Shown here: positions 1 through 64,000 of the stretch, piece by piece | How the letters are laid out: each line of letters opens with the position of its first letter | Numbering within the stretch: the first letter of the stretch is position 1 | Assembly (NCBI GenBank): GCA_009779135.1 | Contig: WREW01000002.1 | Coordinates: forward strand, 78,953-142,952 | From: Alphaproteobacteria bacterium | GTDB lineage: Bacteria; Pseudomonadota; Alphaproteobacteria; UBA9219 | Length of the DNA: 64,000 bases | Direction: 5' to 3' | Translations under genes and position numbers: made by a program | Notes under the pieces: generated by a model | What the model was told of the DNA's origin: nothing | What the model saw: the letters and a program-made list of their open reading frames with translations, nothing else | Databases searched by the model: none

Positions 1-151
1 CAATTCTCGCGCGTTCCCCTTACCGACTTTCTCACGCGATTTGGCCGCAAAGACTGTGACTTGTTCTGCCATGACTTGCTTCCCTCTTGTTTTAATAAAC
101 CGGCCTCCAGGGGTGCCGGACGGGACACTATGCCCCTTTTTCACGCCTGCT

Positions 152-1111
152 TTAGGTAAACAGGCTTGAAACCGAACGTTCCTGACTGATGCGCGCAATG
201 GCCTCGGCCAAAAGCGGCGCGATCGTCAGTTTTCTGATTTTTTCACATGAGGCCACAGCCTCAGTCGCCGCGATGGTGTCCGTGCATGTGACGGACGTCA
301 GCGCCGAGCTTTCAATCCGCTCCACCGCCTTGCCTGAAAACACGCCATGCGTGCAATAAGCGGCGACCGAAGCCGCTCCATCATCCATCATCGCCCGCGC
401 GGCATTGCATAAAGTGCCTGCGCTATCGACCATGTCGTCAATGATAAGACAATGGCGGCCTTTGATGTCGCCGATGATGTTCATGACTTCGCTGTCACCG
501 GCGCGGGCGCGGCGCTTGTCGATAATGGCCAGATCCGCGTCAATGCGCCGCGCAAGATGGCGCGCGCGCACCACACCACCGACATCAGGCGAAACCACTG
601 TAATATCCTCCGGCATTTTGCCGTGCACCGACAGTCTTTCGCGCAGATCATTAACCAAAACGGGCGCGGCAAAAAGATTGTCCACCGGAATATCGAAAAA
701 GCCCTGAATCTGCATGGCGTGCAGATCCATTGTCAAAACGCGATCCGCACCGGCCACTGTAATCAGATTGGCCACAAGCTTGGCCGTGATGGGCGAGCGC
801 GGCGCTGATTTGCGATCCTGCCGCGCATAGCCGTAATAGGGGATAACAGCCGTGATCCGGCGCGCCGAGCTTCGCTTGAGCGTGTCGATCGTAACCAAAA
901 GCTCCACCAAAGTATCATTGGTGGGAAAGGATGTGGGCTGAATGACAAAAGTGTCTTCGCCACGGACATTTTCAAGAATCTCAACGCCCACTTCGCCATC
1001 CGCAAAACGCCTTATATTGGTCTGCGCCAAGCGAAGACCAAGATATTCGGCAATAGCATCAGCTAAAGGCGGGTTGCTGGTTCCCGCGATCAGTTTTATA
1101 TTTGAACTCAT
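152..1111 (-). CDS. prs: ribose-phosphate pyrophosphokinase
   Basis: 319 aa; PRPP synthetase motifs ([16 protein letters not shown], divalent-cation and ribose-5-P binding loops); full length. Confidence 0.9.
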
Positions 1112-1194
1112 GGTTAAAGTCCCTTTGTGATCCGCTTTCGAGGCGTTCTATAGCAGGGGCAGGCGCCTCTGTAAATCATTACGGGTGGTTTTGG

Positions 1195-1977
1195 TTATTC
1201 TTTCTTTTTGCCCTCGGCTGCCCCAAGGTCTTTTGGCCTAAGTTCCATAGATTGTCTATGGTGTTGAAGACCCTGATTATAGCGCAAACGACCGATCTCT
1301 TCAGGGGTCAGGGTTTTTTTCGTGGGCGCGGAGCTTGTCTGGGGCATAATGTCACTCATCACTTGGGCCGCCTGAGTTTTCAACCCCCCGCGATTAGGCC
1401 TCATATTCTTGATATCATCTATAACTTTCAAACTTTTAGACGCTATTATTCCCACAAGCTTGCTGTTAGGCTCCCACCCACCCGCTTGCACACTATAGCC
1501 TATGACGGCTCCGGCAGCTTCAAGTGAGAAGATTGACCCAATCGTTCTGGGCTTGCTGGCGGGTAAGGGGGGACGGATAAAGTTTACAACCTCCTGAAAT
1601 AGGGGATTGGTTCTTTTCATGCCAGCAATTTCAAGGTTTGTTTCAAGCCTGTGGCCCAAACGGATCAAAAAAGTTTTGGCGGCCTGAGACCATTTAGGAC
1701 TCTTTTTATTCTTATCAACTTCCAAAGAAGCAAGGGCGGCTCTCTCTTCCTTTGAAAGTTTGAGATTTTTGTTGCTATTCATCCCGTTGGCAAGGCAGGA
1801 AATGGCTGTTTTTAAAAGCGCCAATGGGTTTTTGACGGCTACTGGATTTCGAACCGGCGCTGTGTTTGCCCCCTCATAAACGGCTTTATCACCGGTAATT
1901 TTCAGCGAACCCTCGCCGCTCGCTGCCGGAACTTGAGCCAGACCTTGAAGGTGAGGGTTTTTTATGTCGATAACCAT
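1195..1977 (-). CDS. hypothetical protein (orphan, Lys/Asn rich)
   Basis: 260 aa ORF between prs and rpsT; no recognisable domain; lower GC than neighbours. Confidence 0.4.
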   Translation of the reverse strand: MVIDIKNPHLQGLAQVPAASGEGSLKITGDKAVYEGANTAPVRNPVAVKNPLALLKTAISCLANGMNSNKNLKLSKEERAALASLEVDKNKKSPKWSQAAKTFLIRLGHRLETNLEIAGMKRTNPLFQEVVNFIRPPLPASKPRTIGSIFSLEAAGAVIGYSVQAGGWEPNSKLVGIIASKSLKVIDDIKNMRPNRGGLKTQAAQVMSDIMPQTSSAPTKKTLTPEEIGRLRYNQGLQHHRQSMELRPKDLGAAEGKKKE

Positions 1978-2139
1978 AGGCGTTTCCTTTCGTTCTTATT
2001 CTACACTTTTTTTAATAAAATCGCAAGTTTTTTATAGGGTTAATCCCTTCCGCCGCGTTAACTGTTGAAATCCCTTGACGGCAAGGGTGCTTATGCGTAT
2101 GAGTTTGGTTTTTCCGGATCAGGATAGGAACAAGACATC

Positions 2140-2421
2140 ATGGCAAACCATAAATCCGCTGCCAAACGCGCCCGTCAAAGCGTCAAGCGCAACAAGCTTA
2201 ATCGCGCGCACCGCTCCACGGCACATACATCGGCGAGGAAAGTCGAAAAAGCTCTGGCTATTAAGGATCTGACATCTGCCAAGGAAACGCTGCAACAGGC
2301 TGAATCTGTTCTTGCGCGCGCGGCAAGTCGCGGCACACTTCACCGTAAAACAGCGGCGCGCAAAACTTCGCGTCTTGCAAAGGCTGTAAAAAAGCTTGCT
2401 TTGGAGCAAAAAGCTTCTTAA
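2140..2421 (+). CDS. rpsT: 30S ribosomal protein S20
   Basis: 93 aa, MANHKSAAKRARQS... typical S20 N-terminus; conserved rpsT-dnaA synteny. Confidence 0.9.
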   Translation: MANHKSAAKRARQSVKRNKLNRAHRSTAHTSARKVEKALAIKDLTSAKETLQQAESVLARAASRGTLHRKTAARKTSRLAKAVKKLALEQKAS

Positions 2422-2442
2422 AATCAGTTTTACTTTATTTTA

Positions 2443-2480
2443 AAACGCGCGATCGGTGTTTCATCCGACTGCGCGTTTTT
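2443..2480 (+). terminator. putative rho-independent terminator of rpsT
   Basis: imperfect GC hairpin (acgcgcgatcgg...ccgactgcgcgt) followed by TTTTT. Confidence 0.4.
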
Positions 2481-2658
2481 GCATCTCTAAAGTGTGTAAC
2501 ATTTTCGGTTCAGAGATAAATAAAAAGTGCAAGCGAATCTTTTTTCATGTTCTTGCTTCAACCCCATTGAAAAACGAATCAGTTTTGGTCTATAGATGTG
2601 AGCACAGCACAAGGCTGATGTTTTTTCCGAACATTGCGCACTCTATGCGAGGACTCTT

Positions 2659-4122
2659 ATGACGTCAAAATCAATCATCCAGTCGGACAGTGACGACATA
2701 CAGAATCCTGAGATGATTGACTCTCCTTCTTTAAACGAAAAACCGATCAGCCTGTGGGGCGATCTGCGCGAAAAACTCCGCGACCGTCTTGGTGAGACTG
2801 TTTATCGCCGCTGGATCGAACCGGTTGAAGGAAAAGTCAGCAAAGAAGAAGGCGGACAGCTTTCCCTTTCCATTATTGTACCGACACCTTTTATGTGCGA
2901 CTGGATTAAAGCGCATTACGGCGATGTGATCCGCATGTTCTGGCATAAGCTCGGCGGACAGGGTGATGTGGGTTTTGTGATTGACTCGCCTCTGGCCCGC
3001 GCGGCGCGTACCGTTGTCGTGCAGCAAAAGACTCCGGTGCCGGTGGCCGCGCCAAAAGATGAGGCTGAAGCTTTTCCCGCCAATGTTAATGCGAATATTT
3101 TTGAAGCCGCGCTTGATCCGCGTTTCACTTTTGACAATTTCGTTGTCGGCAAAACCAATGAGCTTGCTTACGCCGCAGCGCGCCGCGTGGCGGATACGGA
3201 AACGCCGACTTTCAATCCTTTGTTTCTGTATGGCAAATCAGGGCTCGGCAAAACGCATTTAATGCATGCCATTGCTTGGCAGATCCGCCAGAACTTTCCC
3301 CATCGCCGCGTTATCTATATGTCGGCGGAGCGCTTTATGTACCAGTTTGTGCGCGCGCTGCGTTACAAAGATACGGTTTCGTTCAAGGAGCAATTCCGTT
3401 CGGTCGATGTGCTGATGATTGATGATGTCCAGTTTATCGGCGGCAAGGATACAACGCAGGAAGAGTTTTTCCATACCTTCAACGCGCTTGTGGATCGCAA
3501 CCGTCAGGTTATTGTCTCAGCCGACAAGTCGCCGCAGGATCTTGACCGCGTGGAAGAAAGACTCCGCTCGCGTCTGGGCTGGGGCTTGGTTGCGGATCTT
3601 CATCCCGCCAATTACGAGCTTCGTTTGGGCATTTTGCAAGCCAAGGCCGCCAAGCTCGGCTGCGTGGTGCCAGACAAGGTGATTGAGTTTCTGGGCCACA
3701 AGATCACCTCGAATGTGCGCGAGCTTGAAGGCGCGCTCAACAGGATTGTCGCCCATGCGCAGCTTGTGGGGCGGACGATCTCGCTTGAAATGACGCAGGA
3801 GGTTTTGACGGATGTCCTGCGCTCGACAGAGCGGCGCATCACGATTGATGAAATCCAAAAGAAAGTGGCGGAGCATTATAATATCCGCGTGGCCGACATG
3901 CATTCGGCAAGACGCTCCCGCGCGGTGGCAAGGCCTCGGCAGGTGGCGATGTATCTGGCCAAACAGCTTACGCCCCGCAGCCTTCCTGAAATAGGCCGCA
4001 AGTTCGGCGGGCGCGATCATACGACCGTTATTCATGCTGTTAGGAAAATTGAAGAGCTTGCCTCTTACGACACCAACTTCCGTGAGGATGTGGATTTGTT
4101 GCGCCGGTTGTTGCAGGGTTAA
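2659..4122 (+). CDS. dnaA: chromosomal replication initiator DnaA
   Basis: 487 aa; AAA+ Walker A GKSGLGKTHL, box VII, C-terminal DNA-binding domain. Confidence 0.95.
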   Translation: MTSKSIIQSDSDDIQNPEMIDSPSLNEKPISLWGDLREKLRDRLGETVYRRWIEPVEGKVSKEEGGQLSLSIIVPTPFMCDWIKAHYGDVIRMFWHKLGGQGDVGFVIDSPLARAARTVVVQQKTPVPVAAPKDEAEAFPANVNANIFEAALDPRFTFDNFVVGKTNELAYAAARRVADTETPTFNPLFLYGKSGLGKTHLMHAIAWQIRQNFPHRRVIYMSAERFMYQFVRALRYKDTVSFKEQFRSVDVLMIDDVQFIGGKDTTQEEFFHTFNALVDRNRQVIVSADKSPQDLDRVEERLRSRLGWGLVADLHPANYELRLGILQAKAAKLGCVVPDKVIEFLGHKITSNVRELEGALNRIVAHAQLVGRTISLEMTQEVLTDVLRSTERRITIDEIQKKVAEHYNIRVADMHSARRSRAVARPRQVAMYLAKQLTPRSLPEIGRKFGGRDHTTVIHAVRKIEELASYDTNFREDVDLLRRLLQG

Positions 4123-4130
4123 ATCATAAT

Positions 4131-4232
4131 TGTCATTGCGAGGAAAGCCGCCGCAGGCGGCTTGACGCGGCAATCTCGGCGATGTTGCAGAGATTGCCAC
4201 GTCAGGCCTAAAGGCCTTCCTCGCAATGACAA
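4131..4232. repeat. family-1 palindromic miniature repeat (gtcattgcgagg ... cctcgcaatgac), copy 1
   Basis: ~100 bp nested palindrome in the dnaA/HAD intergenic region; same element recurs at 6332, 21978, 46461, 52067 and 55196. Confidence 0.75.
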
Positions 4233-4239
4233 TGTGATC

Positions 4240-4911
4240 TCAGAATACAAATCCAAGATCGCGCACGGCTTCCCTGATTTCGCTAAAATCATTGACCGTC
4301 CGCATGGTGCCGGAGGCTTCGAAAGGCAAAGGCTGGCCGTGCGTTATTAAAATATAGGGCATGCCGGCGCGGAAAGCAGCGGTGGCGTCGCGCGGGCCGT
4401 CGCCGATGAAAAGGCTTCCCTCAACGCTTTCCCCCAAAGCCGCAAGCGCGCCGAGCAAATGGCCCGGGTTGGGTTTATGAACCTGAAAGGTATCGCCGCC
4501 CGCAATAAAGTCAAAATAACGCGCAAGGCCGAGCTTTTCCAAAAGATCTTTGGCCTGAACCTCGCTGTTGTTGGTGCATAGGCCGATTTTAATGCCTTGA
4601 TCCTTCAGCGCGCGCAGGATTTCGACCACGCCTGCGACAATCTGCGCCGGATCCGGCAGCGTATGGCGGTGGAAGAGGATAAACTTTTTGACATAAGGAA
4701 AAATGTCTTCGGAAGGCATGCCTCCTGTCGCCTTGAGCGCTTTTTCGACAAAGCTCATAAGCCCGTCATCATAGATGGCTCTGGCCTGAGGCTCAGGCAA
4801 GGGCGGGCGGCCCAGATCAGCCAGCAAAAGCGTAAGGCTTTGCTGCATATCATAAAACGAATCCACCAAAGTGCCCTCAAGATCAAAAAGGACAGCTTTT
4901 AAAGGTTGCAT
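4240..4911 (-). CDS. HAD-superfamily hydrolase (phosphoglycolate phosphatase-like)
   Basis: 223 aa; DxD motif (VLFDLEGTL) at the N-terminus; HAD motifs II-IV. Confidence 0.7.
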   Translation of the reverse strand: MQPLKAVLFDLEGTLVDSFYDMQQSLTLLLADLGRPPLPEPQARAIYDDGLMSFVEKALKATGGMPSEDIFPYVKKFILFHRHTLPDPAQIVAGVVEILRALKDQGIKIGLCTNNSEVQAKDLLEKLGLARYFDFIAGGDTFQVHKPNPGHLLGALAALGESVEGSLFIGDGPRDATAAFRAGMPYILITHGQPLPFEASGTMRTVNDFSEIREAVRDLGFVF

Positions 4912-4981
4912 GACCTAACCTCGCGCCTTAAAAAGATATAGTCCTCTTAGGATGAAACAGAAGATGAAGGGAATCAAGCAA

Positions 4982-6325
4982 ATGAATCTGGCCTGCCTTA
5001 TTCTTGCCGCCGGTAAGGGCGAGCGGATGCGCTCGGAAACGCCGAAGGTCATGCATCCTGTTGCGGGGCTGCCTATGATGACGCATGTGCTCAAGGCCTG
5101 CGAGGGCCTTAAAGCTGATAAAATCATTGTTGTTATCGGGCCGGATCAAGACCAGATCGCGCGCGCCGCCGCCCCTTATCCCTGCGCGATACAAAAAGAG
5201 CGGCTGGGAACCGGCGATGCCGTGCGGGCGGCGCGTGATATGCTGGCCGGTTTTGAAGGGCTTGTTCTGGTTGTTTTCGGCGATGCGCCTCTTTTAAGAC
5301 CGGAAACTTTGGAAAGCCTTGTTCAGCGCCAGCGTGAGTCCGGCGCCGCTCTGGTGGTCGGCGGGTTTACGCCGGAGGATCCTGCCTCTTATGGCCGTCT
5401 TGTTGTGGACGAAATGGGGCAGCTTTTGGCTATTGTCGAGGCCGCAGACGCAGGCGAGGCCCAGCGCGCCATCGGTTTGTGCAATGGCGGGGGAATGTTG
5501 TTTGAAGCGCGGCATATGTGGACTTTGCTTGACAAGGTCGGAAACAACAACAGCAAACAGGAATATTACCTGACCGACTGCGTGAAGATCGCCAATCAGG
5601 AAGGGCTTAAAGTCTCTGTGGCCCTGCTTGAAGCCGAGGATCTGGAGGGCGCCAATACGCGCCTCCAACTGGCCGGCCTTGAGCAGCTGATGCAAAAGCG
5701 TTTGCGCGCGCGGCATATGATGGCGGGCGTCACGATGATTGATCCTGAAAGCGTGACATTGGCGGCAGATACGGTGCTTGGCTATGATGTGACGATTGAG
5801 CCTTGCGTCTTTTTCGGCACTGGCGTTGTTGTCGGCGATCATGTTCATATTCGCGCTTTTTCACATCTTGAGCAGGCTGTGATCGAGCCGCGCGCGGTGA
5901 TCGGCCCCTTTGCGCGCATAAGACCCGGAAGCGTGATCGGCACAGCGGCACGGATCGGCAATTTTGTTGAAATCAAAAACAGCGCCATCGGCGCAGGCGC
6001 GAAAGTCAATCATCTTTCTTATATCGGCGATGCCTCGGTCGGGATGCAAAGCAATATCGGGGCAGGGACTATTACCTGCAATTATGACGGCTTCAACAAA
6101 ATGCGCACGGATATCGGCGCCGGCACGTTTGTGGGATCGAACAGCACTTTGGTTGCACCTCTTTCTTTGGGTGACGGCGTTTATATCGCCGCAGGCAGTA
6201 CCATCACGCAGGATGTGCCGACAGATTCTTTGGCCGTGGCGCGGGAAAGACAGACCAACAATGCCGGATGGGCCGGTCGTTTCCGTGAATCGCAAAGCAA
6301 GATTAAGCCGGTCGGTCGGGCTTAA
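4982..6325 (+). CDS. glmU: bifunctional UDP-GlcNAc pyrophosphorylase / GlcN-1-P N-acetyltransferase
   Basis: LILAAGKGERM nucleotidyltransferase motif; C-terminal left-handed beta-helix hexapeptide repeats. Confidence 0.9.
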   Translation: MNLACLILAAGKGERMRSETPKVMHPVAGLPMMTHVLKACEGLKADKIIVVIGPDQDQIARAAAPYPCAIQKERLGTGDAVRAARDMLAGFEGLVLVVFGDAPLLRPETLESLVQRQRESGAALVVGGFTPEDPASYGRLVVDEMGQLLAIVEAADAGEAQRAIGLCNGGGMLFEARHMWTLLDKVGNNNSKQEYYLTDCVKIANQEGLKVSVALLEAEDLEGANTRLQLAGLEQLMQKRLRARHMMAGVTMIDPESVTLAADTVLGYDVTIEPCVFFGTGVVVGDHVHIRAFSHLEQAVIEPRAVIGPFARIRPGSVIGTAARIGNFVEIKNSAIGAGAKVNHLSYIGDASVGMQSNIGAGTITCNYDGFNKMRTDIGAGTFVGSNSTLVAPLSLGDGVYIAAGSTITQDVPTDSLAVARERQTNNAGWAGRFRESQSKIKPVGRA

Positions 6326-6331
6326 ATAAAT

Positions 6332-6428
6332 TGTCATTGCGAGGCGGGCCGCAAGGCCCAACGAAGCAATCTCGGCAATATCGCAGGGATTGCCGCGTCA
6401 GGCCTAAAGGCCTTCCTCGCAATGACAG
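6332..6428. repeat. family-1 palindromic miniature repeat, copy 2
   Basis: gtcattgcgagg...cctcgcaatgacag between glmU and carD. Confidence 0.75.
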
Positions 6429-6478
6429 TGGGGGGCGGGCTTCGCCGGCTTTTCTGTCAATGACAATGATGGCGCTTT

Positions 6479-6988
6479 CTAAGCGGCTTTCTTTTCCTTG
6501 GCCAGAACGCCTTCCAGTTTGGCGGTGGCTTTGGTTTGGTCGATTTTTTCGACAGCGGCGAGTTCGCGGGCGAGGCGTTCAAGCGCAGCTTGATAAATCT
6601 GACGTTCGCTGTAGGAATGTTCGGGCTGGTCAACGCCGCGATGCAAATCGCGCACGACTTCCGCAATCGAAACCGGATCGCCCGAGTTGATTTTGGATTC
6701 ATATTCCTGCGCCCGACGGCTCCACATCACGCGGCGAACTTTGGATTTTCCCTGCAGGGTTGATAAAGCTTCCTTGATGCGATCGCGCGAGCTGAGACGC
6801 CGCAGGCCCGAGGTCTTTGCCTTGACCACAGGAACTTTAAGACGCATGCGGTCATGCTCGAACATGATCGCGTAAAGCAGGACTTCCTGTCCGCCTACAT
6901 CAAAACTATCAATGCCTTCAACGCGGCCTACCCCATGGGCGGGGTAAACGACAAAATCACCCTTTTTAAACTCTAATTTCTCGGCCAT
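6479..6988 (-). CDS. carD: CarD-family transcriptional regulator
   Basis: 169 aa; FKKGDFVVYPAHGVGRVEGI RNA-polymerase-interacting domain typical of CarD/CdnL. Confidence 0.8.
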   Translation of the reverse strand: MAEKLEFKKGDFVVYPAHGVGRVEGIDSFDVGGQEVLLYAIMFEHDRMRLKVPVVKAKTSGLRRLSSRDRIKEALSTLQGKSKVRRVMWSRRAQEYESKINSGDPVSIAEVVRDLHRGVDQPEHSYSERQIYQAALERLARELAAVEKIDQTKATAKLEGVLAKEKKAA

Positions 6989-7205
6989 GTCCGTATCGCT
7001 CCTTTTATAACGCGGGTTTGGATATCAAAGAGGCAAGAATGCCACTCCCATCAAAACTTCTATTCTTGTATACCATTTTTTAGGGAATATTACAAAGCTT
7101 TCGTAGGAGTATCGTTAAGATTGTTATAAATCAATACGTTAAAAAGCGCTATGGTTAACGCTGAACATACCGGATCGTTAACATATGGAAACTTTCGGGG
7201 TAGAA

Positions 7206-8171
7206 TCAGGCTTGGGCAGCCGGAATCAGGGCTGGGGCCTCCTGCCAGACCCAGGCCGTTTCATCGGCAAAGAGCGCACGCAAAAGCTTGTTATGCATGG
7301 TGTGGCCGCCGCAAGAGCCTTTGAAAAGGCCCCGTATAGGCGCGCCGGCCAAAAACAGGTCGCCGATGGCATCCAGAAGTTTATGCCGGACAAACTCATC
7401 CGCAAAGCGCAGGCCGCCTTCATTAACCACAGTTTCATCACGCACAACAATCGCGTTGTCGAGCGAGCCGCCGCGCATAAAGCCCAGAGCGCGCATTTTT
7501 TCTACATCATCATAAAAGCCGAACGTGCGCGCGCGGCTGATCTCATTCTTAAATCCGTTTTGCGAGAGTGTAAAAGCGTAGCGCTGCGTTTGAATCAAAG
7601 CGCTTGCAAAGCTGATCGAAACATCAAACTGACTTTCTTCCGCAGGTAAAAGCGCAACATGCTTGCCGTCCGCTTTCACCTCAACAGGTTTAAGCACAAC
7701 AAGCTCACGACGCGGCGCGTCCTGCACCATCACGCCGGCCATATCAATCAGGAAAACAAAGGAATCCGCGCTGCCGTCCATAATGGGGACTTCGGGGCCA
7801 TCGACTTCGACAATGACATTGTCAACATCCGCTGCGCGCAGCGCCGCCATAAGATGTTCAATCGTTGCAACCTTGCTGCCATATCGGTTGCCGATGACGG
7901 TGCAAAGTCGTGTTTCGACAACATTGTCCCACTGCGCTTTGATACTGCGCGCGCCGTTTTTGAGATCCGTGCGGACAAAGACAATGCCTGTATCCGGTTC
8001 AGCCGGTAAAAGGCGCAGCGTGGCGCTTTCGCCCGCATGCACGCCGATTCCGGTGCACTGCACCGTACCGCGCAGAGTTTTTTGCCGCGCGGGTGTTAAC
8101 AATGCGCTTGCATGCAGCCCTTGGGGCGCCGTAGAACATGAAGCGGTAACGGGGGTATTTTGTATAAGCAT
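7206..8171 (-). CDS. lpxC: UDP-3-O-acyl-N-acetylglucosamine deacetylase
   Basis: 321 aa; LpxC two-domain architecture; conserved HxxxD-type motif (HKLLDAIGDL) near the C-terminus. Confidence 0.85.
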   Translation of the reverse strand: MLIQNTPVTASCSTAPQGLHASALLTPARQKTLRGTVQCTGIGVHAGESATLRLLPAEPDTGIVFVRTDLKNGARSIKAQWDNVVETRLCTVIGNRYGSKVATIEHLMAALRAADVDNVIVEVDGPEVPIMDGSADSFVFLIDMAGVMVQDAPRRELVVLKPVEVKADGKHVALLPAEESQFDVSISFASALIQTQRYAFTLSQNGFKNEISRARTFGFYDDVEKMRALGFMRGGSLDNAIVVRDETVVNEGGLRFADEFVRHKLLDAIGDLFLAGAPIRGLFKGSCGGHTMHNKLLRALFADETAWVWQEAPALIPAAQA

Positions 8172-8382
8172 AGGACTTTCTTTATTTATGAACCACGCCT
8201 ACTGATACCCGCAAGCCGCCCAAAGGGGAAATCAAGACTTATTACATTTTGTTACAGTCTCCTGAAAACACGGAAATAAGCTGGACAAGGCATCGTATAT
8301 TCTTTAACTTTTGCTTAGTAAACTAGGCTTACAAAAGTTTTTAGCCTTTATTTGCTTATTCAACCGGCGTAGAGGGATGGGG

Positions 8383-8961
8383 ATGATTTCAAAGCCTTTT
8401 TACCGCAGAATGCGCGGTTTTACACTGACCGAAGCGGCTATTGTCCTTGGTGTTGTCGGTGTTCTTTTGGCTGCCATATGGGTGGCCGCGGCGGCTTTGT
8501 ACAGCAGCTCGCGCATATCCACCTCAGGAAAACAGATTTTGCAGATTGCGCAGGCAACACGCGTTATGCATGCTCTGACTCAGTCCGTAGATCCGGCGCT
8601 TACGGCTGCGGATCTGGCCAAGGCCGGCGCTATCCCGAGGGATCTGGTTCAGACCTCCACAGATCCGATCCAGATCATCAATATCTGGGATGGCGCGGTG
8701 GAGGTGGTCGCCGCCAATCACCAGAGCGGCCCCAATCGCGCTTTTACCGTGACTTTCAAGAAGGTTCCGCGTGAGGCGTGCTCCCAGCTTCTTATGTGGC
8801 AAACGGGCAGGGACCGCGATCCGGGCCTTTTTGAGGCCGGCGCCAATGGCGTGCTTTTGGCGGAGATGCCCACTTCGTTGACTGAGGTCAATTCCATCTG
8901 CAACAAGCTCCCCACTGAGGGGTATAATGAGGTATTTTTTACTTTTTCTTTGAAGGTTTGA
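8383..8961 (+). CDS. type IV pilin / pseudopilin-like protein
   Basis: short basic leader ending in G followed by FTLTEAAIVLGVVGVLLAAIW (prepilin peptidase cleavage/methylation motif); no pilus assembly genes nearby. Confidence 0.6.
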   Translation: MISKPFYRRMRGFTLTEAAIVLGVVGVLLAAIWVAAAALYSSSRISTSGKQILQIAQATRVMHALTQSVDPALTAADLAKAGAIPRDLVQTSTDPIQIINIWDGAVEVVAANHQSGPNRAFTVTFKKVPREACSQLLMWQTGRDRDPGLFEAGANGVLLAEMPTSLTEVNSICNKLPTEGYNEVFFTFSLKV

Positions 8962-8967
8962 TGGGGC

Positions 8968-9010
8968 TACCCTTCTACCCAACCCTCCCCCGCAAGGGGG
9001 GAGGGCTAGA
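8968..9010. terminator. GC-rich hairpin (family-3 element) placed as a bidirectional terminator between the pilin gene and rnpB
   Basis: ccctcccccgcaagggggggagggc palindrome immediately 3' of both convergent genes. Confidence 0.45.
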
Positions 9011-9014
9011 GGTA

Positions 9015-9397
9015 GGCCAGATGGTCTGTAAGCCGGATTTTGTCTCTTTTCAGAGGACGGCCATTCATCTAGGCGGGATGTTGCCATCGCCGCTCATGCG
9101 ACCTACCCGAACCTGCCTGCCGTGACGAAAGCGGCTTTTGGTCTAGCCAAAAATGCGGTTCCTGTTTGGTCTTGCTCCCGATGGGGTTTTCCAGCCCTTT
9201 ATGTTGCCATAAAGGCGGTGCGCTCTTACCGCACCTTTTCACCCTTGCCGTGCCTGAAAGCGCGGCGGTTTTACTTTTCTGTGGCACTTTCCCTGGGGTC
9301 GCCCCCGCCGGCCATTAACCGGCATCGTTTCGTCTGGAGTCCGGACTTTCCTCTCCCTTAGCCAAAGGCAAGGCAGCGGCCATCCGACCATCTGGTT
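9015..9397 (-). ncRNA. rnpB: RNase P RNA, bacterial type A
   Basis: read on the minus strand: P1 helix ccagatggtc/gaccatctgg; P4 signature GGAAAGUCCGGACUCCA; AGGGAAAGUGCCACAGAAA; GGUAAGAGCGCACCGC; ACAGAACCCGGCUUA-like 3' region. Confidence 0.8.
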
Positions 9398-9588
9398 TCT
9401 TTCTTTTAGCATGGTTTTCGCAAAAGTTAACTATATATTACGGGGCCAAGGCTTCAGGCATGGTGTATTTTATGTTACAGTTCGGGTTCCATAGCCCCCT
9501 CAAGCCAAAAAAATGCTTACGATTTTGCGGAATAGCTGGTATAATTTCCCCTCGTTAAGCCCATTTTTTCAAGTCACAGGAGAGTTTC

Positions 9589-10674
9589 ATGACATCCTTA
9601 CGCACACTCCGCCTTGCTGCGGCTACGATCGCGCTTTTGGCGCCTCTTTCCGCGCATGCGGCTGTTCCCGATGGCTGGTATCTCGGCGCCAACGGGAATC
9701 TTGGTTTTCAAAACACGGCTGACAGCAAGCTGGATGGCGAAACCAACAAGGTCGGCTTTAGAACAGGCTGGGGTGTCGGCGGTTATGGCGGCTACGGTCT
9801 GGGCAACGGCATCCGCGTAGAGGGTGAAGTCGCTTACCGCAATTCGCAAGTTAACAAGGTTACGGGCGTAGGTGCCGGTACAGCCGGTGGCGGTATCCGC
9901 AACACAGCCCTGATGGGCAATGCGCTGTATGAGTATGATACGCGCACACGCATTACGCCCTATATCGGCGCCGGTGCTGGTGTTTCCTTTGTGAAGGCGA
10001 ACAACATGCGCACCATCAATACGGCTGAGATTCGCAGCAAAAAAACAGCTTTTGCCTATCAAGGGATTGCCGGTTTTGCTCTCAATCTTGAAGGCGGATG
10101 GGACTTTACGGCTGATTACCGCTATTTCGCCACGCCTGACGTGAAGTTCAAGGCCGACACGGGCGGACGGGCGACAACGGAGAACTCATCGCACAATTTG
10201 ATGCTCGGCATTCGCTATGTCTTTGACCGGCCCAGAGCGCCTGAGCCACGGGTGGAGGAACCTGTTCCTATGCCACCGCCGCCTCCGGCTGTGACTATGC
10301 CTGTGCCTCAACCGGTGATGGCACCGGCTGTTGCGCCGATTCCGCAGAATTACATGGTCTTTTTTGACTTTGACAAATCCGTTATCACGGCTGAGGCCGA
10401 GCGGATTATCGCCTCTGCGGCTGAAAGCTTCCGTGCCGGTAACTATGTCCGCCTGATTGTAACGGGGCACACGGATACGATGGGCACGGCCAGATATAAC
10501 CAAGCTCTTTCCGAGCGCCGTGCTGCTGCCGTCAAGGCCGCTTTCATACGCCACGGCATTCCGGCGAGCGATATTACACCCAGAGGTGTCGGAAAGAACG
10601 AACTTATGATCCCGACAGCCGATCAAGTGCGTGAAGCTCAAAACCGCCGCGCTGAAATCGTGATGCAAAGGTAG
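9589..10674 (+). CDS. OmpA-family outer membrane protein (beta-barrel plus Pro-rich linker plus OmpA C-terminal domain)
   Basis: signal peptide; Gly-rich beta-barrel N-terminal half; PPPP linker; OmpA peptidoglycan-binding motif NQALSERRA...RRAEIV. Confidence 0.8.
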   Translation: MTSLRTLRLAAATIALLAPLSAHAAVPDGWYLGANGNLGFQNTADSKLDGETNKVGFRTGWGVGGYGGYGLGNGIRVEGEVAYRNSQVNKVTGVGAGTAGGGIRNTALMGNALYEYDTRTRITPYIGAGAGVSFVKANNMRTINTAEIRSKKTAFAYQGIAGFALNLEGGWDFTADYRYFATPDVKFKADTGGRATTENSSHNLMLGIRYVFDRPRAPEPRVEEPVPMPPPPPAVTMPVPQPVMAPAVAPIPQNYMVFFDFDKSVITAEAERIIASAAESFRAGNYVRLIVTGHTDTMGTARYNQALSERRAAAVKAAFIRHGIPASDITPRGVGKNELMIPTADQVREAQNRRAEIVMQR

Positions 10675-10689
10675 ATTTTCGCAAAACGA

Positions 10690-10727
10690 AAAACGCCGCT
10701 CTGTCAAAAGAGCGGCGTTTTTTTTTG
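10690..10727 (+). terminator. rho-independent terminator
   Basis: aaaacgccgctct-gtcaaa-agagcggcg followed by a T9 run. Confidence 0.65.
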
Positions 10728-10825
10728 CCTTTTTACGGTAGAGCTTCTTGATTTTTCTTTAAAAATGAACAAACATAAAAGGAAGAAGGTTTGATTTAAA
10801 AGCCAATTTAAAGAAAGGAAATCTT

Positions 10826-11905
10826 ATGACCGACAAAACATGGGAAACGTTGTTTTTAGAAATGCGGGAAATTGCTGAACGGGGAAATGCCAAAGCGCAA
10901 TTTAATTTAGGTATCATGTATGCTACGGGTCAGGGCGTGAAACAGGATGATGCTCTGAACGTGAAATGGAATCGCAAGGCCGCCACGCAGGGATATTCCG
11001 ATGCGCAATTTAATTTAGGCTGCATGTATTTTGAAGGCCTTGGCGTAAAGCAAAACTCTGTTCAGGCCATGAAATGGTGGAATCGGGCGGCCAAGCAGGG
11101 ACATGCTGAAGCGCAGCACAATTTAGGAAATGCGTATGCCGAGGGCAAAGATGTAGCGCAAGATTACGGCAAGGCCGCAAAATTGTGGCTCAAAGCGGCT
11201 GAACAGGGCGTTGCTAACGCACAGGTCTCTTTAGGCGGGTGCTATGCCAGTGGTCAGGGTGTAGAGCAAAATTATGCGCATGCGGCAGCATGGTGGAGTC
11301 TGGCGGCTGAGCGAGGACATCCTGCCGCTCAATATCATTTCGGCATTTTGTATGCCAGCGGCCAAGGCGTGCCGCAAGACCAGCACAAGGCGATAAAATG
11401 GATGATTCGCGCTGCCGAGCAGGGGCATGCTGAAGCACAGGCTGTTTTGTTTTTGGAAACGCAAAAAGATGCCCTGCAAGGGATTGACGACGCACAATGT
11501 GCGGTAGGCATGATGTATGCTCAAGGCCAAGGCGTGGCGAAAGACGAAGCGCAGGCCATAGCGTGGTGGCTCAAGGCCGCCGCGCAGGGAAATGCCGAAG
11601 CGCAATTTAATTTAGGCGGCAGCTATGCCAAAGGCTTTGGCGTGGAGCAAGACGACATCGAGGCAAAGAAATGGTTCCTTCAAGCTGCCGAGCAGGGACA
11701 TGGTGACGCGCAAGTTAATTTGGGTTTGATGTATATTCATGGTCGCGGCGGCCCGCAAGACGTACCTCAAGCCATGGATTGGTGGATCAAGGCTGCCGCG
11801 CAAGACCATCCTGTCGCGCTGAGCCTTATAAACAACCTTTTACATGCGCAACGTCCCGACTACGAACCCGATCAAAGCAAAGAATCTGATCTGCGCTACA
11901 ATTAA
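10826..11905 (+). CDS. Sel1-repeat (TPR-like) protein
   Basis: ~9 tandem 36-aa Sel1 repeats (AxxWxxKAAEQGxAxAQxNLGxMY); C-terminal tail RPDYEPDQSKESDLRYN. Confidence 0.8.
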   Translation: MTDKTWETLFLEMREIAERGNAKAQFNLGIMYATGQGVKQDDALNVKWNRKAATQGYSDAQFNLGCMYFEGLGVKQNSVQAMKWWNRAAKQGHAEAQHNLGNAYAEGKDVAQDYGKAAKLWLKAAEQGVANAQVSLGGCYASGQGVEQNYAHAAAWWSLAAERGHPAAQYHFGILYASGQGVPQDQHKAIKWMIRAAEQGHAEAQAVLFLETQKDALQGIDDAQCAVGMMYAQGQGVAKDEAQAIAWWLKAAAQGNAEAQFNLGGSYAKGFGVEQDDIEAKKWFLQAAEQGHGDAQVNLGLMYIHGRGGPQDVPQAMDWWIKAAAQDHPVALSLINNLLHAQRPDYEPDQSKESDLRYN

Positions 11906-12004
11906 GTCCTTCTTTAGAATAGGGGATTGTGGGGGTTTTCGGTTCTTTTGCTATCGTAAGGCGTGTGGTAGTCTAGTACAGACAATTTAAAGAAAGGAAA
12001 TCTT

Positions 12005-13303
12005 ATGACCGACAAAACAGAGAAAGAGCTGTTTTTAGAAACACAGAAAGCTGCCAAGCAGGGCGATGTTGAGGCGAAGTACAATTTAGGATACATGTAT
12101 TTTGCGGGTTATGGTGTGGAGCAAAACAGACCGACGGCTGTGAAATGGTGGCTTGAAGCGGCTGAACATGGAAATCATGCGATTGCACAACACAGCTTAG
12201 GTGTTGCCTATGATCGGGGCTATGGAGTACCGCAAGATCAAGAGCGGGCGCTGAAATGGTGGCTTTCGTCTGCTGAACAGGGATATGCGGATGCGCAATA
12301 TGCTGTTGGCTACGCATATATAAATGGGCTTGGCGTGAAACAGGATGATACTTTGGCTGTGAAATGGTATAGCAAGGCTGCTGAACAAGGATTTGCGGCG
12401 GCGCAATATGGTTTAGGCCGTATGTATTTTGAAGGCCGCGGCGTAAAGCAAGACGCTGCTCAGGCTGTGAAATTGTGGAGTCTGGCGGCCGAGCAAGGAT
12501 ATGATGATGCGCAAGTCACTTTAGGAAATGCATATGTCAAGGGCAGCGGCGTGAAAATAGATTACGACAAGGCCGTAAAATGGTGGCTTAAGTCTGCTGA
12601 GCAGGGAAACGTGAAATCACAGTTTTTGGTAGGCACTAGCTTTGTCACTGGTATGGGGGTGGAGCAAAATTATGCGCAGGCGGCAGTATGGTGGAGTTTG
12701 GCGGCTGAGCAGGGACATCCTTCTGCGCAATATGGTTTGGGTACTTTGTATGCCGATGGCCTTGGCGTACCGCAAGATAATCAGAAGGCGAGAAACTGGT
12801 GGGTTGCCGCTGCCGAGCAAGGGCATGTCGAAGCTCAGGAAGCTTTATTTTTGGAAGCACAAGATGACGCCATGAAGGGGATTGATGGCGCACAACATAC
12901 TTTGGGCTTGATGTACTACAGAGGCCAAGGCGTAGAAAAAGACGATGTTCAGGCCGTAGCGTGGTGGCACAAGGCTGCCGCGCAGGGACATGTCGAAGCG
13001 CAGCTTTGTTTAGGCGGCTGCTATGCCATGGGTCAGGGCGTGGCACAAGATAATGTCGAGGCCGCAAAATGGTTTCGCAAGGCGGCGGAACAGGGACATG
13101 ATCAAGGGCAGTATAATCTAGGCTTGATGTATATAAGTGGTCTGGGCGTGCCGCAAGATCCAAGCCAAGCCTTGGCTTGGCTGAACAAGGCTGCCGCGCA
13201 AAATAATGTTGACGCGCGGTTTTTTGTAAACAAGCTTTCAAATCCGTCACGGCCTGATTACGAGCCCGATCAAGGCAAAGAATCTGATCTGCGCTACAAT
13301 TAA
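12005..13303 (+). CDS. Sel1-repeat protein (tandem paralog of 10826..11905)
   Basis: same repeat architecture; identical 5' leader and near-identical C-terminal tail RPDYEPDQGKESDLRYN; conserved 3' flank. Confidence 0.8.
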   Translation: MTDKTEKELFLETQKAAKQGDVEAKYNLGYMYFAGYGVEQNRPTAVKWWLEAAEHGNHAIAQHSLGVAYDRGYGVPQDQERALKWWLSSAEQGYADAQYAVGYAYINGLGVKQDDTLAVKWYSKAAEQGFAAAQYGLGRMYFEGRGVKQDAAQAVKLWSLAAEQGYDDAQVTLGNAYVKGSGVKIDYDKAVKWWLKSAEQGNVKSQFLVGTSFVTGMGVEQNYAQAAVWWSLAAEQGHPSAQYGLGTLYADGLGVPQDNQKARNWWVAAAEQGHVEAQEALFLEAQDDAMKGIDGAQHTLGLMYYRGQGVEKDDVQAVAWWHKAAAQGHVEAQLCLGGCYAMGQGVAQDNVEAAKWFRKAAEQGHDQGQYNLGLMYISGLGVPQDPSQALAWLNKAAAQNNVDARFFVNKLSNPSRPDYEPDQGKESDLRYN

Positions 13304-13407
13304 GTCCTTCTTTAGAATAGGGACTTGCGGGGTTTTTCGGCTCTTTTGCTATCGCAAGGCGTGTGGTAGCTTTTATTTGTGAGATTCTTTTTTTGCTGCG
13401 GTCGCTT

Positions 13408-14094
13408 ATGTCCTTGTCTTATCGCCTGCATCATCATCCTCTTGATCCTGCTTCGCGGCGGGTGCGGTTGGCGATGGCCGAAAAGAAAATCCCCTTTGAA
13501 GCCATCGTTGAAAAACCATGGGATCCTCGGCCTGCTTTTTTGCAGCTTTCGCCGGACGGTGATGTGCCGGTTTTGGTTATCGAGGGCGCTCAGGACTCTT
13601 TCGTGCTGGCAAGCTCCAACGCTATTTGTGAATATTTTGAGGAAACAAGTGAAGCTCCCTCTTTGCTTGGCTCTGATGCGGCCACGCATGCCGAAGTGCG
13701 GCGGCTTGTTCACTGGTTTGAAGTTAAAATGTATCTGCAATGCACTGCGCTTATTCTCGGGGAAAAAGCCTATAAGCGCCTTGAGGGGCGCGGCGAGCCT
13801 GACAGTCATATTCTGCGCGCGGGTCACCACAATATTCACGGCCATCTTGAATATATCACATGGCTGACAGAGCAGCGCAACTGGCTTGCGGGGGATGCGA
13901 TAACTCTGGCTGATCTCGCCGCTGCCGCGCAGCTTTCTTGCATTGACTATGTCAATGACGTGCCTTGGGATCGCCATGTTCAGGCCAAGGAATGGTATGC
14001 GCGCATTAAATCGCGGCCTTGCTTCCGGTCTCTTCTCGGCGACCATGTTGCGGGGCTTATGCCACCCAAAAGTTACGCTGATCTTGACTTTTAA
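13408..14094 (+). CDS. glutathione S-transferase
   Basis: thioredoxin-like N-terminal domain (LHHHPLDPASRRVRLAMAEKKIPFE) and alpha-helical GST C-terminal domain. Confidence 0.75.
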   Translation: MSLSYRLHHHPLDPASRRVRLAMAEKKIPFEAIVEKPWDPRPAFLQLSPDGDVPVLVIEGAQDSFVLASSNAICEYFEETSEAPSLLGSDAATHAEVRRLVHWFEVKMYLQCTALILGEKAYKRLEGRGEPDSHILRAGHHNIHGHLEYITWLTEQRNWLAGDAITLADLAAAAQLSCIDYVNDVPWDRHVQAKEWYARIKSRPCFRSLLGDHVAGLMPPKSYADLDF

Positions 14095-14110
14095 CGAAAG
14101 GACTCTTGTC

Positions 14111-14833
14111 ATGACTTGTCGTCTTGTTCCTGCTTTGCTTTTTGTCTTCAGCCTTGTTTGCGTTTCTGCGCAGGCGCGGGATATCAGGCCCGATGATATT
14201 GTTTCTTTCGAACTTACCAAGGAAAGCTGGGTTTCAACCAAATCCGCGCTTGTGACTTTGGCTGTCAATGCTGCTGTCAGCGGCAATGATGCCGGTTCGA
14301 TGCGCAAAAACATGACGACGGCGATCAATAATGTCGTCAAGGCTGACTGGCGCTTGATCTCGTTTAACCGCAATCAGGATAATACGGGTCTGGAAAGATG
14401 GTTTGTCACTTATGAAGCGCGGCTTGAGGAAAGCGCTTTGAACTCTCTTGGCGAAAAGGCGCGCGGGGCCAGCAAGGCGGGCATGCAGATCACGGTGCAA
14501 AACATAGATTTCAGCCCTACTTTGGAAGAGCGTGAAGCTGCCAAGGCTGCCTTGCGTACCGCGATTTACAAAAGCGCCAAAGAACAGCTGGAGTTGTTAA
14601 ACTCTACTATTCCAGGACGCAATTATCGTATCTCCGCGATTAATTTTTCAGGCAGCGCAATGCCTATGATTGCCAACAAGATGATGATGGCGCGCGGGCC
14701 TATGGCCGTGATGGCTGCCGACAGCGGAAACTTTGCAGACCGCGCGCAGGCTCAGGAATCTATGGAGCGTTCAGAAAAGCTTGTCCTGCAAGCACAGATT
14801 CTTTTTGCCGCTTTGCCGCCTGAGTCAAAATAA
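14111..14833 (+). CDS. hypothetical periplasmic protein
   Basis: signal peptide MTCRLVPALLFVFSLVCVSAQA; no confidently recognised domain. Confidence 0.5.
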   Translation: MTCRLVPALLFVFSLVCVSAQARDIRPDDIVSFELTKESWVSTKSALVTLAVNAAVSGNDAGSMRKNMTTAINNVVKADWRLISFNRNQDNTGLERWFVTYEARLEESALNSLGEKARGASKAGMQITVQNIDFSPTLEEREAAKAALRTAIYKSAKEQLELLNSTIPGRNYRISAINFSGSAMPMIANKMMMARGPMAVMAADSGNFADRAQAQESMERSEKLVLQAQILFAALPPESK

Positions 14834-14846
14834 GAAAGGGTTGTCC

Positions 14847-15491
14847 ATGCTGACTGATGTTGTTTTAGAGCCTCTTGGCGGGCAAGAGGCCACGCGCGCT
14901 GTTATTATCCTTCATGGTCTTGGCGATAATGGTCAGGGCATTATGGGGCTTGGCGAGATGATGCGGATGGCCATGCCCAATACGGTTTTTCTTGCGCCGA
15001 ATGCGCCTTTTCCGTGCCCTTATGTGCCGGGCGGGTATCAGTGGTTTTCATCTGAGGATTGGACGCCGCATATCATATTGCAAGGCGCGCAAAAGGCAGC
15101 CGCGCCTTTGAATGAATATATCGATCATATTCTTGAGACGCGTAAACTTGCGCCCTCGCAAGTGGCGCTGGTCGGATTTTCTCAAGGCACGATGATGAGT
15201 CTTTACGTCGCCCCGCGCCGCGCAGAGGCTTTGGCGGGTGTGCTTGGCTATTCCGGTGCTTTAATCGGCGGGACTTCGCTGGCGCAGGAGAAAAAATCCG
15301 CGCCGCCTGTTCTTTTGATTCACGGCACAAGTGATGAAGTCGTTCCTTTCAAGGCTATGAACAACGCGCTCGAAGGGCTGAAAGCCGCAGGAATCGAAGC
15401 CAGCGCAATGGCATGTCCGGGCCTTGGGCATACGGTTGACAATGATGGGCTGCGGCAGGGGGTGGCGTTTTTGAAGAGGGTTTTGGGGTAG
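14847..15491 (+). CDS. alpha/beta hydrolase, phospholipase/carboxylesterase family
   Basis: ILHGLGDNG ... GFSQGTMMS (GxSxG nucleophile elbow) ... IHGTSDEVVP ... GHTV catalytic His. Confidence 0.7.
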   Translation: MLTDVVLEPLGGQEATRAVIILHGLGDNGQGIMGLGEMMRMAMPNTVFLAPNAPFPCPYVPGGYQWFSSEDWTPHIILQGAQKAAAPLNEYIDHILETRKLAPSQVALVGFSQGTMMSLYVAPRRAEALAGVLGYSGALIGGTSLAQEKKSAPPVLLIHGTSDEVVPFKAMNNALEGLKAAGIEASAMACPGLGHTVDNDGLRQGVAFLKRVLG

Positions 15492-15495
15492 GGGG

Positions 15496-17364
15496 ATGAC
15501 AAACAAAAAAATTATTGCGCTCTGCGACAAGTTTTTCTCGTTCGTGGCCGAGGTTTTTACACCCGTGGGCTATTTTTGCTTTCTCGTGGTTTATCTTTTT
15601 GTGCTCGCGGTTATGATTCTTTTGCTCGGGATTGTGCTTTCGAGTTTGGCGCTTGACCTCAACAACAAGGTGCCATTCCTGCCTGTTAAAATACAAAAAA
15701 CTCTTGAGGAAGGACGTACTGCCGTACCTGTCATTTTCGGCAATATGTATCTGGAAGGTTCTATCGTACCGCAAGACGATGCCATGGCGGTGAAACTGTT
15801 TCATATGGCGGCTAAGCTGGGGCATGTTGATTCACAAATCTTTTTAGGCATAAGGTATTATAACGGCGAAGGCGTGCCGCAAGACTACGCTCAGGCGGCA
15901 GAATGGTATCTCAAAGCGGCTGAACAGGAATGTGCTGACAAGCATAATATATGCGCTAGTTTGCCGATCAAGTTAGGCGAGATGTATTATGACGGCAAAG
16001 GCGTGCCGCAAGATTACGGTCAGGCGGCAAAATGGTATCTCAAAGCGGCTGAACAGGAATGTACTGACAATCATGACGAGGAATGTACTAATCTGCTGAC
16101 CAGATTAGGCGATATGTATGCCAAGGGCCTCGGCGTGCCGCAAGATGATGCTCAGGCTGCAGCATGGGTGCGCAAGGCGACTGAGCCGGCGGAACGGTTG
16201 CGCAAGGCGGCTGAAGAGGAGGCGGAACGATTGCGCAAGAAGGCTGAGGAGGGAAATGCTGACGCGCAGTACCGTTTAGGCAGTATGTATGCGGAAGGGC
16301 GCGGCGTGCCGAAAGACGAAGTTCAGGCGGCGGCATGGTATCACAAGGCCGCTGAGGGGGGACATGCTCTTGCACAGATCACCTTAGGCGAGATGTATCT
16401 AAAAGGTTTTATCGTACCGAAAGACGAAGCCATGGCGGTAGAGATGTTTCGCAAGGCAGCTGAGCAGGGGAGGACGCATATACAAATCAGATTAGGCAAG
16501 ATGTATTATTATGGCAAAGGCGTGCCGCAAGACTACGTTCAGGCGGCAGCATGGTATCGCAAGGCGGCTGAGCAGGGGAAGGAGGAGGCACAAATCAGAT
16601 TAGGCGATATGTATGCTGAGGGCCTCGGCGTGCCGCAAGATTACGAGCAGGCGGAAGAATGGTATAGCAAGGCAGCTGAGCAGGAGGAGGATGGGTGGGT
16701 ACAAATCAGGATAGGCGATATGTATGCTACTAAGGGCCGCAACGTGCCGCCAGACTATGTTCGGGCGGTGGCATGGTATCGCAAAGCGGCTGAGCAGGGA
16801 GAAGATCTGGCACAAATCAGGCTAGGCGATATGTATGCTAAGGGCCTCGGTGTGCCGCAAGACTACGAGCAGGCGTCAGCATGGTATCGCAAGGCGGCTG
16901 AGGCGGGAGATTCTTATGGAAAGTACAAGCTAGCCGTTATGTATGTTACAGGCCGTGGTATGCCGCAAGACAAAGCTCAGGCGGCAGTGTTCTATTACAA
17001 AATAGCTGAAGAGTGGGTGCATGAGGAAAACTTCTCTCAAGGCGATCGGTATTATTATGGCCACCGCGATATGCCGCCAGATCACGTTCAGGCGGCGGTA
17101 TGGTATCGCAAGGCTGCTGAGGCGGGACATGCTCTTGCGCAGATCATGTTAGGCAACATGTATGCTGAAGGCCTCGGCGTTCCACAAGATGAAGCTCAGG
17201 CGGAGGCATGGCGCAGCAAGGGTTGCGAGGGATTGCGTAAGGGTGACGACTCGCCGGATAAACTCTTTGTACTTGGTTACAAATCTCGTGTCGTTCGAGA
17301 TCCTGACCTTCGCACCATTATAATTCCTTCTTTTGAAATGCGCGAGAAGTACTGTAGCCCGTAG
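15496..17364 (+). CDS. membrane-anchored Sel1-repeat protein
   Basis: N-terminal transmembrane helix; more than 12 Sel1 repeats; central charged coiled coil ERLRKAAEEEAERLRKKAEE. Confidence 0.75.
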   Translation: MTNKKIIALCDKFFSFVAEVFTPVGYFCFLVVYLFVLAVMILLLGIVLSSLALDLNNKVPFLPVKIQKTLEEGRTAVPVIFGNMYLEGSIVPQDDAMAVKLFHMAAKLGHVDSQIFLGIRYYNGEGVPQDYAQAAEWYLKAAEQECADKHNICASLPIKLGEMYYDGKGVPQDYGQAAKWYLKAAEQECTDNHDEECTNLLTRLGDMYAKGLGVPQDDAQAAAWVRKATEPAERLRKAAEEEAERLRKKAEEGNADAQYRLGSMYAEGRGVPKDEVQAAAWYHKAAEGGHALAQITLGEMYLKGFIVPKDEAMAVEMFRKAAEQGRTHIQIRLGKMYYYGKGVPQDYVQAAAWYRKAAEQGKEEAQIRLGDMYAEGLGVPQDYEQAEEWYSKAAEQEEDGWVQIRIGDMYATKGRNVPPDYVRAVAWYRKAAEQGEDLAQIRLGDMYAKGLGVPQDYEQASAWYRKAAEAGDSYGKYKLAVMYVTGRGMPQDKAQAAVFYYKIAEEWVHEENFSQGDRYYYGHRDMPPDHVQAAVWYRKAAEAGHALAQIMLGNMYAEGLGVPQDEAQAEAWRSKGCEGLRKGDDSPDKLFVLGYKSRVVRDPDLRTIIIPSFEMREKYCSP

Positions 17365-17402
17365 GGTTTTAGGTTAGACACATGACACAGGAAGGGAATC
17401 TT

Positions 17403-18305
17403 ATGCGTTACGTCTCACGCTTTATGCTTATGGTTGTGACTTTGTGTTTGCTGCCCGGGTATGCTGTTGCAGTGGAATCATCTTATTTGGAATCACAAAA
17501 AAAAGCTGCTGAGCAGGGCGATGCCATGGCACAGTTCAAGCTAGCAGATACATATTTTTCTGGTCGTGGCGGTGTGCCGGCAGACGAATCTCAAGCGGCG
17601 GTATGGTATCACAAAGCTGCCGATCAGGGGCTTGCTCTAGCACAATTCAAGTTAGGCTTTATGTATTTTGAGGGCCGCGGCGTGCCAAAAGACGAAGTTC
17701 AGGCGGCGAAATGGTATCGCAAAGCGGCTGAGCAGGGGTATCGGAAGGCACAGAACGAGTTAGGTCATATGTATTATTATGGCCGTGGCGTAGCGCAAGA
17801 CTACGTCAAGGCGGTGGAATGGTATCGCAAAGCAGCGGAGCAGGGATATAATCATACCAGATTAGGCCATATGTATGCTGAGGGCCTCGGCGTGCCGCAA
17901 GATGATGACCAGGCGGTGGCGTGGTATCTCAAAGGGCTTGAGAAGGCGAATGAAGACTCGATGTATGTTTTAGGAACTATGTATTATCATGGTACGCCTT
18001 CTAATGCTATGCATAATTATATTAACGGCAAAAATGCGCATACTGACAACGATGTGCGGAAAGACTATGCTAAAGCGGCAATATGGACTCGCAAGGCTGC
18101 TGAGCGGGGATATGCTCCTGCGCAGTTTAGATTAGCCCATATGTATGCTGATGGTCTTGGCGTTCCACAAGATGAAGCTCAGGCGGAAGCATGGCATAAC
18201 AAGGGCTGCGCCTTGTCGCGTGAATCCAGCGACCGTACAATTGTCAATAGTGGACGCGCTCACCAATGTGACAGGAATACACCTTGTTTGAAGCACCTGA
18301 GGTAA
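17403..18305 (+). CDS. secreted Sel1-repeat protein
   Basis: signal peptide; Sel1 repeats. Confidence 0.75.
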   Translation: MRYVSRFMLMVVTLCLLPGYAVAVESSYLESQKKAAEQGDAMAQFKLADTYFSGRGGVPADESQAAVWYHKAADQGLALAQFKLGFMYFEGRGVPKDEVQAAKWYRKAAEQGYRKAQNELGHMYYYGRGVAQDYVKAVEWYRKAAEQGYNHTRLGHMYAEGLGVPQDDDQAVAWYLKGLEKANEDSMYVLGTMYYHGTPSNAMHNYINGKNAHTDNDVRKDYAKAAIWTRKAAERGYAPAQFRLAHMYADGLGVPQDEAQAEAWHNKGCALSRESSDRTIVNSGRAHQCDRNTPCLKHLR

Positions 18306-18327
18306 ATGACACAGAGAAGGGAATCTT

Positions 18328-18840
18328 ATGCGTTACGTTTTCCTCCTTATGCTTGTAACTATGTGTTTTCTGTCTGGACGCGCTATTGCGCATCTTCCAT
18401 CCGGAGCGCAAGATTTTGATTTGAGTTTTGGGGTGCCGCAGGATGATGCTCAGGCGATGGAGTGGTGGCATAGATCTGCGGCGCGGAATGCTGGGGTGGA
18501 GAATCTTTTTGGGTGGGGAGCGTTGCCGGAAGATGATGTTCGGGCGGTGGCACGGTTGCGTAAGGCGGCTGATGAGGGGCAGGCCAGTGCGCAATTTCTT
18601 TTAGGCACGATGTATGCGGATGGTCGCGGAGTGCCGCAGGATGATGAGCTGGCGATTGTGTGGTGGAGCAAGGCTGCTGCCAAGGGCGATGCCGGCGCGC
18701 AGACTAATTTAGGTATAAGTTATTTTAATGGTCTCGGCATGCCGCAGGATCAGCAGAAGGGTTGCGACTTGTTGCGGGAAGCTGGTGAGCAGGGGTTTGC
18801 TCCTGCTGTTGGGATTTATGGGAGGCTTTGTAATCCATAG
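18328..18840 (+). CDS. small secreted Sel1-repeat protein
   Basis: signal peptide; 3-4 Sel1 repeats. Confidence 0.65.
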   Translation: MRYVFLLMLVTMCFLSGRAIAHLPSGAQDFDLSFGVPQDDAQAMEWWHRSAARNAGVENLFGWGALPEDDVRAVARLRKAADEGQASAQFLLGTMYADGRGVPQDDELAIVWWSKAAAKGDAGAQTNLGISYFNGLGMPQDQQKGCDLLREAGEQGFAPAVGIYGRLCNP

Positions 18841-18863
18841 AACATGGCGTTTTTCCCCTTTAT

Positions 18864-18966
18864 GTCATCCTCGGGCAACCGCAAAGCGGTTGAACCGGGG
18901 ATCTGACGTTAGCACCTAGCTTCAGATCCCCGGGCTCTTGCTTCGCAAGCCCCGAGGATGACAAGA
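18864..18966. repeat. family-2 palindromic miniature repeat (gtcatcctcgg ... ccgaggatgac), copy a
   Basis: ~100 bp imperfect palindrome; further copies at 38405 and 39394, plus a fragment at 55156. Confidence 0.7.
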
Positions 18967-18972
18967 GGAAGC

Positions 18973-19542
18973 TTAATGCAAAATCCTCCGCGCTGGCGGG
19001 AAGAAGGCCGTCCAGAAGGCGAAGATGCTTAGGGCAAGTGATAAGAAAATATTTCCGTTGGCGATGGTCATGCCGAAAAAGAGGGGCTCGCGGACATCGC
19101 AGGGGACAACTGGCGTGTTCATGATGGCGTTGCGGATGGATTCAACGCTTGCGTCCTGCGATGCGAAAAGATTTGGGTTAACGCCGCACAGGTCGGTTTG
19201 CGCCCACCAGTGGAACTCGACACCCGTGTGGTAGATAGCGATTCCGGTGTTAATCAAAAAAGCAGCCGCGCACAAAGCCAGAAAGAAGCGCCCGATTTTA
19301 TGGCGGCGATCCACACCGCTGTATGACGTCACTACATGCGCGACTATGGCAAGCGCCGTCAAAATAACCGCTACGGCAAAGGGAACACGCTGGTAAAGGC
19401 ACAGAGCGCAAGGCTGGACGGAAAAGAAAAATTGCAGGATATAGGCCGAAGCCATAGAAAGCGCGCTGGCCGTAAAGATCACCAGAGCGGCCCAAGGCAT
19501 CGAAAAGATTTTCCGGTAAAGATTAAGTATGATCCTGACCAT
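18973..19542 (-). CDS. dsbB: disulfide bond formation protein B-like
   Basis: 4-TM protein with the PCALCLYQR periplasmic-loop Cys pair motif. Confidence 0.65.
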   Translation of the reverse strand: MVRIILNLYRKIFSMPWAALVIFTASALSMASAYILQFFFSVQPCALCLYQRVPFAVAVILTALAIVAHVVTSYSGVDRRHKIGRFFLALCAAAFLINTGIAIYHTGVEFHWWAQTDLCGVNPNLFASQDASVESIRNAIMNTPVVPCDVREPLFFGMTIANGNIFLSLALSIFAFWTAFFPPARRILH

Positions 19543-19563
19543 CCTTTTCCCCCGACGCTGCCT

Positions 19564-19983
19564 TTATCCCATGTTGTAGGGCGAGCCGGAAGTGGAGGAC
19601 TCCGTGTCCTTGACCGTGAAAGGCTCACCACCCGACATGCTTTTCAGGCCGCAGGCCGCGCCGCCCGAGGCCGGTTTTGTGCCGCCGCAAGCGTGATCCT
19701 TATTCGGGAAAGTGGCAAAGGGGAAGGGCTTTTCGTCCGAGGCAAAGGTTAAAAAGCTCGTCACCTGCGCCTGATAGGTTGCCAGATTGGCGCCGAACGT
19801 GGCCAGACCGTCAAAGGATTTGCCGCTGAAAAGCTTGGCCAGAAACTGGAAAATAGAGACGGCAAAGGTCAGGATAATGGACAGGTAAAAGGCGAATCCG
19901 AAGACCACCAGATACACAAAACGGAGCCATGTATCTTTATCTTTTACGTTTTTTTTGATCTCTTCCTCGTTTAGCTCGCTCAT
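19564..19983 (-). CDS. hypothetical membrane protein
   Basis: 139 aa; two predicted TM helices; Gly/Cys-rich C-terminus. Confidence 0.45.
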   Translation of the reverse strand: MSELNEEEIKKNVKDKDTWLRFVYLVVFGFAFYLSIILTFAVSIFQFLAKLFSGKSFDGLATFGANLATYQAQVTSFLTFASDEKPFPFATFPNKDHACGGTKPASGGAACGLKSMSGGEPFTVKDTESSTSGSPYNMG

Positions 19984-20164
19984 GCTGAACCTCGCTCAAA
20001 AATCGGGTTTTTAATGCTGGGGGTTAATTTAACGCCTTACAGGGCAAAAAGCAAAACTTCTTCTTGTCAAAAGCAAAGTTTTTGCCTGATGGTGGGAAGA
20101 ATATCGCAGTTTTTTCATGACAAAGGCTTGTCTTTTCCTCGGTTTTCTGGTCTTTGTCTTGGTC

Positions 20165-21967
20165 ATGAACGATCTTGAAAACATACGCAACTTTGCCATT
20201 ATTGCGCATATCGACCACGGCAAGTCCACCTTGGCCGACAGGCTTATTCAGGCCTGCGGCGGGCTTGAGGCGCGGGAGATGCGCGATCAGATCCTCGATA
20301 ATATGGATATTGAGCGCGAGCGCGGCATCACCATCAAATCGCAGACGGTGCGTCTTCACTACACGGCCAAAAACGGTCAGACCTATCAGCTGAACCTGAT
20401 GGACACGCCCGGGCATGTCGATTTTTCTTATGAAGTCAGCCGCTCGCTTGCGGCGTGCGAGGGATCTATTTTGATCGTGGATGCCTCGCAGGGGGTTGAG
20501 GCACAGACTCTGGCCAATGTCTATCAGGCGCTTGAGAATGACCATGAGATTATTCCTGTCCTCAACAAAATCGATCTTCCTGCGGCTGAACCTGATCGCG
20601 TCAAGCGCCAGATCGAAGATGTGATCGGCCTTGACACGTCTGAGGCTGTTTTGATCTCGGCCAAAACAGGTCTTGGTATTGAGGATGTTCTTGAAGCGAT
20701 TGTTCATCGTCTGCCGCCGCCCAAGGGCGTTGAACCCACGCCACTTAAAGCTTTGCTGGTGGATAGCTGGTATGATTCTTATCTGGGTGTTGTGATTTTG
20801 GTGCGCGTTGTCGATGGGCGTTTGCGCAAAGGACAAAAAATCCGCTTTATGGCCACAGGGGCTATGCGCGAGATTGACCGCGTTGGTATTTTTACGCCTA
20901 AAAAAGTTGAAATTGAATCGCTCGGCCCGGGCGAGGTTGGCTTTATCACCGCTGGAATCAAACAAATCAGCGACACCAAAGTCGGCGATACGATTACGGA
21001 AGAAAAACGCCCTGCCGCGCAGGCTTTGGCTGGATTTAAGCCTTCCATTCCTGTTGTGTTTTGCGGTTTGTTTCCTGTCGATGCGGCGGATTTTGAGCAT
21101 CTTAAAGACTCGCTCGGCAAGCTTGCCTTGAATGATGCGAGTTTTCAATTTGAGGCGGAAAGTTCGGTGGCGCTGGGCTTTGGTTTTCGCTGCGGATTTT
21201 TGGGGCTTCTTCATCTTGAGATTATTCAGGAGAGGCTTGAGCGGGAGTTTAACCTCAACCTCATCACAACGGCGCCTTCGGTGATTTATCATGTTTATAA
21301 GACAGACGGCAGCGTGATCCATCTTCACAATCCCGTGGATATGCCTGATCCGGTGCGCATCGACCATATTGAAGAGCCTTGGATTAAGGCTACTATTATG
21401 ACTCCTGATGAATATCTCGGCAGTATTTTGACTCTGTGCAATGAGCGGCGCGGCGAGCAGATTGAGCTTACTTATGTCGGCGCGCGTGCGATGGCTGTTT
21501 ACAGACTTCCTTTGAATGAAGTTGTGTTTGATTTTTATGATCGGTTGAAGTCTATCTCGCGCGGCTATGCAAGTTTTGATTATGTTCTGGATTCCTACCG
21601 CGAGGGCGATCTTGTTTTGATGAATATTCTCGTCAATGCCGAGGCCGTGGATGCTCTGGCGTGCGTGGTCAATCGCGGCAGCGCTGAAAAGCGCGGGCGT
21701 ATGCTGTGCGAGCGGCTTAAAAGTCTTATTCCACGGCAGCTGTTCAAAATCGCCATTCAGGCCGCCATCGGCGGGCGCGTGATTGCGCGCGAAACCATCT
21801 CAGCCCTGCGCAAGGATGTTACGGCCAAATGTTATGGCGGCGACATTTCGCGCAAACGCAAGCTTCTTGATAAGCAAAAAGAAGGCAAGAAGCGCATGCG
21901 CCAATTCGGGCAGGTGGAGATTCCCCAGTCCGCTTTTATTGCGGCGTTGAAAATGGATGATCGTTAG
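20165..21967 (+). CDS. lepA: elongation factor 4
   Basis: [17 protein letters not shown]-domain; full LepA length; C-terminal LepA-specific domain. Confidence 0.95.
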
Positions 21968-21977
21968 GATTCTGATG

Positions 21978-22124
21978 CTGCCGAGATTGCCGCGTCAGTC
22001 CGCCTGCGGCGGCTTTCCTGCCAATGACAGTTTTTTCTTGTCATTGCGAGGAAGGCCGTAAGGCCTGACGCGGCAATCTCTGTATTGATGTTGCGGGAAT
22101 TACTTCGTTCCTCACAATGACAAG
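21978..22124. repeat. family-1 repeat, rearranged/composite copy 3
   Basis: partial inverted half (gagattgccgcgtcag ... ccaatgacag) followed by a full gtcattgcgagg...cctcacaatgacaag unit. Confidence 0.65.
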
Positions 22125-22244
22125 AGAGGAGGGCGAGTTATTGCGGCGCGGGATGGGTTATATATTGAAACTATTAATATGGTTAATCTTATTGACATGT
22201 TCGGGCAAAAAGGCAAAATGGGCGGGGAAAGGGGGATTCCTTAG

Positions 22245-22559
22245 ATGTCAAAAGTAACGTTATCAGCAAAAGAATACAAAGAAGCTTGCTTTCACATAGT
22301 TGCTATCTCTGCGTATGTGACAATATTAAAACATGGATTTGGTGTGCAGGTACCGGAAGCCCTCAATTCTGTCGCTGTTTGGGGCGGGGCTGTTGCTCTG
22401 GGCGCAGGAATTATTGCGGAAATTATACACCAAAATCAGCGCAAAAAGGAAGAGGCCACACCGAAACCGCCCAGACTAACTTTTAAGCAACTAGCTTATG
22501 ATGAGGAACGAAAGAATAGAGGGCTTCCCCCCATTCAGCGTTCTAACAGAAGCCCGTAA
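22245..22559 (+). CDS. small membrane protein (paralog of 63455..63739)
   Basis: 104 aa, 2 TM; ~70-bp upstream region identical to that of 63455..63739. Confidence 0.5.
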   Translation: MSKVTLSAKEYKEACFHIVAISAYVTILKHGFGVQVPEALNSVAVWGGAVALGAGIIAEIIHQNQRKKEEATPKPPRLTFKQLAYDEERKNRGLPPIQRSNRSP

Positions 22560-22560
22560 A

Positions 22561-23247
22561 TCATCCGTTTTTAGGCGTTTTGGGTTTGTCTTTTTTGCTC
22601 TGATCTTTTTCTCGTTTTGGCGTTGATGATGTTTCTTCTTTCAAATTGCTTGCGCTTAGTTCTTGCCATACCGTTTTCAAAGTCTTTTTCCATGGGTCAC
22701 GAAAATTATAAGCCGTACATGTTGCAAAGGTACCCCCAGCCGCAATAAAAGGAAGTTCCTTATTTGCAGGGAACATCTTCACACATAAGCTAAAAACCGC
22801 TGTAGCAGGAAGCATGCAGTAATGCCAGAGTTTGAAAAGAGAAAACTTTTTCTTTTTCTCTTCTTGCTCAAGCTTTTCTATGTCTTGTGTCAACATATTT
22901 CCTAAAGTTTGAAAACCAACTGTCAGGGCTTTAAGGCTTACTTTATGTTCTGGAAGCTTTCTATATAAAACAGAATAATGCCAAGCAGGATTCTTCAAAA
23001 GCCGATTCCAATTTTTATATAGTTGAAAGTTGCGTTGTATTTCTCTGAAAGAGTCATCACGAAGTGTTTTTGCTTCATCGGCTGTATGGGTTTTTTGAAG
23101 AAAATTGTGAATCTCTTCTTTTGCCTTCCACAGGGAATGCTCTTTCTTCTTCAGCACAAGGGGGATTGCTTTATCATGAAGCCGCATAAGCTTTTTATGA
23201 TAAGCAAGACGCTGTTTGAAATGGCGAAAGGGTAAGGTGGTATTCAT
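22561..23247 (-). CDS. hypothetical basic membrane protein (paralog of the partial ORF at 63785..64000)
   Basis: 228 aa; AT-rich; Lys-rich; C-terminal TM segment; tail ...KTPKNG. Confidence 0.5.
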   Translation of the reverse strand: MNTTLPFRHFKQRLAYHKKLMRLHDKAIPLVLKKKEHSLWKAKEEIHNFLQKTHTADEAKTLRDDSFREIQRNFQLYKNWNRLLKNPAWHYSVLYRKLPEHKVSLKALTVGFQTLGNMLTQDIEKLEQEEKKKKFSLFKLWHYCMLPATAVFSLCVKMFPANKELPFIAAGGTFATCTAYNFRDPWKKTLKTVWQELSASNLKEETSSTPKREKDQSKKDKPKTPKNG

Positions 23248-23343
23248 GGGCTTATTGTACTCCCTTAATGTAAATATTTGATTACTTACAATGGTTTCAT
23301 GCTTAAATGTTGTTGTATTTCACTGGGTTAGGTTGGGCCTGGC

Positions 23344-24912
23344 CTAGATATGCACGCCCATGGGGGGGGCGGGTTCTTGCCAGTTTAGCCAGTTTTGGCG
23401 GCCTTTTTGAAAAATCAAAACGCCTGTCAGGCCGAGGGCTTTGAGCATGTCGGTTGTGACCGCTTGAAGTTCCTGAACCAGATCATCGGGAAGGGGGTTT
23501 TCGCTGCGCAGGACGAGATCTAGTTTTTTTGTTTGTGAGAGGCCGTCGAGTTGTAGCGCGCCCAGATGTGACAGGTTCATGGTGACGACAAAACGTGTTC
23601 TTACGATTTTTCCTTTTTCATTGTCGTGGTGGCTGTCTTGTCTTACGCATAGTTCCAAAAGCTCGTAATGGCCTTCGTGCCAGAGGGGGACGGGGTAGGC
23701 CTGCCATTCGCCTACGCGCCCGTCAAATCGCGTGACGCCGCGCAGGCTTTCAAAAGAGTCTATCAAAGTTTTACGAATCTGCATCTGGCCGCTTTCCTGA
23801 AGCTGGCGCATCACGGGCGGGCCGAGCCAGTCATCCAGATTGCCGCCTTTAAGCGCCGCAAGCAGAAAAAGAAGCGTACCCGCAAGACGGGCTTGCGGCG
23901 CGGGAATGTGCGTTTGCGTGAAAGTCGATGTTGCCGGCGCCAGCGTTTGCGTTAACTGCTCCAGCGTTTCCAAAAGCGGGTGTCTTTGGCGCGGCTGCGC
24001 GGTCGGAAACAAGGTGGGTTGTAAAACAGGTTCTTCATCAGGCACAAAACTGCCGACAATTTTTGTGCCGACAGGCAGGTTGCTGTCGGTTTTGGCGACA
24101 AAGAACTTTCCGTCCGATTTAATCAAAGGCTGCTGATCGGGACTGCGCGCTACAATCATGGCGCGGACATGCGTGGAGCTTGTCACGCGCGGCCAGTCTT
24201 CCTGAGGTTTGAGAATCTTGATGATGTGAAACCGCATGGGCGGTTCTTGCACCGGCAAAGGTGGTTTCTCAGCTTGTTTGGCTGGGGCGGCTGTAAGTTT
24301 GTTGTCAAACAACTCGATCTTAACGCTCTGGCCTTCGCGTAAAATGCTTGGTTCGGATGAAGGGAGCGGCGTGGCGGGCGCAGGCGCGGAAGGCATGGGC
24401 GCTTGCGTTTGTGTTTGCGCCTGCGGCGAAAGTGAGATCCATGCTGAATCCGAAGCCTCCCAAGCGGAGGTCGGTGTGTTGATTGTGGTCGGGAAAGGCT
24501 GCGGCAACGGCTTTGCGTCCGGCTGCACGGCTTTGTCAGGGGCGGGGATAAACAAGATTGATTTTTGCGGCGCGTGTCCTTCCTGAATAAGAACCTCGAT
24601 AAGGGGGCCTGTGTTTTTTTGGGTTGTAAAAAGAGTCTCCAAGGCCTGCAAGGCTTCTTCCTGCGCCTGCACCGCCACAAACTTGAGCGTGCCGAGCGCC
24701 GTGCGCATCAAAAGCATATCGCGGGAAAGAAGATCAATCAGACGACCGCTTACCGACAAAGAGCGCGACAATGTCACAAGATTGTCAGGCGCGTCTATCA
24801 GCAAAGCGGGGATCGTATAAGGGGCGGACGCGCGGGAAGGGGATGATATTTGTATTGTGCGCTGCACGTCTCTTAAAATATCGGGCTGCCCTGTGGTTGC
24901 GCTGTCTTTCAT
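23344..24912 (-). CDS. proline/glutamine-rich flagellar protein, FliK-like (hook-length control)
   Basis: last gene of the flagellar class II cluster; P/Q/T-rich central region; C-terminal region resembles the Flg_hook domain (LSHLGALQLDGL...LDLVLRSENP...LQELQ). Confidence 0.4.
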   Translation of the reverse strand: MKDSATTGQPDILRDVQRTIQISSPSRASAPYTIPALLIDAPDNLVTLSRSLSVSGRLIDLLSRDMLLMRTALGTLKFVAVQAQEEALQALETLFTTQKNTGPLIEVLIQEGHAPQKSILFIPAPDKAVQPDAKPLPQPFPTTINTPTSAWEASDSAWISLSPQAQTQTQAPMPSAPAPATPLPSSEPSILREGQSVKIELFDNKLTAAPAKQAEKPPLPVQEPPMRFHIIKILKPQEDWPRVTSSTHVRAMIVARSPDQQPLIKSDGKFFVAKTDSNLPVGTKIVGSFVPDEEPVLQPTLFPTAQPRQRHPLLETLEQLTQTLAPATSTFTQTHIPAPQARLAGTLLFLLAALKGGNLDDWLGPPVMRQLQESGQMQIRKTLIDSFESLRGVTRFDGRVGEWQAYPVPLWHEGHYELLELCVRQDSHHDNEKGKIVRTRFVVTMNLSHLGALQLDGLSQTKKLDLVLRSENPLPDDLVQELQAVTTDMLKALGLTGVLIFQKGRQNWLNWQEPAPPMGVHI

Positions 24913-24919
24913 CGTCAGA

Positions 24920-25690
24920 TTATTCCAAAAAGGTCTGCGCCATTTGCGTGATGTCAAGGGACGCCTGCGCACTGGGAAAACGTGTTAAAAGCGAGGTTTG
25001 CGCGCGGATTGTTTCGCGTACATAGCGGTCTCTGTGGATAATGCCGCCCAGTTTCGGCGTGTAACCGAGAAAGGTTTCGCAGACTTTTTTCAAAGTCTCG
25101 TAAGTTTTGGAGCCTTCCATCAGAGACGTTGCCATATTCACCACAATGCGTAAATCCGCTTTGGGATTGCCGGCCAGCATCAGTTTGATAAAAGCATAAG
25201 AGTCCGTTAGCGCCGTCGGTTCATCCGTCACAACGACAAAGGTTGCTTTGGCCGCACCGGCCATCTGGCGCGTGGCTTTTTCAACGCCTGCGCCGAGATC
25301 GACAAACACATAATCATAACGCGGCGCGATCCCAAGCAGGCTGCTGCGCATATTCACAAGCTTGTCCGTCGGAAGACTCGCAAGATTACCCGAGCCTGAG
25401 CGTCCGGCGACAATGTCAAAAGCGCCTTTGGCGTAGGGGACAATGATTTCCTCAATTTTAAGATTGCCTTCTGTAAAATGCGCAAGATCTTTTTCAGGCG
25501 TCAGCCCAAGTTGAATATCCACATTGGCAAGACCGAAATCGCCGTCAAACAGAAGAACTCTTTTACCAAGCTGCGCCAGAGCATGGCAAAAGGTGATCGA
25601 AAACCACGTTTTTCCAACGCCGCCTTTGCCCGAAGCCACAGCGTAGAGGTTCTGGCTCTGCAAAGCGGGGGGGGCAACGGGATCGATCAT
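24920..25690 (-). CDS. fleN: flagellar number regulator, MinD-like ATPase FleN/FlhG
   Basis: deviant Walker A AVASGKGGVGKTW; ParA/MinD fold; located after flhF. Confidence 0.8.
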   Translation of the reverse strand: MIDPVAPPALQSQNLYAVASGKGGVGKTWFSITFCHALAQLGKRVLLFDGDFGLANVDIQLGLTPEKDLAHFTEGNLKIEEIIVPYAKGAFDIVAGRSGSGNLASLPTDKLVNMRSSLLGIAPRYDYVFVDLGAGVEKATRQMAGAAKATFVVVTDEPTALTDSYAFIKLMLAGNPKADLRIVVNMATSLMEGSKTYETLKKVCETFLGYTPKLGGIIHRDRYVRETIRAQTSLLTRFPSAQASLDITQMAQTFLE

Positions 25691-25702
25691 GATATACTCC
25701 TT

Positions 25703-26653
25703 CTACGCGCTTTTTTTGGATGGTAAAATCAAACGCGCCAAAGACACAGGGTTCAGCGCTTCCAAAGCCTGACTGGCTTTTGTCGAGGCGCTGAAATTAC
25801 ATAAAGGCAGTTTCGTTTCATAAGCCACGCGCAAAAGACCGCCCAGACGCTGCGTGATGTCAAGGCGCGTGGGCAACAGACAGGACGCGCCCAAAGCGAC
25901 AAAGGCGCGCGCGGTATCCACGGCCTCAGAACTTTCCAGATTGGCGGGCAGCACAAGAACGGCCAAAGATTTTGACGCCTTGATGATGGCTTTAAGTTCC
26001 GAGGCTTCTTTTTCATCCAAGGGATTACATCCTGCCGTATCAACAATCACATAAGTTTGCGATTTTTGCATCAAAACAGCTGTTTCAAGCGCACCTGTAT
26101 CTTCAATTTCAAGAATGTTTGTCTGCAAAACGCGCGCATAGGCATCAAGCTGCGCCATGGCGCCGGCGCGCTGCGTATCCGTGCTTATCAGTTGCACGGC
26201 TTGCGTGGCCATAATGGCTTTAGTTGCCATCTTGGCTGCGCATAATGTTTTGCCTGCACCTGCGGGGCCTACAAGAATAATATGCACCGGTGGCTGGTCG
26301 GGCAGAGGATGAAACTTAAAATGCGTATCAAGCGCCGCGCCCAAGGAAAGAAAAGGATCATCGCTGGCATATTGCGTGGCTGCTGCCAAAAGCTTTTCTG
26401 ACAAAATACTGGCAAGGCCATGACCCACCAAAGCCTGCGCGATCACATCAAGCGCGCCCGGGCCGCTATTGTCCTGCAGAACTTTTGTCAGCGGTCTTGT
26501 CACGGAAGGATCATCAATCGCTGCCGTGACGCGCACGCCGCCGCCTTCTTCGTTATCATGCGTGGCTATGATGATGGCATCATCGCCCAGCGCCTGGCGA
26601 ACCTTCTGCATCGCTTCTGTCGCGTTGGTGGCGTAAAAGGATTTCAAGCGCAT
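25703..26653 (-). CDS. flhF: flagellar biosynthesis GTPase FlhF (short form)
   Basis: SRP-type GTPase motifs GPAGAGKT and DTAG; follows flhA. Confidence 0.75.
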   Translation of the reverse strand: MRLKSFYATNATEAMQKVRQALGDDAIIIATHDNEEGGGVRVTAAIDDPSVTRPLTKVLQDNSGPGALDVIAQALVGHGLASILSEKLLAAATQYASDDPFLSLGAALDTHFKFHPLPDQPPVHIILVGPAGAGKTLCAAKMATKAIMATQAVQLISTDTQRAGAMAQLDAYARVLQTNILEIEDTGALETAVLMQKSQTYVIVDTAGCNPLDEKEASELKAIIKASKSLAVLVLPANLESSEAVDTARAFVALGASCLLPTRLDITQRLGGLLRVAYETKLPLCNFSASTKASQALEALNPVSLARLILPSKKSA

Positions 26654-26654
26654 C

Positions 26655-28760
26655 TTAGATCTGCCCCATCGTTTTGATCTTGGCTTTCACATAAATCTCA
26701 TTCTGCGACAAGACGACTGTTGAAGACCTGAAACGCTCTACAATTGAGCGCACAAAAGGCCGGATCGCCGGACTTGTCAAAAGAACCGGAAGCTCCTGAC
26801 TTGCCGCCTGTTCATCATAGGACTTTTTCACAGACTGGATAAACTGATGCAGCTTTGTCGGCGGCATGGCCAGATGACGTTCTTCACCTTCACCGACCAG
26901 CGATTCCAAAAAGGCCTGCTCCCAGTCCGGTGAAAGAGTCAGGAGGGGAATATAGCCCATCTCATTCACATTCGCACTGGAAATCTGCCGCGCTAGGCGT
27001 GAACGGACATGCTCGGTAATCAGCGTTAAGTTGCGCGTGACGCCTGCCGCTTCGGCGATTCCTTCCAAAATCGAGGGAAGATCGCGGATGGATACGCGCT
27101 CGGACAAAAGATTTTGCAGGACTCTCTGCAGACCATTGAGTGTAATCTGGCTTGGAATAACGTCTGCCACAAGCTTTTGCTGGTCGCTTCCCATCTCATC
27201 AAGAAGTTTCTGCGTTTCAGAAAATGACAACAGCTCGGACATGTTGTCTTTAACAAGCTCGGTCAAATGCGTGGTAATCACGGTCGGCGGGTCAACAACC
27301 GTGTAGCCTTTGAAAAGAGCTTCCTCACGATAAGCGGCATCAACCCACATGGCCGGCAGGCCAAAGGTCGGCTCATGCGTGTTTTCGCCCGGCAGCGCTA
27401 TGGTGCCGCCGCGCGGATCCATAACCAAAAGCATGCCCGGGCGCAGCTCACCCCGTCCGGCTTCAATTTCCTTGATGCGGATGACATAGGTGTTGGCTGG
27501 AAGCTGCAGATTATCCTGTATGCGCACAGCCGGCATGATAAAGCCCATATCCGAGGCCAGCTGGCGGCGCAATCCTTTGATCTGGTCGGTCAGGCGCTGG
27601 CCTGCTTCGCTGTTGATAATCGGCAAAAGCGCATAGCCCAGCTCCAGCCGGACAAGGTCGATGGACAGAGCGCGCCCGATAGGATCTTCGGCGACAGGCG
27701 GGGGCTTGGCAGCTTGCTGCTGCGCCATGACCCGCGCCTGTTCATTGACTTTGACGGTCTGCAAGGTGGCGTAGGCGGTAAAGCCGGTTATGCCGCTCAA
27801 CACCGCAAAGGGCAAGAACGGCATGCCCGGGACAAGCGCCAAAATCGCCATCAAGGCCGAAGTCATTCCCAAAGCCGCCGGATAGCCGCCCAGCTGTTTA
27901 AAGAGCGCCTTGTCCGTTGTGCCCACGGAAGAGGATTTGGAAACCAAAAGCCCCGCCGCCACCGACACCAGCAAGGCCGGAACCTGCGTGACAAGACCGT
28001 CACCCACCGTCAGGCGCATATAGCTGTCTGCCGCATCCATAATCGTCATGCCGTGGCGGAAAGAGCCGATGATAATCCCGCCTATGGCGTTCACAAAAGT
28101 AATCACGATGCCCGCAATCGCATCGCCGCGCACAAACTTGGCCGCGCCGTCCATCGAGCCGAAAAAGCTTGATTCATTTTCAAGCTCTTTGCGCCGCCGC
28201 CGCGCTTCATCTTCATCAATCAAGCCCGAGGACAGATCCGCGTCAATCGCCATTTGCTTGCCCGGCATAGCATCCAATGTGAAACGCGCCGCCACCTCGG
28301 CAATGCGTACCGCGCCTTTTGTAATCACGACAAAATTCACGACCGTCAAAATGGCAAAGATGATAATACCGATGATAAAATCGCCGCCCATCACAAGGCT
28401 TGCAAAAGATTCGACAACATGGCCCGCTGCTGCGGTGCCTTCGTGGCCGTGGCTTAGCACAAGGCGCGTTGTGCCGAGGTTAAGCGATAGCCTCAGCAAC
28501 GTTGCCACCAAGAGCACGGTCGGAAAAGCGCTGAAATCAAGAGGCTTGGCGATAAACAAAACCGTCATCAGCACCATGACGGAAAAAGTGATCGAGACGG
28601 AAAGACCTATATCAATAAAAAACGGCGGCACCGGCAAAATCAACGCCGCCAAAACAATAATCAAGCCGCCCGCAAACCATATTTCACCGCGCCGGAACAA
28701 CCGGTTTAAAGTGTCAGCCGGCGCGGCAGCGGCGGCGGCGGTGGTTTGCGTTTCGGCCAT
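26655..28760 (-). CDS. flhA: flagellar export apparatus protein FlhA
   Basis: 701 aa; 8-TM N-terminal domain and cytoplasmic FlhA_C domain. Confidence 0.95.
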   Translation of the reverse strand: MAETQTTAAAAAAPADTLNRLFRRGEIWFAGGLIIVLAALILPVPPFFIDIGLSVSITFSVMVLMTVLFIAKPLDFSAFPTVLLVATLLRLSLNLGTTRLVLSHGHEGTAAAGHVVESFASLVMGGDFIIGIIIFAILTVVNFVVITKGAVRIAEVAARFTLDAMPGKQMAIDADLSSGLIDEDEARRRRKELENESSFFGSMDGAAKFVRGDAIAGIVITFVNAIGGIIIGSFRHGMTIMDAADSYMRLTVGDGLVTQVPALLVSVAAGLLVSKSSSVGTTDKALFKQLGGYPAALGMTSALMAILALVPGMPFLPFAVLSGITGFTAYATLQTVKVNEQARVMAQQQAAKPPPVAEDPIGRALSIDLVRLELGYALLPIINSEAGQRLTDQIKGLRRQLASDMGFIMPAVRIQDNLQLPANTYVIRIKEIEAGRGELRPGMLLVMDPRGGTIALPGENTHEPTFGLPAMWVDAAYREEALFKGYTVVDPPTVITTHLTELVKDNMSELLSFSETQKLLDEMGSDQQKLVADVIPSQITLNGLQRVLQNLLSERVSIRDLPSILEGIAEAAGVTRNLTLITEHVRSRLARQISSANVNEMGYIPLLTLSPDWEQAFLESLVGEGEERHLAMPPTKLHQFIQSVKKSYDEQAASQELPVLLTSPAIRPFVRSIVERFRSSTVVLSQNEIYVKAKIKTMGQI

Positions 28761-28766
28761 CGTTCT

Positions 28767-30161
28767 TTACTGTGTCCTGTGTTCAACTTCACCGGCAGGC
28801 GCGGGGATCAGAACGCCTGACTCACTGTACTGTTTGAGTTTGTTGCGCAAGGTGCGGATGGAGATTCCTAGGATATTGGCCGCATGCGTTCTGTTGCCAA
28901 GGCAATGCTGGAGCGTGTCGATGATAAGGTCGCGCTCGACATCCGCCACGGTGCGGCCTACAAGCGAAGAAGATCCATCCGGCACCGTCAAGGGCGGCGC
29001 AAGCTCACCGGCGCTGCTCATGGCGGCTTGGGCAGCCAGTGATGCGGGCGAGACGATCTCGGGCGCGCCGGTTAGGATAACGGCTTCAGGTTCGATCTTG
29101 TCCGCGCGCGCCATCAGCACGGCGCGGTGCATGGCGTTTTCAAGCTCACGCACATTGCCGCGCCATAGATGCGCCATCAGGCGCCCCATGGCATCATCGG
29201 AAAGAGCGCGGCGGGGAAGGTCGTTTACTTCCGCATATTTCTCGGCAAAATAAGAGGCCAGCGGTATAATATCCGCCGGACGGTCGCGCAGAGGCGGCAT
29301 GTTCAACGTGACGACATTCAAGCGGTAATAAAGATCTTCGCGGAAACGCTTGGCCGCCACTTCCGCCTCCAGATCGCGGTTTGAGGTGGCGATCAGGCGG
29401 ATGTCCACCTTGATAGGTGTTGATCCGCCGACGCGGTCGATTTCACGCTCCTGAATGGCGCGCAGCAATTTGGCTTGCAGACGCATGTCCATCTCGCTGA
29501 TCTCGTCCAAAAGAAGTGTACCGCCGTGGGCTTCTTCAAACTTGCCGATGCGGCGCGCCACCGCGCCGGTAAAGGCGCCTTTTTCATGACCGAAAAGTTC
29601 GGATTCAAGAAGATTTTCCGGTATCGCCGCGCAGTTGACGGACACAAGCTGGGCACCGCCGCGTTTGCTTTTGCGGTGAATAAAACGGGCCATGACTTCC
29701 TTGCCCGTTCCCGACTCGCCCGTGATAAGGATCGAGGCGTCACTGGCCGCCACGCGCTGCGCCATATCAAGAAGGGGCTTCATCACAGGATCATGCGCGA
29801 TAAAAGTCTGGTCTTCCTGCGCGACAGCCTGCAATACAGCCGCGATCAATTCAGAGTCGGGGGGAAGGGGAACATATTCTTTTGCGCCCGCGCGGATTGC
29901 CCTTACCGCCGCGCCTGCGTCCGTGCCGATGCCGCAGGCGACAACGGGGACATTGATACGTTCGGATTTCAAGCTTTCGATAAGGCGGCCAATTTCAAGT
30001 TCGACATCGCACATGATAAGATCCGCGCCGCGCCCTTCGCGCAAAGCATTCAGCGCGCCGTCAATGCTTTCTATATGCGCGACCTTAGCGCCGCGCAGCG
30101 CGGCGATCTGGCCGGCACTTGCAATATGTCCTTGGAGATAGCCTACAATTAAAAGTCTCAT
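28767..30161 (-). CDS. flbD: sigma-54-dependent flagellar transcriptional activator (FlbD/FleQ-like)
   Basis: receiver-like N-terminal domain; AAA+ GESGTGKE; GAFTGA sigma54-contact motif; C-terminal Fis-type HTH. Confidence 0.8.
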   Translation of the reverse strand: MRLLIVGYLQGHIASAGQIAALRGAKVAHIESIDGALNALREGRGADLIMCDVELEIGRLIESLKSERINVPVVACGIGTDAGAAVRAIRAGAKEYVPLPPDSELIAAVLQAVAQEDQTFIAHDPVMKPLLDMAQRVAASDASILITGESGTGKEVMARFIHRKSKRGGAQLVSVNCAAIPENLLESELFGHEKGAFTGAVARRIGKFEEAHGGTLLLDEISEMDMRLQAKLLRAIQEREIDRVGGSTPIKVDIRLIATSNRDLEAEVAAKRFREDLYYRLNVVTLNMPPLRDRPADIIPLASYFAEKYAEVNDLPRRALSDDAMGRLMAHLWRGNVRELENAMHRAVLMARADKIEPEAVILTGAPEIVSPASLAAQAAMSSAGELAPPLTVPDGSSSLVGRTVADVERDLIIDTLQHCLGNRTHAANILGISIRTLRNKLKQYSESGVLIPAPAGEVEHRTQ

Positions 30162-30193
30162 GGTTCTTTATCCTTTTTTGAAAAGATGGCCGT

Positions 30194-30517
30194 TCAAGTC
30201 CTTTCCGCTTTGATGATTTCCGTCATGGTGATGCCAAGACGGTCTTCAACAACCACCACTTCGCCGCGTGCGACAAGGCGGTTATTGACATAAATGTCGA
30301 TCGATTCACCGACCTTGCGGTCAAGCTCAATCACGGCACCGCGCCCAAGTTTTAAAAGGCTGCTCACCGGCATGGTGGCTTTACCGAGCACAGCCGTCAC
30401 ATCCACCGGCACGCCATAAAAAGCCTCAAGGTCGTTGATGGTGGGGTTTTCCGTTTCTTTTGTGCCTTCGTCGCTTGACTTATCAAGCTCCGAGAATGTT
30501 AAACTTTCATCGGCCAT
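30194..30517 (-). CDS. fliN: flagellar motor switch protein FliN
   Basis: 107 aa SpoA/FliN domain. Confidence 0.8.
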   Translation of the reverse strand: MADESLTFSELDKSSDEGTKETENPTINDLEAFYGVPVDVTAVLGKATMPVSSLLKLGRGAVIELDRKVGESIDIYVNNRLVARGEVVVVEDRLGITMTEIIKAERT

Positions 30518-31263
30518 TATGCGTCTCCTTTATTAGAATCCTCATCGGAGGGGTCGGGTGGGGTGCTTTCCTGTGCCTGTAAAAGCTCTTCCTGATCGGC
30601 TTGTTCCAGCAGGGCTGCGGATTCCGCGCCGCCGATCAAGCGCCCTACATCTTGCCAGATTTTTTTGACATCGCGCTCCATGCCGCCGTCAGCCCATTCA
30701 ACGCGGCATTCGGACATGCCGAGCGCCGGATCGCCCAGAATAACGACTTTTCCGGCATAGGCCGCCTGCGAGACAAGCGCGTTGATGCGCGTGCGCGCTT
30801 CGTCAAACTGCGGTTCGGGAACGCGGAAAACAAGGCGCGGTTCGCGGCCCATTTCACTGATTGCGCGGCTGACAAGCGATTCAATCTCATCCATTCCATG
30901 CCGCGCGATATAAGTGGGCATAATTTTGCGCGCGATTACCAAGGCCAAAGACTGAAGCTGCCCAAGCTGGCTTTGCCAGCGCGCAACCACTTCCTGCGAG
31001 GCGCGCATAAGATTCTCATCAAGACGGATAAGAAGCTTGTTCATCGCGTTCATTTCGTCTTCTTTGAGAATCTTTTTTCCTTCTTCAAGACCGGCTTCAT
31101 AGGCCTGTTTCTGGGCCGCTGTAAAATCTTCTTCGCTGTAGGTTACAGGCGCCTGCTGCGCGGCTTCTTCCGCAGCCATGCCCTTGTCGAAAGACACGTC
31201 AAAAAGAAACTTCCGCGCCTGACGGTTTTCATCGTTGCACATGGTATCAGGTTGCGTGGCCAT
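30517..31263 (-). CDS. FliH/FlbE-like flagellar assembly protein
   Basis: 248 aa acidic coiled-coil protein sitting between fliG and fliN, as in the Caulobacter fliF-fliG-flbE-fliN-flbD operon. Confidence 0.5.
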   Translation of the reverse strand: MATQPDTMCNDENRQARKFLFDVSFDKGMAAEEAAQQAPVTYSEEDFTAAQKQAYEAGLEEGKKILKEDEMNAMNKLLIRLDENLMRASQEVVARWQSQLGQLQSLALVIARKIMPTYIARHGMDEIESLVSRAISEMGREPRLVFRVPEPQFDEARTRINALVSQAAYAGKVVILGDPALGMSECRVEWADGGMERDVKKIWQDVGRLIGGAESAALLEQADQEELLQAQESTPPDPSDEDSNKGDA

Positions 31264-31292
31264 GCCTGCTTCTTACGCCTTTCTTTTTATTC

Positions 31293-32318
31293 TCAGTAAA
31301 CAAGTTCATCTTCGCCATTGTCTTTGGCAATCGTGATCTCACCGCGTCCCGCGAGATCTTTGGCTTCATTCACAATGGTTGTCTGCGCTTCTTCAACGTC
31401 ACGGAGCCTTGTGGGGCCGAGTGCTTCAATGTCTTCCCTTATCAGCTTGCCCGCGCGTTCGGACATGTTGGAAAGGAACAGCTCTTTAAGCGCATCCGAA
31501 GATCCTTTAAGCGCCACAGCAAGTTTTGACTTGTCGATCGAGCGCAGCAAAGTCTGCACCGAGCGCGCGTCAAGCTTGACAAGATCTTCAAAGGTGAACA
31601 TCAGGCCTTTTATTTTTTCGGCTGACTCACGGTTGCGTTCTTCAAGAGCCGTCAAAAACTTTGATTCATTGCTGCGGTCAAGATTGTTGAAAATCTCGGC
31701 CATCGCTTCGTGCGGGTCGCGGCGGTTGGTGCGGGCGAGGTTGCTCATAAACTCATTGCGCAGAGTCCGTTCAATATCGTCCAGAATATCTTTTTGGATC
31801 GATTCCATGCGCAGCATGCGCATCACCACTTCCATGGCAAAACTTTCGGGCAGTTGCGAAAGGACGCGCGCGGCATGGTCGGGTTTGATCTTTGAGATCA
31901 CAACAGCCACCGTCTGGGGATATTCGTTTTTCAGAAAGTTCGCCAAAACGCCTTCATTGACGTTGGCCAGCTTGTCCCACATGGTGCGGCCTGCGGGGCC
32001 GCGAATGTCTTCCATGATGCTGTCAACGCGGCCACGATCCAGAATCTTGGACAAAAGACGCTCAGTCGATTCAAGTGTGCCGACAAGAGAGCCTGTTGAA
32101 GATATTTGTTCGACAAACTCGACAAAAAGTTTTTCGACGAGGCTTGAGCTGACATTGCCGAGATTGGCCATCACTTGGGAAATCTCACGGATCTCATCGT
32201 CATTCATGTGCGCGAAAACGCGCGAGGCGTATTCTTCGCCCAAAGACAAAATAATGATAGCGGCTTTTTCCGCACCGGAAAGGCTTCTTACATCTTCTCT
32301 TACACGAACGCCGGCCAT
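31293..32318 (-). CDS. fliG: flagellar motor switch protein FliG
   Basis: 341 aa; FliG N/M/C domains. Confidence 0.9.
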
Positions 32319-32333
32319 AAGCTGTTTCCTATC

Positions 32334-33993
32334 CTAACGGCTTTCCTGATAAATCCAATTACGCAAGATTGAGACCGCTTCCTCAGGATGCTTGTCCACA
32401 ACCTCACCCACCTTGCGCAGGGACGAGGCTTTGACCTGACCCTCAACGCGCGAGATGTCGATCATTTTCTCAATCTCGCTTTCCCCTTCCTGAGCCTGCT
32501 GTTCGCTGCTGAACGCCGTCAAGCCAGGCGCCGGAAGCTGCGCTGCGCCGGCTGCAGGCGCCTGCGTTGTCAAACGCTGGCTTGAGGCCAAAGTCGCCGC
32601 CGATGTTTCAAGCAGCCTTTTGATAACAGGCCGCACAATCAAAAGCACAACCATCAAGCCGATAAAGGCCAGCATCAATGTTTCAGCCACACGCATCAGA
32701 TCCGTTGAGGGAAGTCCCATCAACAGCGAGTCACTGCCTGATCCCAAACTTTCATCGTCCGGCGCAAAGGGCATGTTCACCACTTCAAGCACATCGCCGC
32801 GATGCGCATCAAAATTAACGGCTGAGCGGACAATGGCTTTGATTTGGTCAAGCTCCTCCGGCGAACGCGGCGTATAGGTTTTGGTTCCATCCTCGGCAAT
32901 GGTTGTTGTGCCGTCAACCACAACGGCCACAGACAAGCGTGTCACCTGACCTGTTTCGCGGATCTGGTTGCGGACGGTTTTGTTGATCTCATAATTAACT
33001 GTTTCTTCGGCCCGATTGGAGCGGTTTGAGCTTGCCATATTGTCAGCCTGCGCCTGACCGCCGGGGAGGTTGTTGCCCATCGTGATCGTGCCGAGATTAC
33101 CGTCCGCGCTTGATGTATCCTCGGTCGTGCTTTGCTGCGAGCGGACGACCTGACTGTCGGGATCAAAAATCTCGGAGCTTGTTGTCACGCGGTCGAAATC
33201 CATATCCGCAGACACTTTGGCGCGCACTTTGCCGAAACCGAGCGTGCGCGCAAGAAGGTCTTCAATCTTACGCGCCTGAGTCTGTTCGTACTGCTGGCGC
33301 ATTTCATCTTGCGAGCCGCTGAAAATACCGCTTGGGTTGTTCTCATCCGTCGGACGCGCCAAAAGATTGCCTTTGTCATCCACCACCGAAATGCGGTTGG
33401 GTTGAAGCTGCGGCACAGCGGCGGCGATCAGATTCTGGATGGCGGCGATCTGCTCCCGCGTTAAAACCGTGCCGCCGCGCGTTTTGATAAATACACTCGC
33501 TGTGGCTGTCTGCGTGTTTAGGGTAAATAATTCGCGCTGCGGCAAAACAAGATGTACGCGCGCGGACTGCACCACGCTCATGGTCGAGATTGTCCGCGCA
33601 AGCTCGCCTTCCAAAGCGCGCAGATGGTTGATGTTCTGGACAAAGCTTGTGGTGCCGAAGCCTTCTTTCTGGTCAAAAATCTCATACCCGATCGAGCCGC
33701 CTTTGGGCAGGCCTTCCGAGGCCATGGTCATACGAAGACGCCCGACCTGATTGCCCGGGACGCGAATAGCGTTGCCGCCAGCCGTAATATCATAAGGTAG
33801 GCCCAGCGTATCTAGCTTTTGGATAATCGCGCCGGCATCCTGCGGATCAAGATCACTATATAAAAGCGCCATGGGCGGGTTTGAGATTCGTATCATCAAA
33901 AAGCCGAAAAAGGTCAACAGCGCAAAAGCCACAAAGGCTATGGCACCCAGACGCGCCGGCCCAAGATTTCTTAGCGTTTGTATTAAGCTGTTC
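32334..33993 (-). CDS. fliF: flagellar MS-ring protein FliF
   Basis: probable GTG start (VNSLIQTLRNLGPARL...); two TM segments; conserved periplasmic ring domains. Confidence 0.85.
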
Positions 33994-34217
33994 ACGAGGC
34001 TTTTATCTCCGCTGGACGGCCATTTGCGTGCAAAGTCGCCGAAAAAGGGGGGGAAACGACTCGGCACAAGACGCAAAAGGTAAACCCTGCCTACTTGGTT
34101 TCCCAAGCACTCACAAGAATTATATGCGGTATGTAAAAAAAGTGTTAAGAAAGTGGGCAAATATTGCCTATTTGTGACAGTTTATTTTGCTGTCGTCATG
34201 AGCGATAGATTCGCTTT

Positions 34218-35138
34218 TTAGCGCGGCTGGAAATCATGGGCTATCGCGATAGCCAGCGCCCGAACATGCCTCTTGGCCACTTTTAGCATATCCGGTTTCG
34301 ACAAGGTTTTGGTGGTCGCTTTCTCCCACGGATTTTCAAGTCCGGGGTCTTGCGCAATCAAGCCTTGTTTAAGCATTTTAGACCGGACGGCAAGCGTAGC
34401 AAAATCTCGCTTGCTCCCCTTTTTTGCGGCGTTCGGGCCGTATCTAAAAATATAACGCGCTTTGCCGGGGCACATGCGGTCGCTGCTCATGTCCGCGCAG
34501 GTGTCCTTTATGTAGAGAAGGGCAAAGAAGGAGTCCAGAAACTCGTGCTTTTTGACGATCTCGTACATTCTTTTGTAAGGCGCTTTTTCAGTATTAAGGG
34601 GCCTACCGGCTTTATCAGCCACCGCGCGTTCTTTTTTAAGCTGCTTGGATATGGCTTTCATCTCCGCAAGCGTCCGCGCGTCTATAAGATTAGAATTACC
34701 CTTGGCCAGATGCTTTTCCAGATCATCAACGTAATTTTCAAAATAATGGTTTATAGTCACTTTTGTCGCCTGAGATACAGTTCCTTGTTTCTTGTCCGTG
34801 CCAAGTTTTGACTCTGTCCATAATTGCGGCAGAAGCATATCATAATCCCTTTTCCGCAACCGCATCGTGTTTTCATCATTTCCCGGGTGTAAAAGTTCTA
34901 TGGCTGTGGTCAGGTCGCGGATGGTTTTCTGCGCACGCGGATCTTTAAGGATATCGCCCATCCAGCCGATTTCTTTTTGTAGAGATCTTTCGATTTTTTT
35001 ATGATCCGCGTCCGAAACCAAAGCTTGGGCGGGTTGGGGGAGCATGGTGCAGAGGGTCAGAGCCGCAGCAGTAAAAAGAGTGCGCGCGTTTGATACGCGG
35101 CAAATGCAGACGGCAGCTTTTTTCCAATCAAAAATCAT
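34218..35138 (-). CDS. hypothetical secreted protein
   Basis: 306 aa; N-terminal signal peptide; no recognised domain. Confidence 0.45.
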   Translation of the reverse strand: MIFDWKKAAVCICRVSNARTLFTAAALTLCTMLPQPAQALVSDADHKKIERSLQKEIGWMGDILKDPRAQKTIRDLTTAIELLHPGNDENTMRLRKRDYDMLLPQLWTESKLGTDKKQGTVSQATKVTINHYFENYVDDLEKHLAKGNSNLIDARTLAEMKAISKQLKKERAVADKAGRPLNTEKAPYKRMYEIVKKHEFLDSFFALLYIKDTCADMSSDRMCPGKARYIFRYGPNAAKKGSKRDFATLAVRSKMLKQGLIAQDPGLENPWEKATTKTLSKPDMLKVAKRHVRALAIAIAHDFQPR

Positions 35139-35290
35139 CGTATAACCCCTTGCTTTAAATCGGTTTTACGGTGAAACTGTTTCCTCTTTAAGTGTGGCTC
35201 AGCTCTAAGAGTATTTTATATGTAAAATGCGGAAAAATCAAGATTTCCATTACTTTCATGGGGGGTTATTTGCGTAAAGCTTTAATATCC

Positions 35291-36169
35291 CTATGCCCAC
35301 CCGTTTTGCATCTTGGTCGCTTTCAGGGTGTTTTGCATTAGGCAGGCGATGGTCATGGGGCCTACGCCGCCCGGGACGGGGGTGATGGCGCCGACATGGG
35401 GGAGGGCTTCGTCAAAGGCTACGTCGCCTACCAGCTGGCTTTTGCCGGTTTCCTCGTTGGTGACTCGGTTGATGCCTACATCGATGACGATGGCGCCTTC
35501 CTTAATCCAAGCGCCGCGCAGGAAGGCGGGGCGGCCAAGGGCGGCGATGATGATGTCGGCTTGGGCGCATTCCTCGGGCAGGTTGCGGGTGCGGGAGTGG
35601 GCCATTGTCACCGTGCAGTTGGCTTTTAAAAGCATGGAAGCCATTGGTTTGCCTACGATGTTTGAGCGGCCTACGACCAAGGCTTTTTTGCCGCTCAGAT
35701 CCTTTTCGACTTCCTCGATCAAAATCATGCAGCCCGAGGGGGTGCAGGGTGCCAGACTCGCTAGCCCTATGGACTGGCAGCCGATATTTACGGGGTGAAA
35801 GCCGTCCACATCTTTAAGCGGGTCTATGGCGTTGATGACCATTTGTTCGTTGATTGCGGAAGGCAGGGGCAGTTGAACCAGTATTCCGTTCACCATGGGG
35901 TCTGCGTTCAGCTGCGCGATAAGCGCCAGAAGTTCGTCCTGCGTGGTCGCGGCGGGCAGGGTGTGGCTGGTGGAACGAAATCCCACTGATTCGCAGGCAA
36001 GCTTTTTGTTGCGCACATAAACCTGACTGGCCGGATCTTCGCCTACCAGTACAACCGCAAGGCCCGGCGTCAGGCCGTCATGGCGCTGCTTCATTTCGCA
36101 GACCTGCGCAGCCAATTCCTGCTTCATCCGCGCTGCTACGGCACGGCCATCAATAATCTGGGCTGTCAC
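35291..36169 (-). CDS. folD: bifunctional methylene-THF dehydrogenase/cyclohydrolase
   Basis: (V)[11 protein letters not shown] start typical of FolD; NAD(P)-binding GRSNIVGKP; alternative start upstream in the ORF track is less likely. Confidence 0.85.
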
Positions 36170-36182
36170 GGGAAAGAACCTC

Positions 36183-36479
36183 TTAAAAAAGACGCCATAC
36201 AAAGGCGCGTAAAAACATGATAGCGACAACAAGGACAACAGGCGACAGATCCATGCCCCCTATCAACGGCATGACGCGCCGGATCGGATTCAAGATAGGG
36301 TCGGTCAGTTTCTTATAGACCTCATTCACCGCGCGAATCACGCGGTTGTCCGCGCTTACCATGTCAAAAACAACCAGCCAGCTTAACAATGCGCCGACAA
36401 CCAGAAGGCCGATATAAAGACCCAAAAGGAAATAGAGAATCTCCAAGGCGGCGGCTGTGAGAGATGAAAAAATGCCCAT
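36183..36479 (-). CDS. YggT-family membrane protein
   Basis: ~98 aa, 2 TM; YggT signature ([17 protein letters not shown]). Confidence 0.6.
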
Positions 36480-36608
36480 GATATTTGCTCCTTCAGGCTG
36501 GTTTTTGGTTAACTTATGCGTTTTGCGCACAGATGGCAAGGGAAGCTTGACAGACAAGGCGCGGCGGATCATAAACTTCCCACCTACCGCCCGTTTTTCG
36601 GGCATAAA

Positions 36609-36684
36609 GGGCCTGTAGCTCAGCTGGGAGAGCGCATCGTTCGCAATGATGAGGTCGTCGGTTCGATCCCGATCAGGTCCACCA
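36609..36684 (+). tRNA. tRNA-Ala (anticodon CGC)
   Basis: cloverleaf folds by eye; G3:U70 alanine identity pair; anticodon loop TTCGCAA; encoded 3' CCA. Confidence 0.85.
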
Positions 36685-36796
36685 TCCGTTTTTTCGTTTC
36701 ACTGTGTCGCGCTTGCTTTCGAGATAGCAATATGGTTAATATAAAATTAGGAAAGTTGCGCCGAATATGGTTACTGTTTGATTTTGGGAGGGGTAT

Positions 36797-38395
36797 ATGA
36801 TCGATGATCTCGTCCGCGAGCTGTTTGCCGGAGATTCCAAGTATTTAGAGCTGGAAAGCTTGTATGTGAAATATCTTGATTCCAGCGACTCAGGCAGTAA
36901 AGAACATGACTCTCTGATTGAAAGCATGATCGTTGAGCATCTTAAAGTTGGGGTACCTCCCTCTGAAATCTTCGGAAAGCTTATGACGATTTTGTTTCAC
37001 AAAGCGCTCACGACATCGCGCTTTCAAAAGAAGAATATGGAGCCGCAGTTAAGCGCCATCGTAAAACCCTTTTTGACCGATTTCCCGAGGCTGGAACATC
37101 TCTATGCTTTACGTCACAGCACCAACATCACGCTCAGATTCAACAGTGGTGAGTCGCTGTACAGGGTGATCTCCGACAAGAATTATGCGTCTTCTGAGTT
37201 CAGGAGTCTGCGCATTCTGGCAAACACGGCCAAGGAAATCAATGATACGACTGAACCTCTGATCGCGTTGTTCCTGTCTTCGAAAGACATTAAAAACCGA
37301 GGCAATGCCATGGCCTCAGCCGTGCATGAGCTGGATGCTTCGGTGAAGGAAATTACCAACAATATTGAAGGCGTCAACCACAACACCGATCAGGCAGTTG
37401 CCAGTATGGAAAAGGGGATTCAGGCTTCAAACCGCGCGATCTCGGCGATCACCAAGATCTCTGAAACAACACAGGATGTGTCGGGCCGTATTGAAAGCCT
37501 GTCCAAGGCGTCCGAGAAAATCGGTGAGATTTTGCAGACGATCGACGGCATTTCCAAACAGACCAATCTTCTTGCCCTTAACGCCACGATCGAGGCGGCG
37601 CGGGCGGGCGAAGCCGGTAAAGGCTTTGTGGTGGTGGCCAATGAAGTCAAGCTGCTGGCGGGGCAGACCTCCAAGGCGACTGATGATATCAAGCAGCGGG
37701 TGACCAATCTTAAAGAGGAAATGTCCAGCATCACAGCCGCGATTGCCGGCAGCAGCGAGGCGGTTGTGGAAGGCGAGACCGTTATCAAGGAATCCTCGGC
37801 GCAGATGAGCAGCGTGTCCACCCAGATTGAAAACATCCACACCAAGATGCAGGAAGCCTTGACCGTGCTGACCCAGCAAAGTCAGGCGACCTCCGAGATA
37901 TCAACATCCATTACCAGCATTTCGGAAAGCTTGACTCATAATGACACTCTGGTTTCCGATATTGTTAAGGCCATCAACACCGCAAACGAGGACATCGTCA
38001 AGAGCACCGGTTCAATCACCAACCGCAAGACTCCTGAGTTCATGGGCGAGCTTACCCGTCTTGACCATATGCTGTTTAGAAAACGGGTCACCGACACCCT
38101 TATGGGCTTCGCTGACAATCATGACCATGATCTTCCGGATCACCATAGCTGTCGTCTCGGACAATGGTATGACGGCGTGACCGACACCGACCTTAAAAAC
38201 GCGGATGCATTCAAGAGTCTGTATTCGCCGCATGAAAAGGTTCATACGCTGGCTAAAGAGGCCTTGCGTCTGCATCAAAGCAAGCAAAGCACAGATACCG
38301 TCCTGCAGAAACTTCATGAACTGACGGTCGAATACAACAAGGTTCTCACGGACTTGTCGCGCATGTCGGATTACCTTATCGCAAAGGATAAATAA
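36797..38395 (+). CDS. cytoplasmic methyl-accepting chemotaxis protein with C-terminal CZB (zinc-binding) domain
   Basis: no TM; MCP signalling domain ([31 protein letters not shown]); C-terminal H-x3-C-x-GQW ... H motif of chemoreceptor zinc-binding domains. Confidence 0.8.
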
Positions 38396-38404
38396 AACTT
38401 CTCT

Positions 38405-38516
38405 CTTGTCATCCTCGAGGCTTGCGAAGCAAGCTCTCGGGGATCTGACACTTGGAATGATGCTCTGGCGTCAAATCCCCGGGTCAATCGCTGCGCGATT
38501 GCCCGAGGATGACAAT
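38405..38516. repeat. family-2 palindromic repeat, copy b
   Basis: cttgtcatcctcgagg ... gcccgaggatgacaat. Confidence 0.7.
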
Positions 38517-38528
38517 AAGGAATGACTT

Positions 38529-39233
38529 TTAAGACTTGCGTCCGGCAAAGATCTTTTTATAGGTCAGAGCGCCAAGGACAGCGCCGAGGATGGGCGCTAC
38601 CCAAAACATCCAGAGCTGCTGGAAGTAGGCTTCTGTTTCAAAAAGAGTGACAAGGGCGACTGCCGTTGAGCGGGCCGGATTCACAGACGTGTTGGTCACC
38701 GGAATGGAAATCAGGTGAATCAAGGTCAGTGCCAGACCAATCGCAATCGGCGCAAAGCCGGGTACAGCGCGGGCTGACGTTGCGCCGAGAATTACGATCA
38801 GGAAGAACCCCGTCAAAATCGTTTCCGTGAGAAACGCGGCGAGCATGGAATAATTCCCGGGCGACAAATCACCATAGCCGTTTGAAGCAAAACCGCCGAA
38901 AGTGGAGAAATCGGCCCGACCGCTTACGATCGCCGCCAAGACACATGCCGCCACAGCGCCGCCGATCACCTGCGTGATGACGTAGGGGCCAACATCTTTC
39001 CAGTCAAAACGGCCTGCTGTTGCCAATCCTATAGAGACAGCCGGATTGAAATGCCCGCCGGAAATGGCGCCGACAGCATAAGCCATCGTCAACACGGTCA
39101 GACCAAAAGCAAGGGCCACACCGACAAACCCGATCCCCAGATCAGGAAAGCCGGCTGCGATAAGGGCGCTTCCGCACCCGCCAAAGACAAGGACAAACGT
39201 CCCCAAGAACTCAGCCGCCAGCTTGGTTCTCAT
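38529..39233 (-). CDS. aqpZ: aquaporin Z
   Basis: MIP family; two NPA/NPARS motifs; 6 TM. Confidence 0.85.
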
Positions 39234-39329
39234 GGTTAACTCTTTGTTTTTCATGGTTAACTCTCCTTATGTGAGAAAAAGATAGATTCGCTTCAGGATT
39301 ATCATAAGGAAAAATAGGGGGGCTGGGAA

Positions 39330-39390
39330 GGTGGGAGGGGGAGGGTGGCCCCCCTCCCAACCCTCCCCCGCGAGGGGAGAGGGTTAGATG
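39330..39390. repeat. family-3 GC-rich hairpin element
   Basis: ggtgggagggggagggtggcccccctcccaaccctcccccgcgaggggagaggg; related hairpins at 8968 and 46572. Confidence 0.5.
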
Positions 39391-39393
39391 CTT

Positions 39394-39512
39394 CTTGTCA
39401 TCCTCGGGGCTTGCGAAGCAAGAGCCCGGGGATCTGACATCAGAGCATCGTTTTACCGTCAGATCCCCGTGCTCTTGTCTGCCTACCAGCAGACAAGCCA
39501 CGAGGATGACAA
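39394..39512. repeat. family-2 palindromic repeat, copy c
   Basis: cttgtcatcctcgggg ... cacgaggatgacaag. Confidence 0.7.
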
Positions 39513-39523
39513 GTGGGATGCTT

Positions 39524-41176
39524 TCAAAAAAGCAGCGCTTTGGTGCGGCAGGTTTTGAATAGGTCGAGGGTTGGGTTATAGACTTTTGTTTTGATCTCAA
39601 ACAAGCTTACGATGGAATGAAAGAGGTTATCGTGCGTATAGGCGTGTTTTTCGGCTTCTTGCTTTAAACAATCTTCATCAATATGGTCGTTTTCTTTCAT
39701 AGTGTCAGACATCCATAAAATCATGGGGATTTTTATTTGCTCCTGCGGCGCGATTTTGTAGGGGAGGCCGTGAAGATAGATATTATTTTCGCCCAACGAC
39801 TCGCCATGATCCGAAACATAGAGCAAACCGGTTTCATAATCGGGGTGCTTCTTTAAAATATCTATGATCGAAGAAAGAACAAAGTCCGTGTATAAAATCG
39901 TATTGTCATAGGTGTTGATGATGGCGTTGCGCGTACAGTTCTGCAAATTACCCGTATCGCAGGTCGGCTGAAAAACCTTAAAGCGGTCAGGATAGCGATT
40001 GTAATAGGTCGGGCCGTGACTTCCCATCATGTGAAGGACAATAAGCGTGTCGGTTTTAATGTTGTTTAAAATATCTTCAAGCCTGTCAAGCAGCGCTTCG
40101 TCATGGCAATAGGAGCCTTTGCAATATCTCGGGTCATTCACTTTGACCATGTCTTCCGTATAAACCCGCGCGCATACGCCTTTACAGCCATCGTCATTTT
40201 CAAGCCATATAATGTCATTGCCCGCTGTCTTGAGAATATCCAGAAGGTTTTCGGTATAACGCGCATCATCAACATCAAAATCTTTACGCGGTTTATGCGA
40301 AAAAATGCACGGCACGGAAATAGCCGTCGTTGTGCCGCACGCGCTGACATCACGGAAACGGATAATATCCTGCTGCGCAAGCAACGGGTTTGTATCTCTT
40401 TTATAACCATATAATGAAAAATTATGCGGCCTTGCCGCTTCGCCCAAAGCAAGAACCAGCACGGTTTTATGCTGGTCTTCAAAAGAAACCACAACAGCGG
40501 TTTGATCTATGGTTTCAAAAGTTTTTGGAACCTGCGTTTTGGCGCGGATATAACGTGTCGTAGCATGAATATAATTGGCCGTGTTGATAAGCGCGCGCGC
40601 GTGTTTGTGATGTCTTCCGAAGGCGGCGTATTCCTTATAGAAGACTCCGGCCAGCGCGCCGAAAACAACCAGGCTTATCACAATAAGAACAAAGCGCTTT
40701 TTCAGCTCCTTTCCGAAAGACTGGTAGGTGATGTCCGCCAAAACCACGAGCAGGGCAGGGATCACGCCCGTTAAACCAAACCAGAATAAAAAAGACCATG
40801 TAATGAGATCCAGAGCTTCCCTTCGATTGGTTTCAAAAACATTGCGCACCATATCGGGATCGATAAAAATACCATAATGCACCATCCAATAATTGGCTGC
40901 GCTTGAAATCAGCAACAAAATGACGGTCAAAGTTTTGGCGAAAAAAGGAACAACGACAAGATTAAAAAAGACATATAAAGGGATCAAAATAAAAAACACC
41001 AAAGACACGGCAAACAAGGCTGTCTGCGTGTTGGTTACAGCAAGATTTTCATGGATATAACGCCAAAAAGCCAGATTCAAACAAAAGCCAAAATAAAAGG
41101 TCATCAGTATGATAAACAGATGACTTTTTATAGCGGGTTTTTTCATAAGAACCTTGTGATGAGGATGGTGCCCCAT
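39524..41176 (-). CDS. eptA: phosphoethanolamine transferase (EptA family)
   Basis: 5 N-terminal TM helices plus periplasmic sulfatase-like domain (HMMGSHGPTYYNRYP; DHGE). Confidence 0.8.
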   Translation of the reverse strand: MGHHPHHKVLMKKPAIKSHLFIILMTFYFGFCLNLAFWRYIHENLAVTNTQTALFAVSLVFFILIPLYVFFNLVVVPFFAKTLTVILLLISSAANYWMVHYGIFIDPDMVRNVFETNRREALDLITWSFLFWFGLTGVIPALLVVLADITYQSFGKELKKRFVLIVISLVVFGALAGVFYKEYAAFGRHHKHARALINTANYIHATTRYIRAKTQVPKTFETIDQTAVVVSFEDQHKTVLVLALGEAARPHNFSLYGYKRDTNPLLAQQDIIRFRDVSACGTTTAISVPCIFSHKPRKDFDVDDARYTENLLDILKTAGNDIIWLENDDGCKGVCARVYTEDMVKVNDPRYCKGSYCHDEALLDRLEDILNNIKTDTLIVLHMMGSHGPTYYNRYPDRFKVFQPTCDTGNLQNCTRNAIINTYDNTILYTDFVLSSIIDILKKHPDYETGLLYVSDHGESLGENNIYLHGLPYKIAPQEQIKIPMILWMSDTMKENDHIDEDCLKQEAEKHAYTHDNLFHSIVSLFEIKTKVYNPTLDLFKTCRTKALLF

Positions 41177-41511
41177 ACAAGGGCGACATTGAGAAAGGAT
41201 ATTAAAACCAGTAGGCTGCCTATATCCTTCGCTTTCTTTGAAAGATCGTGATAGTCCGGCGAGATTCTGTCAATGATCGCTTCAATCGCCGTGTTGACCA
41301 GCTCCATCAACAAAACAAGAAACAGCGCGGCGATCATCAAAAGCTTTTCCACGATACTCAAAGGAAGCAGCAGTGCAACAACAAAAAGGACGAGACAGAA
41401 TAAAAGATCTTGGCGAAATGCCGCTTCGCTTTGAAAGGCCTGTTTAAACCCGCTTGCGGAATAAACAAAAGCTTTAAGAATCCTGCCGACGCCTTTATGA
41501 GGGGATTTCAT
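41143..41511 (-). CDS. dgkA: diacylglycerol kinase
   Basis: ~123 aa 3-TM protein with the prokaryotic DgkA signature (ASGFKQAFQSEAAFRQ ... VNTAIEAIIDRI); the upstream in-frame extension in the ORF track overlaps the next gene and is unlikely to be real. Confidence 0.75.
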   Translation of the reverse strand: MKSPHKGVGRILKAFVYSASGFKQAFQSEAAFRQDLLFCLVLFVVALLLPLSIVEKLLMIAALFLVLLMELVNTAIEAIIDRISPDYHDLSKKAKDIGSLLVLISFLNVALVWGTILITRFL

Positions 41512-42214
41512 CGTCTTTCTTATCCTCAAGCAGTTCGTCAAAAGATACGTCCGGTTGCTCTTCACCCTTGGAAAAATTGATGATGGTAGCGCTTGCTGTT
41601 GTCGCGGGCTCATCAAAGTTTCCGAAAAGCGCGGCGCTGTCCGGCTTGGGTTGCGCGTCTTGCGCTTTTTGCGCGGCTTTTTCTTCACGCGCGATGCGGC
41701 GGCGGGCTCTTTGCAGCGCGGCATCAAGATCAGCCTGTTTGACAAGGCCCAGAAGGACAGGATTACGCGGCTTTAAATTGTTCATATTCCAGTGCGTCTT
41801 GTCTTTGACCTTCTTGATCGTGTCTTTTGTCGTGCCTAAAAGACGCGCAACCTGCGCATCCAAAAGCTCGGGATGGGTTTTGAGCAGATAGAGAATCGCA
41901 TCCGGCTTGTCGGCGCGCTTGGAGACAGGCGTATAACGCGGCCCCTTTGTCCGCGCGTCCGGCTGAGGAAGGGACGAGCGCTGCATTTTAAGATGCCCGC
42001 GCGGCTCTTCTTCGCAACGCTTGATTTCTTCAGCCGTCAGCTGGCCGTTCATCACAGGATCCAGACCCATGATGCCGGAGGCCACTTCGCCGTCCGCTAT
42101 GGCCTGAACTTCCAGTTTATGAAGACCGCAAAAAGCGCCGATCTGCTCAAACGTCAGCGTTGTGTTTTCAACAAGCCAGACCGCTGTGGCTTTGGGCATT
42201 AAGGGAAGCGGCAT
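41495..42214 (-). CDS. DUF1013-family protein (alphaproteobacterial conserved)
   Basis: N-terminus MPLPLMPKATAVWLVENTTLTFEQIGAFCGLH matches the family I recall as DUF1013; basic/acidic C-terminal tail. Confidence 0.55.
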   Translation of the reverse strand: MPLPLMPKATAVWLVENTTLTFEQIGAFCGLHKLEVQAIADGEVASGIMGLDPVMNGQLTAEEIKRCEEEPRGHLKMQRSSLPQPDARTKGPRYTPVSKRADKPDAILYLLKTHPELLDAQVARLLGTTKDTIKKVKDKTHWNMNNLKPRNPVLLGLVKQADLDAALQRARRRIAREEKAAQKAQDAQPKPDSAALFGNFDEPATTASATIINFSKGEEQPDVSFDELLEDKKDDEIPS

Positions 42215-42577
42215 TGATATCTCCTTTGTTTTCTCTCTTGGGCAAAATGCTTTGGCATCCGAACGCCTTTTTGGGGCCTTCGGACGATCCAGAGCTTTTC
42301 ACTTGTTCTTGGATCGTACAAGGTTTGCGCCTGATCGGTTTTTCGCAAACACATGATAGGGCGCAGTTTAGCAGCTTTTGCCGCAGATTTCATCTTAAAA
42401 AGATCGCCAAATATATTGTTTAATATCAACTTGTTATAGGGCCATCTCTTTGTATTTGGCCTTTATTGCGCTGCGAGATAAGCGGAATCAAAATGGGCTT
42501 CACTCTTGCAGGTAAATGGGGCAAACTTGCATTGGTTTTGTGATTCTTTCGACTTCTGACCTTTGTCCGTGATCCTC

Positions 42578-43729
42578 ATGAAAATAGCTGTTTTAAAAGA
42601 ACGCCGTCCTTTTGAAAAACGTGTGGCCGCAACGCCTGATACCGTGAAAAAATATATTGCGGATGGCTTTGATGTTTCTGTAGAGGCGCAGGCTGGTGAG
42701 CAGGCGGGATACCCTGACAGCGCCTATCAGGCCGCCGGTGCTTTTGTTGCACCTGACGCGCAGGCTGCGATGCAGGCCGCGCAGATCGTCTTGAAAGTTC
42801 AGCGCCCCATGCTGGCATCTGAAGGAAATGATGAGTTTTCTTCCATAAAACCGGGGACGGTTCTTATCGGCATGCTCAACCCTTACGCCGCGCCGGAAGT
42901 TTTGGATCTTTACGCAGGCAAGCAGCTCACGGCCATGTCGATGGAGCTCATGCCGCGCATCACACGGGCGCAGTCGATGGATGTTCTTTCCAGCCAATCC
43001 AATCTGGTGGGTTACAAGGCTGTTTTGGATGCCGCAGACCAGTTCGGGCGCGCTTTTCCCATGATGATGACGGCGGCAGGAACCATTGCGCCCGCTCGCG
43101 TTTTTGTGATGGGGGCAGGTGTTGCAGGCTTGCAGGCGATTGCGACAGCGCGGCGGCTTGGTGCTATTGTCTCGGCCACAGATGTCCGCGCGGCGGCTAA
43201 GGAGCAAGTGCAAAGCCTCGGCGCTTCCTTCGTGATGGTGGAGAATGAGGAAAGCAAGCAAGCCGAAACCGCCGGTGGCTATGCCAAGGAGATGAGCGAA
43301 GATTACAAACGCCAGCAAGCCGCTTTGGTGGCCGAGACCATCAAAAAGCAGGACATCGTGATTACAACAGCGCTTATTCCGGGCCGCGCGGCGCCCAAGC
43401 TTATCACGGAAGAGATGCTGGCCAGCATGAAACCGGGCTCTGTTGTGGTTGATCTTGCGGTGGAGCAGGGCGGTAACTGCGCCATGAGCGAAGCGGGCAA
43501 GGTTGTGGCTTACAAAGGCGTGCGCATTGTCGGCTATCGCAATGTGCCAAGCCGTATTGCAACGGACGCTTCGGCTCTTTATGCGCGCAATATTTACAAT
43601 TTTGTTGCTCTTTTGATGGCGGAGAATGGTGCGTCTCTGTCCATTGACTGGGATGATGAGATCGTCCGCGCGGTGACGTTAAGCCATGATGGTGAGCTTG
43701 TTCACAATCAGTTTCAAAAGGCAGGTTAA
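42578..43729 (+). CDS. pntAA: NAD(P) transhydrogenase subunit alpha part 1
   Basis: alanine-dehydrogenase-like dI domain; GAGVAGLQA Rossmann motif. Confidence 0.85.
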   Translation: MKIAVLKERRPFEKRVAATPDTVKKYIADGFDVSVEAQAGEQAGYPDSAYQAAGAFVAPDAQAAMQAAQIVLKVQRPMLASEGNDEFSSIKPGTVLIGMLNPYAAPEVLDLYAGKQLTAMSMELMPRITRAQSMDVLSSQSNLVGYKAVLDAADQFGRAFPMMMTAAGTIAPARVFVMGAGVAGLQAIATARRLGAIVSATDVRAAAKEQVQSLGASFVMVENEESKQAETAGGYAKEMSEDYKRQQAALVAETIKKQDIVITTALIPGRAAPKLITEEMLASMKPGSVVVDLAVEQGGNCAMSEAGKVVAYKGVRIVGYRNVPSRIATDASALYARNIYNFVALLMAENGASLSIDWDDEIVRAVTLSHDGELVHNQFQKAG

Positions 43730-43736
43730 GGTTCCC

Positions 43737-44261
43737 ATGGATGTGACGGACGAAAAAATCTCTGAGAAAACACCCGCGCCACGCGCGCGCATCGGCGAGG
43801 TGAGCATGCCGCTTATCGCGCAATGGATTGTCAGTCTTGCGGTATGCGTGGTGTGCTGCGCCATTCTCTTTGTCGTTTTTGCCGTGTATATCGTCAATAT
43901 TCATGAGAAAATTACTGTTCTAACCCTCAAAGCCGATCTTGTGTCGGAGCGTAATATTCTGCTTCAAAACAGGCTCGCGATGATTGAGGCGGAGAAAATG
44001 ACTCTGCGGCACAAGGGCGCAGCCATGCCGACGCCGCATGCCGCGCCGCCACAGGCACCCCTTATCACGCCGCCATCTTTGGAAATGCCGCCGCCGCCTG
44101 TTGCGCCTGCGCCTTCGCTGCAGGATTCACTGCCCGGATCACTATCCGAGCCGCAGGCTCTTGATTTTTCCATTCCCATTCCGCCGCCGAGTGACGGGAT
44201 TAAAGTTCCAAGCGATCTTCCCATGATCGACGCTATTGAAACACCGCCGACCTCGGACTAA
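43737..44261 (+). CDS. hypothetical single-pass membrane protein, coiled-coil plus Pro-rich tail
   Basis: inserted between pntAA and pntAB; TM helix, predicted coiled coil, PPPPVAPAP tail. Confidence 0.45.
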
Positions 44262-44286
44262 TAAGCCAGAAAAGCGAAGGATTCTT

Positions 44287-44700
44287 ATGGATACAACCTC
44301 TTTTGCCGCCAGCCTTGCCGCGATCGCCGCCACGCAGGAAGACATCTCTCGCCAACTATCCAAACTTGCGGAGCAGACTCAGGATCTCGCGCCCCAAACC
44401 ATTTCTATGGCTTCGGGCGGTTTTTTTATAACGGGCCTGACGATTTTCGTGCTGGCCTGCTTTGTAGGCTATTATGTCGTGTGGCGCGTGACGCCGGCTT
44501 TGCATTCGCCCTTGATGGCGGTGACCAATGCTATTTCCTCGGTGATTATTGTCGGCGCTTTGGTGGCAGCGGGGCTTAAAACGCTCTGTTTTGCTTCGTG
44601 GCTGGGGCTGGTGGCCGTCTTTTTAGCTTCGATCAATATCTTCGGCGGGTTTATCGTGACCGCGCGCATGCTTCATATGTACAAGAAAAAGGCCAAGTAA
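44287..44700 (+). CDS. pntAB: NAD(P) transhydrogenase subunit alpha part 2
   Basis: ~137 aa 4-TM dII fragment. Confidence 0.8.
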
Positions 44701-44704
44701 TCCC

Positions 44705-46102
44705 ATGACAGCTTCTTTCATCGCTATCTCTTATCTTGTTTGCGCCGTACTGTTTATTCTGGCTTTGCGCGGGCTGTCTTCGCCTGAAAGCGCGGTACAA
44801 GGCAACCGCCTTGGCATTCTTGGGATGACGCTTGCGATTATGACAACGCTGTGTCTTCCTCAGGTGGCCTCTTACGGGCTGATTGTGGCGGCGCTTTTTG
44901 CGGGTGGTGTGGTCGGCGCTTTGATTGCCAAACTCATCCGCATGACTGCGCTGCCGCAGCTTGTGGCAGGGTTTCATTCGCTTGTCGGTCTGGCGGCTGT
45001 TTTGGTTGCGGGGGCCGCGTTTTTTGAGCCTGAGGCTTTCGGCCTTGTGCATGAAGGGCGCATATCCTACGGCTCGTTGATTGAAATCAGCCTTGGCGTG
45101 GCGATCGGCGCGATTACATTTACAGGCTCCATCATTGCGTTTGGAAAGTTACAGGGGCTTATCAGCGGCTCGCCTTTGGTTTTCAAGTTTCAGCATCATG
45201 TCAATCTGCTGCTTGGCGCGTTAAGTCTTGTGATTGTTGTTGTGCTGGTGTTCAATCCTTCGCCTGCTCTCTTCTGGGGGCTTGTGTTTTTGACGGGGCT
45301 TTTGGGATTTCTTTTGATCCTTCCTATCGGCGGGGCGGATATGCCGGTTGTGATCTCGATGCTCAACAGCTATTCGGGATGGGCGGCGGCGGCGACAGGC
45401 TTTACGCTTGAAAATCCTTTGCTGATCGTTACGGGCGCTTTGGTGGGATCTTCGGGCGCTATCCTCAGCTATATTATGTGCAAGGGGATGAACCGCTCGA
45501 TCATCAATGTTATTCTCGGCGGCTTCGGCGGTGAACAAAGCGCGGGCGCGAGCAAGGCGCATGGCGACAAGCCCGTCAAGGCCGGTTCGGCTGAGGATGC
45601 GGCTTTCATCATGAAAAACGCTTCAAGCGTGATTATTGTGCCGGGCTACGGCATGGCTGTTGCACAAGCGCAGCATGCTTTGCGCGAGATGTCGGATATT
45701 CTCAAAAAACACGGCGTGCAGGTGCGTTATGCCATCCATCCTGTGGCAGGACGCATGCCGGGCCATATGAATGTGCTGCTGGCGGAAGCGAATGTTCCTT
45801 ATGATGAGGTTTTGGAGCTTGACGAAATCAACCGCGATTTCAGCAGCACGGATGTTGCTTTTGTGATCGGCGCAAATGACGTGACCAATCCTGCCGCCAA
45901 GACCGACCCTCTGTCGCCGATTTACGGCATGCCGATCTTGGATGTGGAGAAGGCGAAAACGGTTTTGTTCATCAAGCGCTCGATGGCGGCAGGCTATGCC
46001 GGAGTCGATAACGAGCTTTTCTTCCGCTCCAACACCATGATGCTTTTCGGCGATGCCAAGAAGATGTGCGAAGATATTATTAAAGCACTGGAGAATGCGT
46101 AA
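44705..46102 (+). CDS. pntB: NAD(P) transhydrogenase subunit beta
   Basis: 465 aa; membrane dII plus NADP(H)-binding dIII domain. Confidence 0.9.
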   Translation: MTASFIAISYLVCAVLFILALRGLSSPESAVQGNRLGILGMTLAIMTTLCLPQVASYGLIVAALFAGGVVGALIAKLIRMTALPQLVAGFHSLVGLAAVLVAGAAFFEPEAFGLVHEGRISYGSLIEISLGVAIGAITFTGSIIAFGKLQGLISGSPLVFKFQHHVNLLLGALSLVIVVVLVFNPSPALFWGLVFLTGLLGFLLILPIGGADMPVVISMLNSYSGWAAAATGFTLENPLLIVTGALVGSSGAILSYIMCKGMNRSIINVILGGFGGEQSAGASKAHGDKPVKAGSAEDAAFIMKNASSVIIVPGYGMAVAQAQHALREMSDILKKHGVQVRYAIHPVAGRMPGHMNVLLAEANVPYDEVLELDEINRDFSSTDVAFVIGANDVTNPAAKTDPLSPIYGMPILDVEKAKTVLFIKRSMAAGYAGVDNELFFRSNTMMLFGDAKKMCEDIIKALENA

Positions 46103-46436
46103 GAGTAGGGGCCGTTGAAGGGCGGACAGGAACGGGGATTCCTTTGTCCGTAAAGATTTTATCCCTCAGCATCACGCCGAAAATGGAATAGATGTCTTCA
46201 AGCAATAACCCTTTTCTATAGGCTTCGTCCTTAAAGTCCAGAAGTTCGTATTTTTCCAATAAAGTGCCCATGTTTTCTTTAGCAACCTTGAAAGCGGTTT
46301 GCTGAAGATCATAGGGGTGCGTTTGATTTTCTTTTTCAACCAGACGCACCAGCGCGGGGCCGTATGCTTTGAAAATAGTTTCTGCGCCTATGTTTTCGGC
46401 GATTTCTTTTCCGATGTTGGTGATGTGCATGGACAT
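46080..46436 (-). CDS. hypothetical protein
   Basis: ~118 aa; no recognised domain. Confidence 0.35.
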   Translation of the reverse strand: MSMHITNIGKEIAENIGAETIFKAYGPALVRLVEKENQTHPYDLQQTAFKVAKENMGTLLEKYELLDFKDEAYRKGLLLEDIYSIFGVMLRDKIFTDKGIPVPVRPSTAPTLTHSPVL

Positions 46437-46460
46437 GTCGCCTCCCCATCTAGCCCCTCT

Positions 46461-46561
46461 TGTCATTGCGAGGAAGGCCGCCGCAGGCGGATTGACGCGG
46501 CAATCTCTTCAACATCGCCGAGATTGCCGCGTCAGGCCTAAAGGTCTTCCTCGCAATGACA
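46461..46561. repeat. family-1 palindromic repeat, copy 4
   Basis: followed by a family-3 hairpin agctctccccctcgcgggggagggctttg at 46572..46600. Confidence 0.75.
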
Positions 46562-46605
46562 GGGTTTTTAAGCTCTCCCCCTCGCGGGGGAGGGCTTTGT
46601 TCAAA

Positions 46606-47259
46606 TTACTCTTCTACCTCTTCAGCCTTTGCCGTTTTTTTGGCGCGGGTTTTTTTTGCTTTTTTGGTTGTTTCGTCTGCGGCGGGCGGTTCAGATTCAG
46701 CTTCGCTGGGGCCAATGGCTTCGACCATGGCTTTTTCAGCTTCCGCTGTGGCTGCAACTTCGGCCTGACGGATCAGGGCTTCGCCTTTTTCGGCCTGCAA
46801 AACCGCTTCCTCGGGTGAGCGGGCGACATTGACGGTCAGTTTGATCGCCACTTCAGGATGAAGCTTGATCTTTACCGGAAAGAGCCCGAGCATTTTAATG
46901 GGCTGATCGATCTGCACCATCAGGCGCTCGATCGGGAAGCCGGCTTCTTTGGCCACTTCCGCCACATCGCGCGCGCTGACCGAGCCGTAGAGCATGCCCG
47001 TTTCACTGGCCTGACGGATGACAACCACTTTGGCCCCATCTATGGTCTGGGCGGTTTTTTCCGCTTCGGTACGCAGCGTAGCGTTCTTCGCTTCAAGCGC
47101 TTCGCGTTGTTTTTCGAAAGCTTCAAGATTGGCCTTGGTGGCGCGCAGGGCTTTTTTCTGCGGCAACAGATAATTGCGCGCAAAACCCGGGCGAACTTTC
47201 ACGGTCTGTCCCATCAGGCCCAGTTTCTCGATGCGTTCGAGCAAAATAACTTCAATCAT
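46606..47259 (-). CDS. rplI: 50S ribosomal protein L9 with Ala/Glu/Lys-rich C-terminal extension
   Basis: [14 protein letters not shown]... Confidence 0.85.
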
Positions 47260-47270
47260 GTTTTTCCTCC

Positions 47271-47600
47271 TCAAGCTCCGGCACGATCATTGACATAGGG
47301 CAAGAGCGCCAGAAAACGCGCGCGCTTGATCGCCTGTTTAAGTTCGCGCTGCTTTTTGTTGTTGGCGGCTGTGATGCGCGCAGGGACGATTTTGCCCCGC
47401 TCGGAAATAAAACGCATCAAAAGGCGGACATCCTTATAGTCAATTTTCGGTGCGCCCGCGCCGCTGAAAGGGCAGGTCTTACGCCGGCCAAAGAAGTGGC
47501 CGGCGCCACCGCCGCCGGAAAACGCGCCCGGTTGGGAAGATTTGCCGGTACGACGCTTTTTGCTGTCTGCGGCATCATTTTCGATTTCGTCCATGCTCAT
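47271..47600 (-). CDS. rpsR: 30S ribosomal protein S18
   Basis: CPF...[10 protein letters not shown]... Confidence 0.9.
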
Positions 47601-47613
47601 AAGTCAACTCCTT

Positions 47614-48027
47614 TTATTCTGCTTCATCTGTTAAAGGCGCATCCATGCGGGGGCCACGGCCACGCGAGGGACGCTCGCTGCGGCCTTCGCGCTCGCTGTC
47701 GCGTTCTTCACGGCGCATCATGATGGAAGGGCCTTCTTCAAGAGCCTCAACCGCGACCGTCATGTAGCGCAGGATGTCTTCATTCAGGCGCATGTTGCGC
47801 TCAAGCTCCACCACCGCTGCGGGCGGGGCATCAAGATTCATCAGGACATAATGGCCCTTTTTGTTTTTCCTGATCCGGTAGGCAAGGGCGCGAAGGCCCC
47901 ATTGCTCGGTCTTGGTGACCGTGCCGCCATTTTGGCTGACGATGTCGGAAAAAGAAGCTGCGAGAGCTTCAACTTGCGTGGCCGGAATATCCTGCCTCGC
48001 AATAAAGACAGACTCATAGTATGGCAT
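47614..48027 (-). CDS. rpsF: 30S ribosomal protein S6
   Basis: MPYYESVFIARQD...; acidic C-terminal tail. Confidence 0.9.
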   Translation of the reverse strand: MPYYESVFIARQDIPATQVEALAASFSDIVSQNGGTVTKTEQWGLRALAYRIRKNKKGHYVLMNLDAPPAAVVELERNMRLNEDILRYMTVAVEALEEGPSIMMRREERDSEREGRSERPSRGRGPRMDAPLTDEAE

Positions 48028-48292
48028 AAATCCACACTCCTTTCGGGTCTATGCGACCAGCCGCTGGTTTGAGACCGTCTCAAAAACATCAGCCGCACCG
48101 GTCAAGCCGAACGTCAAGGCGTCCGGCAAGGAGGTTTACAGGCGCTTTCTTAGCTCTAAAAGGCGGGGTATGCAAGAGAAAGCTTTTATAACCCCCCTTG
48201 CAGGGGCGGGCCTATAGGAAAGCCACTTGTCCGAGGCGGCTAAAGCGGTTAAGTTGCCCGCAATTCTTGATCCTTTAACGGGAGGGGTGCCC

Positions 48293-50992
48293 ATGTCCAC
48301 ACAAACAAAATGGGTTTATTCGTTCGGAGACGGCCATGCTGAAGGGCGCGCGGATATGCGCAATCTGCTGGGCGGCAAAGGGGCCGGTCTTGCGGAAATG
48401 TGTATGCTGGGGCTGCCTGTTCCCTCGGGCTTTACTATCACAACGGACGTCTGCACCTATTTCTACGCGCATGACCGCCTTTATCCCGAAAGCTTGAAGG
48501 GTGAAGTAAATAACGCTCTTGCGGAGGTGGAAAAAGCGGTCGGCTGCGGCTTTGGCGATCCGGCCAATCCTTTGCTGCTTTCGGTGCGCTCCGGCGCGCG
48601 GGCGTCCATGCCCGGGATGATGGATACCATCCTTAATCTCGGCCTGAATAACGCGACCGTGGAAGGTCTTGCCAAAATCAGTCAGGATGCGCGTTTTGCT
48701 TATGACAGCTATCGCCGCTTTATTCAAATGTACAGCGCGGTGGTGCTTGATATTTCTCTGCACAAGTTCGAAGACATTATCGAAGACGTCAAGCGCGCGC
48801 GCGGGTTTGCGCTTGATACCGAGATGACGGCTCATGACTGGCGCGAGGTTGTCACGGCCTATCTTCAGATCGTGCAAAAAGAACGCGGCAAAGCCTTCCC
48901 GCAGGATGTTCATGAGCAGCTCTGGGGCGCCATCGGCGCGGTGTTTGGTTCTTGGATGAACCAGCGCGCGATTACTTACCGCCGCTTGAATGATATTCCT
49001 GCGGACTGGGGCACGGCTGTTAATGTTCAGGCGATGGTGTTCGGCAATAAGGGCGAGGATTGCTGCACGGGCGTTGCCTTTACGCGCAACCCTTCCACGG
49101 GTGAGAACTCTTTTTACGGCGAATATCTTGTCAATGCTCAAGGTGAAGATGTTGTTGCCGGTATTCGCACGCCCCAGCATCTGACGATCAAGGGCAAAGA
49201 GGAAAATGACTCGGATCTTCTGGCCATGGAAGAGGTGATGCCGGATGTCTTTAAACAGCTTAATGATGTGCGCTTGAAACTGGAGTCACATTACCGCGAC
49301 ATGCAGGATATTGAGTTCACCGTCCAGCACGGCAAGCTTTATATGCTGCAAACCCGCACCGGAAAACGCACGGCGATGGCGGCTTTGCGGATTGCGGTTG
49401 AAATGGTGAAAGAAGGCACAATCGGCAAGGAAGAGGCTATTAAGCGTATCGAGCCTTCTTCATTGGATCAGCTTTTGCACCCGACACTTGATCCCAAAGC
49501 TGAGCGGCAGGTGATTGCCAAGGGTCTGCCTGCTTCCCCGGGCGCGGCTTCAGGCATTGTTGTCTTTACGGCTGACGAGGCCGAGGATATGGCGGGCAAA
49601 GGCAGAAAAGTTATTCTCTGCCGCGTTGAAACAAGCCCCGAAGATATTCACGGCATGCATGCCGCGCAGGGTATCGTGACAAGTCGCGGCGGTATGACAA
49701 GTCATGCTGCTGTTGTGGCGCGCGGCATGGGGCGCGCCTGTGTCGCGGGCGCGGGCGAGCTTTCCATGGACTATGCCAAGGGCGAGATGCGCGTGAAGGA
49801 CATCATTGTTAAAGCGGGCGAGGCCATCACGATTGACGGCGCGACGGGCGAGATCATGCTGGGCGAAGTTCCTTCGGTACAGCCCGAGCTTTCCGGCGAT
49901 TTTGCGACTTTGATGCAGTGGGCCGACAGCGTGCGCACATTGAAAGTCCGCACCAATGCCGAAACGCCTTTGGATGCGCGCACAGCCGTCAAGTTCGGCG
50001 CCGAGGGCATCGGCCTTTGCCGCACGGAACACATGTTTTTTGATACAAGTCGCATCATTGCGATGCGCGAGATGATTTTGGCGGAAAACACGCAAGGGCG
50101 GCGCAAGGCTTTGGACAAGCTTTTGCCGATGCAACAAAAGGATTTTGAGGATCTCTTCACCATTATGGACGGGCTTCCTGTGACGATCCGCCTTCTGGAC
50201 CCGCCTTTGCATGAGTTCCTGCCCAAAACAAAAGCGGAAATCGAAGATGTCGCCAAATATGCCGGTGTCGATGTGGCGCAGGTTGAACGGCGCGCGGCGA
50301 TGCTGCATGAAACCAATCCCATGCTGGGGCATCGCGGATGTAGGCTCGGCATTTCTTATCCCGAGATTTCCGAGATGCAGGCGCACGCTATTTTCGGTGC
50401 CGTGATTGCCATGAAGAAACAGGGGAAAACTGTGCTTCCTGAAGTGATGATTCCTCTTGTCGCGCTGAAAAAGGAATTGGATATTCTGGCAAAAGTCGTC
50501 CACGATGCGGCGGATGCAATGATGAAGGAGTCCGGCATAAAGTTTGACTATATGGTCGGCACGATGATCGAGCTGCCGCGCGCGGCGCTGCGCGCCGGCG
50601 GGATTGCGCAGACGGCGGAGTTCTTCAGCTTCGGCACAAATGATCTGACTCAAACGACTTTCGGTTTAAGCCGCGATGACAGCGCGTCTTTCCTTCCTGA
50701 TTATTATAGAACGGGGATTATGGCGCTGGATCCGTTTGTCACCATCGACCAAGACGGCGTGGGCGAGCTTATCAAAATCGCCTCCGAACGGGGCCGCGCG
50801 ACACGCGAGGATCTCAAGCTCGGCATATGCGGCGAGCATGGCGGCGATCCGGCCTCTATCCGCTTTTGCCACAAGCTTGGTTTGAATTATGTGTCATGCT
50901 CGCCTTACCGCGTTCCTATTGCGCGTCTGGCGGCAGCGCAGGCCGCGATCGAAAATGACCGCGACGTTCAGGCGCGGCTTAACGCGGCGTAA
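48293..50992 (+). CDS. ppdK: pyruvate, phosphate dikinase
   Basis: KWVYSFGDG N-terminus; phosphohistidine domain (GGMTSHAAVVARGMG); PEP-utilising C-terminal domain. Confidence 0.9.
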   Translation: MSTQTKWVYSFGDGHAEGRADMRNLLGGKGAGLAEMCMLGLPVPSGFTITTDVCTYFYAHDRLYPESLKGEVNNALAEVEKAVGCGFGDPANPLLLSVRSGARASMPGMMDTILNLGLNNATVEGLAKISQDARFAYDSYRRFIQMYSAVVLDISLHKFEDIIEDVKRARGFALDTEMTAHDWREVVTAYLQIVQKERGKAFPQDVHEQLWGAIGAVFGSWMNQRAITYRRLNDIPADWGTAVNVQAMVFGNKGEDCCTGVAFTRNPSTGENSFYGEYLVNAQGEDVVAGIRTPQHLTIKGKEENDSDLLAMEEVMPDVFKQLNDVRLKLESHYRDMQDIEFTVQHGKLYMLQTRTGKRTAMAALRIAVEMVKEGTIGKEEAIKRIEPSSLDQLLHPTLDPKAERQVIAKGLPASPGAASGIVVFTADEAEDMAGKGRKVILCRVETSPEDIHGMHAAQGIVTSRGGMTSHAAVVARGMGRACVAGAGELSMDYAKGEMRVKDIIVKAGEAITIDGATGEIMLGEVPSVQPELSGDFATLMQWADSVRTLKVRTNAETPLDARTAVKFGAEGIGLCRTEHMFFDTSRIIAMREMILAENTQGRRKALDKLLPMQQKDFEDLFTIMDGLPVTIRLLDPPLHEFLPKTKAEIEDVAKYAGVDVAQVERRAAMLHETNPMLGHRGCRLGISYPEISEMQAHAIFGAVIAMKKQGKTVLPEVMIPLVALKKELDILAKVVHDAADAMMKESGIKFDYMVGTMIELPRAALRAGGIAQTAEFFSFGTNDLTQTTFGLSRDDSASFLPDYYRTGIMALDPFVTIDQDGVGELIKIASERGRATREDLKLGICGEHGGDPASIRFCHKLGLNYVSCSPYRVPIARLAAAQAAIENDRDVQARLNAA

Positions 50993-51985
50993 AGGCGGTT
51001 CGATAAAAATCGGGGTCTTTTATTCTTGTCTTGATTTGCTCTGGCGTCAGGCTATGTTTAAGTGCTATGGCGGTGGCCAAGCGACGGCAATCTTGATCTG
51101 AAAGGTTATTTAGGCCGCCTTTTTGAAGTTTTTTCAATATCGCTATCCCGTTGAAGATAGGGTTGTCGGCATGGATGATGGTGTTTACGTCATCGTAATT
51201 TTCCTGAAGCTTATAAAGCGTTCGCGCAACATGGGGCCAATTTTGACGTTTAATATGGGATAGAAGACTATTTGCCTCTTTCATGCTTTCATAAGTGTCG
51301 TGTTCGACAATGAATCTGCGGGGTACGCCATCATTCAGATCCGTTAAGAACGCAAGGACGTCTTCTACCAGCCTATCCGTGTTTTTGCCTAACTTCGCCA
51401 CTTTAATCATGGCATAAACATCGGCTATGTTTTCATTGAGATGTTTGCCGGCTTTTTCATTTTGATCTGTGTAGAAAAACTCATGAAACAACATATGGGG
51501 GGAGGTAGAATCGAGCAAGACAATAACATTGCTTTGATCAGCGGAAGCGTTGGGCATTTTCAATATAAGCGGGGTTTTAAAAATGCGGATAGGAAACTCG
51601 TTTCCGATTGAAGCTTGAAAAGCGCTTAAGCCCATGGACTTTGCTAGAAGTATCATGGACGCAAGTGTAGAAATCTTGTTGCGTGACATGGAAAGTTGTG
51701 CATCTTCCAAAATCCCACAAAGAAGAAAATGCTGGTCACCTGAAAGATTTGGCATTTTGCTGCCGTCAATAATGATGATCTTTTGTCTAGACGCTTTTCT
51801 ATCTCGGGTATATTCCGAAAGACTTCATTGACAGCCTTGTGCCAGTCGGATGTCGGGTTTTTCTCAGGGGACAGCGTGACATCATGAAAAGGCAGCCCCC
51901 TTCCCATAAGCGAAGGCAACCCAAATGTTACCGCCGCAGCCGCAATAACCGACCAATTTATTATCTTTTTAACGGAAGCTTTCAT
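50979..51985 (-). pseudogene. family-X paralog A, frameshifted and motif-degenerate
   Basis: signal-peptide exon (51985..~51770) and body (51755..50979) lie in different frames; 1-nt loss inside an A5 run; the HExxH equivalent is HEFFY. Confidence 0.6.
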
Positions 51986-52066
51986 GCCCGCATTGTACTT
52001 TTTTCTGCGAAGATTTCATTAGTTTTAATAGTTTCATTGTGAGTATGGTTATTTTTCCCTCTCTCT
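51986..52066 (-). promoter_or_regulatory. conserved family-X promoter module (copy for paralog A)
   Basis: GAAAAATAACCATA...GAAACTATTAAAA(C/G)TAATGAAA...; -10-like TACAAT. Confidence 0.5.
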
Positions 52067-52170
52067 TGTCATTGCGAGGAGGGCCGCCGCAGGCGGATTG
52101 ACGCGGCAATCTCGGCAACATCAAGAGCGCGATTGCCGCGTCAGGCCTTATGGCCTTCCTCGCAATGACA
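52067..52170. repeat. family-1 palindromic repeat, copy 5
   Basis: directly upstream of the paralog A promoter module. Confidence 0.75.
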
Positions 52171-52187
52171 AGTGGGGGGGGGCCGCG

Positions 52188-53507
52188 TTATTCCGGTGTG
52201 AGCTTGGGGATGGGGACTGTGACTGTGCTCTTGCTGGGCCTTTGTGCTTCTTCTTCTTTTATGCTTTCATTGGCGCGTATAGCCGGTTTAAATGCGGGAT
52301 TATTCGCTTCCGGATCGTCCTTATACCAATAGTAAGTCTTATTCCATGAATCTCTGGCATCCCCTTTTGGCACGTCGTCGCCAAGCGCGGCGTCTTTTAA
52401 ATCTTTGATCTGTTCCGGCGTCAGACTATGTGTGCTTGCTATAAGACCGGCTATGCGATGGCACGTTTTATCCGGAAGTTTTTCAAAACCGTTGTCTTTG
52501 AGTTCTTTCAATATCGCTTGCTTTTCCTGATCGTCGAAGGTAGGCTTATCGGCCTCGATTATGTTATAGCCCTTCTTGTTATTGTATTCTTCTTGAAGTC
52601 CAGAAAGGATTTTATCAACCCTGTCCCATTTTTTATGTTTAGCTTGTATACAAAAATCTTTCGTTACCGACAGGCTTTTATAGGCGTTGTAAGCTATAAA
52701 GTTGTCAGCCTTATCGGCAGCATTCGGATCGCTGTAGAGCTTGTTTCTAAAATTGTAAGTTGAACGCAGGATTCCATCTTCTGCTACTCCTAAGGTACTT
52801 ACGCCTAATTGCTCCATTTTAATCATGGCGTAAGATTCTGCCATATTTTCCTTGTGATTTGTTCGGAGGGACTGGAGCATTGCAGGCGTATTTTTATCGA
52901 TGTCGCCTGTAGGAGCATAAAAAACATTTAAGAAAGGATTGATCGTCTTATCCTGTCCGTCTATTTGTGTTGGAACCGACTGGGTTAAATGGCCAACCTC
53001 GTGAAACAGCGTCTGAATATTTTTCTTATCTACGACAACAACGCTGGTTCGATCTGAAAAGGGATTATCCTCAACCGAAGTTCCTAAAAAAGGTGTGGAA
53101 CGATAGTTTCCAATTGAAGTGCAAAAACCGCCCAAGTTTTTTTCTTCGACTTCAAGCAACGCGGCTGAAAGGCGGTTAATCTTGCCTTCCGCTATGGGAG
53201 CATTTGAGTTTTTTAGAACCTTGCTAAATCCATCATGTGACGGTTTTTCACCCTTCAAAGCTTCTTTTATTTTGCCATAGTCAAGAAAGACAACTTCTTG
53301 CCCTATCATCTTTTCCGTTTCGCCTTTATTCCGAAAGACTTCATTGACAGCTCTGCTCCATTCGGGGTTTTTATCAGGGAAGATCAGGATATCGTGAAGG
53401 GGGGCTTTTTCTGCAAGGGAAGGCGTTGCCAACAGCGTTGCCGAGGCCACCGCAAGGGCTGCCGATTTGATGCTTTTGGTTGCCATAGGTTTATCGTCGT
53501 TTTCCAT
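52188..53507 (-). CDS. family-X secreted HExxH protein, paralog B
   Basis: signal peptide; FHEVGHL; ENMAESYAMIKMEQLG; C-terminal ...STVTVPIPKLTPE; begins 8 bp after the paralog C stop. Confidence 0.7.
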   Translation of the reverse strand: MENDDKPMATKSIKSAALAVASATLLATPSLAEKAPLHDILIFPDKNPEWSRAVNEVFRNKGETEKMIGQEVVFLDYGKIKEALKGEKPSHDGFSKVLKNSNAPIAEGKINRLSAALLEVEEKNLGGFCTSIGNYRSTPFLGTSVEDNPFSDRTSVVVVDKKNIQTLFHEVGHLTQSVPTQIDGQDKTINPFLNVFYAPTGDIDKNTPAMLQSLRTNHKENMAESYAMIKMEQLGVSTLGVAEDGILRSTYNFRNKLYSDPNAADKADNFIAYNAYKSLSVTKDFCIQAKHKKWDRVDKILSGLQEEYNNKKGYNIIEADKPTFDDQEKQAILKELKDNGFEKLPDKTCHRIAGLIASTHSLTPEQIKDLKDAALGDDVPKGDARDSWNKTYYWYKDDPEANNPAFKPAIRANESIKEEEAQRPSKSTVTVPIPKLTPE

Positions 53508-53515
53508 GGCCTAGG

Positions 53516-55063
53516 CTATTGCGGTGTGAGTTTGGGGGTGGGAGCCGTGACTGTGCTCCTGCCGGCGGGTCTTTGCGGTTCGTCAAAGCTCGCCACCTTC
53601 AAAGGCTCCGCCGCCACGCCCAAAGGCTCCGCCGCTTTTTTTGCCGGTTCAAAAGCGGTGTTGTTGTCTTTATCCGCTACAGCGGCTTCTTGCGCTTCTT
53701 TTTTTATGCTTTCATGGGCAAGTATGGCCGGTTTAAATGCGGTGTTATTGTCTTTATCCACCACAGCGTCTCCTTGTTTAAGAAGGTCGTACGTGTCACT
53801 CCATGCTTTGGTGGCGGCCTTTCCTTGCGGCACCTTTCCCAAGGTTGCGTTGTCAAAATCGTTCATATCAGACAAAGACGGGCTATGCTTTGTTGCCAAA
53901 GCTGACGCAAGAGAAAGGCTGTCTTTGTCTGTAAGAGCATTCAGTCCACCTGTTTCTAACTTGGCAAAAATAGCTTGTCCATTGAAGGGATGTTTAACCT
54001 CGGATCGTGATTCCGTGTTGTCATAAGTTTCTTGAAGACCATCAAGCTTTGACTTAACATTATCCATTTTCCCGTTCTTAATATCGTCCAGAAGAGAGAT
54101 TGTCGCAAACAGAGTTTCATGGGTGTTATGCCCTTGGTACGACATCGGGAGTTCTTGACTCGTTGAGAGGTAAGTTGAGTCAAAAAGACGGGCTTGCGCT
54201 TGTTTAGTGGCAGCTGTGTAATTTCCTTTTTGCGCCATTTTAATCGCGGCGTAAGAATCTGACATATTTTCCTGGCGATTTTCCCGCAGCTTCCAAGCTT
54301 CACCTTTATTATCTGTTTTAGGGACTTTCATGAAAAACGCGGGTTCCTCTACTTCAGTATTGTAAAGATGCGCTTTTTCGTGAAATGCTGTAAAAGCGGC
54401 CGCTTCATCATATGGCTGTTTTACAAAATTAGAATCTGTTTTTGAAAAATCAACGCCTGTACCTTCGGGACAAGACAACCTCTCACGCCAAACAGTATTT
54501 CCGTCTTTGTTATTTTCACCGAACGCGACAAAAACTTTTATGTTGTTACCATCTCTGTCTTTTGTTGAAATAACACCAGAGTTGACCTGATCGAAAGAAG
54601 GGTCACATACTGGTTCGTATCCTATATCCTGTCTTAAATGTCTTCCTATACTAGCCGCGAGTATGGCACTCTCTCCCTTTTCCGCAGAAACGCCTGAATC
54701 CTCCAGAATGCCCTTTACGGCAGAGTCGTCGTTTTCCCTTTCACTTAAAATCTTTAAAATCTCATCTACGTCATGTTTTCCTGATTCCCCTTTGCCATGC
54801 GCCAGCGCGGCAGATCTTTTTTTCACTTCTCGCCCATCAATAAAATAAATCTTTTGTCCTATCGCCTGTTCTATTTCTTCTTTTTGAGAAACAATTTCTT
54901 TTTTAGCCTCATCCACCAAGGATATGGGCTTTACTGCGACAGGATTGTCGGGAATCTTTGCTGCTCCGGCAGGCAGCGGTAATAAGCTACATGCCGCTAC
55001 GGCTGTAGCGGCTGTCAGGTTTACTACCCTTTTGAGCAGGGGTTTTTTATCGTCGTTTTCCAT
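53516..55063 (-). CDS. family-X secreted HExxH protein, paralog C
   Basis: signal peptide; FHEKAHL; ENMSDSYAAIKMAQ; C-terminal ...STVTAPTPKLTPQ. Confidence 0.7.
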   Translation of the reverse strand: MENDDKKPLLKRVVNLTAATAVAACSLLPLPAGAAKIPDNPVAVKPISLVDEAKKEIVSQKEEIEQAIGQKIYFIDGREVKKRSAALAHGKGESGKHDVDEILKILSERENDDSAVKGILEDSGVSAEKGESAILAASIGRHLRQDIGYEPVCDPSFDQVNSGVISTKDRDGNNIKVFVAFGENNKDGNTVWRERLSCPEGTGVDFSKTDSNFVKQPYDEAAAFTAFHEKAHLYNTEVEEPAFFMKVPKTDNKGEAWKLRENRQENMSDSYAAIKMAQKGNYTAATKQAQARLFDSTYLSTSQELPMSYQGHNTHETLFATISLLDDIKNGKMDNVKSKLDGLQETYDNTESRSEVKHPFNGQAIFAKLETGGLNALTDKDSLSLASALATKHSPSLSDMNDFDNATLGKVPQGKAATKAWSDTYDLLKQGDAVVDKDNNTAFKPAILAHESIKKEAQEAAVADKDNNTAFEPAKKAAEPLGVAAEPLKVASFDEPQRPAGRSTVTAPTPKLTPQ

Positions 55064-55150
55064 GACCTTATTATACTATTTTTTTGTGAATCTTTTATTA
55101 CTTTTAATAGTTTCGCTTTAAATATGGTTATTTTTCATTAACTTATGTGA
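55064..55150 (-). promoter_or_regulatory. conserved family-X promoter module (copy for the C-B operon)
   Basis: TTAATGAAAAATAACCATATTTAAAGCGAAACTATTAAAAGTAATAAAAGATTCAC...AGTATAATAAGGTC then ATG. Confidence 0.55.
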
Positions 55151-55155
55151 TTTTC

Positions 55156-55293
55156 CTTGTCATTCTCGGGGCTTGCGGATGACGAGAGGGGAGATTGTCA
55201 TTGCGAGGAAGGCCTTCAGGCCTGACGCGGTAATCTCTGCAACATCGCCGAGATGGCGCCCGTTGGGCCTTGCGGCCCGCCTCGCAATGACAG
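55156..55293. repeat. composite repeat: family-2 fragment plus family-1 copy 6
   Basis: gtcattctcggggcttgcggatgacgag followed by gtcattgcgagg ... cctcgcaatgacag. Confidence 0.7.
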
Positions 55294-55311
55294 TTAGGGG
55301 GGGCTTGGGGC

Positions 55312-56481
<1,170 letters not shown>

Positions 56482-56487
56482 TTACGG

Positions 56488-59387
<2,900 letters not shown>

Positions 59388-59486
59388 TTAAGCATCTTCT
59401 TTCGCTTTAAAAACTTGCCGAAAACAAAAGGTTAAAGAGTTTAGCGCATGGCCGCAAGCCAGTCCAAAGGAAAGAGGGGTCGTCCT

Positions 59487-59569
59487 ATAAGTTAATGAAA
59501 AATAACCACGTTTAGAGTGAAATTATTAAAAGTAATAAAAGATTTATCAAAAAGAGGTATAATAGGGCC
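59487..59569 (+). promoter_or_regulatory. conserved family-X promoter module (copy for paralog D)
   Basis: TTAATGAAAAATAACCACGTTTAGAGTGAAATTATTAAAAGTAATAAAAGATTTATC...GGTATAATAGGGCC then GTG. Confidence 0.55.
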
Positions 59570-60859
59570 GTGAAAGACGACGTTAAAAAATCCTCGCCGC
59601 TCGTTAGATTTACGGCGGCTACGATGGCTGCGCTCACGGTTGGGCTTTTGCCTGCTGATGCAAAAGGCGGGTATGATATTATGTACTCCCCTGACCCGAA
59701 ATCTGAAGCGGGGAAAGTTGTAAAGCAGCTCGCTCCGCATATGGCTGCGGTGGAGGAAGTGACAGGACAAGAGTTTCTTCCTATTATCGACGGCAGCAAA
59801 ATCGATAACATCTTTAACCAAAAGCAAATGCCTTTCAATCTATCTAATCTCCGCGATGTTTTAGAAAACGCGGACTTCCCTACACCCTTAACGCCCAACA
59901 AAATAGGAAATATTGCATTCCATATACTTCAGGCAAAGGCGCTTGAGTATAGAGCTTTGCATGTTTCAGTCGGGAAATCGCACTTGGTTGTCTTATTTGA
60001 TCCTTCTGATCCCAAAATACTGGGTCACGAGATCGTAGGACATGGGAATCAAGAATATGCAAAGGACGGTAACTTACACTCTTCTGTTTTAAAAGTCCCT
60101 GATGTTTCGAAACCCCAGATTTCTTTAAAAGCTTTTGACAAGATCTCGGATCCTGACCAGCTTTTCCTTTTAACAAACTACCGCGAAAATATGGCGGATG
60201 TTGCCGACATGCTTACAAGGGCGCAAAGGGGCGAAGGGATAAAAGGCATGGCGGCTGAAAATCTTTTGCAATCTACGATCCTTTTTAGAAAAGTGCTTTA
60301 TAACAATCCGCAGGCTTTGGATTACCAAGTCACAGAACATAATACTTACAGAAGTCTGGCGGCGACAGAAACTTTTCTGTCCCATGTTAAAGAGAAAGAC
60401 TGGCCAAAGGTTGCGCGAGCTCTTTATACAATCCAAGAAAAATACAACGAGATGACGGCTTTGGATGTTTTGATTCCTGTTGATAATCCCATCTTCCCCG
60501 GGCGGGTGATTATGGACAAGCTCCAAGAAGAAGGCGACATAAAAAATCTTTCACCGCAAGAAACCGCTCATCTGGCTGCCGGTTTTGCGTGCATGTATAG
60601 TCTTAATCCGCAAGAGGGCAAGGATTTTAACGCCGCCGCGCTTGGCGATGAAGCACCCGTAGGAGCCGCCCGCGGCGCGTGGCTTCAGGTAGGCCGTATG
60701 CTGAACAATCCGGTATTAAAGAATGATCCTGAGATGCAGGAACTCCGGAATGATCCCGCCTATCAACAGGTCACGAGCGCGCGTGAAAGCATAGAACCGC
60801 CTGCCAGAAAACCGCGTGGCCATAAGGTTTCCTCTTCTTCCAAATATACGCCGCAATAA
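59570..60859 (+). CDS. family-X secreted HExxH-like protein, paralog D (GTG start)
   Basis: signal peptide; GHEIVGHG (HExxxH variant); ENMADVADM; C-terminal ...KYTPQ. Confidence 0.65.
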   Translation: MKDDVKKSSPLVRFTAATMAALTVGLLPADAKGGYDIMYSPDPKSEAGKVVKQLAPHMAAVEEVTGQEFLPIIDGSKIDNIFNQKQMPFNLSNLRDVLENADFPTPLTPNKIGNIAFHILQAKALEYRALHVSVGKSHLVVLFDPSDPKILGHEIVGHGNQEYAKDGNLHSSVLKVPDVSKPQISLKAFDKISDPDQLFLLTNYRENMADVADMLTRAQRGEGIKGMAAENLLQSTILFRKVLYNNPQALDYQVTEHNTYRSLAATETFLSHVKEKDWPKVARALYTIQEKYNEMTALDVLIPVDNPIFPGRVIMDKLQEEGDIKNLSPQETAHLAAGFACMYSLNPQEGKDFNAAALGDEAPVGAARGAWLQVGRMLNNPVLKNDPEMQELRNDPAYQQVTSARESIEPPARKPRGHKVSSSSKYTPQ

Positions 60860-60865
60860 ACAGAC

Positions 60866-61648
60866 TTAATCAATCAGGCCGTTCTTCCTAAGAAGATCGT
60901 AGCTGTCCTGATACCAGCGGCTGCCGGGGAAGTTGTGGCCCAAAACGGCGGCGGTTTTTTTGGCTTCATCCAAAATGCCCAGAGCGAGATAGGATTCAAC
61001 AAGCCGGTGCAAGGCTTCGGGAACGTGGCTGGTGGATTGGTAGCGCTCGACCACCGTGCGGAAACGGCCTACGGCTGCTGTGAAAAGTTTTTGTGTCATG
61101 TAATTGCGGCCGACTTCCATCTCGGCGCCGGCAAGGTGATCGTTGACGAGGTCAATTTTAAGTCTGGCATCACGCGCATAGGCCGTGTCAGGAAAACGAC
61201 GGATGATGGTCTGCAGCTCGGACAGCGCAAGATGCGCATAAGTCTGGTCACGCCGGACATCGGCGATGCGCTCATAATCGCTTAACGCCCGCAGATAGTA
61301 GGCATAGGCGATATATTCGCTCCCCGGGTGAAGGCGGATAAAGCTCTCCAGCGCTTTGATGGCCGCGTCATAATCGAGCGCCTCATACATGGCGTAAGCG
61401 CTCATCAACTGGCCGCGCGGGGCCCATTGCGAATATGGGTGCTGGCGCTCAATTTCCTCGAACTGCGTCGCAGCCTCCCGAAACAGGCGCTTTTCCATAA
61501 GGTTGAGGCCGTCATTGTAAAGAGCCTCGGCGGTTTTTTCGGACGGCTCCTCGGGCTTTTGGGAAGCGCATCCAACAAGAAGCCCCAAAGCCAGAAAAGC
61601 TACGGCCAAACGCGAAAAAGAGAAGGGTGGGAACATGCGCAGCATCAA
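60866..61648 (-). CDS. bamD: outer membrane protein assembly factor BamD
   Basis: lipoprotein signal (LLVGC); TPR-like YfiO/ComL domain. Confidence 0.8.
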   Translation of the reverse strand: MMLRMFPPFSFSRLAVAFLALGLLVGCASQKPEEPSEKTAEALYNDGLNLMEKRLFREAATQFEEIERQHPYSQWAPRGQLMSAYAMYEALDYDAAIKALESFIRLHPGSEYIAYAYYLRALSDYERIADVRRDQTYAHLALSELQTIIRRFPDTAYARDARLKIDLVNDHLAGAEMEVGRNYMTQKLFTAAVGRFRTVVERYQSTSHVPEALHRLVESYLALGILDEAKKTAAVLGHNFPGSRWYQDSYDLLRKNGLID

Positions 61649-61764
61649 CCTTTGAATCAGTTAGGTTCTTCTTTTACAACAGACCTTAGGCCGCTGCAAG
61701 ATTCTTGACTTTTTCGGTGTTTTTCCAGCATTATAAAAGGCATGTTTTCAAAGGGTAACCCTGT

Positions 61765-61998
61765 ATGCAGGTTCGTATTTTTCGCCCCGCCGCAAGCTTG
61801 ACGCAAGGCTCGCCTTGGGCCGATGCGTGGCGGCTTGAGGTTGTCAGCGCGATCCAGAAAAGGCCCGAGCCTTTCATGGGCTGGCTTGCGGCTGAGGACG
61901 GGCAAAGCACCATGAAAGGGCGCCTTGCTTTTGATACGCAGCAAGCGGCCATAGCCTTTGCGCAAAAGCAGGGCTGGTTGTTTGAGGTTGAGGAATAA
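61765..61998 (+). CDS. ETC complex I NDUFS4-like (AQDQ-family) small protein
   Basis: 77 aa; RIFRPAASLTQGS...WRLEV...PFMGW...RLAFDTQQAAIAFAQKQGW-FEV matches the bacterial NDUFS4-homolog pattern. Confidence 0.65.
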   Translation: MQVRIFRPAASLTQGSPWADAWRLEVVSAIQKRPEPFMGWLAAEDGQSTMKGRLAFDTQQAAIAFAQKQGWLFEVEE

Positions 61999-62005
61999 GG
62001 CCGGT

Positions 62006-63106
62006 TTATTGTAGCGTGTGGGCAGGGAAAGAAGTCGCAATTTTTGTACCTCTAACAGGTTCCTGCGATGCTTTCATGGTGCTTTCATAAGCGCGCACAG
62101 CCGGTTGAAATGCGGGATCATCCTTTGCCACATGGTCTTTCAGTAAATAATAAGTATGGCACCATTTTTTTTCGGCAGCGTCTTTTGGCGTTTCATCTCC
62201 AACTACAGCATCCATACAATCCTGTATATCTTTTTGCGTCTTGCCATTTCTGGCGGCCATAGCGGCAGCCAAAAGACAGCACTGTTTGTTGGTAAGCTTT
62301 TTTATGTCGCCGTCTTCAAGAACTTGCTCTATCTCCTGCCAGTTGACGGTGGAAATGTCGGACATAATAACGGTATTCTCGCGGTTCAAGGCATCGTAGC
62401 TTTCTTGAAGATCCAAAAAGATTGACCGGCTTACATTTTCATCCCTTCGGGATAAAAGGACGTTCATGCTCCCTATGCTTTCATGCGTGTCATGTTCTAT
62501 TCTGGACAATATTTCGTCCGGATTGTTTTTGTGCAAGGCTCTGGCAAAATAAGTTGCGGCCAGAAGATTTTGTTTTGCTATTCCCCGTGTATCGCCTTCG
62601 CATTGCGCCATTTTAATGACGGCCAAGCCATCGGACATATGTTCTTTATAATTTGTTTCTTTGGAAGCAATGAAATCTTGCGAGGTAGGATCATCTGCAG
62701 GAATCCGCAAGAAATGGTTGATGAGTTTGGCGCGTCCGTCCACTGATGTCCGAGTCAATATAACAGCGTGGCAAAGTTCGTGAAACATTGTAAAAGGATC
62801 TTTATCATTAATAACAACAAAGGTCGTCAGATCCTCTAACTTGCCAAGCGTGGCGCAAAAACCTGCCTCGTTCCTGTGTTTAAATATTCTGGCTTCAAGC
62901 GCATCAATTTTGTGCTGCGTCATATGAGGCAGTGAATCTTTCAGAACTCCGTGAGGATTATTTTGCAGTTTTGTGCCGTCAATGATGACAATCTCGCGCC
63001 CCAGCCATGTTTCCATCTCGCTCTTTAAAAGCAAGACTTCATTGATAGCCCTATCCGAAACGGATGTTGGGTTTTCTACAGTGGAGAATGTGATGTCATG
63101 TTTCAT
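62006..63106 (-). CDS. family-X HExxH protein, paralog E (no obvious signal peptide)
   Basis: FHELCHAVIL; EHMSDGLAVIKMAQ; C-terminal ...AHTLQ. Confidence 0.65.
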   Translation of the reverse strand: MKHDITFSTVENPTSVSDRAINEVLLLKSEMETWLGREIVIIDGTKLQNNPHGVLKDSLPHMTQHKIDALEARIFKHRNEAGFCATLGKLEDLTTFVVINDKDPFTMFHELCHAVILTRTSVDGRAKLINHFLRIPADDPTSQDFIASKETNYKEHMSDGLAVIKMAQCEGDTRGIAKQNLLAATYFARALHKNNPDEILSRIEHDTHESIGSMNVLLSRRDENVSRSIFLDLQESYDALNRENTVIMSDISTVNWQEIEQVLEDGDIKKLTNKQCCLLAAAMAARNGKTQKDIQDCMDAVVGDETPKDAAEKKWCHTYYLLKDHVAKDDPAFQPAVRAYESTMKASQEPVRGTKIATSFPAHTLQ

Positions 63107-63220
63107 AGCTCATTCCTTAGAATTATGGCCTTATTATACCTCATTTTCATGAATATTTCATTACTTTCAATAGTTTCTAGCCTGAATATGCTTATATTTC
63201 ATTGACTTACGATTCTTTTG
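63107..63220 (-). promoter_or_regulatory. conserved family-X promoter module (copy for paralog E)
   Basis: TCAATGAAATATAAGCATATTCAGGCTAGAAACTATTGAAAGTAATGAAATATTCATG...GGTATAATAAGGCC. Confidence 0.5.
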
Positions 63221-63342
63221 GGCTGGCTTGCGGTGGGGGGCGGGTAAAGCACTATGAGGGGACTCCTTGCTTTTGGTCTGCTCGCCGCCGCCATCAAGTT
63301 CGCGCAAAAATAGGGGTGGTTGTTTGAGGTTGGGGAATAAAG
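63221..63342 (+). pseudogene. degenerate duplicate of the NDUFS4-like gene 3' end (duplication footprint)
   Basis: ~80% identical to 61879..62000, including the stop context gttgtttgaggttg(a/g)ggaataa. Confidence 0.65.
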
Positions 63343-63454
63343 TTGGGTTATTTAGGTTTGGGATGGGCTATATATTGAAACTATTAATATGGTTAATCTC
63401 ATTGACATGTTTGGGGTAGAAAAGCAAAGTAGTTGGGGAAAGGAGGATTCCTTG

Positions 63455-63739
63455 ATGTCAAAATCATCAGAGATCTTAATCGATTTGTTTAAAACGGCTG
63501 CTAAAATTACGGGTACAATGGCTGTAATTATGAGCGTGCCGGCTTTATTCAATTATACGGGTGTAGAGGTGACAAAGCTTCCTTTTCCTGCTCAACTTGT
63601 TATATTTGGTGCCCATGTCGGCTTGTGTATGTGGGGAGTAAGTAATTTGCTAAAAATTGATTCAGATGTACAGCGCCGTTACAAGCAAAAGAAACCTGAA
63701 TCTTCAGGGGGGAAGTTTTCAGTATTGACTTTAAAATAA
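63455..63739 (+). CDS. small membrane protein (paralog of 22245..22559)
   Basis: ~94 aa, 2 TM; shared upstream module gggatgggytatatattgaaactattaatatggttaatctyattgacatgtt. Confidence 0.5.
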   Translation: MSKSSEILIDLFKTAAKITGTMAVIMSVPALFNYTGVEVTKLPFPAQLVIFGAHVGLCMWGVSNLLKIDSDVQRRYKQKKPESSGGKFSVLTLK

Positions 63740-63784
63740 TAATCTTATCGTGAACAAAAAGGGTTGCTTTTGTAATTTGTAACC

Positions 63785-64000
63785 TTATCCGTTTTTAAGT
63801 TTGCTGGAAACGTTTTTCTTGCCCAGCGGTTTTTCTTTTCGTTCTGAGGCTGCTGGATTTTCTTTTGGTGTAGAGAAGGGTGACAGAAAGCTGTTTTTTC
63901 TTTTTTTCTGGCTAAGCTCTTTCATCGTTTTTTTCCACAAATCTTTCAAGTGATGGCGATAAATGGTTGCGCCCATCACCGCACTGGCTGCAATAAGGAC
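63785..64000 (-). CDS. partial (runs off the window) paralog of the 22561..23247 protein
   Basis: VLIAASAVMGATIYRHHLKDLWKKTMKELS aligns with LPFIAAGGTFATCTAYNFRDPWKKTLKTVWQELS; both end in KNG. Confidence 0.5.
   Translation of the reverse strand, partial: VLIAASAVMGATIYRHHLKDLWKKTMKELSQKKRKNSFLSPFSTPKENPAASERKEKPLGKKNVSSKLKNG

Follow-up and report, generated by a model that had tools for sequence, protein, structure and literature searches.

Identification of copies in the window

The 64-kb stretch of DNA analysed here (the window) contains a nested palindrome of about 100 bp that recurs between its genes, which raises the question of what kind of element this is and how its copies came to lie where they do. 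We searched the window for the arm 12-mer GTCATTGCGAGG with at most one mismatch and obtained 12 arm matches, which form six pairs; 0.34 matches are expected from shuffles, and none of 100 shuffled sequences gave 12. When five copies were used to build an nhmmer profile, it recovered copies 1, 2, 4, 5 and 6 (E 1e-26 to 1e-32), together with a degenerate copy (E 1e-14) and a half copy (E 7e-11), and no further copies were detected in the window by this profile. Thus, both searches agree with the first-pass annotation, which had placed six copies at these positions. The copy at 21978, described there as rearranged, is present, but turns out to be two elements: a half one at 21973-22029 and, after it, a full but degenerate one at 22039-22122. 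The copies have an orientation: judged by the nhmmer strand, those at 55196 and 22039 run opposite to the remaining four. Spurious open reading frames arise from the copies, as had been claimed; the peptide RDCRVRPKGLPRND is a direct translation of AGAGATTGCCGCGTCAGGCCTAAAGGCCTTCCTCGCAATGAC. A second repeat family, with a CGTC-3-like stem ATCC(C/T)CGGG, is present in the window at 18863, 38407 and 39396.

Table 1. The palindrome in the 64-kb window: six full copies, a half copy and the parts of copy 1
Feature	Position	Strand	Length (bp)	nhmmer E	Description
Copy 1	4131..4231	+	101	2e-32	Occupies the whole convergent dnaA / HAD-hydrolase spacer, 8 nt to either stop codon
Copy 1, left end	4131..4143	+			TGTC tag + box A ATTGCGAGG; pairs with 4219-4231
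Copy 1, left-arm mini-hairpin	4147..4161	+			GCCGCC-GCA-GGCGGC with GNA triloop (fold)
Copy 1, central hairpin	4164..4203	+			Box B GACGCGGCAATCTC + 12-nt loop GGCGATGTTGCA + GAGATTGCCACGTC (fold)
Copy 1, right-arm mini-hairpin	4204..4217	+			AGGCC-TAAA-GGCCT (fold)
Copy 1, right end	4219..4231	+			CCTCGCAATGACA; pairs with 4131-4143
Copy 2	6332..6427	+	96	1e-28	Begins 6 nt 3' of the glmU stop codon, convergent with carD
Half copy	21973..22029	-		7e-11	One arm + central arm; immediately 3' of the lepA stop codon
Copy 3	22039..22122	-	84	1e-14	Degenerate: right-arm mini-hairpin lost, mismatch at one end
Copy 4	46461..46561	+	101	5e-32	45 nt downstream of rplI (- strand)
Copy 5	52067..52170	+	104	7e-30	18 nt downstream of orphan gene 52188-53507 (- strand)
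Copy 6	55196..55292	-	97	1e-26 (2e-16 on +)	20 nt downstream of ccrM-like methyltransferase gene 55312-56448 (- strand)

Anatomy and fold of the element

Each element is a heads-out doublet, in which two inverted stem-loop modules carry their tags outward. The 13-nt ends are TGTCATTGCGAGG…CCTCGCAATGACA, and the inner box is CGAAGCAATC…GATTGCTTCG. In the 5' to 3' direction of its own strand, a module starts with the tag, TGTC or, in some hosts, CGTC. The tag is followed by a stem of 5 bp that begins with AT (ATTGC/GCAAT) and by an internal loop, conserved and rich in purines (GAGG(A)…(GA)CGNN); then come a GC-rich and freely variable mini-hairpin, in which a GNA triloop is common, and a tail of CYC or CCA. 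In the arms parsed among the matches listed, the tail was CTC in 117, CCC in 41, CGC in 36 and CCA in 6, and in a Methylosinus copy it is CCAG; the tail is paired within the doublet. The parts named in the first-pass annotation were confirmed: an outer stem, an inner hairpin (GCCGCC-GCA-GGCGGC or GGCC-loop-GGCC), a 14-bp stem GACGCGGCAATCTC/GAGATTGCCGCGTC and a GGCC-TAAA-GGCC hairpin.

The two modules, mostly of different subtypes, are opposed across a loop of 12-17 nt, so that a single strand, whether DNA or RNA, folds as a four-way junction. RNA folding of both strands, which had been proposed as a check, predicted strong structure either way (z -6.4 to -11.8; roughly -8 to -12 overall), and the DNA folds likewise gave a four-way junction with z of about -11. 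The better-folding strand was the + strand of the window in five of the six copies, regardless of gene direction, a preference that could be mere GC skew. For minimal arms of 27 nt, the DNA fold had a z of about 0 and no stable hairpin was predicted, under nearest-neighbour models that ignore sheared G·A pairs and GNA motifs.

The arms are independent modules that are swapped independently, and heterodimers outnumbered homodimers by 77 to 43 among the matches listed. Within arms, the stem covaries between sister families (ATTGC/GCAAT, ATTCC/GGAAT, ATTCT/AGAAT, ATTTC/GAAAT and ATCCTCGGG/CCCGGGGAT). Among 99 distinct apical modules at least 12 nt long, 59, unrelated in sequence, form perfect stems of 4 bp or more. 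The arms also have strand polarity: of 42 triloops, 24 read GNA on the head-5' strand and 2 read the complement. Box B reads CGAAGCAAT in 191 of the 254 arms parsed among the matches listed, though it was absent from the search pattern. The ends are also found in tandem arrays, and the flanks prolong the palindrome (mean run 0.93 vs 0.39±0.07 in shuffles).

Distribution across bacteria

The element is not confined to the window. At least 120 stretches matched a pattern search for the exact ends, and elements with the same 13-nt ends and inner box span at least 18 phyla, the cross-phylum conservation of the ends being demanded by the search pattern itself. Cultured hosts in this search include Mucilaginibacter, Flavobacterium and Hymenobacter. 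Related copies lie on plasmids of Methylosinus and Calothrix, with a CGTC tag in the copy on the Methylosinus OB3b plasmid, and 2.9 million viral contigs gave four matches. The closest GlmU match to the organism of the window has 65% identity; because this host is without a close relative, mobility in its genome is read from other hosts.

Location relative to genes

All copies in the window are intergenic and, as annotated, lie at 3' ends of genes or in convergent spacers; siting between divergent genes, also annotated, was seen for none of them. At other loci, the flanking genes were arranged ++ in 26, -- in 24, convergently in 22 and divergently in 9 cases, and the element lay at most 8 nt from a stop codon in 30 of 102, counts that rest on crude ORF calls. 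The neighbours at 120 other loci among the matches listed are ordinary metabolic or housekeeping genes, and no neighbour gene recurred at these loci. As a general rule, copies sit where genes end, in 3' untranslated regions, and not in accessory DNA. The annotated enrichment at the borders of accessory genes did not hold, as four of the six copies have core genes as neighbours (dnaA/HAD, glmU/carD, lepA and rplI). Copies are not terminator-like themselves, and two have a hairpin and T run after them: a terminator-like hairpin with a T run directly follows copy 2 (6428-6446), and a terminator-like hairpin adjoins copy 4 (46573-46594).

A functional RNA could account for such siting. The copies would then be transcribed elements under selection (3'-UTR stabilisers, terminator helpers or protein-binding RNAs), copied by recombination or gene conversion and not by transposition. 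The very stable predicted RNA folds, conserved loops and covarying stems are consistent with this, as are the rarity of copies between divergent genes and the position of the glmU copy between the stop codon and the terminator-like hairpin. However, copies occur in both orientations relative to transcription, and the purine-rich and GNA features of one arm lie on the strand opposite to those of the other, so that one transcript sees a single 'correct' arm. In-frame copies occasionally found within genes elsewhere (uvrB, mnmA and a radical-SAM gene), and the coming and going of copies at a conserved operon junction in Flavobacterium, described below, also argue against an RNA function. Rfam gave no matches at the copies, with only generic hairpins below the gathering threshold (for example, MIR6274 with 42 bits vs 80). 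We consider it unlikely that the family is explained in this way.

Mobility

In Flavobacterium, sp. 245 has the element in its fadA-acd spacer, and another species, with a spacer of 27 nt, lacks it. In F. gilvum, a sister palindrome takes the place of the element, and elsewhere the spacer has other inserts. This presence/absence polymorphism at one site, together with a length of about 100 bp, dispersed intergenic siting and perfect 13-bp terminal inverted repeats starting with TG and ending with CA, would suit a classic MITE, that is, an internally deleted IS moved in trans by a cut-and-paste DDE transposase. However, among 132 copies target-site duplications were at or below chance (7 for k=2, 1 for k=3 and 1 for k≥4). 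About 1.1 Mb of sequence surrounding 130 copies yielded no transposase or parent IS with these ends, nor was a parent IS found among solo ends in 120 loci among the matches listed. Moreover, independent arm swapping and tandem arrays of ends are atypical of MITEs, and conservation runs through the interior, beyond the ends. The MITE label of the first-pass annotation, taken in the strict DDE sense, is thus very unlikely to apply. A Y1 transposase homologue was likewise found neither in the window nor in about 1.1 Mb of loci around some 130 copies; the only Y1_Tnp gene met (F. gilvum, locus L134, 880-1341) has GTAG-type hairpins from a different family on either side.

At least as improbable is a protein-binding or architectural site in duplex DNA, for a nucleoid protein, gyrase or recombinase, formed by four ATTGC/GCAAT half-sites with dyad symmetry. 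The four boxes (→ ← … → ←) are strongly conserved across phyla, and the symmetry takes in sequences that are not self-complementary, as such a site would predict. However, the boxes covary in sister families and keep intra-arm pairing, which favours folding as a single strand over recognition as duplex, and the variable mini-hairpins keep structure, not sequence. To our knowledge, there is no candidate protein for duplex binding at the copies. Least credible is the view that copies flag, or give rise to, hot spots of recombination and insertion bordering accessory-gene cassettes: the mutually inverted copies at 52067 and 55196 bracket two paralogous orphan genes, those at 4131 and 6332 bracket the HAD-glmU pair, and the Flavobacterium spacer that holds a copy also takes other inserts, but the core-gene and housekeeping neighbours described above speak against it, survival in 3' intergenic spacers is a simpler account, and the suggested role of the copies in mediating recombination is not supported by the present results.

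Comparison with known repeat families

No name or description for the family was found, and literature searches with the exact motifs gave nothing relevant. Integron attC sites (RYYYAAC…GTTRRRY, in same-direction cassettes) were rejected; the ends here are TGTCATTGCGAGG/CCTCGCAATGACA, and the genes on either side of a copy are core genes in convergent or tandem arrangement. Established MITEs (Correia of Neisseria, ERIC/IRU, Nezha and Chunjie) are similar in size, terminal inverted repeats, non-coding dispersal and the capacity to be co-transcribed and folded, but, unlike the present family, they generate target-site duplications and can be traced to identifiable IS families. Rickettsia RPEs are also palindromes of about 100 bp that lie in frame within genes or between them; unlike the present family, they are AT-rich and confined to Rickettsia, they differ in sequence, and here all window copies are intergenic.

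In REPIN/RAYT systems, GTAG-tagged REP doublets are mobilised by a single-copy Y1 HUH transposase. The present family shares with REPINs the inverted doublet of short tagged hairpins that forms one long hairpin, the lack of target-site duplication, extragenic 3' siting, high copy number and lineage-specific subfamilies inside one genome. By contrast, its head is TGTC or CGTC and not GTAG, and the roughly 1.1 Mb of loci around the copies gave no RAYT. RAYT-mobilised REPs are normally lineage-specific, so the identity of the boxes across phyla is unexpected under the RAYT model.

The closest resemblance is to the CGTC-tagged REPs, which comprise the families CGTC-1 to CGTC-4 and include Neisseria dRS3 and Rickettsia RPE-4 and RPE-6 (Di Nocera, De Gregorio & Rocco 2013, PMC3733652). 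In that superfamily, the CGTC tag often turns into TGTC, and CCTC is also allowed (PMC3733652). The TGTC tag of all window copies and the CGTC tag on the Methylosinus OB3b plasmid fit this pattern, as do A and T at stem positions 1 and 2 (ATTGC…GCAAT here; ATTCC, ATTCT, ATTTC and ATCC in the sisters). Common to both are inverted dimers, many of them heterodimers, with outward tags, a position downstream of ORFs, the lack of a dedicated transposase and occasional in-frame intragenic copies in repair genes. The tail is short, unpaired and CCA in CGTC REPs; here it is CYC, more rarely CCA, or CCAG in Methylosinus, and is paired in the doublet. CGTC-1 to CGTC-4 have a perfect stem of 8-9 bp with a loop of 4-5 nt (PMC3733652), encode peptides such as VIPAKAGI, VIPGLDPGI and VIPWLDHGI, and are spread over 5 phyla. 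The present family instead has a 5-bp stem with a conserved purine-rich internal loop and an inserted variable mini-hairpin, gives peptides of the type VIARS…/…ARND, has a minimal arm not predicted as a stable hairpin, and occurs in at least 18 phyla. Because of the short stem with internal loop and the different peptides, it is not one of CGTC-1 to CGTC-4. Thus, it fits a familiar kind of element, the CGTC/TGTC-tagged REP superfamily, yet lies outside its four described families. The first-pass annotation had given membership of a named, previously described family as grounds for refutation; this applies by half, at the level of the superfamily.

A model for spread and survival

The palindrome is a REP-type, non-coding miniature repeat located just 3' of genes, and its first-pass description as a dispersed, transposase-less and highly structured element of REP/RPE type stands. 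In our reading, to which we assign a probability of roughly 60%, the copies are non-autonomous, REPIN-like palindromic doublets that spread within genomes and survive after genes. By analogy with other REPs, spread would proceed via single-stranded DNA hairpin intermediates, handled by a putative trans-acting enzyme encoded elsewhere, either HUH/RAYT-like or another structure-specific nuclease. New copies would survive chiefly in the few nucleotides that separate a stop codon from its terminator. A copy there would be co-transcribed, and its very stable predicted fold probably blocks 3' exonucleases, as other REPs do; a copy that starts less than about 15 nt from the stop codon may also disturb terminating ribosomes.

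A broader and distinctly speculative proposal, which we think is more likely wrong than right, is that the TGTC/CGTC doublets (the ATTGCGAGG family, its sister families, CGTC REPs, dRS3 and some RPEs) form one pan-bacterial superfamily, whose tag and purine-rich loop would be recognised by one putative, widely conserved single-strand-DNA enzyme other than RAYT. If true, this superfamily would represent a second REP-replicating system, one that is independent and far broader.

The repeat and its genomic setting

With up to one mismatch allowed, the window contains 12 occurrences of the 12-mer GTCATTGCGAGG, arranged as six pairs that face inward, against a mean of 0.34 expected from shuffled sequences; none of 100 shuffles attained 12. 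The inner box GACGCGGCAATCTC is over-represented in the same pattern. A search profile trained on five copies identified five full copies (E-values of 1e-26 to 1e-32), one degenerate copy and one half copy, and no further copy in the window. The six-copy repeat of the first-pass annotation is thus present, and every part listed for it was found. According to the profile the element is directional: c55196 and c22039 (copies are named by their start) are inverted relative to the other four.

The predicted structure was very strong on both strands, in line with the highly structured palindrome first described. RNA folds ranged from -37 to -76 kcal/mol (z -6.4 to -11.8), and the DNA fold of the element was -44 kcal/mol (z about -11). 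In the best copies, the predicted fold is a four-way junction in which a pair of small GC-rich hairpins and a central hairpin branch from an outer stem. The central 12-nt loop is GCGATGTTGC in c55196 and c4131 and GCAACATCGC in c46461 and c52067, so its direction with respect to the arms, the two inverted stem-loop modules of the element, differs between these pairs of copies. This is the outcome expected from, and suggests, recombination between inverted arms or arm exchange/loop flipping.

The window belongs to the core chromosome of an uncultured alphaproteobacterium; it adjoins dnaA and probably lies directly beside the replication origin. GC skew is positive across most of it, and the closest GlmU in the protein collection shares only 65% identity. 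No copy in the window lies between divergent genes, an arrangement that had been reported for some. The suggestion that copies are enriched at the borders of accessory genes and mediate recombination there is likewise unsupported: housekeeping genes flank four of the six copies, and orphan genes flank only c52067 and c55196. These two copies, mutually inverted, bracket a pair of adjacent orphan paralogues (28% identity, E 3e-31). Pfam and NCBIfam gave no match for either protein; the N-termini of both resemble signal peptides, and both contain an HExxH-like motif (FHEVGHL/FHEKAHL).

When scored as intrinsic terminators, no window copy qualified. A separate terminator-like hairpin with a T run directly follows each of c6332 and c46461, indicating that the element lies inside the 3' untranslated region, between stop codon and terminator, and is not itself the terminator. 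The sole other contig encoding an identical CarD, Logan contig SRR10512950_182869 (L121, 2607 bp), ends within the repeat.

Features of the window and of numbered stretches of other sequences (L)
Sequence	Coordinates	Strand	Feature	Position or remark
Window	2659-4122	+	dnaA	
Window	4131-4231		c4131, full copy	spacer between dnaA and convergent HAD hydrolase gene, 8 nt from both stop codons
Window	6332-6427		c6332, full copy	6 nt past glmU stop codon, convergent with carD
Window	6428-6446	+	terminator-like GC hairpin and T run	directly past c6332
Window	9013-9395	-	RNase P RNA, class A	311 bits
Window	18863-18963		sister-family doublet	
Window	21973-22029		half copy	past lepA
Window	22039-22122		c22039, degenerate copy	past lepA
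Window	36609-36684	+	tRNA-Ala(CGC)	
Window	38407-38514		sister-family doublet	
Window	39396-39511		sister-family doublet	
Window	46461-46561		c46461, full copy	45 nt past rplI
Window	46573-46594	+	terminator-like GC hairpin and T run	directly past c46461
Window	52067-52170		c52067, full copy	18 nt past orphan gene
Window	52188-53507	-	orphan gene	
Window	53516-55063	-	orphan gene	
Window	55158-55190		sister-family remnant, collapsed	33 nt, immediately beside c55196
Window	55196-55292		c55196, full copy	20 nt past ccrM-like methyltransferase gene
L001	7266-7346		copy	Bacteroidota
L001	7258-7358		sub-threshold plant miRNA-precursor models	MIR6274 42, MIR6032 32, MIR844 31 bits
L014	781-890		copy	in frame in uvrB
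L029	6145-6225		copy	Bacteroidota
L036	2400-2480		copy	Bacteroidota
L046	7385-7489		copy	in frame in mnmA
L053	984-1064		copy	Bacteroidota
L054	1815-1901		copy	in frame in radical SAM gene
L061	4122-4208		copy	fadA-acd spacer, Flavobacterium sp. 245
L066	1-240		tandem terminal units	Acetobacteraceae MAG
L084	100-260		tandem terminal units	Acetobacteraceae MAG
L121	2580-2607		arm	contig end
L134	880-1341		Y1_Tnp (RAYT-like) gene	F. gilvum

Distribution across phyla

We scanned one genome per species with the pattern TGTCATTGCGAGG-N55-85-CCTCGCAATGACA and obtained at least 120 stretches from at least 18 phyla (hosts by record title), showing that the repeat is dispersed well beyond the window, as had been proposed. 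Hosts among the matches listed include Bacteroidota (with cultured Mucilaginibacter, Flavobacterium and Hymenobacter), Rhodothermales, Chloroflexota, Alpha-, Beta- and Gammaproteobacteria, Desulfobacterota, Bdellovibrionales, Omnitrophota, several Patescibacteria, Gemmatimonadota, Verrucomicrobiota, Planctomycetota (Jettenia), KSB1, Caldithrix, Oscillospiraceae, Eubacteriales, Acidobacteriota, Nitrospiraceae and Melainabacteria. Among these matches, many 8-kb loci hold two or more copies, a density like that of the window. Conservation of the 13-nt ends is a consequence of the search pattern; the inner box lies outside it, and reads CGAAGCAAT in 191 of the 254 arms parsed from the matches listed, with the window's variant CGCGGCAAT in 18. 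A metagenome scan for the window's own subfamily found only three loci.

BLAST of plasmids and phages with a window copy gave no match. BLAST with a canonical variant turned up a few copies, all of them unannotated, on plasmids of Calothrix, Trichormus, Methylosinus, Methylocystis and Halomonas. Strains with copies include Mucilaginibacter sp. Mucisp86 (NZ_CP168503.1) and Calothrix sp. 336/3. Only 4 matches were found in 2.9 million viral contigs, so phage carriage is not the rule.

Two lineages showed distinctive forms. Bacteroidota copies combine minimal arms with a conserved asymmetric central loop of ~33 nt (CGCGAACTTTGCAT...TGCG) that occurs in either orientation, suggesting that loop content is lineage-specific. 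In two Acetobacteraceae MAGs, four to five tandem repeats of the terminal 25-26-nt unit (half of a mini-hairpin plus CCTCGCAATGACA) flank a central copy on one side or on both, forming nested palindromes; slippage and repeated partial insertion are possible origins.

Architecture of the arm

Every element was cut into two arms, each read from its TGTC end. The order within the arm is the tag TGTC, ATTGC, GAGG(A), a variable module, (GA)CGNN, GCAAT and a CYC tail; a plasmid copy of Methylosinus trichosporium OB3b has a CGTC tag and a CCAG tail. The shortest variable modules, in Bacteroidota, are two bases long and leave G-GAA-C; at the other extreme are hairpins of 4-9 bp whose sequences are wholly unrelated. 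Among the matches listed, a perfect stem of 4 bp or more is present in 59 of 99 distinct variable modules that measure at least 12 nt. Arm structure was assessed by custom counts, since MAFFT does not align the variable mini-hairpins correctly.

Heterodimers outnumbered homodimers (77 versus 43 among the matches listed), and all window copies are heterodimers. The apical parts of such arms cannot pair with each other and must fold on themselves. In sister families (found at the same loci, in F. gilvum and in the window), the intra-arm stem is kept by compensatory changes (ATTGC/GCAAT, ATTCC/GGAAT, ATTCT/AGAAT, ATTTC/GAAAT and ATCCTCGGG/CCCGGGGAT), and the purine-rich loop GAGG...CGAA is unchanged. 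The arms are also polar: apical triloops on the head-5' strand were GNA in 24 of 42 cases and the complementary TNC in 2. d(GCGAAGC)-type GNA loops form exceptionally stable DNA mini-hairpins. Taken together, heterodimer pairing, compensatory stem changes and GNA polarity show that the arm is a structural unit in its own right, in addition to the whole palindrome. In nearest-neighbour models the minimal 27-nt arm, folded alone, has no predicted stability (z about 0); the window's longer arms reach z -2.6.

A purely RNA function fits this architecture less well, since the asymmetric features lie on opposite strands in the two arms and a single transcript would present one 'correct' arm only. 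A role for both strands as folded single-stranded DNA, or for cruciform extrusion, is favoured instead. Reading the GA/GAA internal loop as a kink-turn or sarcin-ricin motif was rejected, the strand registers being incompatible.

Insertion sites and neighbouring genes

Target-site duplication was absent from 132 copies (matches in 22 at k=1, 7 at k=2 and 1 at k=3). Instead, the flanks prolong the palindrome, with a mean complementary run of 0.93 versus 0.39±0.07 in 1,000 shuffles. Several copies occupy the loop of a terminator-like stem, as in L087, where AAAACCGTC precedes and GACGGTTTTT follows the element. The copies in uvrB, mnmA and the radical SAM gene lie in long ORFs, between or within Pfam domains, and keep the reading frame.

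The fadA-acd spacer of Flavobacterium, where close relatives exist, allowed mobility to be compared. The element is present in Flavobacterium sp. 245, the spacer is bare (27 nt) in an uncultured Flavobacterium, three others carry a 23S_rRNA_IVP gene and one an unrelated small ORF; in F. gilvum this position is taken by a sister palindrome, TGTCATTCCGACGAAGGAGGAA...TTCCTCCTTCGTCGGAATGACA. L135, where the downstream genes differ (a CTP_transf_like gene after the thiolase), was not comparable. This presence/absence pattern indicates that the element is an insertion and not ancestral; the species are too divergent for the junction to be read exactly.

The junction is an insertion hot spot (L131, L134, L136, L137 and L138): at it or just upstream of fadA lie, depending on the species, nothing, the repeat, the sister repeat, a 23S_rRNA_IVP/bAvd-like gene or small ORFs. 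One arrangement has a putAbiC gene upstream, and the F. gilvum Y1_Tnp gene has flanking GTAG-type hairpins that belong to an unrelated REP family.

For partner genes, we clustered 1,585 ORFs all-against-all, ran Pfam on recurrent neighbours, inspected genes between paired copies and searched for RAYT, the Y1 HUH transposase of GTAG-tagged REPINs, with phmmer. No protein family recurred beside the copies beyond generic ABC-transporter components and a few ordinary metabolic and signalling families (aminotransferases, transketolases, kinases). Genes between paired copies were ordinary, and phmmer found no RAYT homologue in the window or in ~1.1 Mb of loci.

Relation to known repeat families

Among known systems, the element comes closest to the CGTC-tagged REP superfamily described by Di Nocera et al. 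in 2013, whose members have a short tail, form dimers, often heterodimers, and lie downstream of ORFs, with some copies in replication and repair genes and without a dedicated transposase (PMC3733652). The element shares the tag, the AT start, the dimeric form, the location and the lack of a transposase; it differs in lacking the perfect 8-9-bp stem with a 4-5-nt loop. Like its in-frame copies, published CGTC REPs and RPEs insert in frame in repair genes. The four published families encode VIPAKAGI, VIPGLDPGI, VIPWLDHGI and others, whereas the element encodes VIARS... and ...ARND. It is thus a new family of a known kind, distinct from CGTC-1 to CGTC-4.

A sister family of ~100-115-bp TGTC-headed palindromic doublets in the window has the same architecture, with the unit TGTC-ATCCTCGGG-(GCTTGC GAA GCAAG)-CCCGGGGAT-CTGAC.... 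Its arm stem resembles that of the published CGTC-3 REP, with an inserted mini-hairpin in addition. This second family ties the window's repeats to the CGTC-tagged superfamily.

The element was assigned to none of the RAYT-type GTAG REPINs, DDE MITEs, integron attC sites (core sites are absent) or Rfam RNAs. An Rfam gathering scan of the window gave no match at the copies, and the miRNA-precursor look-alikes of a permissive scan, well below threshold, were judged a generic long-hairpin resemblance. Literature searches with the exact sequences of ends, boxes and spurious peptides returned only unrelated primer matches; figures are not indexed, so a figure-only description would escape such a search. 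No later study connecting CGTC REPs with a transposase was found. The element is ordinary in kind, and no name or description of its family was found. The identity of its boxes across phyla is the single feature that fits poorly with the lineage-specific REPIN model.

Proposed mode of spread and significance

We consider the element to be a REP-type heads-out doublet (two inverted arms, tags outward) that a trans-acting activity disperses without creating duplications and that is tolerated for the most part in 3' spacers, at a probability of about 0.6. By analogy with REPIN/RAYT systems, its spread may involve a single-stranded-DNA or HUH-like step. As with E. coli REPs, it may also affect mRNA 3' ends, and sites a few nucleotides from stop codons suggest that such effects could be widespread. 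Where the hairpin begins no more than about 15 nt from the stop codon, it might interfere with terminating ribosomes, an idea raised for E. coli REPs (PMC12306157).

Copies create spurious ORFs (...VIARS..., ...RDCRVRPKGLPRND) and disrupt assemblies, as in L121; recognition of the family improves annotation across many phyla. To our knowledge, CGTC-type REPs are the large class of bacterial palindromic repeats without a known mobilising enzyme. Box identity across phyla is what makes this family useful for locating the missing enzyme: with boxes invariant in at least 18 phyla, the question becomes tractable by correlating presence and absence of the family with those of protein families.

What the first reader, a model, noticed from the sequence alone, without database searches (positions are those of the whole stretch)
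10800..18840. Sel1-repeat protein array with a recent tandem duplication and a conserved acidic C-terminal tail
Five Sel1/TPR-like proteins lie within 8 kb, interrupted only by a GST, a periplasmic protein and an esterase. Genes 10826..11905 and 12005..13303 are a tandem duplicate: they share the same 5' leader aatttaaagaaaggaaatcttATGaccgacaaaaca, a near-identical ~75-bp 3' flank, and a near-identical tail RPDYEPDQ(S/G)KESDLRYN. The invariant Glu/Asp-rich tail could be a secretion or targeting signal; C-terminal signals are known for T4SS effectors. One member is membrane-anchored and two carry Sec signal peptides. Sel1 expansions are typical of bacteria that interact with eukaryotic cells.
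Basis: partly seen in the sequence, partly recalled or inferred. Interest (0 to 1): 0.55.

Follow-up and report, generated by a model that had tools for sequence, protein, structure and literature searches.

The report
Sel1-repeat gene cluster with old duplicate
An uncultured alphaproteobacterium carries a local cluster of five ordinary Sel1-repeat (protein-binding solenoid) genes; two are an old tandem duplicate sharing a short, floppy, mildly acidic tail that occurs in no other known protein, and nothing shows that the tail is a secretion signal.

Summary
The sequence features are real. Five Pfam-confirmed Sel1-repeat genes lie in 10826-18840, interrupted by a GST, a SIMPL/DUF541 periplasmic protein and an esterase.

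g1 (10826-11905) and g2 (12005-13303) are tandem duplicates, but not recent ones. Their bodies are 61% identical in protein and 75% in DNA, with dS about 0.6. Only the ends are near-identical:
- 37 nt spanning the ribosome-binding site and start codon;
- about 116 nt spanning the tail and the 3' flank.

The duplication junction falls between the terminator stem and its T-run, so g1-g2 read as one operon.

The 17-residue tail is predicted to be disordered. Its first five codons carry four synonymous and no replacement changes, which points to selection on the peptide. The remainder is identical at the DNA level to 21 nt past the stop codon, which points to gene conversion.

The tail matches nothing in 5.8 billion proteins or 1.84 billion cluster representatives. 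No relative carries the array. No T1SS, T2SS or T4SS gene lies in the 84 kb I could read. The tail's net charge of -2 is the opposite of VirB/D4-type signals.

Verdict: an ordinary lineage-specific expansion of Sel1 paralogues. The secretion-signal idea is unsupported but not excluded.

The parts
10688..10733 (+). Intrinsic terminator of the upstream ompA-like gene. It marks the left edge of the g1-g2 transcription unit.
   Evidence: 15-bp stem followed by a T-run. OmpA/OMP_b-brl domains at 9589-10674.
10805..10841 (+). Conserved leader, copy 1: 21 nt holding the ribosome-binding site, then ATG and the MTDKT codons. It is the left boundary of duplication unit 1.
   Evidence: 37/37 nt identical to 11984-12020, with no similarity upstream of it. 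GGAAATCTTATG motif.
10826..11905 (+). g1: Sel1-repeat protein, 359 aa, 8 repeats (5 + 3, separated by a longer cap-like helix at residues 202-217). No signal peptide.
   Evidence: Pfam Sel1 E = 2.7e-77. AlphaFold2 pLDDT 94, alpha-solenoid over residues 1-341. No hydrophobic N-terminus.
11852..11902 (+). g1 C-terminal tail, RPDYEPDQSKESDLRYN (residues 343-359).
   Evidence: pLDDT falls to 62 and then 45, so it is predicted disordered. 16/17 residues identical to the g2 tail.
11906..11972 (+). Conserved 3' flank, copy 1. It ends in the terminator-type hairpin (11950-11972) but has no T-run, so read-through into g2 is expected.
   Evidence: 6/66 mismatches to copy 2. The hairpin appears in the folds. 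The scan calls no terminator here.
11984..12020 (+). Conserved leader, copy 2. It is the left boundary of duplication unit 2 and lies 11 nt after unit 1.
12005..13303 (+). g2: Sel1-repeat protein, 432 aa, 10 repeats (7 + 3). It is a paralogue of g1 with two extra N-terminal repeats (73 aa). No signal peptide.
   Evidence: Pfam Sel1 E = 5.4e-102. 61% identity to g1 over 343 aa without gaps. dS 0.60.
13250..13300 (+). g2 C-terminal tail, RPDYEPDQGKESDLRYN.
13304..13380 (+). Conserved 3' flank, copy 2, ending in a complete intrinsic terminator (stem 13348-13370 followed by TTTTATTTGT).
   Evidence: Terminator scan. Fold at -23.2 kcal/mol.
13408..14094 (+). Glutathione S-transferase. A conserved backbone gene, not part of the Sel1 family.
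   Evidence: Pfam GST_N_2, GST_N_3 and GST_C. A 71%-identical orthologue sits next to a SIMPL gene in a related MAG that has no Sel1 genes.
14111..14833 (+). SIMPL/DUF541 periplasmic protein with a signal peptide.
   Evidence: Pfam SIMPL. Hydrophobic N-terminus.
14847..15491 (+). Abhydrolase_2 carboxylesterase/phospholipase-family enzyme.
   Evidence: Pfam PF02230, E = 2.3e-38.
15496..17364 (+). g3: Sel1-repeat protein, 622 aa, 13 repeats. It has an N-terminal membrane anchor (about residues 23-53) and a Cys pair in its C-terminal cap.
   Evidence: Pfam Sel1 E = 9.7e-116. KD 3.37 at residue 34; Cys577 and Cys620. 53% identical to g4.
17403..18305 (+). g4: Sel1-repeat protein, 300 aa, with a Sec-type signal peptide (MRYVSRFMLMVVTLCLLPGYAVA).
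   Evidence: Pfam Sel1 E = 6.1e-57. The start at 17403 follows the shared leader GAAGGGAATCTTATG and agrees with the ENA gene call.
18328..18840 (+). g5: short Sel1-repeat protein, 170 aa, with a Sec-type signal peptide and a C-terminal Cys pair.
   Evidence: Pfam Sel1 E = 1.8e-26. Leader shared with g4 (D14). Cys146 and Cys168.
18973..19542 (-). DsbB, convergent neighbour. It could supply the disulfides of the g3-g5 caps, but that link is inferred only.
   Evidence: Pfam DsbB E = 4.6e-26.

Best explanation
This is a lineage-specific expansion of Sel1-like-repeat (SLR) paralogues in an uncultured alphaproteobacterium. It was built by at least two local duplications, g1/g2 and g3/g4(/g5), inserted around conserved backbone genes close to the replication origin.

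SLR proteins are alpha-helical solenoids that bind partner proteins. From their N-termini, g3 is anchored in the inner membrane, g4 and g5 are exported by Sec, and g1 and g2 stay in the cytoplasm.

g1 and g2 are an OLD tandem duplicate. The copied unit ran from 21 nt before the ATG to the terminator stem. g1 therefore lost the T-run, and the two genes are transcribed as one operon that ends at g2's intact terminator.

The bodies have diverged freely (dS about 0.6, and two repeats gained or lost). The two ends have stayed alike through a mixture of two processes:
- short gene-conversion tracts, which explain the nucleotide identity running 21 nt past the stop codon and the 91% identity of the non-coding flank;
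- purifying selection on the ribosome-binding region and on the front of the tail.

The tail is a 17-residue disordered extension beyond the C-terminal capping helix. I read it as a short linear docking motif for an unknown partner.

Shown: gene family, architecture, age of the duplication, mosaic conservation, operon signals, disorder of the tail, absence of the tail elsewhere.
Inferred: gene conversion, cellular locations, and any role of the tail.
For: - Pfam Sel1 in all five genes.
- The closest solved relatives are generic SLR proteins: EsiB 4BWR at 9e-104, Sel1 proteins 6OK3, 8SXQ and 6ORK, and HcpC 1OUV.
- The AlphaFold2 solenoid has pLDDT 94, with the tail at 62 falling to 45.
- g1/g2 are 61% identical without gaps, with dS 0.60 and dN 0.26.
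- The ends form a mosaic: a 37-nt identical leader, a 48-nt identical run (p = 0.0004), the 3' block at 10/116 mismatches against 259/982 (p = 6e-6), and the non-coding flank at 9% divergence against 30% at third codon positions (p = 2e-4).
- The RPDYE codons carry 4 synonymous and 0 replacement differences. P = 0.004, given that only 25% of changed body codons are synonymous. The preceding linker is only 4/13 identical.
- A terminator is called after g2 only; the same hairpin follows g1 without a T-run.
- Paralogue pairs: g1-g2 61%, g3-g4 53%, all other pairs about 37-42%. The leader motif is restricted to g1, g2, g4 and g5.
- No Sel1 genes lie beside the GST orthologues in 3 relatives or beside lepA in 80 relatives with 72-82% LepA identity.
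- The organism is known only as MAGs. The best GyrB match is 83%, to another MAG; the best cultured match is 70%.
Against: - Gene conversion is inferred from two sequences. With no outgroup, I cannot separate conversion from nucleotide-level constraint on the 3' block.
- The peptide-selection test on RPDYE is post hoc and rests on five codons.
- At the protein level, 16/17 identities is the maximum but not an outlier. Two windows in the body reach 15/17.
- No partner for the tail is known. The AlphaFold2 run was a monomer prediction and reports only pLDDT, not contacts.
- Cellular locations are read from N-terminal hydrophobicity and the -3/-1 rule, not from a trained predictor.
- Operon status rests on pattern scans, not on transcripts.
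Confidence: 0.6

Rival explanations
1. The tail has no function of its own. The likeness of both gene ends is purely a by-product of recent gene conversion between tandem paralogues, and the tail is a neutral disordered appendage.
For: From codon P348 to 21 nt past the stop there is a 48-nt identical run and only one difference in 58 nt. The non-coding flank is 91% identical. Protein-level selection cannot explain identity in non-coding DNA. The tail is absent from every other protein searched.
Against: The first five tail codons (RPDYE) are as diverged at synonymous sites as the body, yet carry no replacement change (P = 0.004). They therefore lie outside the conversion tract and are still conserved as a peptide. 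The adjacent linker has diverged freely (4/13 identical).
Confidence: 0.2
2. One reading: the tail is a C-terminal export or translocation signal (T4SS, or T1SS) that sends the leaderless g1 and g2 out of the cell, perhaps into a eukaryotic host.
For: - g1 and g2 lack Sec signals.
- The tail is C-terminal, disordered and partly under purifying selection.
- KESDLRYN loosely resembles one Legionella E-Block-derived query motif, 'EKSxDLqn' (PMC3096851).
- SLR proteins occur among Dot/Icm substrates; Coxiella CBU0295 is one (PMC3102713).
- A DUF736 gene past glmS hints at a mobile element further along the contig.
Against: - No secretion-system gene lies in the 84 kb read.
- The tail has only 2 Glu, so it is not a Glu-rich E Block as defined in PMC3096851.
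- Dot/Icm systems are, to my knowledge, characteristic of Legionellales rather than Alphaproteobacteria.
- VirB/VirD4 signals are positively charged or hydrophobic (PMC11098119). This tail is net -2.
- The T1SS composition test does not discriminate: LDAVTSIF is 48% and 46%, but KHPMWC is 24% and 18%, which is not 'poor'.
- No other protein in the reachable sequence or in the public databases carries the tail.
Confidence: 0.1
3. The conserved 3' block is an RNA element. It would be a 3'-UTR-derived small RNA or an anti-Shine-Dalgarno sequence (UCCUUCUUUA) that pairs with the conserved leader (UAAAGAAAGGA) and couples or represses translation of g1 and g2. That would explain why both ends are conserved at the nucleotide level.
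For: Conservation continues into non-coding DNA up to a terminator hairpin. By eye, a 12-bp helix with one bulge can be drawn between the flank and the leader.
Against: - Folds of the g1-g2 intergenic region are no more stable than shuffles (z = -0.35, -0.21 and +0.54), and the same holds for the flanks (z from -1.9 to +0.7).
- The flank-leader duplex is -14.4 kcal/mol against a shuffle mean of -14.35, with 45% of shuffles as good.
- At least eight other gene leaders in the window pair better with the flank.
- Rfam finds nothing here at gathering thresholds.
Confidence: 0.05
4. The array is a set of immunity or adaptor proteins for a lipase/esterase toxin, as with the tandem periplasmic Sel1-type immunity proteins recalled from my own knowledge beside the Pseudomonas PldB T6SS effector. 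Alternatively it is part of an anti-phage defence system.
For: An Abhydrolase_2 'phospholipase/carboxylesterase' gene sits directly before the exported g3-g5 genes.
Against: - The esterase is a small (214 aa) housekeeping-type enzyme.
- The esterase has no hydrophobic N-terminal segment that I could see in its sequence, and there are no T6SS genes within 84 kb.
- PADLOC gives only weak partial hits to a PtuA N-terminus, with no scored stretch except one in g3.
Confidence: 0.03

Closest known systems
EsiB (E. coli CFT073 c5321; PDB 4BWR) and other generic bacterial Sel1-like-repeat proteins (PDB 6OK3, 8SXQ, 6ORK)
   Same: This is the best sequence match among solved structures (E = 8.8e-104 for g1). 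Both are tandem 36-residue Sel1 repeats forming an alpha-solenoid, which the AlphaFold2 model supports.
   Different: The match reflects the shared repeat, not orthology. g1 and g2 carry a 17-residue disordered acidic tail that no other protein searched has. g1 and g2 have no signal peptide.
Helicobacter cysteine-rich proteins (Hcp family, e.g. HcpC, PDB 1OUV)
   Same: They are a paralogue family of SLR proteins within one genome and are detectably similar (E = 9.3e-23). g3-g5 are exported and have a Cys pair in the last repeat.
   Different: Hcp proteins have a disulfide-forming Cys pair in every repeat (my own knowledge). Here g1 has 3 Cys and g2 has 2, and g3-g5 have only scattered Cys plus a terminal pair.
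Legionella and Coxiella SLR virulence proteins (LpnE, EnhC, LidL; Coxiella Dot/Icm substrate CBU0295)
   Same: They are SLR proteins used at the host interface. One of them is a proven Dot/Icm substrate (PMC3102713).
   Different: Those organisms are Gammaproteobacteria with a Dot/Icm system. No such system was seen here, the tail is not Glu-rich, and no host association is shown for this MAG.
ExoR, MotX, AlgK and MerG (named SLR families in NCBIfam)
   Same: All five proteins hit these models through the shared repeat. g4 resembles ExoR in size and in being periplasmic.
   Different: Every score is far below the curated cut-off. ExoR reaches at most 108 against 450, MotX at most 119 against 330, AlgK at most 105 against 700, and MerG at most 207 against 350. 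None of the five is a member.

Membership tests
Sel1-like repeat (SLR) proteins, Pfam PF08238 | Multiple tandem matches to the 36-residue Sel1 model, with the whole-protein score above the gathering cut-off (30.7 bits) | tested here: met
   Scores of 252.9, 331.1, 374.6, 188.5 and 92.0 bits, with 8, 10, 13, 5 and 2 repeats.
Sel1-like repeat (SLR) proteins, Pfam PF08238 | Helix-turn-helix repeats stacked into an alpha-solenoid | tested here: met
   AlphaFold2 model of g1: 19 regularly spaced helices over residues 6-341, mean pLDDT 94.
ExoR (NF045484), periplasmic regulator of ExoS/ChvI | Score at or above the equivalog cut-off of 450 bits | tested here: not met
   Best score 107.9 bits (g3); g4 scores 59.9.
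MotX (NF047621), AlgK (NF038194), MerG (NF033786) | Score at or above the curated cut-offs of 330, 700 and 350 bits | tested here: not met
   Maxima of 119.4, 104.8 and 207.5 bits.
Helicobacter cysteine-rich protein (Hcp) family | A conserved Cys pair in each repeat (feature recalled from my own knowledge) | tested here: not met
   Cys positions: g1 at 66, 139, 225; g2 at 335, 339; g4 (mature protein) at 269, 289, 295; g5 at 146, 168.
Dot/Icm (type IVB) translocated substrates | A Glu-rich 'E Block' of 6-8 residues near the C-terminus (PMC3096851) | tested here: not met
   The last 17 residues hold 2 Glu and 3 Asp. There is only a loose likeness of KESDLRYN to the query motif EKSxDLqn.
Dot/Icm (type IVB) translocated substrates | A Dot/Icm apparatus in the same genome | not testable with these tools
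   Only 84 kb of one 172-kb contig could be read. It holds no dot/icm gene.
VirB/VirD4 (type IVA) effectors | [quoted passage not shown] | tested here: not met
   The tail has 5 acidic and 3 basic residues, net -2.
Type I secretion substrates | The last 50 residues enriched in LDAVTSIF and poor in KHPMWC (Delepelaire 2004, as quoted in PMC3417381) | tested here: inconclusive
   LDAVTSIF is 48% and 46%, inside the quoted 38-56% range. KHPMWC is 24% and 18%, which is not poor. The criterion is weak.
Recent tandem gene duplicate | Near-identity along the whole unit, with low dS | tested here: not met
   Body DNA identity 0.755, dS 0.60. Only the 37-nt 5' segment and the 116-nt 3' segment are near-identical.

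The most novel reading that the evidence does not exclude
The 17-residue tail RPDYEPDQxKESDLRYN is a new, lineage-restricted C-terminal export or targeting tag. It would take two leaderless Sel1-repeat proteins out of the cytoplasm of an uncultured alphaproteobacterium, by a T4SS, a T1SS or an unknown route, to act on another cell. The near-identical gene ends would then be kept by selection as a conserved expression and export frame around a freely diversifying binding surface.
Probability: 0.1. Interest if true: 0.5.

Novelty: new member of a known kind. Interest (0 to 1): 0.2.

Why it matters
As it stands, little. Local expansions of Sel1 repeats are common, and these proteins match the family model without any new domain.

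The finding is useful in three modest ways:
- It is a clean small example of how a tandem duplicate can look recent at its ends while being old in its body.
- It shows how a duplication junction inside a terminator can fuse two copies into one operon.
- It supplies a candidate short linear motif in a poorly sampled alphaproteobacterial lineage.

If the tail proved to be an export tag, it would give a handle for finding effectors in uncultured bacteria. Nothing here shows that.

Tried and rejected
1. Full-length g2 against 5.8 billion proteins. The result was swamped by generic long Sel1 proteins (best 51% identity, no orthologue), so it could not test tail conservation.

2. Tail-only searches:
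- A 45-residue alignment found no candidate sharing three 5-residue words.
- Exhaustive HMMER over 1.84 billion representatives gave one hit, a spurious low-complexity repeat protein.
- The degenerate DNA pattern found nothing in JGI metagenomes.
- Caveat: g1, g2 and g3 are themselves missing from the protein collection, so these searches cannot return self-hits.

3. Synteny. GST-anchored loci in GTDB genomes and 80 lepA-anchored metagenome loci show no Sel1 genes and almost no conserved gene order. A clean insertion-site comparison was therefore impossible.

4. RNA-structure and anti-SD explanation for the conserved 3' block. Rejected: the fold z-scores are not significant, and the duplex energy equals the shuffle mean.

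5. Named SLR families (ExoR, MotX, AlgK, MerG). All are far below their cut-offs.

6. Defence system or T6SS immunity array. There is no support from PADLOC or from gene context.

7. Two look-ups failed because I trimmed the wrong end of minus-strand genes. I repeated them correctly.

8. Taxonomy by GyrB. Only unnamed MAGs are close (at most 83%), and the best cultured hit is Azospirillum at 70%. Lifestyle remains unknown.

Full report
**What is there.**
The window is part of a 172-kb metagenome contig (ENA ERZ27257295, k141_1655050). The same sequence is deposited at NCBI as an 'Alphaproteobacteria bacterium' MAG.

The window spans the replication-origin region:
- dnaA lies at 2659-4122.
- RNase P RNA lies at 9013-9395 on the minus strand.
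- A flagellar cluster occupies about 24-35 kb.
- ccrM and trcR are present, as expected for an alphaproteobacterium.

GyrB is at most 83% identical to other MAGs, and 70% to the best cultured hit, an Azospirillum. Lineage and lifestyle are therefore unknown.

**Checking the observation.**
ORF listing and Pfam confirm five Sel1-repeat genes.

| Gene | Coordinates | Length | Scored repeats |
|---|---|---|---|
| g1 | 10826-11905 | 359 aa | 8 |
| g2 | 12005-13303 | 432 aa | 10 |
| g3 | 15496-17364 | 622 aa | 13 |
| g4 | 17403-18305 | 300 aa | 5 |
| g5 | 18328-18840 | 170 aa | 2 |

Between g2 and g3 lie a GST, a SIMPL/DUF541 protein with a signal peptide, and an Abhydrolase_2 esterase.

- g3 has a strongly hydrophobic N-terminal segment.
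- g4 and g5 have short signal-peptide-like N-termini ending AVA and AIA.
- g1 and g2 have no hydrophobic N-terminus.

The quoted leader is exact, 37 identical nucleotides (10805-10841 = 11984-12020).

**'Recent' is wrong.**
g1 residues 17-359 align to g2 residues 90-432 without a gap, but at only 61% identity.
- At the DNA level the bodies are 75.5% identical, with dS 0.60 and dN 0.26, evenly along the gene.
- g2 has 73 extra N-terminal residues, which is two repeats.

Against this background the ends stand out:
- The longest identical run is 48 nt (11877-11924), with permutation p = 0.0004.
- The block 11856-11971 has 10/116 mismatches against 259/982 elsewhere (Fisher p = 6e-6).
- The non-coding flank has 6/66 mismatches, against 30% at third codon positions (p = 2e-4).

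**Anatomy of the duplication.**
Similarity begins abruptly 21 nt before each ATG and ends at ...GGCGTGTGGTAG. This is the 3' arm of a 9-bp hairpin.
- After g2 the hairpin is followed by TTTTATTTGT, and the scan calls it a terminator.
- After g1 the same hairpin is followed by 11 unrelated nucleotides and then the g2 leader, and no terminator is called.

The duplication junction therefore lies between the terminator stem and its T-run. The simplest reading is that g1-g2 form one transcript, running from downstream of the ompA terminator (10688-10733) to the g2 terminator.

**The tail.**
AlphaFold2 gives a confident solenoid (pLDDT 94) ending in a capping helix at residues 329-341. The tail (343-359) falls to pLDDT 62 and then 45, so it is predicted disordered.

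Codon by codon, the tail splits into two parts.
- R-P-D-Y-E carries four synonymous and no replacement differences. In the body only 25% of changed codons are synonymous, so P = 0.004. The linker just before it is only 4/13 identical. This front part is as old as the body but is conserved as a peptide.
- From P348 onward the DNA is identical to 21 nt past the stop codon, apart from the S/G change. The flank then stays 91% identical. Protein-level selection cannot explain identity in non-coding DNA.

I therefore infer a short gene-conversion tract, or nucleotide-level constraint, on top of some selection on the peptide.

I tested an RNA explanation, in which the 3' flank acts as an anti-Shine-Dalgarno sequence or small RNA pairing with the conserved leader. 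It failed:
- The folds are no better than shuffles.
- The duplex energy equals the shuffle mean.
- Other gene leaders in the window pair better with the flank.

**Is the tail found elsewhere?** No.
- None of the 120 best Sel1 homologues has it.
- No protein among 5.8 billion shares three 5-residue words with the last 45 residues.
- Exhaustive HMMER over 1.84 billion cluster representatives returned only a spurious repeat protein.
- A degenerate DNA pattern for the tail has no match in JGI metagenomes.
- g3, g4, g5 and a sixth Sel1 gene about 3 kb left of the window lack it.

One caveat applies. g1, g2 and g3 are themselves absent from the protein collection, so absence of self-hits means nothing. 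Absence of any other hit still stands.

**Relatives.**
- The GST has a 71%-identical orthologue in a related MAG. It sits next to the SIMPL gene but has no Sel1 genes, and two more distant loci also lack them.
- Eighty metagenome loci with LepA 72-82% identical show no Sel1 gene within up to 10 kb of lepA.

The array is thus specific to this lineage. No orthologue exists against which tail conservation or copy number could be compared.

**Family structure.**
- g1-g2 (61%) and g3-g4 (53%) are the only close pairs. All other pairs sit at about 37-42%, the same level as Sel1 proteins from unrelated organisms.
- g4 and g5 share their own leader and signal-peptide start.
- The 12-nt motif GGRAATCTTATG occurs four times in 64 kb, only at g1, g2, g4 and g5 (0.02 expected).
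- g3, g4 and g5 end in Cys-containing caps (KGC...C), and dsbB is the convergent neighbour. A link between them is only an inference.
- No named SLR family (ExoR, MotX, AlgK, MerG) is reached.
- The closest solved structure is EsiB.

**The secretion-signal idea.**
In the 84 kb I could read (the window plus 10 kb on each side) there is no T1SS, T2SS, T4SS or T6SS gene. The only export machinery is the flagellar apparatus.

- T4SS signals of the VirB/VirD4 type are positively charged or hydrophobic (PMC11098119). The tail is net -2.
- Legionella E Blocks are Glu-rich stretches of 6-8 residues (PMC3096851). The tail has two Glu.
- KESDLRYN has a loose likeness to one query motif, EKSxDLqn. I treat this as a lead only.
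- The T1SS composition rule does not discriminate.

The idea is unsupported. It is not refuted either, because about half of the contig and the rest of the genome are out of reach.

**Verdict.**
This is an ordinary, lineage-specific cluster of Sel1-repeat paralogues. It contains an old tandem duplicate whose ends have been kept alike, most likely by gene conversion plus selection on the ribosome-binding region and on part of a disordered C-terminal motif. I score it as a new member of a known kind, of low interest.

The most novel reading still open is that the tail is a new export tag. I give that about 10%.

Noticed in passing
window 18862-18958: A long imperfect palindrome lies between g5 and the convergent dsbB. 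The outer arms are CATCCTCGGG...CCCCGAGGATG and the inner arms are CCGGGGATCTGA...TCAGATCCCCGG. It may be a bidirectional terminator or a REP-like element.
   Followed up: no
L007 12976-14656 (contig, about 3 kb left of window position 1): A sixth Sel1 gene (176 aa, no tail) overlaps the start of a 385-aa orphan with a lipoprotein-like N-terminus. Both lie between a tRNA-editing gene and gyrB. The reachable 84 kb therefore holds six Sel1 genes.
   Followed up: partly
window 59570-60859 (+) and 62006-63106 (-): Two divergent orphan paralogues (27% identity, E = 1e-25) with no Pfam family flank bamD/YfiO. One contains an HELCH (HExxH-like) string.
   Followed up: partly
L009 1-1440 (contig position about 150.6-152 kb, right of the window): A DUF736 gene and two small orphans lie directly past glmS. 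This is the classic Tn7-type insertion site, and from my own knowledge DUF736 often marks conjugative elements in Alphaproteobacteria. It may be the edge of an integrated mobile element that could carry a T4SS.
   Followed up: no
window 52188-55063 (-): Two adjacent large ORFs (439 and 515 aa) with no Pfam hit lie next to the ccrM methyltransferase gene.
   Followed up: no
window 11426-11500 and 12824-12898 (g1 residues ~201-225, g2 residues ~274-298): Each of g1 and g2 has an internal 19-residue insertion...LFLE(T/A)Q..., between repeats. It resembles the N-terminal cap of g2 (MTDKTEKELFLETQK). AlphaFold2 models it as one longer helix (residues 202-217). It may be a relic of a fusion of two shorter Sel1 modules.
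   Followed up: partly
window 8383-8961 (+): A PilS-domain (type IV pilin-like) gene lies between lpxC and the RNase P RNA gene.
   Followed up: no
g1, g2, g3 (window 10826-17364): These three proteins are missing from the 15-billion-protein cluster collection and have no precomputed Pfam entry. Their neighbours g4 and g5 are present. This is a technical gap that limits what the protein searches on them can show.
   Followed up: yes

Follow-up and report, generated by a model that had tools for sequence, protein, structure and literature searches.

Why should the promoters of a gene pair be kept while its proteins drift apart, and what might such a pair do? The question is posed by a convergent cassette, a small membrane-protein gene facing a larger one, which an earlier note had recognized twice in the 64,000-nt stretch of alphaproteobacterial DNA analysed here (the window) and had likened to toxin/immunity or effector/adaptor pairs. 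The reading that we tentatively favour, with a probability of about 0.45, takes it for an accessory pair of cognate inner-membrane proteins under CtrA-type regulation.

Organization and Copies of the Cassette

At both loci the open reading frames and their convergent layout were found where the earlier note had placed them (Table 1; genes are called small and big, numbered by locus), and the two loci are diverged copies of one cassette. The right-hand big gene is truncated by the edge of the window. Locus 2 was recovered in full from the parent contig by way of the neighbouring P366 gene; this supplied the complete big2, whose promoter lies farther out. The count of two copies was correct for the window, but a third cassette is present on the same contig outside it (big gene at L004:6001-6726, small partner at 6731-7030). 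The cassette is compact, two genes and two promoters occupying ~1.1 kb, and at locus 1 a single nucleotide separates the converging genes.

The divergence of the proteins is also real, but not at the ~35-40% identity that had been proposed. Big1 and big2 are 49% identical (BLASTP, E = 4e-70), while small1 and small2 show no similarity by BLASTP (E = 16), reach ~26% identity when an alignment is forced, and are alike in topology, not in sequence. An exact database look-up of small2, with either start, returned no match.

Table 1. Positions of cassette features and related promoters in the window (coordinates beyond 64000 are window-extended).
Feature	Position	Strand	Remarks
small1 promoter and 5′ leader	22137..22244	+	
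small1 inverted-repeat box, first half	22167-22174		GAAACTAT
small1 inverted-repeat box, second half	22179-22186		ATGGTTAA, reverse complement of TTAACCAT
small1 -35	22192-22197		TTGACA
small1 -10	22214-22219		CAAAAT
small1 Shine-Dalgarno	~22229-22236		
small1 CDS	22245..22559	+	104 aa; locus 1
terminator-like hairpin (candidate)	22514..22536	-	for big1 transcript, inside small1 3′ end; consensus scan only
big1 CDS	22561..23247	-	228 aa; NCBI entry hypothetical protein FWF24_02075
big1 promoter module	23248..23330	-	leaderless type
big1 -10	23254-23259		TACAAT, 6 nt before ATG
big1 GTAA-N7-TTTA	23271-23285		spans -38 to -24
big1 box	23291-23298		GAAACCAT, at -51
frameshifted P-family gene promoter	51981..52062	-	same leaderless-type module; gene 50979..51985
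P515 promoter	55060..55142	-	same leaderless-type module; gene 53516..55063
P429 promoter	59491..59574	+	same leaderless-type module; gene 59570..60859
P366 promoter	63124..63206	-	same leaderless-type module; gene 62006..63106
small2 promoter and leader	63347..63454	+	box GAAACTAT / ATGGTTAA (63389-63396); -35 TTGACA; -10 CAAAGT; Shine-Dalgarno AAGGAGGA
small2 CDS	63455..63739	+	94 aa; two hydrophobic helices, basic tail
big2 CDS	63785..64504	-	239 aa; 63785..64000 is the 3′ part in the window

A Rare Pair Maintained by Selection

The pairing, on whose recurrence in other genomes the proposal had been made to depend, is kept: in seven of seven loci, from five samples, a convergent small membrane-protein ORF stands at the 3′ end of the big gene, with gaps of 1, 45, 4 and 9 nt or overlaps of 9, 8 and 9 nt. 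Nor does the larger protein match a housekeeping family, the other point at issue, or any curated family. Small, big and P-family proteins (the last described below) gave nothing significant against Pfam, NCBIfam, PADLOC and PHROGs.

The big family has seven true members among ~15 billion database proteins. Six of these were recovered by exhaustive HMMER search of 1.84 billion representatives and the seventh, P0008, by a word-indexed search of 5.8 billion. An alignment of the distant trio found no relatives when scanned against JGI metagenomes and 185,579 species genomes, and the DNA pattern of the small-gene promoter was not found in species-genome contigs. For LepA of the same lineage, on the other hand, relatives at 82-90% identity number in the hundreds. 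The loci from the four other samples encode proteins that are only 17-25% identical.

Purifying selection acts on both genes. Among the comparisons, only that of loci L007 and L009 has an unsaturated dS (~0.8), and in it dN/dS is 0.16 for the big gene and 0.35 for the small one. It could be supposed that the ORFs are spurious or decaying and that the conserved element is non-coding DNA only, given that database annotations are absent and that the small coding sequences of this MAG are identical only at the random nucleotide level. These dN/dS values, the conserved topology, the open frames intact in 7/7 loci and a confident helical model of the big family, obtained from only six sequences, make this extremely improbable. 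Judged from their sequences, both ORFs are real genes, and the cassette is an accessory two-gene module so far found only in a few uncultured Alphaproteobacteria.

Features of the Two Proteins

A single C-terminal transmembrane (TM) helix had been assigned to the big protein. Its hydropathy profile has two peaks, at residues 136-160 and 163-185, and describes instead a two-helix hydrophobic hairpin at ~136-185. The structural model (pLDDT 75) likewise consists of a helical bundle, a stalk helix and a TM hairpin. For big1 it predicts a basic cytoplasmic three-helix bundle (7-135), with the stalk helix running into TM1 (93-158), the loop FPANK, TM2 with an amphipathic basic helix (164-202), and a disordered Lys-rich tail (200-228). 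P160 is invariant across the family.

Two C-terminal TM helices after a long stalk helix, present here in both model and hydropathy, are a feature of the CorA/MIT group, cation channels that assemble as pentameric funnels, and the modelled architecture may be called weakly CorA-like. Structural scores of the model against CorA are no better than those against generic helical bundles. The CorA GMN signature is absent from the end of TM1, where the family alignment reads FPAN, IPEN, DPEN, FPEN or FPKQ, and so is the N-terminal alpha/beta domain, since the model consists of helices throughout, no more than three of them preceding the TM region. Pfam gave no CorA match for the big protein, nor any match at E ≤ 1. 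Sequence-profile searches of the PDB returned nothing significant for the P family or for the big family, with no CorA match for the latter; T4-lysozyme lines in the PDB profile search (E 0.17-0.9) proved to be one insignificant match repeated over mutant entries. The big proteins also differ from those of the MIT superfamily (CorA, Mrs2, ZntB, CmaX) in length, ~228-276 aa against ~315-350 aa for CorA, and in their loop, which is FPEN, PANK or PKQE. Nor does CorA come with a small partner gene of its own.

Small1 has a short N-terminus, hydrophobic helices at ~14-35 and ~39-65, and then a basic Pro-rich C-terminal tail. Across the loci the small proteins measure 74-104 aa; there are two TM helices in this MAG and a single one in the positional orthologs at the distant loci. 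Class II holins have two TM helices and a charged C-terminus, and their genes lie next to an endolysin gene in phage or lysis cassettes. The small proteins of the MAG are similar in having ~100 aa, two TM helices and a C-terminal tail of high charge. Unlike class II holins, they have no endolysin, spanin or phage context adjacent and no PHROG match, and their distant orthologs are single-TM.

Promoters of the Small Genes

The DNA shared upstream of small1 and small2 is far beyond chance: the repeat spans 22137-22253 and 63347-63463, and a 31-mer within it occurs exactly twice against 0.00 expected. The near-identity reported in the earlier note is therefore real, but its length of ~70 bp was too short, since the repeat extends through the Shine-Dalgarno sequence to the third codon. 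The TTGACA that had been seen embedded in it is part of TTGACA-N16-CAAAAT (22192-22219). Over the 110 nt upstream of the small genes all three copy pairs are 80-84% identical, compared with 51-58% in the next 110 nt upstream, which served as a control, and mismatches among the three promoters are scattered.

Folding of the small-gene leader gave no stable RNA structure, with z-scores ~0 that rule out an RNA element as the cause of its conservation, and the leader has no Rfam match. Control by CcrM methylation (GANTC) was rejected, GATTC being present in small1 and small2 and absent from small3. Inspection by eye led us to drop readings as ECF, sigma-28 or sigma-54 promoters, since the -10 hexamers agree with sigma-70, whether TTGACA accompanies them or not.

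The Big-Gene Promoter Module and the P Family

The big1 and big2 promoters are 87% identical over 90 nt. The big1 promoter is also homologous to four promoters of the P family (nhmmer E 1e-16 to 1e-19), a paralogous family of HExxH ORFans unrelated to the big protein, three members of which have signal-peptide-like N-termini. A search with nhmmer over ~100 kb found only the six training copies of the module. The TGAAACTATTAA core has five occurrences against 0.17 expected, always upstream of genes. The P-family and big genes together form a putative co-regulated set. From the predicted start sites, transcription of the big genes may be leaderless.

The regulatory DNA is conserved above the level of synonymous sites: promoters are 80-87% identical, while dS between the copies within the MAG is 0.77-1.93. 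Coding sequences thus diverge fast beneath kept promoters, as had been maintained. For big1 and big2 a single block of 90-100% identity, synonymous sites included (identical codons 27/29 versus 37/52), covers the promoter together with ~100 nt at the start of the coding sequence, so that gene conversion could explain part of the similarity.

CtrA-Type Boxes

CtrA-like motifs are present at defined positions in both promoters of the pair. Exact TTAACCAT is found in the small1, small2 and small3 promoters, and the small genes of L006 and L009 have perfect TTAA-N7-TTAA sites 6 nt upstream of a -35-like hexamer, alike in their half-sites but not in their 7-nt spacers. Of the big-gene promoters, those of L006 and L007 have TTAA-N7-TAAAC(CAT) and those of L008 and L009 variants of it, and in five loci the big-gene box stands 38-39 nt from the -10 hexamer. 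In the leaderless-type promoters GTAA-N7-TT(C/T)A, which matches only six of the eight specified bases, spans -38 to -24 as counted from predicted start sites. The activating position reported for CtrA is about -38 to -24, over or near the -35 element, with the 5′ base of the site near -39/-35 (PMC6180460, PMC4287350), and a TTAC-N7-TTCA motif at -39 is among the CtrA motifs listed (PMC4287350). Elsewhere in the window, its only TTAA-N7-TTAA is upstream of a CcrM-type methyltransferase gene, the promoter of an MCP gene has the same 12-mer AATATGGTTAAT, and GTAA-N7-TTAA precedes the flagellar fliF cluster.

These candidate sites, read from sequence alone, resemble those of CtrA-dependent promoters (Caulobacter; fla2 of Rhodobacter sphaeroides) in their TTAA-N7-TTAA full sites, in the ungapped TTAACCAT variant and in the degenerate full-site-like element of the leaderless-type promoters, and CtrA may bind the promoters of the pair. 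They differ in that the half-sites of the small-gene box in this MAG are spaced by N5 or N6, not N7, and in that the distant full sites lie at about -42 to -62 from predicted starts, upstream of the classical -35 position. The big-gene box of this MAG keeps the right half-site only, with zero matches in the window to the relaxed full pattern. Three of the seven TTAACCAT matches in the window are mere TTAACC-ATG start-codon contexts. Motif enrichment at any single locus is modest, and the CtrA assignment was in part derived after seeing the data.

These modest, post hoc statistics would suit an account without a shared regulator, in which paralogous loci have similar promoters because a promoter-bearing segment was lately duplicated or spread by gene conversion, and AT-rich DNA contains CtrA-like words by chance. 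The block common to big1 and big2 agrees with it, as do the extra distal sequence that the big2, P366 and P429 promoters have in common and the location of P366 between 134-nt direct repeats, which points to local rearrangement. We nevertheless find this account unlikely. The three small promoters combine their high identity and scattered mismatches with coding sequences at the random level, and the four other samples, whose proteins have diverged so far, repeat the promoter architecture with the boxes in place and the spacers altered. Moreover, the same words stand at the non-paralogous MCP, ccrM and flagellar promoters, and the over-represented TGAAACTATTAA core is always found upstream of genes.

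Genomic Context and Other Known Systems

Both loci are AT-rich relative to the backbone, as had been stated, with a GC content of 0.427 (22-23 kb) and 0.403 (63-64 kb) against ~0.52 for the window. The repeat and duplication junctions described next to them were also borne out: REP-like palindromes occupy 21973-22108, and the 3′ part of an NDUFS4-like gene is duplicated (61877-62010 and 63219-63352). Rfam found only RNase P RNA and one tRNA in the whole window, which also contains a Sel1-repeat gene array. Locus 1 adjoins flagellar genes (FlhA, FlhF, FleN, FlbD-like, FliG, FliF) and the L009 locus adjoins cheZ. In two relatives examined for the region after lepA, one contig ends at lepA and the other has unrelated synteny.

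Nothing points specifically to the toxin/immunity or effector/adaptor pairs of the earlier note: the genes are convergent and not co-transcribed, they have CtrA-type promoters and evolve under purifying selection, and the defence, phage and protein-family collections searched hold no match. A more definite version would be a membrane-damaging toxin with its antidote, or a holin/antiholin-like pair, in which one partner permeabilises the inner membrane and its cognate neutralises it, the convergent 3′ overlap serves as antisense control and the three diverged copies are specific cognate pairs. The adjacency of the partners is strictly conserved (7/7 loci), as in toxin-antitoxin systems. In the type I loci txpA/RatA and bsrG/SR4 of Bacillus subtilis the transcripts converge and overlap at their 3′ ends; here, too, a small hydrophobic membrane-protein gene faces a convergent unit overlapping its 3′ end, in multiple, lineage-restricted copies. 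However, type I antitoxins are RNAs, whereas the opposing transcript encodes a conserved protein of 228-276 aa (dN/dS 0.16) and the small partner is conserved as well (0.35). With their long tails the small proteins exceed typical type I toxins in length, genes for endolysins or mobile elements are absent from the immediate neighbourhood, PADLOC, PHROGs, Pfam and NCBIfam offer no match, and the promoters resemble those of cell-cycle and motility genes, not stress-responsive ones. A toxin and its antidote is a less probable description of the pair than the one favoured here.

Chlamydial Inc proteins have a bilobed hydrophobic hairpin, both of whose ends face the same side of the membrane. Both partners in the MAG have such a hairpin, and they too are fast-evolving ORFans; their families are also AT-rich. 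They might accordingly be secreted effectors that insert into host membranes and share a virulence or symbiosis regulon with the secreted HExxH proteins; the promoter common to the big genes and the P family, with its three signal-peptide-like members, would fit this, as would the Sel1-repeat array. It is very unlikely nonetheless, as neither type III secretion nor signs of host association were found and the lineage looks free-living and motile. Relatives of the source lineage have large contigs with chemotaxis genes, which do not suggest an obligate host-associated lifestyle.

A Tentative Model for the Pair

If the cassette does encode a CtrA-type-regulated pair of inner-membrane proteins, the big protein would be a basic cytoplasmic three-helix bundle whose last helix forms a stalk into the TM hairpin. 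After a short periplasmic loop with a conserved Pro-Glu-Asn motif, the chain would run through a basic W-K segment into a Lys-rich tail in the cytoplasm. The likeness of this architecture to the pore half of CorA-type channels suggests to us that the protein may form oligomers, as a pore in the membrane or a channel-like assembly. The small protein, whose one or two TM helices are joined to a basic, disordered tail in the cytoplasm, would be the membrane partner that modulates or antagonises it, perhaps by physical interaction.

With CtrA-type boxes on each gene's own promoter, the pair would be expected to switch with the cell-cycle and motility programme, and the unrelated ORFan family using the same promoter module may be switched together with it. 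Because the genes are convergent and their ends abut or overlap, antisense overlap of the transcripts is probable, and the expression of each gene would then be tied reciprocally to that of the other. If the terminator-like hairpin within small1 is used, the small1 and big1 mRNAs would overlap antisense at their 3′ ends, but the evidence for it is weak, because such sites are as numerous in shuffled sequences.

A bolder version, which we consider quite unlikely, is a chromosomal switch: the CtrA-timed leaderless mRNA of a miniature CorA-like pore protein would face the mRNA of its small antagonist, governed by the same operator words, so that expression is mutually exclusive and the pore opens or closes at a defined stage of the cell cycle or of motility. 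The promoter module would then be an unrecognised accessory branch of the CtrA regulon that recruits secreted HExxH proteins.

Significance

The cassette offers a clear case in which regulatory DNA is kept far better than the proteins that it controls: promoters remain 80-87% identical while synonymous sites are near saturation, one partner of the pair has become unrecognisable by BLAST, and one promoter module is common to unrelated ORFan genes. Should the pair instead consist of toxin and antidote, it would constitute a new membrane-acting family. If the preferred reading is true, these genes encode an undescribed family of protein pairs, seven members strong in ~15 billion proteins and not modelled in Pfam, NCBIfam, PADLOC or PHROGs. 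The CtrA regulon of cell cycle and motility, otherwise well studied, would then gain a membrane module that is accessory and evolves fast. The cassette is also a testable system for coupling by convergent transcription and for minimal CorA-like membrane architectures.

Gene content and conservation of the pairing

Both loci carry the gene arrangement described in an earlier note, a small gene on the plus strand facing a larger gene on the minus strand (small1/big1 at locus 1, small2/big2 at locus 2). The AT-richness which it reported is also borne out, with a GC content of 0.43 at locus 1 and 0.40 at locus 2 against about 0.52. The full sequence of big2, which is cut off at the window edge, was recovered from a 172-kb metagenome contig containing the window (ENA ERZ27257295 k141_1655050; 'MAG: Alphaproteobacteria bacterium' at NCBI, with locus tags FWF24_02075 and FWF24_02270). 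The protein identities of ~35–40% and the single C-terminal TM helix of the big protein given earlier need correction. Big1 and big2 are 49% identical (E = 4e-70), and the big protein has a two-helix hydrophobic hairpin (about residues 136–185) followed by a Lys-rich tail. Small1 and small2 show no similarity by BLASTP (E = 16; about 26% identity in a forced alignment) and are alike in topology only: each has a pair of hydrophobic helices, placed correspondingly, and a tail of basic character.

Curated libraries gave no match to either partner, and none to a housekeeping family for the larger protein. In a word-indexed search of 5.8 billion proteins, big1 and big2 were the only matches. Four further true members came from searching 1.84 billion cluster representatives exhaustively with an HMMER profile, and one more from a second profile search, bringing the total to seven loci. 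These include a third paralog (P0003, big3), which lies beyond the window on this contig and is convergent with a small gene bearing the same promoter and leader, and members from four other samples (P0004, P0005, P0006 and P0008; distant loci L006–L009). The pairing noted in this MAG extends beyond it and holds at every locus with a big gene: in 7 of 7 cases the big gene faces a convergent small ORF that encodes one or two TM helices. Their stop codons are separated by 1 (locus 1), 45, 4 and 9 nt, while the genes overlap by 9, 8 and 9 nt in the remaining loci. No further members were found in 185,579 species-representative genomes or in JGI metagenome contigs, whereas the window's LepA has hundreds of relatives at 82–90% identity; the cassette is therefore a rare accessory element within a well-sampled lineage.

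That the ORFs might be spurious is scarcely credible given dN/dS values of 0.16 (big gene) and 0.35 (small gene) between L007 and L009, the closest independent pair (dS about 0.8). Paralogs within the MAG approach synonymous saturation (dS 0.77–1.93), with dN/dS of 0.4–0.9.

At the third locus, small3 is separated from a methyltransferase gene by an additional ORF of 138–148 aa, which matches no family and is on small3's strand. The big3 promoter lacks the conserved module described below and sits 75 nt past a DUF2336 gene.

Coordinates of the features discussed (window positions unless a locus is named)
Feature	Position	Strand	Remarks
small1	22245..22559	+	104 aa
big1	22561..23247	-	228 aa; NCBI locus tag FWF24_02075
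small2	63455..63739	+	94 aa
big2	from 63785, past window edge, to window-equivalent 64504	-	full length 239 aa
Repeat upstream of small genes	22137-22253, 63347-63463
REP-like elements	4127-4244, 6320-6440, 21973-22108, 46457-46574, 52063-52183, 55194-55305
Second palindromic family	18857-18973, 38398-38520, 39386-39439, 55149-55195
134-nt direct repeats	61877-62010, 63219-63352
NDUFS4-like gene	61765..61998
P366 promoter	63107-63206
Split P-family copy	50979-51985		frames 51653..51985 and 50979..51755
36-aa repeat gene array	10800-18840
Pro-, Gln-, Thr-rich protein gene	23344-24972		522-542 aa
TTAACC-ATG contexts	1110-1117, 39232-39239, 39253-39260		prs (152..1111); aquaporin (MIP) gene (38529..39254), in tandem
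CcrM-type methyltransferase gene	55312..56448		N6_N4_Mtase+RAMA
TTAA-N7-TTAA	56477-56491
MCP gene	36797..38395		promoter 36726-36775
First gene of flagellar cluster	34218..35138		no Pfam match
GTAA-AACCGAT-TTAA	35155-35169
RNase P RNA gene	9013-9395	-
GTAA-N7-TTAA	9427-9441
Additional ORF	L004:7123-7569
Inverted pair of CtrA-variant words	L009:2110-2145		next gene 2142..2621, no Pfam match

Predicted structure and topology

An AlphaFold model of big1 (six-member alignment) is all-helical, with a pLDDT of 75 and a pTM of 0.50. It includes helices 7–51, 56–85 and 93–158, the last running on into TM1, then a five-residue loop and helix 164–202, made up of TM2 and a segment that is basic and amphipathic; the tail is disordered. 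Residues invariant in the family fall at the stalk and hairpin: D122, E127, K139, P160 in the (F)PEN loop, R183 and W186. The positive-inside rule predicts a cytoplasmic location for the two termini of the big protein and for the small protein's tail. Small partners from the distant loci have a single TM helix (N-terminus out, C-terminus in) and a basic Pro-rich tail, the counterpart of TM2 and tail in the MAG versions.

The big protein may work as CorA does, by forming an oligomeric pore that has a funnel on the cytoplasmic side, but it is not a member of the CorA family since it lacks the GMN motif, the alpha/beta domain and any sequence similarity. A membrane toxin with its antidote, or a holin-like pair, would be another reading of such proteins, which we consider unlikely; secreted effectors resembling Inc proteins appear very improbable.

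Promoter conservation and anatomy

The near-identity of the DNA upstream of small1 and small2, already remarked on in the earlier note, is beyond chance: a 31-mer is present in exactly two copies (0.00 expected). The shared repeat takes in a TTGACA-N16-CAAAAT promoter, the Shine-Dalgarno sequence and codons 1–3. Over the 110 nt upstream, the three small genes are 80–84% identical in every pair, against 51–58% for the adjoining 110 nt further upstream, which is background for the alignment method. The big1 and big2 promoters are also conserved (87% identity across 90 nt). When loci 1 and 2 are compared in a sliding profile, identity is 82–100% in the big-gene promoter, 90–95% in the opening ~25 big-gene codons, 37–45% in the small coding sequence and 75–90% in the small-gene leader and promoter. 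Regulatory DNA is thus better conserved than coding sequence. For the small-gene leader, neither a stable RNA fold (z about 0) nor an Rfam match was found.

Such likeness might reflect duplication or conversion with no shared regulator, a decidedly unlikely explanation in our view which nevertheless draws on the unusual conservation of synonymous sites at the start of the big genes: among identical amino acids of big1 and big2, 27 of 29 codons are identical within codons 1–35, compared with 37 of 52 beyond. The block formed by the promoter and 5′ coding sequence may therefore be a local gene-conversion tract.

Small-gene promoters of the MAG carry an inverted repeat, GAAAC(T/C)AT-TAAT(T)-ATGGTTAAT. 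Downstream of it come TTGACA-N16/17-CAAA(A/G)T and a ~30-nt leader that includes a strong Shine-Dalgarno sequence. Big genes have TACAAT just 6 nt ahead of the ATG, which implies a leaderless mRNA; relative to the predicted start sites, their promoters include GTAA-N7-TTTA at -38 to -24 and GAAA(C/T)CAT at -51. Four genes of the P-family, an unrelated group of paralogous ORFans, have promoters that align ungapped with this module of ~85 nt (nhmmer E 1e-16 to 1e-19). The window holds 5 copies of the module's core TGAAACTATTAA (0.17 expected), each of them upstream of a big or P-family gene.

Proteins of the distant loci are only 17–25% identical, yet the promoter architecture recurs. In the L006, L007 and L009 big-gene promoters, TAAAC(C/T)AT precedes an extended -10 hexamer by exactly 39 nt (38 nt in big1 and big2). 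With their flanks, the distant boxes read TTAA-N7-TAAAC (L006, L007), CTAA-N7-TAAAC (L009) and GTAA-N7-GAAAC (L008). L006 and L009 small-gene promoters carry a perfect TTAA-N7-TTAA 6 nt upstream of TTGATG, with half-sites kept and different 7-nt spacers.

Among P-family genes, the promoter of P366 has ATA at the ancestral leaderless start codon, and the start codon now in use lies 23 nt further downstream, preceded by AAGGA, which resembles a Shine-Dalgarno sequence; for this reason it looks like a leaderless-to-leadered conversion. The copy near 52 kb is split into two frames by a frameshift, as a pseudogene or by an assembly error.

CtrA-type motifs

TTAA-N7-TTAA and its ungapped variant TTAACCAT are recognised CtrA motifs; activating sites cover the -35 region and end 23–24 nt ahead of the start site (PMC6180460). 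Their 5′ base lies near -39, a degenerate TTAC-N7-TTCA at -39 is listed as a CtrA motif, and direct targets include ccrM, flagellar genes and ctrA itself (PMC4287350).

TTAACCAT occurs 7 times in the window (1.3 expected), a count inflated by three mere TTAACC-ATG start-codon contexts, which are to be discounted; two matches are small-gene promoters and one lies upstream of an MCP gene. The MCP promoter shares the 12-mer AATATGGTTAAT with the small-gene promoters, followed by TTAA-N7-TTAG and a second ATGGTTAC. The window's sole TTAA-N7-TTAA (TTAACTTACGGTTAA) is located in a 39-nt gap directly upstream of a CcrM-type methyltransferase gene, which fits the known CtrA control of ccrM. GTAA-N7-TTHA is found 12 times (3.8 expected); the matches include the big1 and P-family promoters and a site upstream of the flagellar cluster (fliF-fliG-(248 aa)-flbD-like-flhA-flhF-fleN). 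GTAA-AACCGAT-TTAA directly precedes the first gene of this cluster. Locus 1 adjoins this cluster and L009 adjoins cheZ.

From these motif words, the MCP, ccrM and flagellar sites and the flagellar and cheZ neighbours, we infer that the cassette is probably controlled by CtrA or a regulator of the same specificity. The relaxed patterns were drawn up after the data had been seen, and the statistics for single loci are modest. Half-sites in the MAG small-gene promoters are spaced by N5 or N6, not N7, and at the distant loci the full sites are further upstream of the predicted start sites than the classical CtrA position.

Among the discounted start-codon contexts, those at the aquaporin (MIP) gene hold GAGTTAACCATG twice, 21 nt apart. 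Related words occur elsewhere: GTAA-N7-TTAA (GTAATATATAGTTAA) lies 32–46 nt ahead of the RNase P RNA gene's 5′ end, and downstream of the L009 cassette the inverted pair ATGGTTAA-N9-TTAACCAT directly precedes the next gene and overlaps its start.

Repeats and neighbouring genes

Direct repeats of 134 nt (76% identical), comprising the 3′ part of an NDUFS4-like gene and sequence downstream, flank P366 and its promoter. They look like the footprint of an insertion or duplication placing P366 between the NDUFS4-like gene and small2. A REP-like palindromic family (TGTCATTGCGAGG...GCGGCAATCTC) is intergenic and often forms head-to-head pairs, one of them directly upstream of the small1 promoter; a second palindromic family (TGTCATCCTCGGGGCTTGCGAAGCAAG...GGGGATCTGA) is also present. 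An array of several adjacent ORFs contains >20 copies of a 108-nt (36-aa) repeat, and its called genes match Pfam Sel1 (PF08238). Beside big1, at the distal end of the flagellar cluster, lies the gene of a Pro-, Gln- and Thr-rich protein without Pfam match, whose position and composition suggest a candidate FliK-like hook-length protein.

Discussion

We favour, with a probability of a little under one half, an accessory cognate pair of inner-membrane proteins: the big protein would be a CorA-like pore or scaffold and the small protein a small modulator, each gene would be driven by a CtrA-type promoter, and convergent, overlapping transcription would couple the two. The regulatory words and broad membrane architecture resemble known kinds. 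Neither the two protein families nor their obligate pairing in convergent orientation appears to have been described. The cassette is a real, conserved and unusual module whose regulation is amenable to testing.

Follow-up and report, generated by a model that had tools for sequence, protein, structure and literature searches.

An AT-rich, promoter-like stretch of about 85 bases is repeated upstream of two unrelated gene families, flush with their start codons

Introduction

Long cis elements that precede several operons and serve a single DNA-binding protein are familiar in Alphaproteobacteria from the nod box (NodD) and the vir box (VirG). In Borrelia burgdorferi, the fast-diverging erp/ospEF-related lipoprotein paralogs are preceded by a near-constant "upstream homology box" with a presumed co-regulatory role; to our knowledge, no leaderless geometry is known for this box. 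A survey by Matus-Garcia, Nijveen and van Passel (2012) defined putative mobile promoters in the region from -150 to -50, with at least 80% identity over 50 nt and the -10 region omitted, and rapid rewiring or co-regulation was proposed as their role (PMC3575422). Leaderless transcription is documented in Sinorhizobium meliloti, where the 171 mapped leaderless mRNAs all begin with AUG and non-AUG starts are reported to be inefficient (PMC3616915). Among alphaproteobacterial regulators, MucR binds AT-rich DNA with T-A steps at low sequence specificity and is reported to repress AT-rich accessory genes (PMC9779718; PMC4083442), while activating CtrA sites are located near -35 according to the source of the CtrA motif definitions used here (PMC6180460).

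The window analysed here is a stretch of 64,000 nt from a contig of an uncultured alphaproteobacterium; profile searches covered 83 kb of its genome. A preliminary description of the window had proposed a shared promoter module upstream of a family of paralogous genes, family X.

Module copies and their genes

A six-way alignment yields six homologous module copies of about 83 bp each. Two of them (F and G), absent from the preliminary description, lie upstream of a second family, Y.

Module copy A, 51986..52064, minus strand: upstream of frameshifted paralog A; -10 hexamer TACAAT at 51992..51997; distal part ends at about -73 at a REP-like element
Module copy C, 55064..55145, minus strand: precedes gene pair C-B; -10 TATAAT at 55070..55075, separated by 6 nt from the ATG at 55063
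Module copy D, 59488..59569, plus strand: -10 TATAAT at 59558..59563, separated by 6 nt from the GTG at 59570
Module copy E, 63127..63209, minus strand: -10 TATAAT at 63133..63138; ATA (63126..63124) stands at the aligned start position
Module copy G, 23248..23330, minus strand: upstream of Y1; -10 TACAAT at 23254..23259, separated by 6 nt from the ATG at 23247
Module copy F, window-equivalent 64505..64587 (L128 8520..8602): upstream of Y2, past the window end

The five members of family X are the following.

Paralog A, 50979..51985, minus strand: two overlapping frames (51653..51985 and 50979..51755) with the HExxH motif lost (FHEFFY); probably a pseudogene
Paralog B, 52188..53507, minus strand: 439 aa, HEVGH; no module
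Paralog C, 53516..55063, minus strand: 515 aa, HEKAH, signal-peptide-like N-terminus
Paralog D, 59570..60859, plus strand: 429 aa, read from a GTG in alignment with the ATG of paralogs C and B
Paralog E, 62006..63106, minus strand: 366 aa, HELCH, without the N-terminal signal region

Upstream regions of A, C, D and E had been described as alignable, and they are, from about -83 to the start codon at 64-84% identity, against just 29-35% protein identity among the X coding sequences. Local DNA matches, which span about -83 to +1/+23, reach 83% over 107 nt for C-D, 79% over 86 nt for C-E, 74% over 119 nt for D-E and 78% over 79 nt for A-C. No DNA stretch of loci C, D and E matches the other X loci more strongly than the module does, and the same is true of locus A once repeat-element matches are set aside. 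In every X pair the module core is 64-84% identical, compared with 46-56% for aligned coding nucleotides and 40-51% for third positions, each codon position of the X genes being less conserved than the module. A 26-nt core word finds three matches at up to three mismatches where none is expected. Searched with nhmmer, each copy scores E 1e-16 to 1e-20 in 83 kb with a model built from these same copies, and a model built from the X modules only picks out both Y modules (E 2.4e-12 and 7.7e-10) as its sole further matches in 83 kb. Identity between X and Y modules is mostly 65-77%, with E versus F higher; in local matches the X-Y pairs apart from E-F reach 72-77%. The earlier argument that co-duplicated coding sequence does not explain the similarity holds, since the module also stands upstream of the non-homologous family Y (X and Y profiles are unrelated, with an hhalign probability of 0.1%). 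What does not hold in full is the statement that every family-X locus has the module: four transcription units do, but paralog B lacks it, which leaves four units for five genes. The ATG of B follows the C stop codon by 8 nt, and B is presumably co-transcribed with C.

Conservation is highest at the -10 hexamer and in an AT-rich block at -51 to -26 (GAAAYYATTRWAASTAATNAAAKMTT) and lower at the ends. Beyond about -83 the copies differ. In some pairs the similarity extends a few codons into the coding sequence. Direct and inverted words had also been noted in the AT-rich part; GAAACTATT indeed occurs once per module, but always in gene orientation, so that the "inverted" copies simply belong to genes on the opposite strand.

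Family X consists of putative secreted HExxH proteins. The motif is kept in B, C, E and the sole distant relative (P0006) and broken in A and in D, where HEIVGH disrupts its spacing; the H, the E and one downstream E are invariant. Zinc metalloproteases combine HExxH with an acidic ligand further downstream, and X proteins with the intact motif may be candidates for that class. Searches of Pfam and NCBIfam, and a PDB fold search with a model of pLDDT 75, returned no match, and a protein search among 1.84 billion representatives found only the five members and that one relative, whose upstream region is AT-rich but unrelated to the module. Family Y, for which the protein search returned only Y1 and Y2, comprises putative membrane proteins and has small-protein genes as neighbours.

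Y1, 22561..23247, minus strand: 228-aa orphan with a hydrophobic stretch, as read from its sequence; non-homologous to family X
Y2, 3' part, 63785..64000, minus strand: 239 aa, 49% identical to Y1; runs off the window, with its start at window-equivalent 64504 (L128 8603)
Small-protein gene 1 promoter/5' leader, 22137..22244, plus strand: gene at 22245..22559, 104 aa
Small-protein gene 2 promoter/5' leader, 63347..63454, plus strand: gene at 63455..63739, 94 aa; about 85% identical to the 22137 copy

Each small-protein gene is convergent with a module-bearing Y gene, and through this pairing the small-protein cassettes are physically tied to the module. X, Y and small-protein genes are all low-GC orphans, the modules having 20-35% GC and the X and Y genes 38-47%, against 52% for the genome. 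The proposal that word pairs of the module recur in the small-protein promoters is borne out, as GAAACTATT and AATATGGTTA are present in both, and the 22137..22244 promoter carries GAAACTATT-AATATGGTTAAT (on the other strand, a perfect ATTAACCATA) beside TTGACA. The single regulon derived from these words is a weaker matter: the common words are real, but the module model matches the small-protein promoters at just E 0.86, so that homology between the two is undetectable. TAACCATATT runs opposite to the gene in the small-protein promoters and lacks conservation among the six modules.

Promoter geometry and start codons

The -10 hexamer occupies -12..-7 in all six copies, with 6 nt to the aligned start codon; the earlier estimate of some 8-12 bp before the start codon thus becomes a fixed position. 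G-TA(T/C)AAT is invariant at -13..-7, and the 6-nt stretch between hexamer and start codon is G+C-rich throughout. The hexamer had been called a perfect TATAAT, which is correct for C, D and E, but A reads TACAAT, as do F and G. A hexamer of this type suits the organism, given the promoters of a tRNA-Ala gene (TTGACA-17-CATAAA) and of an OmpA-like gene (TTACGA-17-TATAAT) in the window. At the -35 position the match is poor: ATGAAA (four of six bases matching), 16-17 bp from the -10, passes the scan in A and E, whereas ATAAAA or ATCAAA (three of six) in C, D, F and G fails its threshold, and the promoter scan accordingly picks E (10/12) and A (9/12).

Counting from the -10, the seventh nucleotide is the first of the start codon in five copies, namely A, C, F and G (all ATG) and D (GTG). 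The claim of very short or leaderless mRNAs agrees with this arrangement, in which a consensus -10 places the predicted transcription start on or beside the start codon. Shine-Dalgarno-like sites occur within -18..-4 in 37 of 48 called genes; none was found upstream of the starts of A, B and C, and in D, E, F and G a GAGG or GGAG lies 12-17 nt from the start codon. The next in-frame ATG of D (codon 19) likewise lacks such a site. Copy E departs from the pattern: its aligned codon is ATA, and the actual ATG, at 63106, lies 20 nt downstream behind an AAGGAA gained 7 nt before the new ATG, precisely where the ancestral start codon was lost. Very short leaders appear to occur elsewhere in this genome, to judge from ccrM, upstream of which a CtrA box and TATAAT are followed after 10 nt by ATG, without a Shine-Dalgarno site.

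The sequence evidence supports a non-coding, unstructured, promoter-like module whose predicted transcription start falls at the start codon or immediately beside it. RNA polymerase would initiate about 7 nt past the -10, at the first base (A or G) of the start codon, giving leaderless mRNAs for A, C (with B), D, Y1 and Y2 and, for E, an mRNA with a 20-nt leader carrying a Shine-Dalgarno site. The weak -35 together with the conserved -51..-26 block suggests that expression depends on a protein bound there, which may stand in for the -35 contacts as an activator, silence AT-rich DNA in the manner of MucR, or do both, and this common block would place X and Y under joint control. The module is probably a housekeeping-sigma-type promoter cassette that has been copied as a DNA segment and now precedes six or more genes or operons of families X and Y. 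A bolder version is possible but doubtful: a portable "plug-in" cassette whose start site is the start codon, dispensing with a ribosome-binding site, would be recombined time and again to the front of low-GC orphans that have newly arisen or been acquired, and would unite X, Y and, by way of their pairing with Y, the small-protein genes in one regulon through a protein at the -51..-26 block.

Spread of the copies and alternative readings

The flanks of the modules bear traces of rearrangement. The following feature lies immediately distal to module E.

NDUS4-like gene 3'-end pseudo-copy, 63219..63352, plus strand: 76% identical to the true copy at 61877..62010

The first 20 nt or so of this pseudo-copy (GGGCTGGCTTGCGG) recur beside modules C, D and F, and REP-like elements adjoin copies A and C. 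E and F share 82.5% identity over 114 nt (-112..+1): a run of 44 nt is identical and the remainder about 66% alike; this pair thereby reaches the level used for putative mobile promoters (at least 80% over at least 50 nt, coding sequences not paralogous). Both the NDUS4-derived scrap and the change in E/F identity suggest that copies were spread or homogenised by recombination and not by gene duplication alone.

The same mosaic pattern, the neutral look of the scrap that accompanies C, D, E and F and the REP-like neighbours would also suit a similarity without regulatory meaning, i.e., a remnant of recent segmental duplication or of gene conversion among non-coding regions, or a miniature mobile element that by chance lands upstream of genes, with TATAAT being incidental; putative mobile promoters of unknown function are, moreover, common in bacterial genomes (PMC3575422). 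This is nevertheless improbable. All six copies face a gene and end at an identical distance from its start codon, which would be odd for random insertion; conservation peaks at the -10 and the -51..-26 block instead of at the ends; neither terminal inverted repeats nor a conserved hairpin are found in the module; and cross-family identities of 65-77% indicate that recent copies are a minority, yet none has lost the -10 or altered its spacing. Alternatively, the module could be transcribed from further upstream and act as an AU-rich 5' untranslated leader, either as a translational enhancer or as a binding site for RNA or protein. Unstructured AU-rich leaders are of the type bound by ribosomal protein S1, and the module is both very AU-rich and unstructured; its similarity reaches into the first codons in some pairs, and the AAGGGAG found within it 12 nt before the ATG of Y1 and Y2 might serve a transcript begun further upstream as a Shine-Dalgarno site with poor spacing. 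Such a leader is very improbable, however, as C lacks any Shine-Dalgarno site, the GGAG/GAGG of D, E and the Y copies keeps a distance of 12-17 nt to the start codon, the region upstream of the module (where the copies diverge and A has its REP-like element) shows no better conserved promoter, and the invariant hexamer fits the -10 consensus and is preceded, in A and E, by a -35-like hexamer at 16-17 nt. A structured leader or riboswitch is rejected in view of RNAalifold (-0.06 kcal/mol, five AU pairs, no covariation), of sense-strand folding z-scores of +1.0, +0.7 and -0.7, none of them significant, and of Rfam, which over the window matches RNase P RNA and one tRNA only and has no family for the module.

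A tie to the cell cycle, with the distal TTAA-N7-TAACCAT as an off-consensus CtrA box in a CtrA or CtrA/SciP promoter, is quite improbable in comparison with the promoter-cassette reading. The organism does show the hallmark of a CtrA circuit, a canonical TTAACCGTAAGTTAAC box before ccrM (56477..56491, the sole TTAA-N7-TTAA(C) site in the window); TTAACCAT is enriched in the window (seven found, 1.3 expected), and perfect ATTAACCATA sites occur in the small-protein promoters and at the chemoreceptor gene at 36797. Of the TTAACCAT matches, however, three simply overlap ATG codons. The SciP consensus (G/A)TTAACCAT(A/G) (PMC4083442) is present in the small-protein promoters (22179 and 63389) and before the chemoreceptor gene (36732) and absent from the modules, where A and C read ATAACCATA, one mismatch away, and D, E, F and G differ at two to four positions. 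The near-CtrA box TTAA-N7-TAAC of the preliminary description is confined, with its first half-site TTAA, to C and D (two of six copies, at -78..-64), and its half-sites are one base too close for TTAA-N7-TTAA. Module A lacks most of the -78..-60 segment, the TAACCAT columns are among the least conserved of the module (TAACCAC, TAAGCAT, TAACAAT, CAACAAC), and a site at -78..-60 is far from the position near -35 of activating CtrA sites (PMC6180460). A CtrA box in the module is therefore rejected on distribution, position and spacing.

Two further candidates were likewise set aside. Phased A-tracts or DNA curvature show no significant 9.5-11.5 bp periodicity (combined p ~0.10), and two tracts are missing in the Y copies. 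No GANTC (CcrM) site is conserved, inspection of the copies revealing GATTC in C and GAATC distal to E and F only.

Distribution and significance

Assemblies of this organism in ENA and Logan are 100% identical to the window, and no related genome with the module was found. A search of JGI metagenome contigs, among which the source contig is absent, with the core plus -10 pattern returned two chance matches in AT-rich coding DNA. In GTDB genomes GAAAYTATTRAAANTAATRAAA gave more than 120 single chance matches in AT-rich genomes, none of those listed extending beyond 22-27 nt; the pattern is too AT-rich for these matches to be informative on the source genome. Literature searches under the sample accessions and locus-tag prefix gave nothing relevant.

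If the promoter-cassette reading is true, the window holds a natural case of promoter reuse in which -10 box and start codon move as a single unit, and an orphan gene could gain both transcription and translation initiation by one recombination step. For an uncultured alphaproteobacterium it would also delineate a candidate regulon whose lineage-specific products are secreted (HExxH) and membrane proteins, a gene set in which to look for host- or environment-interaction functions, with the 26-bp conserved block as a concrete bait for the regulator. Practical value is limited by the fact that the organism is known from metagenome assemblies alone and both families are confined to it.

Comparison with described systems

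As with the nod and vir boxes, a long conserved element is repeated upstream of several operons; the module matches neither consensus, and its block overlaps the -35 and runs via the -10 to the start codon. In copies E and F the distal GTCAATGAAAT is loosely similar to a vir box (TNCAATTGAAAY) that lacks one base. The Borrelia burgdorferi upstream homology box offers a similar picture of a steady promoter region before diverging surface or secreted-protein genes, in a different organism, with a different sequence and on a different type of replicon (plasmids in Borrelia).

Silencing by MucR/Ros proteins resembles the present case in that AT-rich modules stand before genome-specific low-GC genes (PMC9779718; PMC4083442). 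Several AAATA cores with T-A steps can be read in the modules, at least one in each, in line with the low-specificity MucR/Ros criterion, and no MucR domain was found among the proteins scanned in 83 kb of the genome. Low-specificity MucR alone would not, however, explain conservation over 83 bp. The module shares with the leaderless mRNAs of Alphaproteobacteria (PMC3616915; for Caulobacter, PMC4117421) a -10 that ends 6 nt before the start and the lack of a usable Shine-Dalgarno site. It differs from those of S. meliloti in that the predicted transcript of D would begin with GUG, a start absent there, and in that the module starts are predicted where the S. meliloti ones were mapped (PMC3616915).

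Promoter reuse of this kind is neat but not unprecedented, and the X and Y genes are probably co-regulated. Like putative mobile promoters, the module is closely similar non-coding upstream DNA on non-paralogous genes (X versus Y), and its copies are not evidently part of a known mobile element (PMC3575422). In contrast to them, most X-Y module pairs are only 65-77% identical and the X genes are themselves distant paralogs, while the conserved part of the module, -83..-1, takes in the -10 hexamer and the junction with the start codon.

Upstream modules of family X and family Y

The five paralogs of family X (A to E), which encode putative secreted HExxH proteins, lie in a window of 52% GC from the genome of an uncultured alphaproteobacterium; ENA assembly ERZ27257295 and the Logan assembly of run SRR10512950 contain this sequence with 100% identity.

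Family X genes
50979..51985 (-): paralog A, frameshifted
52188..53507 (-): paralog B
53516..55063 (-): paralog C
59570..60859 (+): paralog D
62006..63106 (-): paralog E

Protein identity among the paralogs is 28-35%. B, C and E retain the HExxH motif and, downstream of it, an invariant Glu; D and A have lost the motif. Paralog A, in which FHEFFY replaces HExxH, the reading frame is split into two overlapping parts (51653..51985 and 50979..51755) and the -10 hexamer is weakened to TACAAT, is probably a decaying pseudogene, unless an assembly error caused the frameshift. Family X matched nothing in Pfam/NCBIfam, a PDB fold search with a pLDDT-75 model of a family protein was likewise without a match, and among 1.84 billion representative proteins a profile search returned the five members and one distant relative only. 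This relative, P0006 (484 aa, HENGH, a signal-peptide-like N-terminus), is encoded between RNase E and HtpG at 6001..7455 of L121, a separate metagenome contig of 55-60% GC; its upstream DNA is AT-rich, with TTATAAT some 45 nt ahead of the ATG, and has no similarity to the module described here.

The preliminary description reported a common upstream sequence for family X, and the DNA preceding A, C, D and E is indeed alignable between about -83 and the start codon (gene orientation; negative positions count from the aligned start codon).

Local matches between module copies
C-D: 83% identity over 107 nt
C-E: 79% identity over 86 nt
D-E: 74% identity over 119 nt
A-C: 78% identity over 79 nt

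The module core is 64-84% identical among X genes, against 46-56% for aligned X coding DNA (third positions 40-51%), and is thus more conserved than every codon position of these genes. Its proposed presence at every family X locus applies to A, C, D and E and not to B, which lacks a copy; the B ATG lies only 8 nt beyond the C stop codon, so that C and B presumably share a single transcript. Modules C (55064..55145, -) and D (59488..59569, +) form inverted repeats, 84% identical, around a 4.3-kb segment (ccrM, a GGDEF gene, ligA) that recombination between the two modules would invert; no sign of such an inversion is seen in the available assemblies.

Comparison of the flanking contig with the window revealed two extra copies, both before genes of family Y, which encodes putative membrane proteins.

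Module copies before family Y
23248..23330 (-): copy G, upstream of Y1 (228 aa, 22561..23247)
64505..64587 (window-equivalent, just past the window end): copy F, upstream of Y2 (239 aa, a Y1 paralog)

Trained on only the four X copies, a model detects F at E 2.4e-12 and G at E 7.7e-10, with no further copies in the 83 kb of this one genome that were scanned; a metagenome scan yielded chance matches only. Family Y, sought in 5.8 billion proteins, consists of Y1 and Y2, and profile comparison (hhalign) finds X and Y unrelated (probability 0.1%). The repeat is therefore real and wider in extent than first reported, and since it fronts a non-homologous family, its similarity cannot be put down to co-duplicated coding sequence, an explanation that fails more clearly than initially thought. 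On the opposite strand of module F, the ATG of a uvrC call (8464..8551 of the overlapping contig L128, window-equivalent 64556..64643) falls within the module, whose central block there reads TACAAT-N6-ATG; uvrC more likely begins 29 codons further on, at the ATG of MTKPSSKN.

Predicted initiation and regulation

All six copies carry G-TA(T/C)AAT at -13..-7, followed by a gap of exactly 6 nt (AAGGYC, AGGGCC, AAGCCC or GCGGGC) to the start codon. Second only to this -10 in conservation is an AT-rich block, GAAAYYATTRWAASTAATNAAAKMTT, at -51..-26 (six of six), and a distal (A/G)TGAAA(A/T)A(T/C)AA at about -76..-64 is likewise kept throughout; module GC is 20-35%. At 16-17 nt upstream of the -10, A and E carry the hexamer ATGAAA, which a promoter scan accepts at 9-10 of 12; in C, D, F and G the hexamer reads ATAAAA or ATCAAA. 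No RNA structure common to the copies was detected (consensus energy -0.06 kcal/mol, sense-strand z-scores not significant), and an Rfam search gave no match to the module.

Statements on initiation and regulation here derive from sequence geometry. The -10 stops 6 nt short of the start codon, and transcription usually starts about 7 nt after a -10; it would here begin at the first base of the start codon, so that module transcripts are most likely leaderless. Several observations fit this reading. A Shine-Dalgarno-like site precedes 37 of the 48 called genes of the region, whereas C has none and the sole GAGG/GGAG in D, E, F and G lies 12-17 nt from the start; in E, where the aligned start codon is now ATA, the real ATG stands 20 nt downstream with AAGGAA before it at a normal distance. 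TTGACA/TATAAT-like hexamers also occur in other promoters of the window, ccrM combines a TATAAT 10 nt ahead of its ATG with the lack of a Shine-Dalgarno site, and alphaproteobacteria are known to make leaderless mRNAs (PMC3616915, PMC4117421). Against it counts the GUG with which D would start, a start not seen in leaderless S. meliloti transcripts (PMC3616915).

The only canonical CtrA box in the window, TTAACCGTAAGTTAAC (56476..56491), occupies the -35 region of ccrM just upstream of the -10, 11 nt from a TATAAT (56459..56464) that is followed after 10 nt by the ccrM start (56448); ccrM has no Shine-Dalgarno site. The upstream region thus resembles the classic ccrM promoter activated by CtrA, and the leader would be very short. 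In Caulobacter, too, the ccrM CtrA box sits in the -35 region, and the shared arrangement serves as an internal positive control. CtrA control of the module, raised by the earlier remark that its TTAA-N7-TAAC is one base short of a CtrA box, is rejected: the sequence occurs in C and D only, its TAACCAT columns rank with the least conserved ones, and it lies at -78..-60 rather than near -35, where activating CtrA sites are found (PMC6180460).

The poor -35 together with the conserved block suggests that a DNA-binding protein may act at -51..-26. The X, Y and small-protein genes have 38-47% GC and 35-46% GC3, compared with 56-65% GC3 in neighbouring housekeeping genes, and AAATA cores are present in the modules. 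On these grounds, silencing of the MucR type, which has been described for AT-rich accessory genes in alphaproteobacteria (PMC9779718, PMC4083442), is a reasonable guess for the module genes.

Small-protein cassettes and their surroundings

Two small genes with promoters of their own had been proposed to belong to one regulon with the module genes.

Small-protein cassettes
22137..22244: promoter of the first small gene, 22245..22559 (+)
63347..63454: promoter of the second small gene, 63455..63739 (+)

The two promoters are about 85% identical, and the proteins (104 and 94 aa) share 22% identity. Both promoters hold GAAACTATT (gene orientation) adjoining AATATGGTTAAT, which on the opposite strand reads as a perfect ATTAACCATA, a match to the SciP/CtrA half-site consensus (PMC4083442), with TTGACA alongside. 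The words do recur between modules and cassettes, but in the modules AATATGGTTA is inverted relative to the cassettes and unconserved, and the module model matches a cassette promoter at E 0.86 only. A firmer link is physical pairing, each small gene being convergent with a module-bearing Y gene. AATATGGTTA is enriched, its exact copies numbering five against about 0.1 expected by our estimate. The word also stands twice, with a distance of 35 nt, at 36729..36773 (TTAACCATATT and GTAACCATATT on the opposite strand); this pair, flanked by tRNA-Ala (36609..36684) and a chemoreceptor gene (36797..38395; MCPsignal and CZB domains), represents candidate CtrA/SciP half-sites.

The region also holds G+C-rich palindromic intergenic repeats of about 100 nt (TGTCATTGCGAGG...CCTCGCAATGACA), 66-95% alike and REP/MITE-like. 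Some copies adjoin the first small-protein promoter and two of the modules, C and A; in A the copy at 52063 takes the place of the distal module end.

Palindromic repeat copies
4127..4231
6326..6427
22037..22125
46457..46561
52063..52170
55194..55292

Several large Sel1-repeat genes (10800..13300 and 15700..18800; 8-10 Pfam repeats in each of two scanned) show 108-nt periodic DNA repeats of 60-89% identity. At 39228..39262 (-), the beginning of an aquaporin-like (MIP) gene carries GAGTTAACCATGA in duplicate with a 21-nt spacing; this creates two in-frame ATGs and explains two of seven TTAACCAT matches. Cumulative GC skew rises near-monotonically over the window. With dnaA inside it (2659..4122) and rpsT adjoining, according to gene calls of the overlapping contig, the region is probably near the replication origin.

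Origin of the module copies

Distally, module E adjoins a 134-nt pseudo-copy (63219..63352, 76%) of the 3' end (61877..62010) of the neighbouring NDUS4-like gene (61765..61998). The first 20 nt or so of the pseudo-copy (GGGCTGGCTTGCGG) also stand beside modules C, D and F. The two NDUS4-derived stretches thus flank gene E and its promoter as direct repeats, as if E had been inserted or duplicated there. Copies E and F share 44 identical nt (-112..-69), after which they are only about 66% alike. Passive inheritance with each gene duplicate would explain neither the NDUS4-derived flank common to C, D, E and F nor the E/F mosaic; these features point to a module that would have spread, or been homogenised, as a DNA segment through duplication, recombination or gene conversion.

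On the best reading, the module is a promoter cassette of leaderless geometry that has been reused and links two, perhaps three, orphan gene families. Promoter reuse, in the form of "putative mobile promoters", is an already published notion (PMC3575422), and the module fits it as a new example of a known phenomenon, one in which the reused piece takes in the -10 and the start-codon junction.
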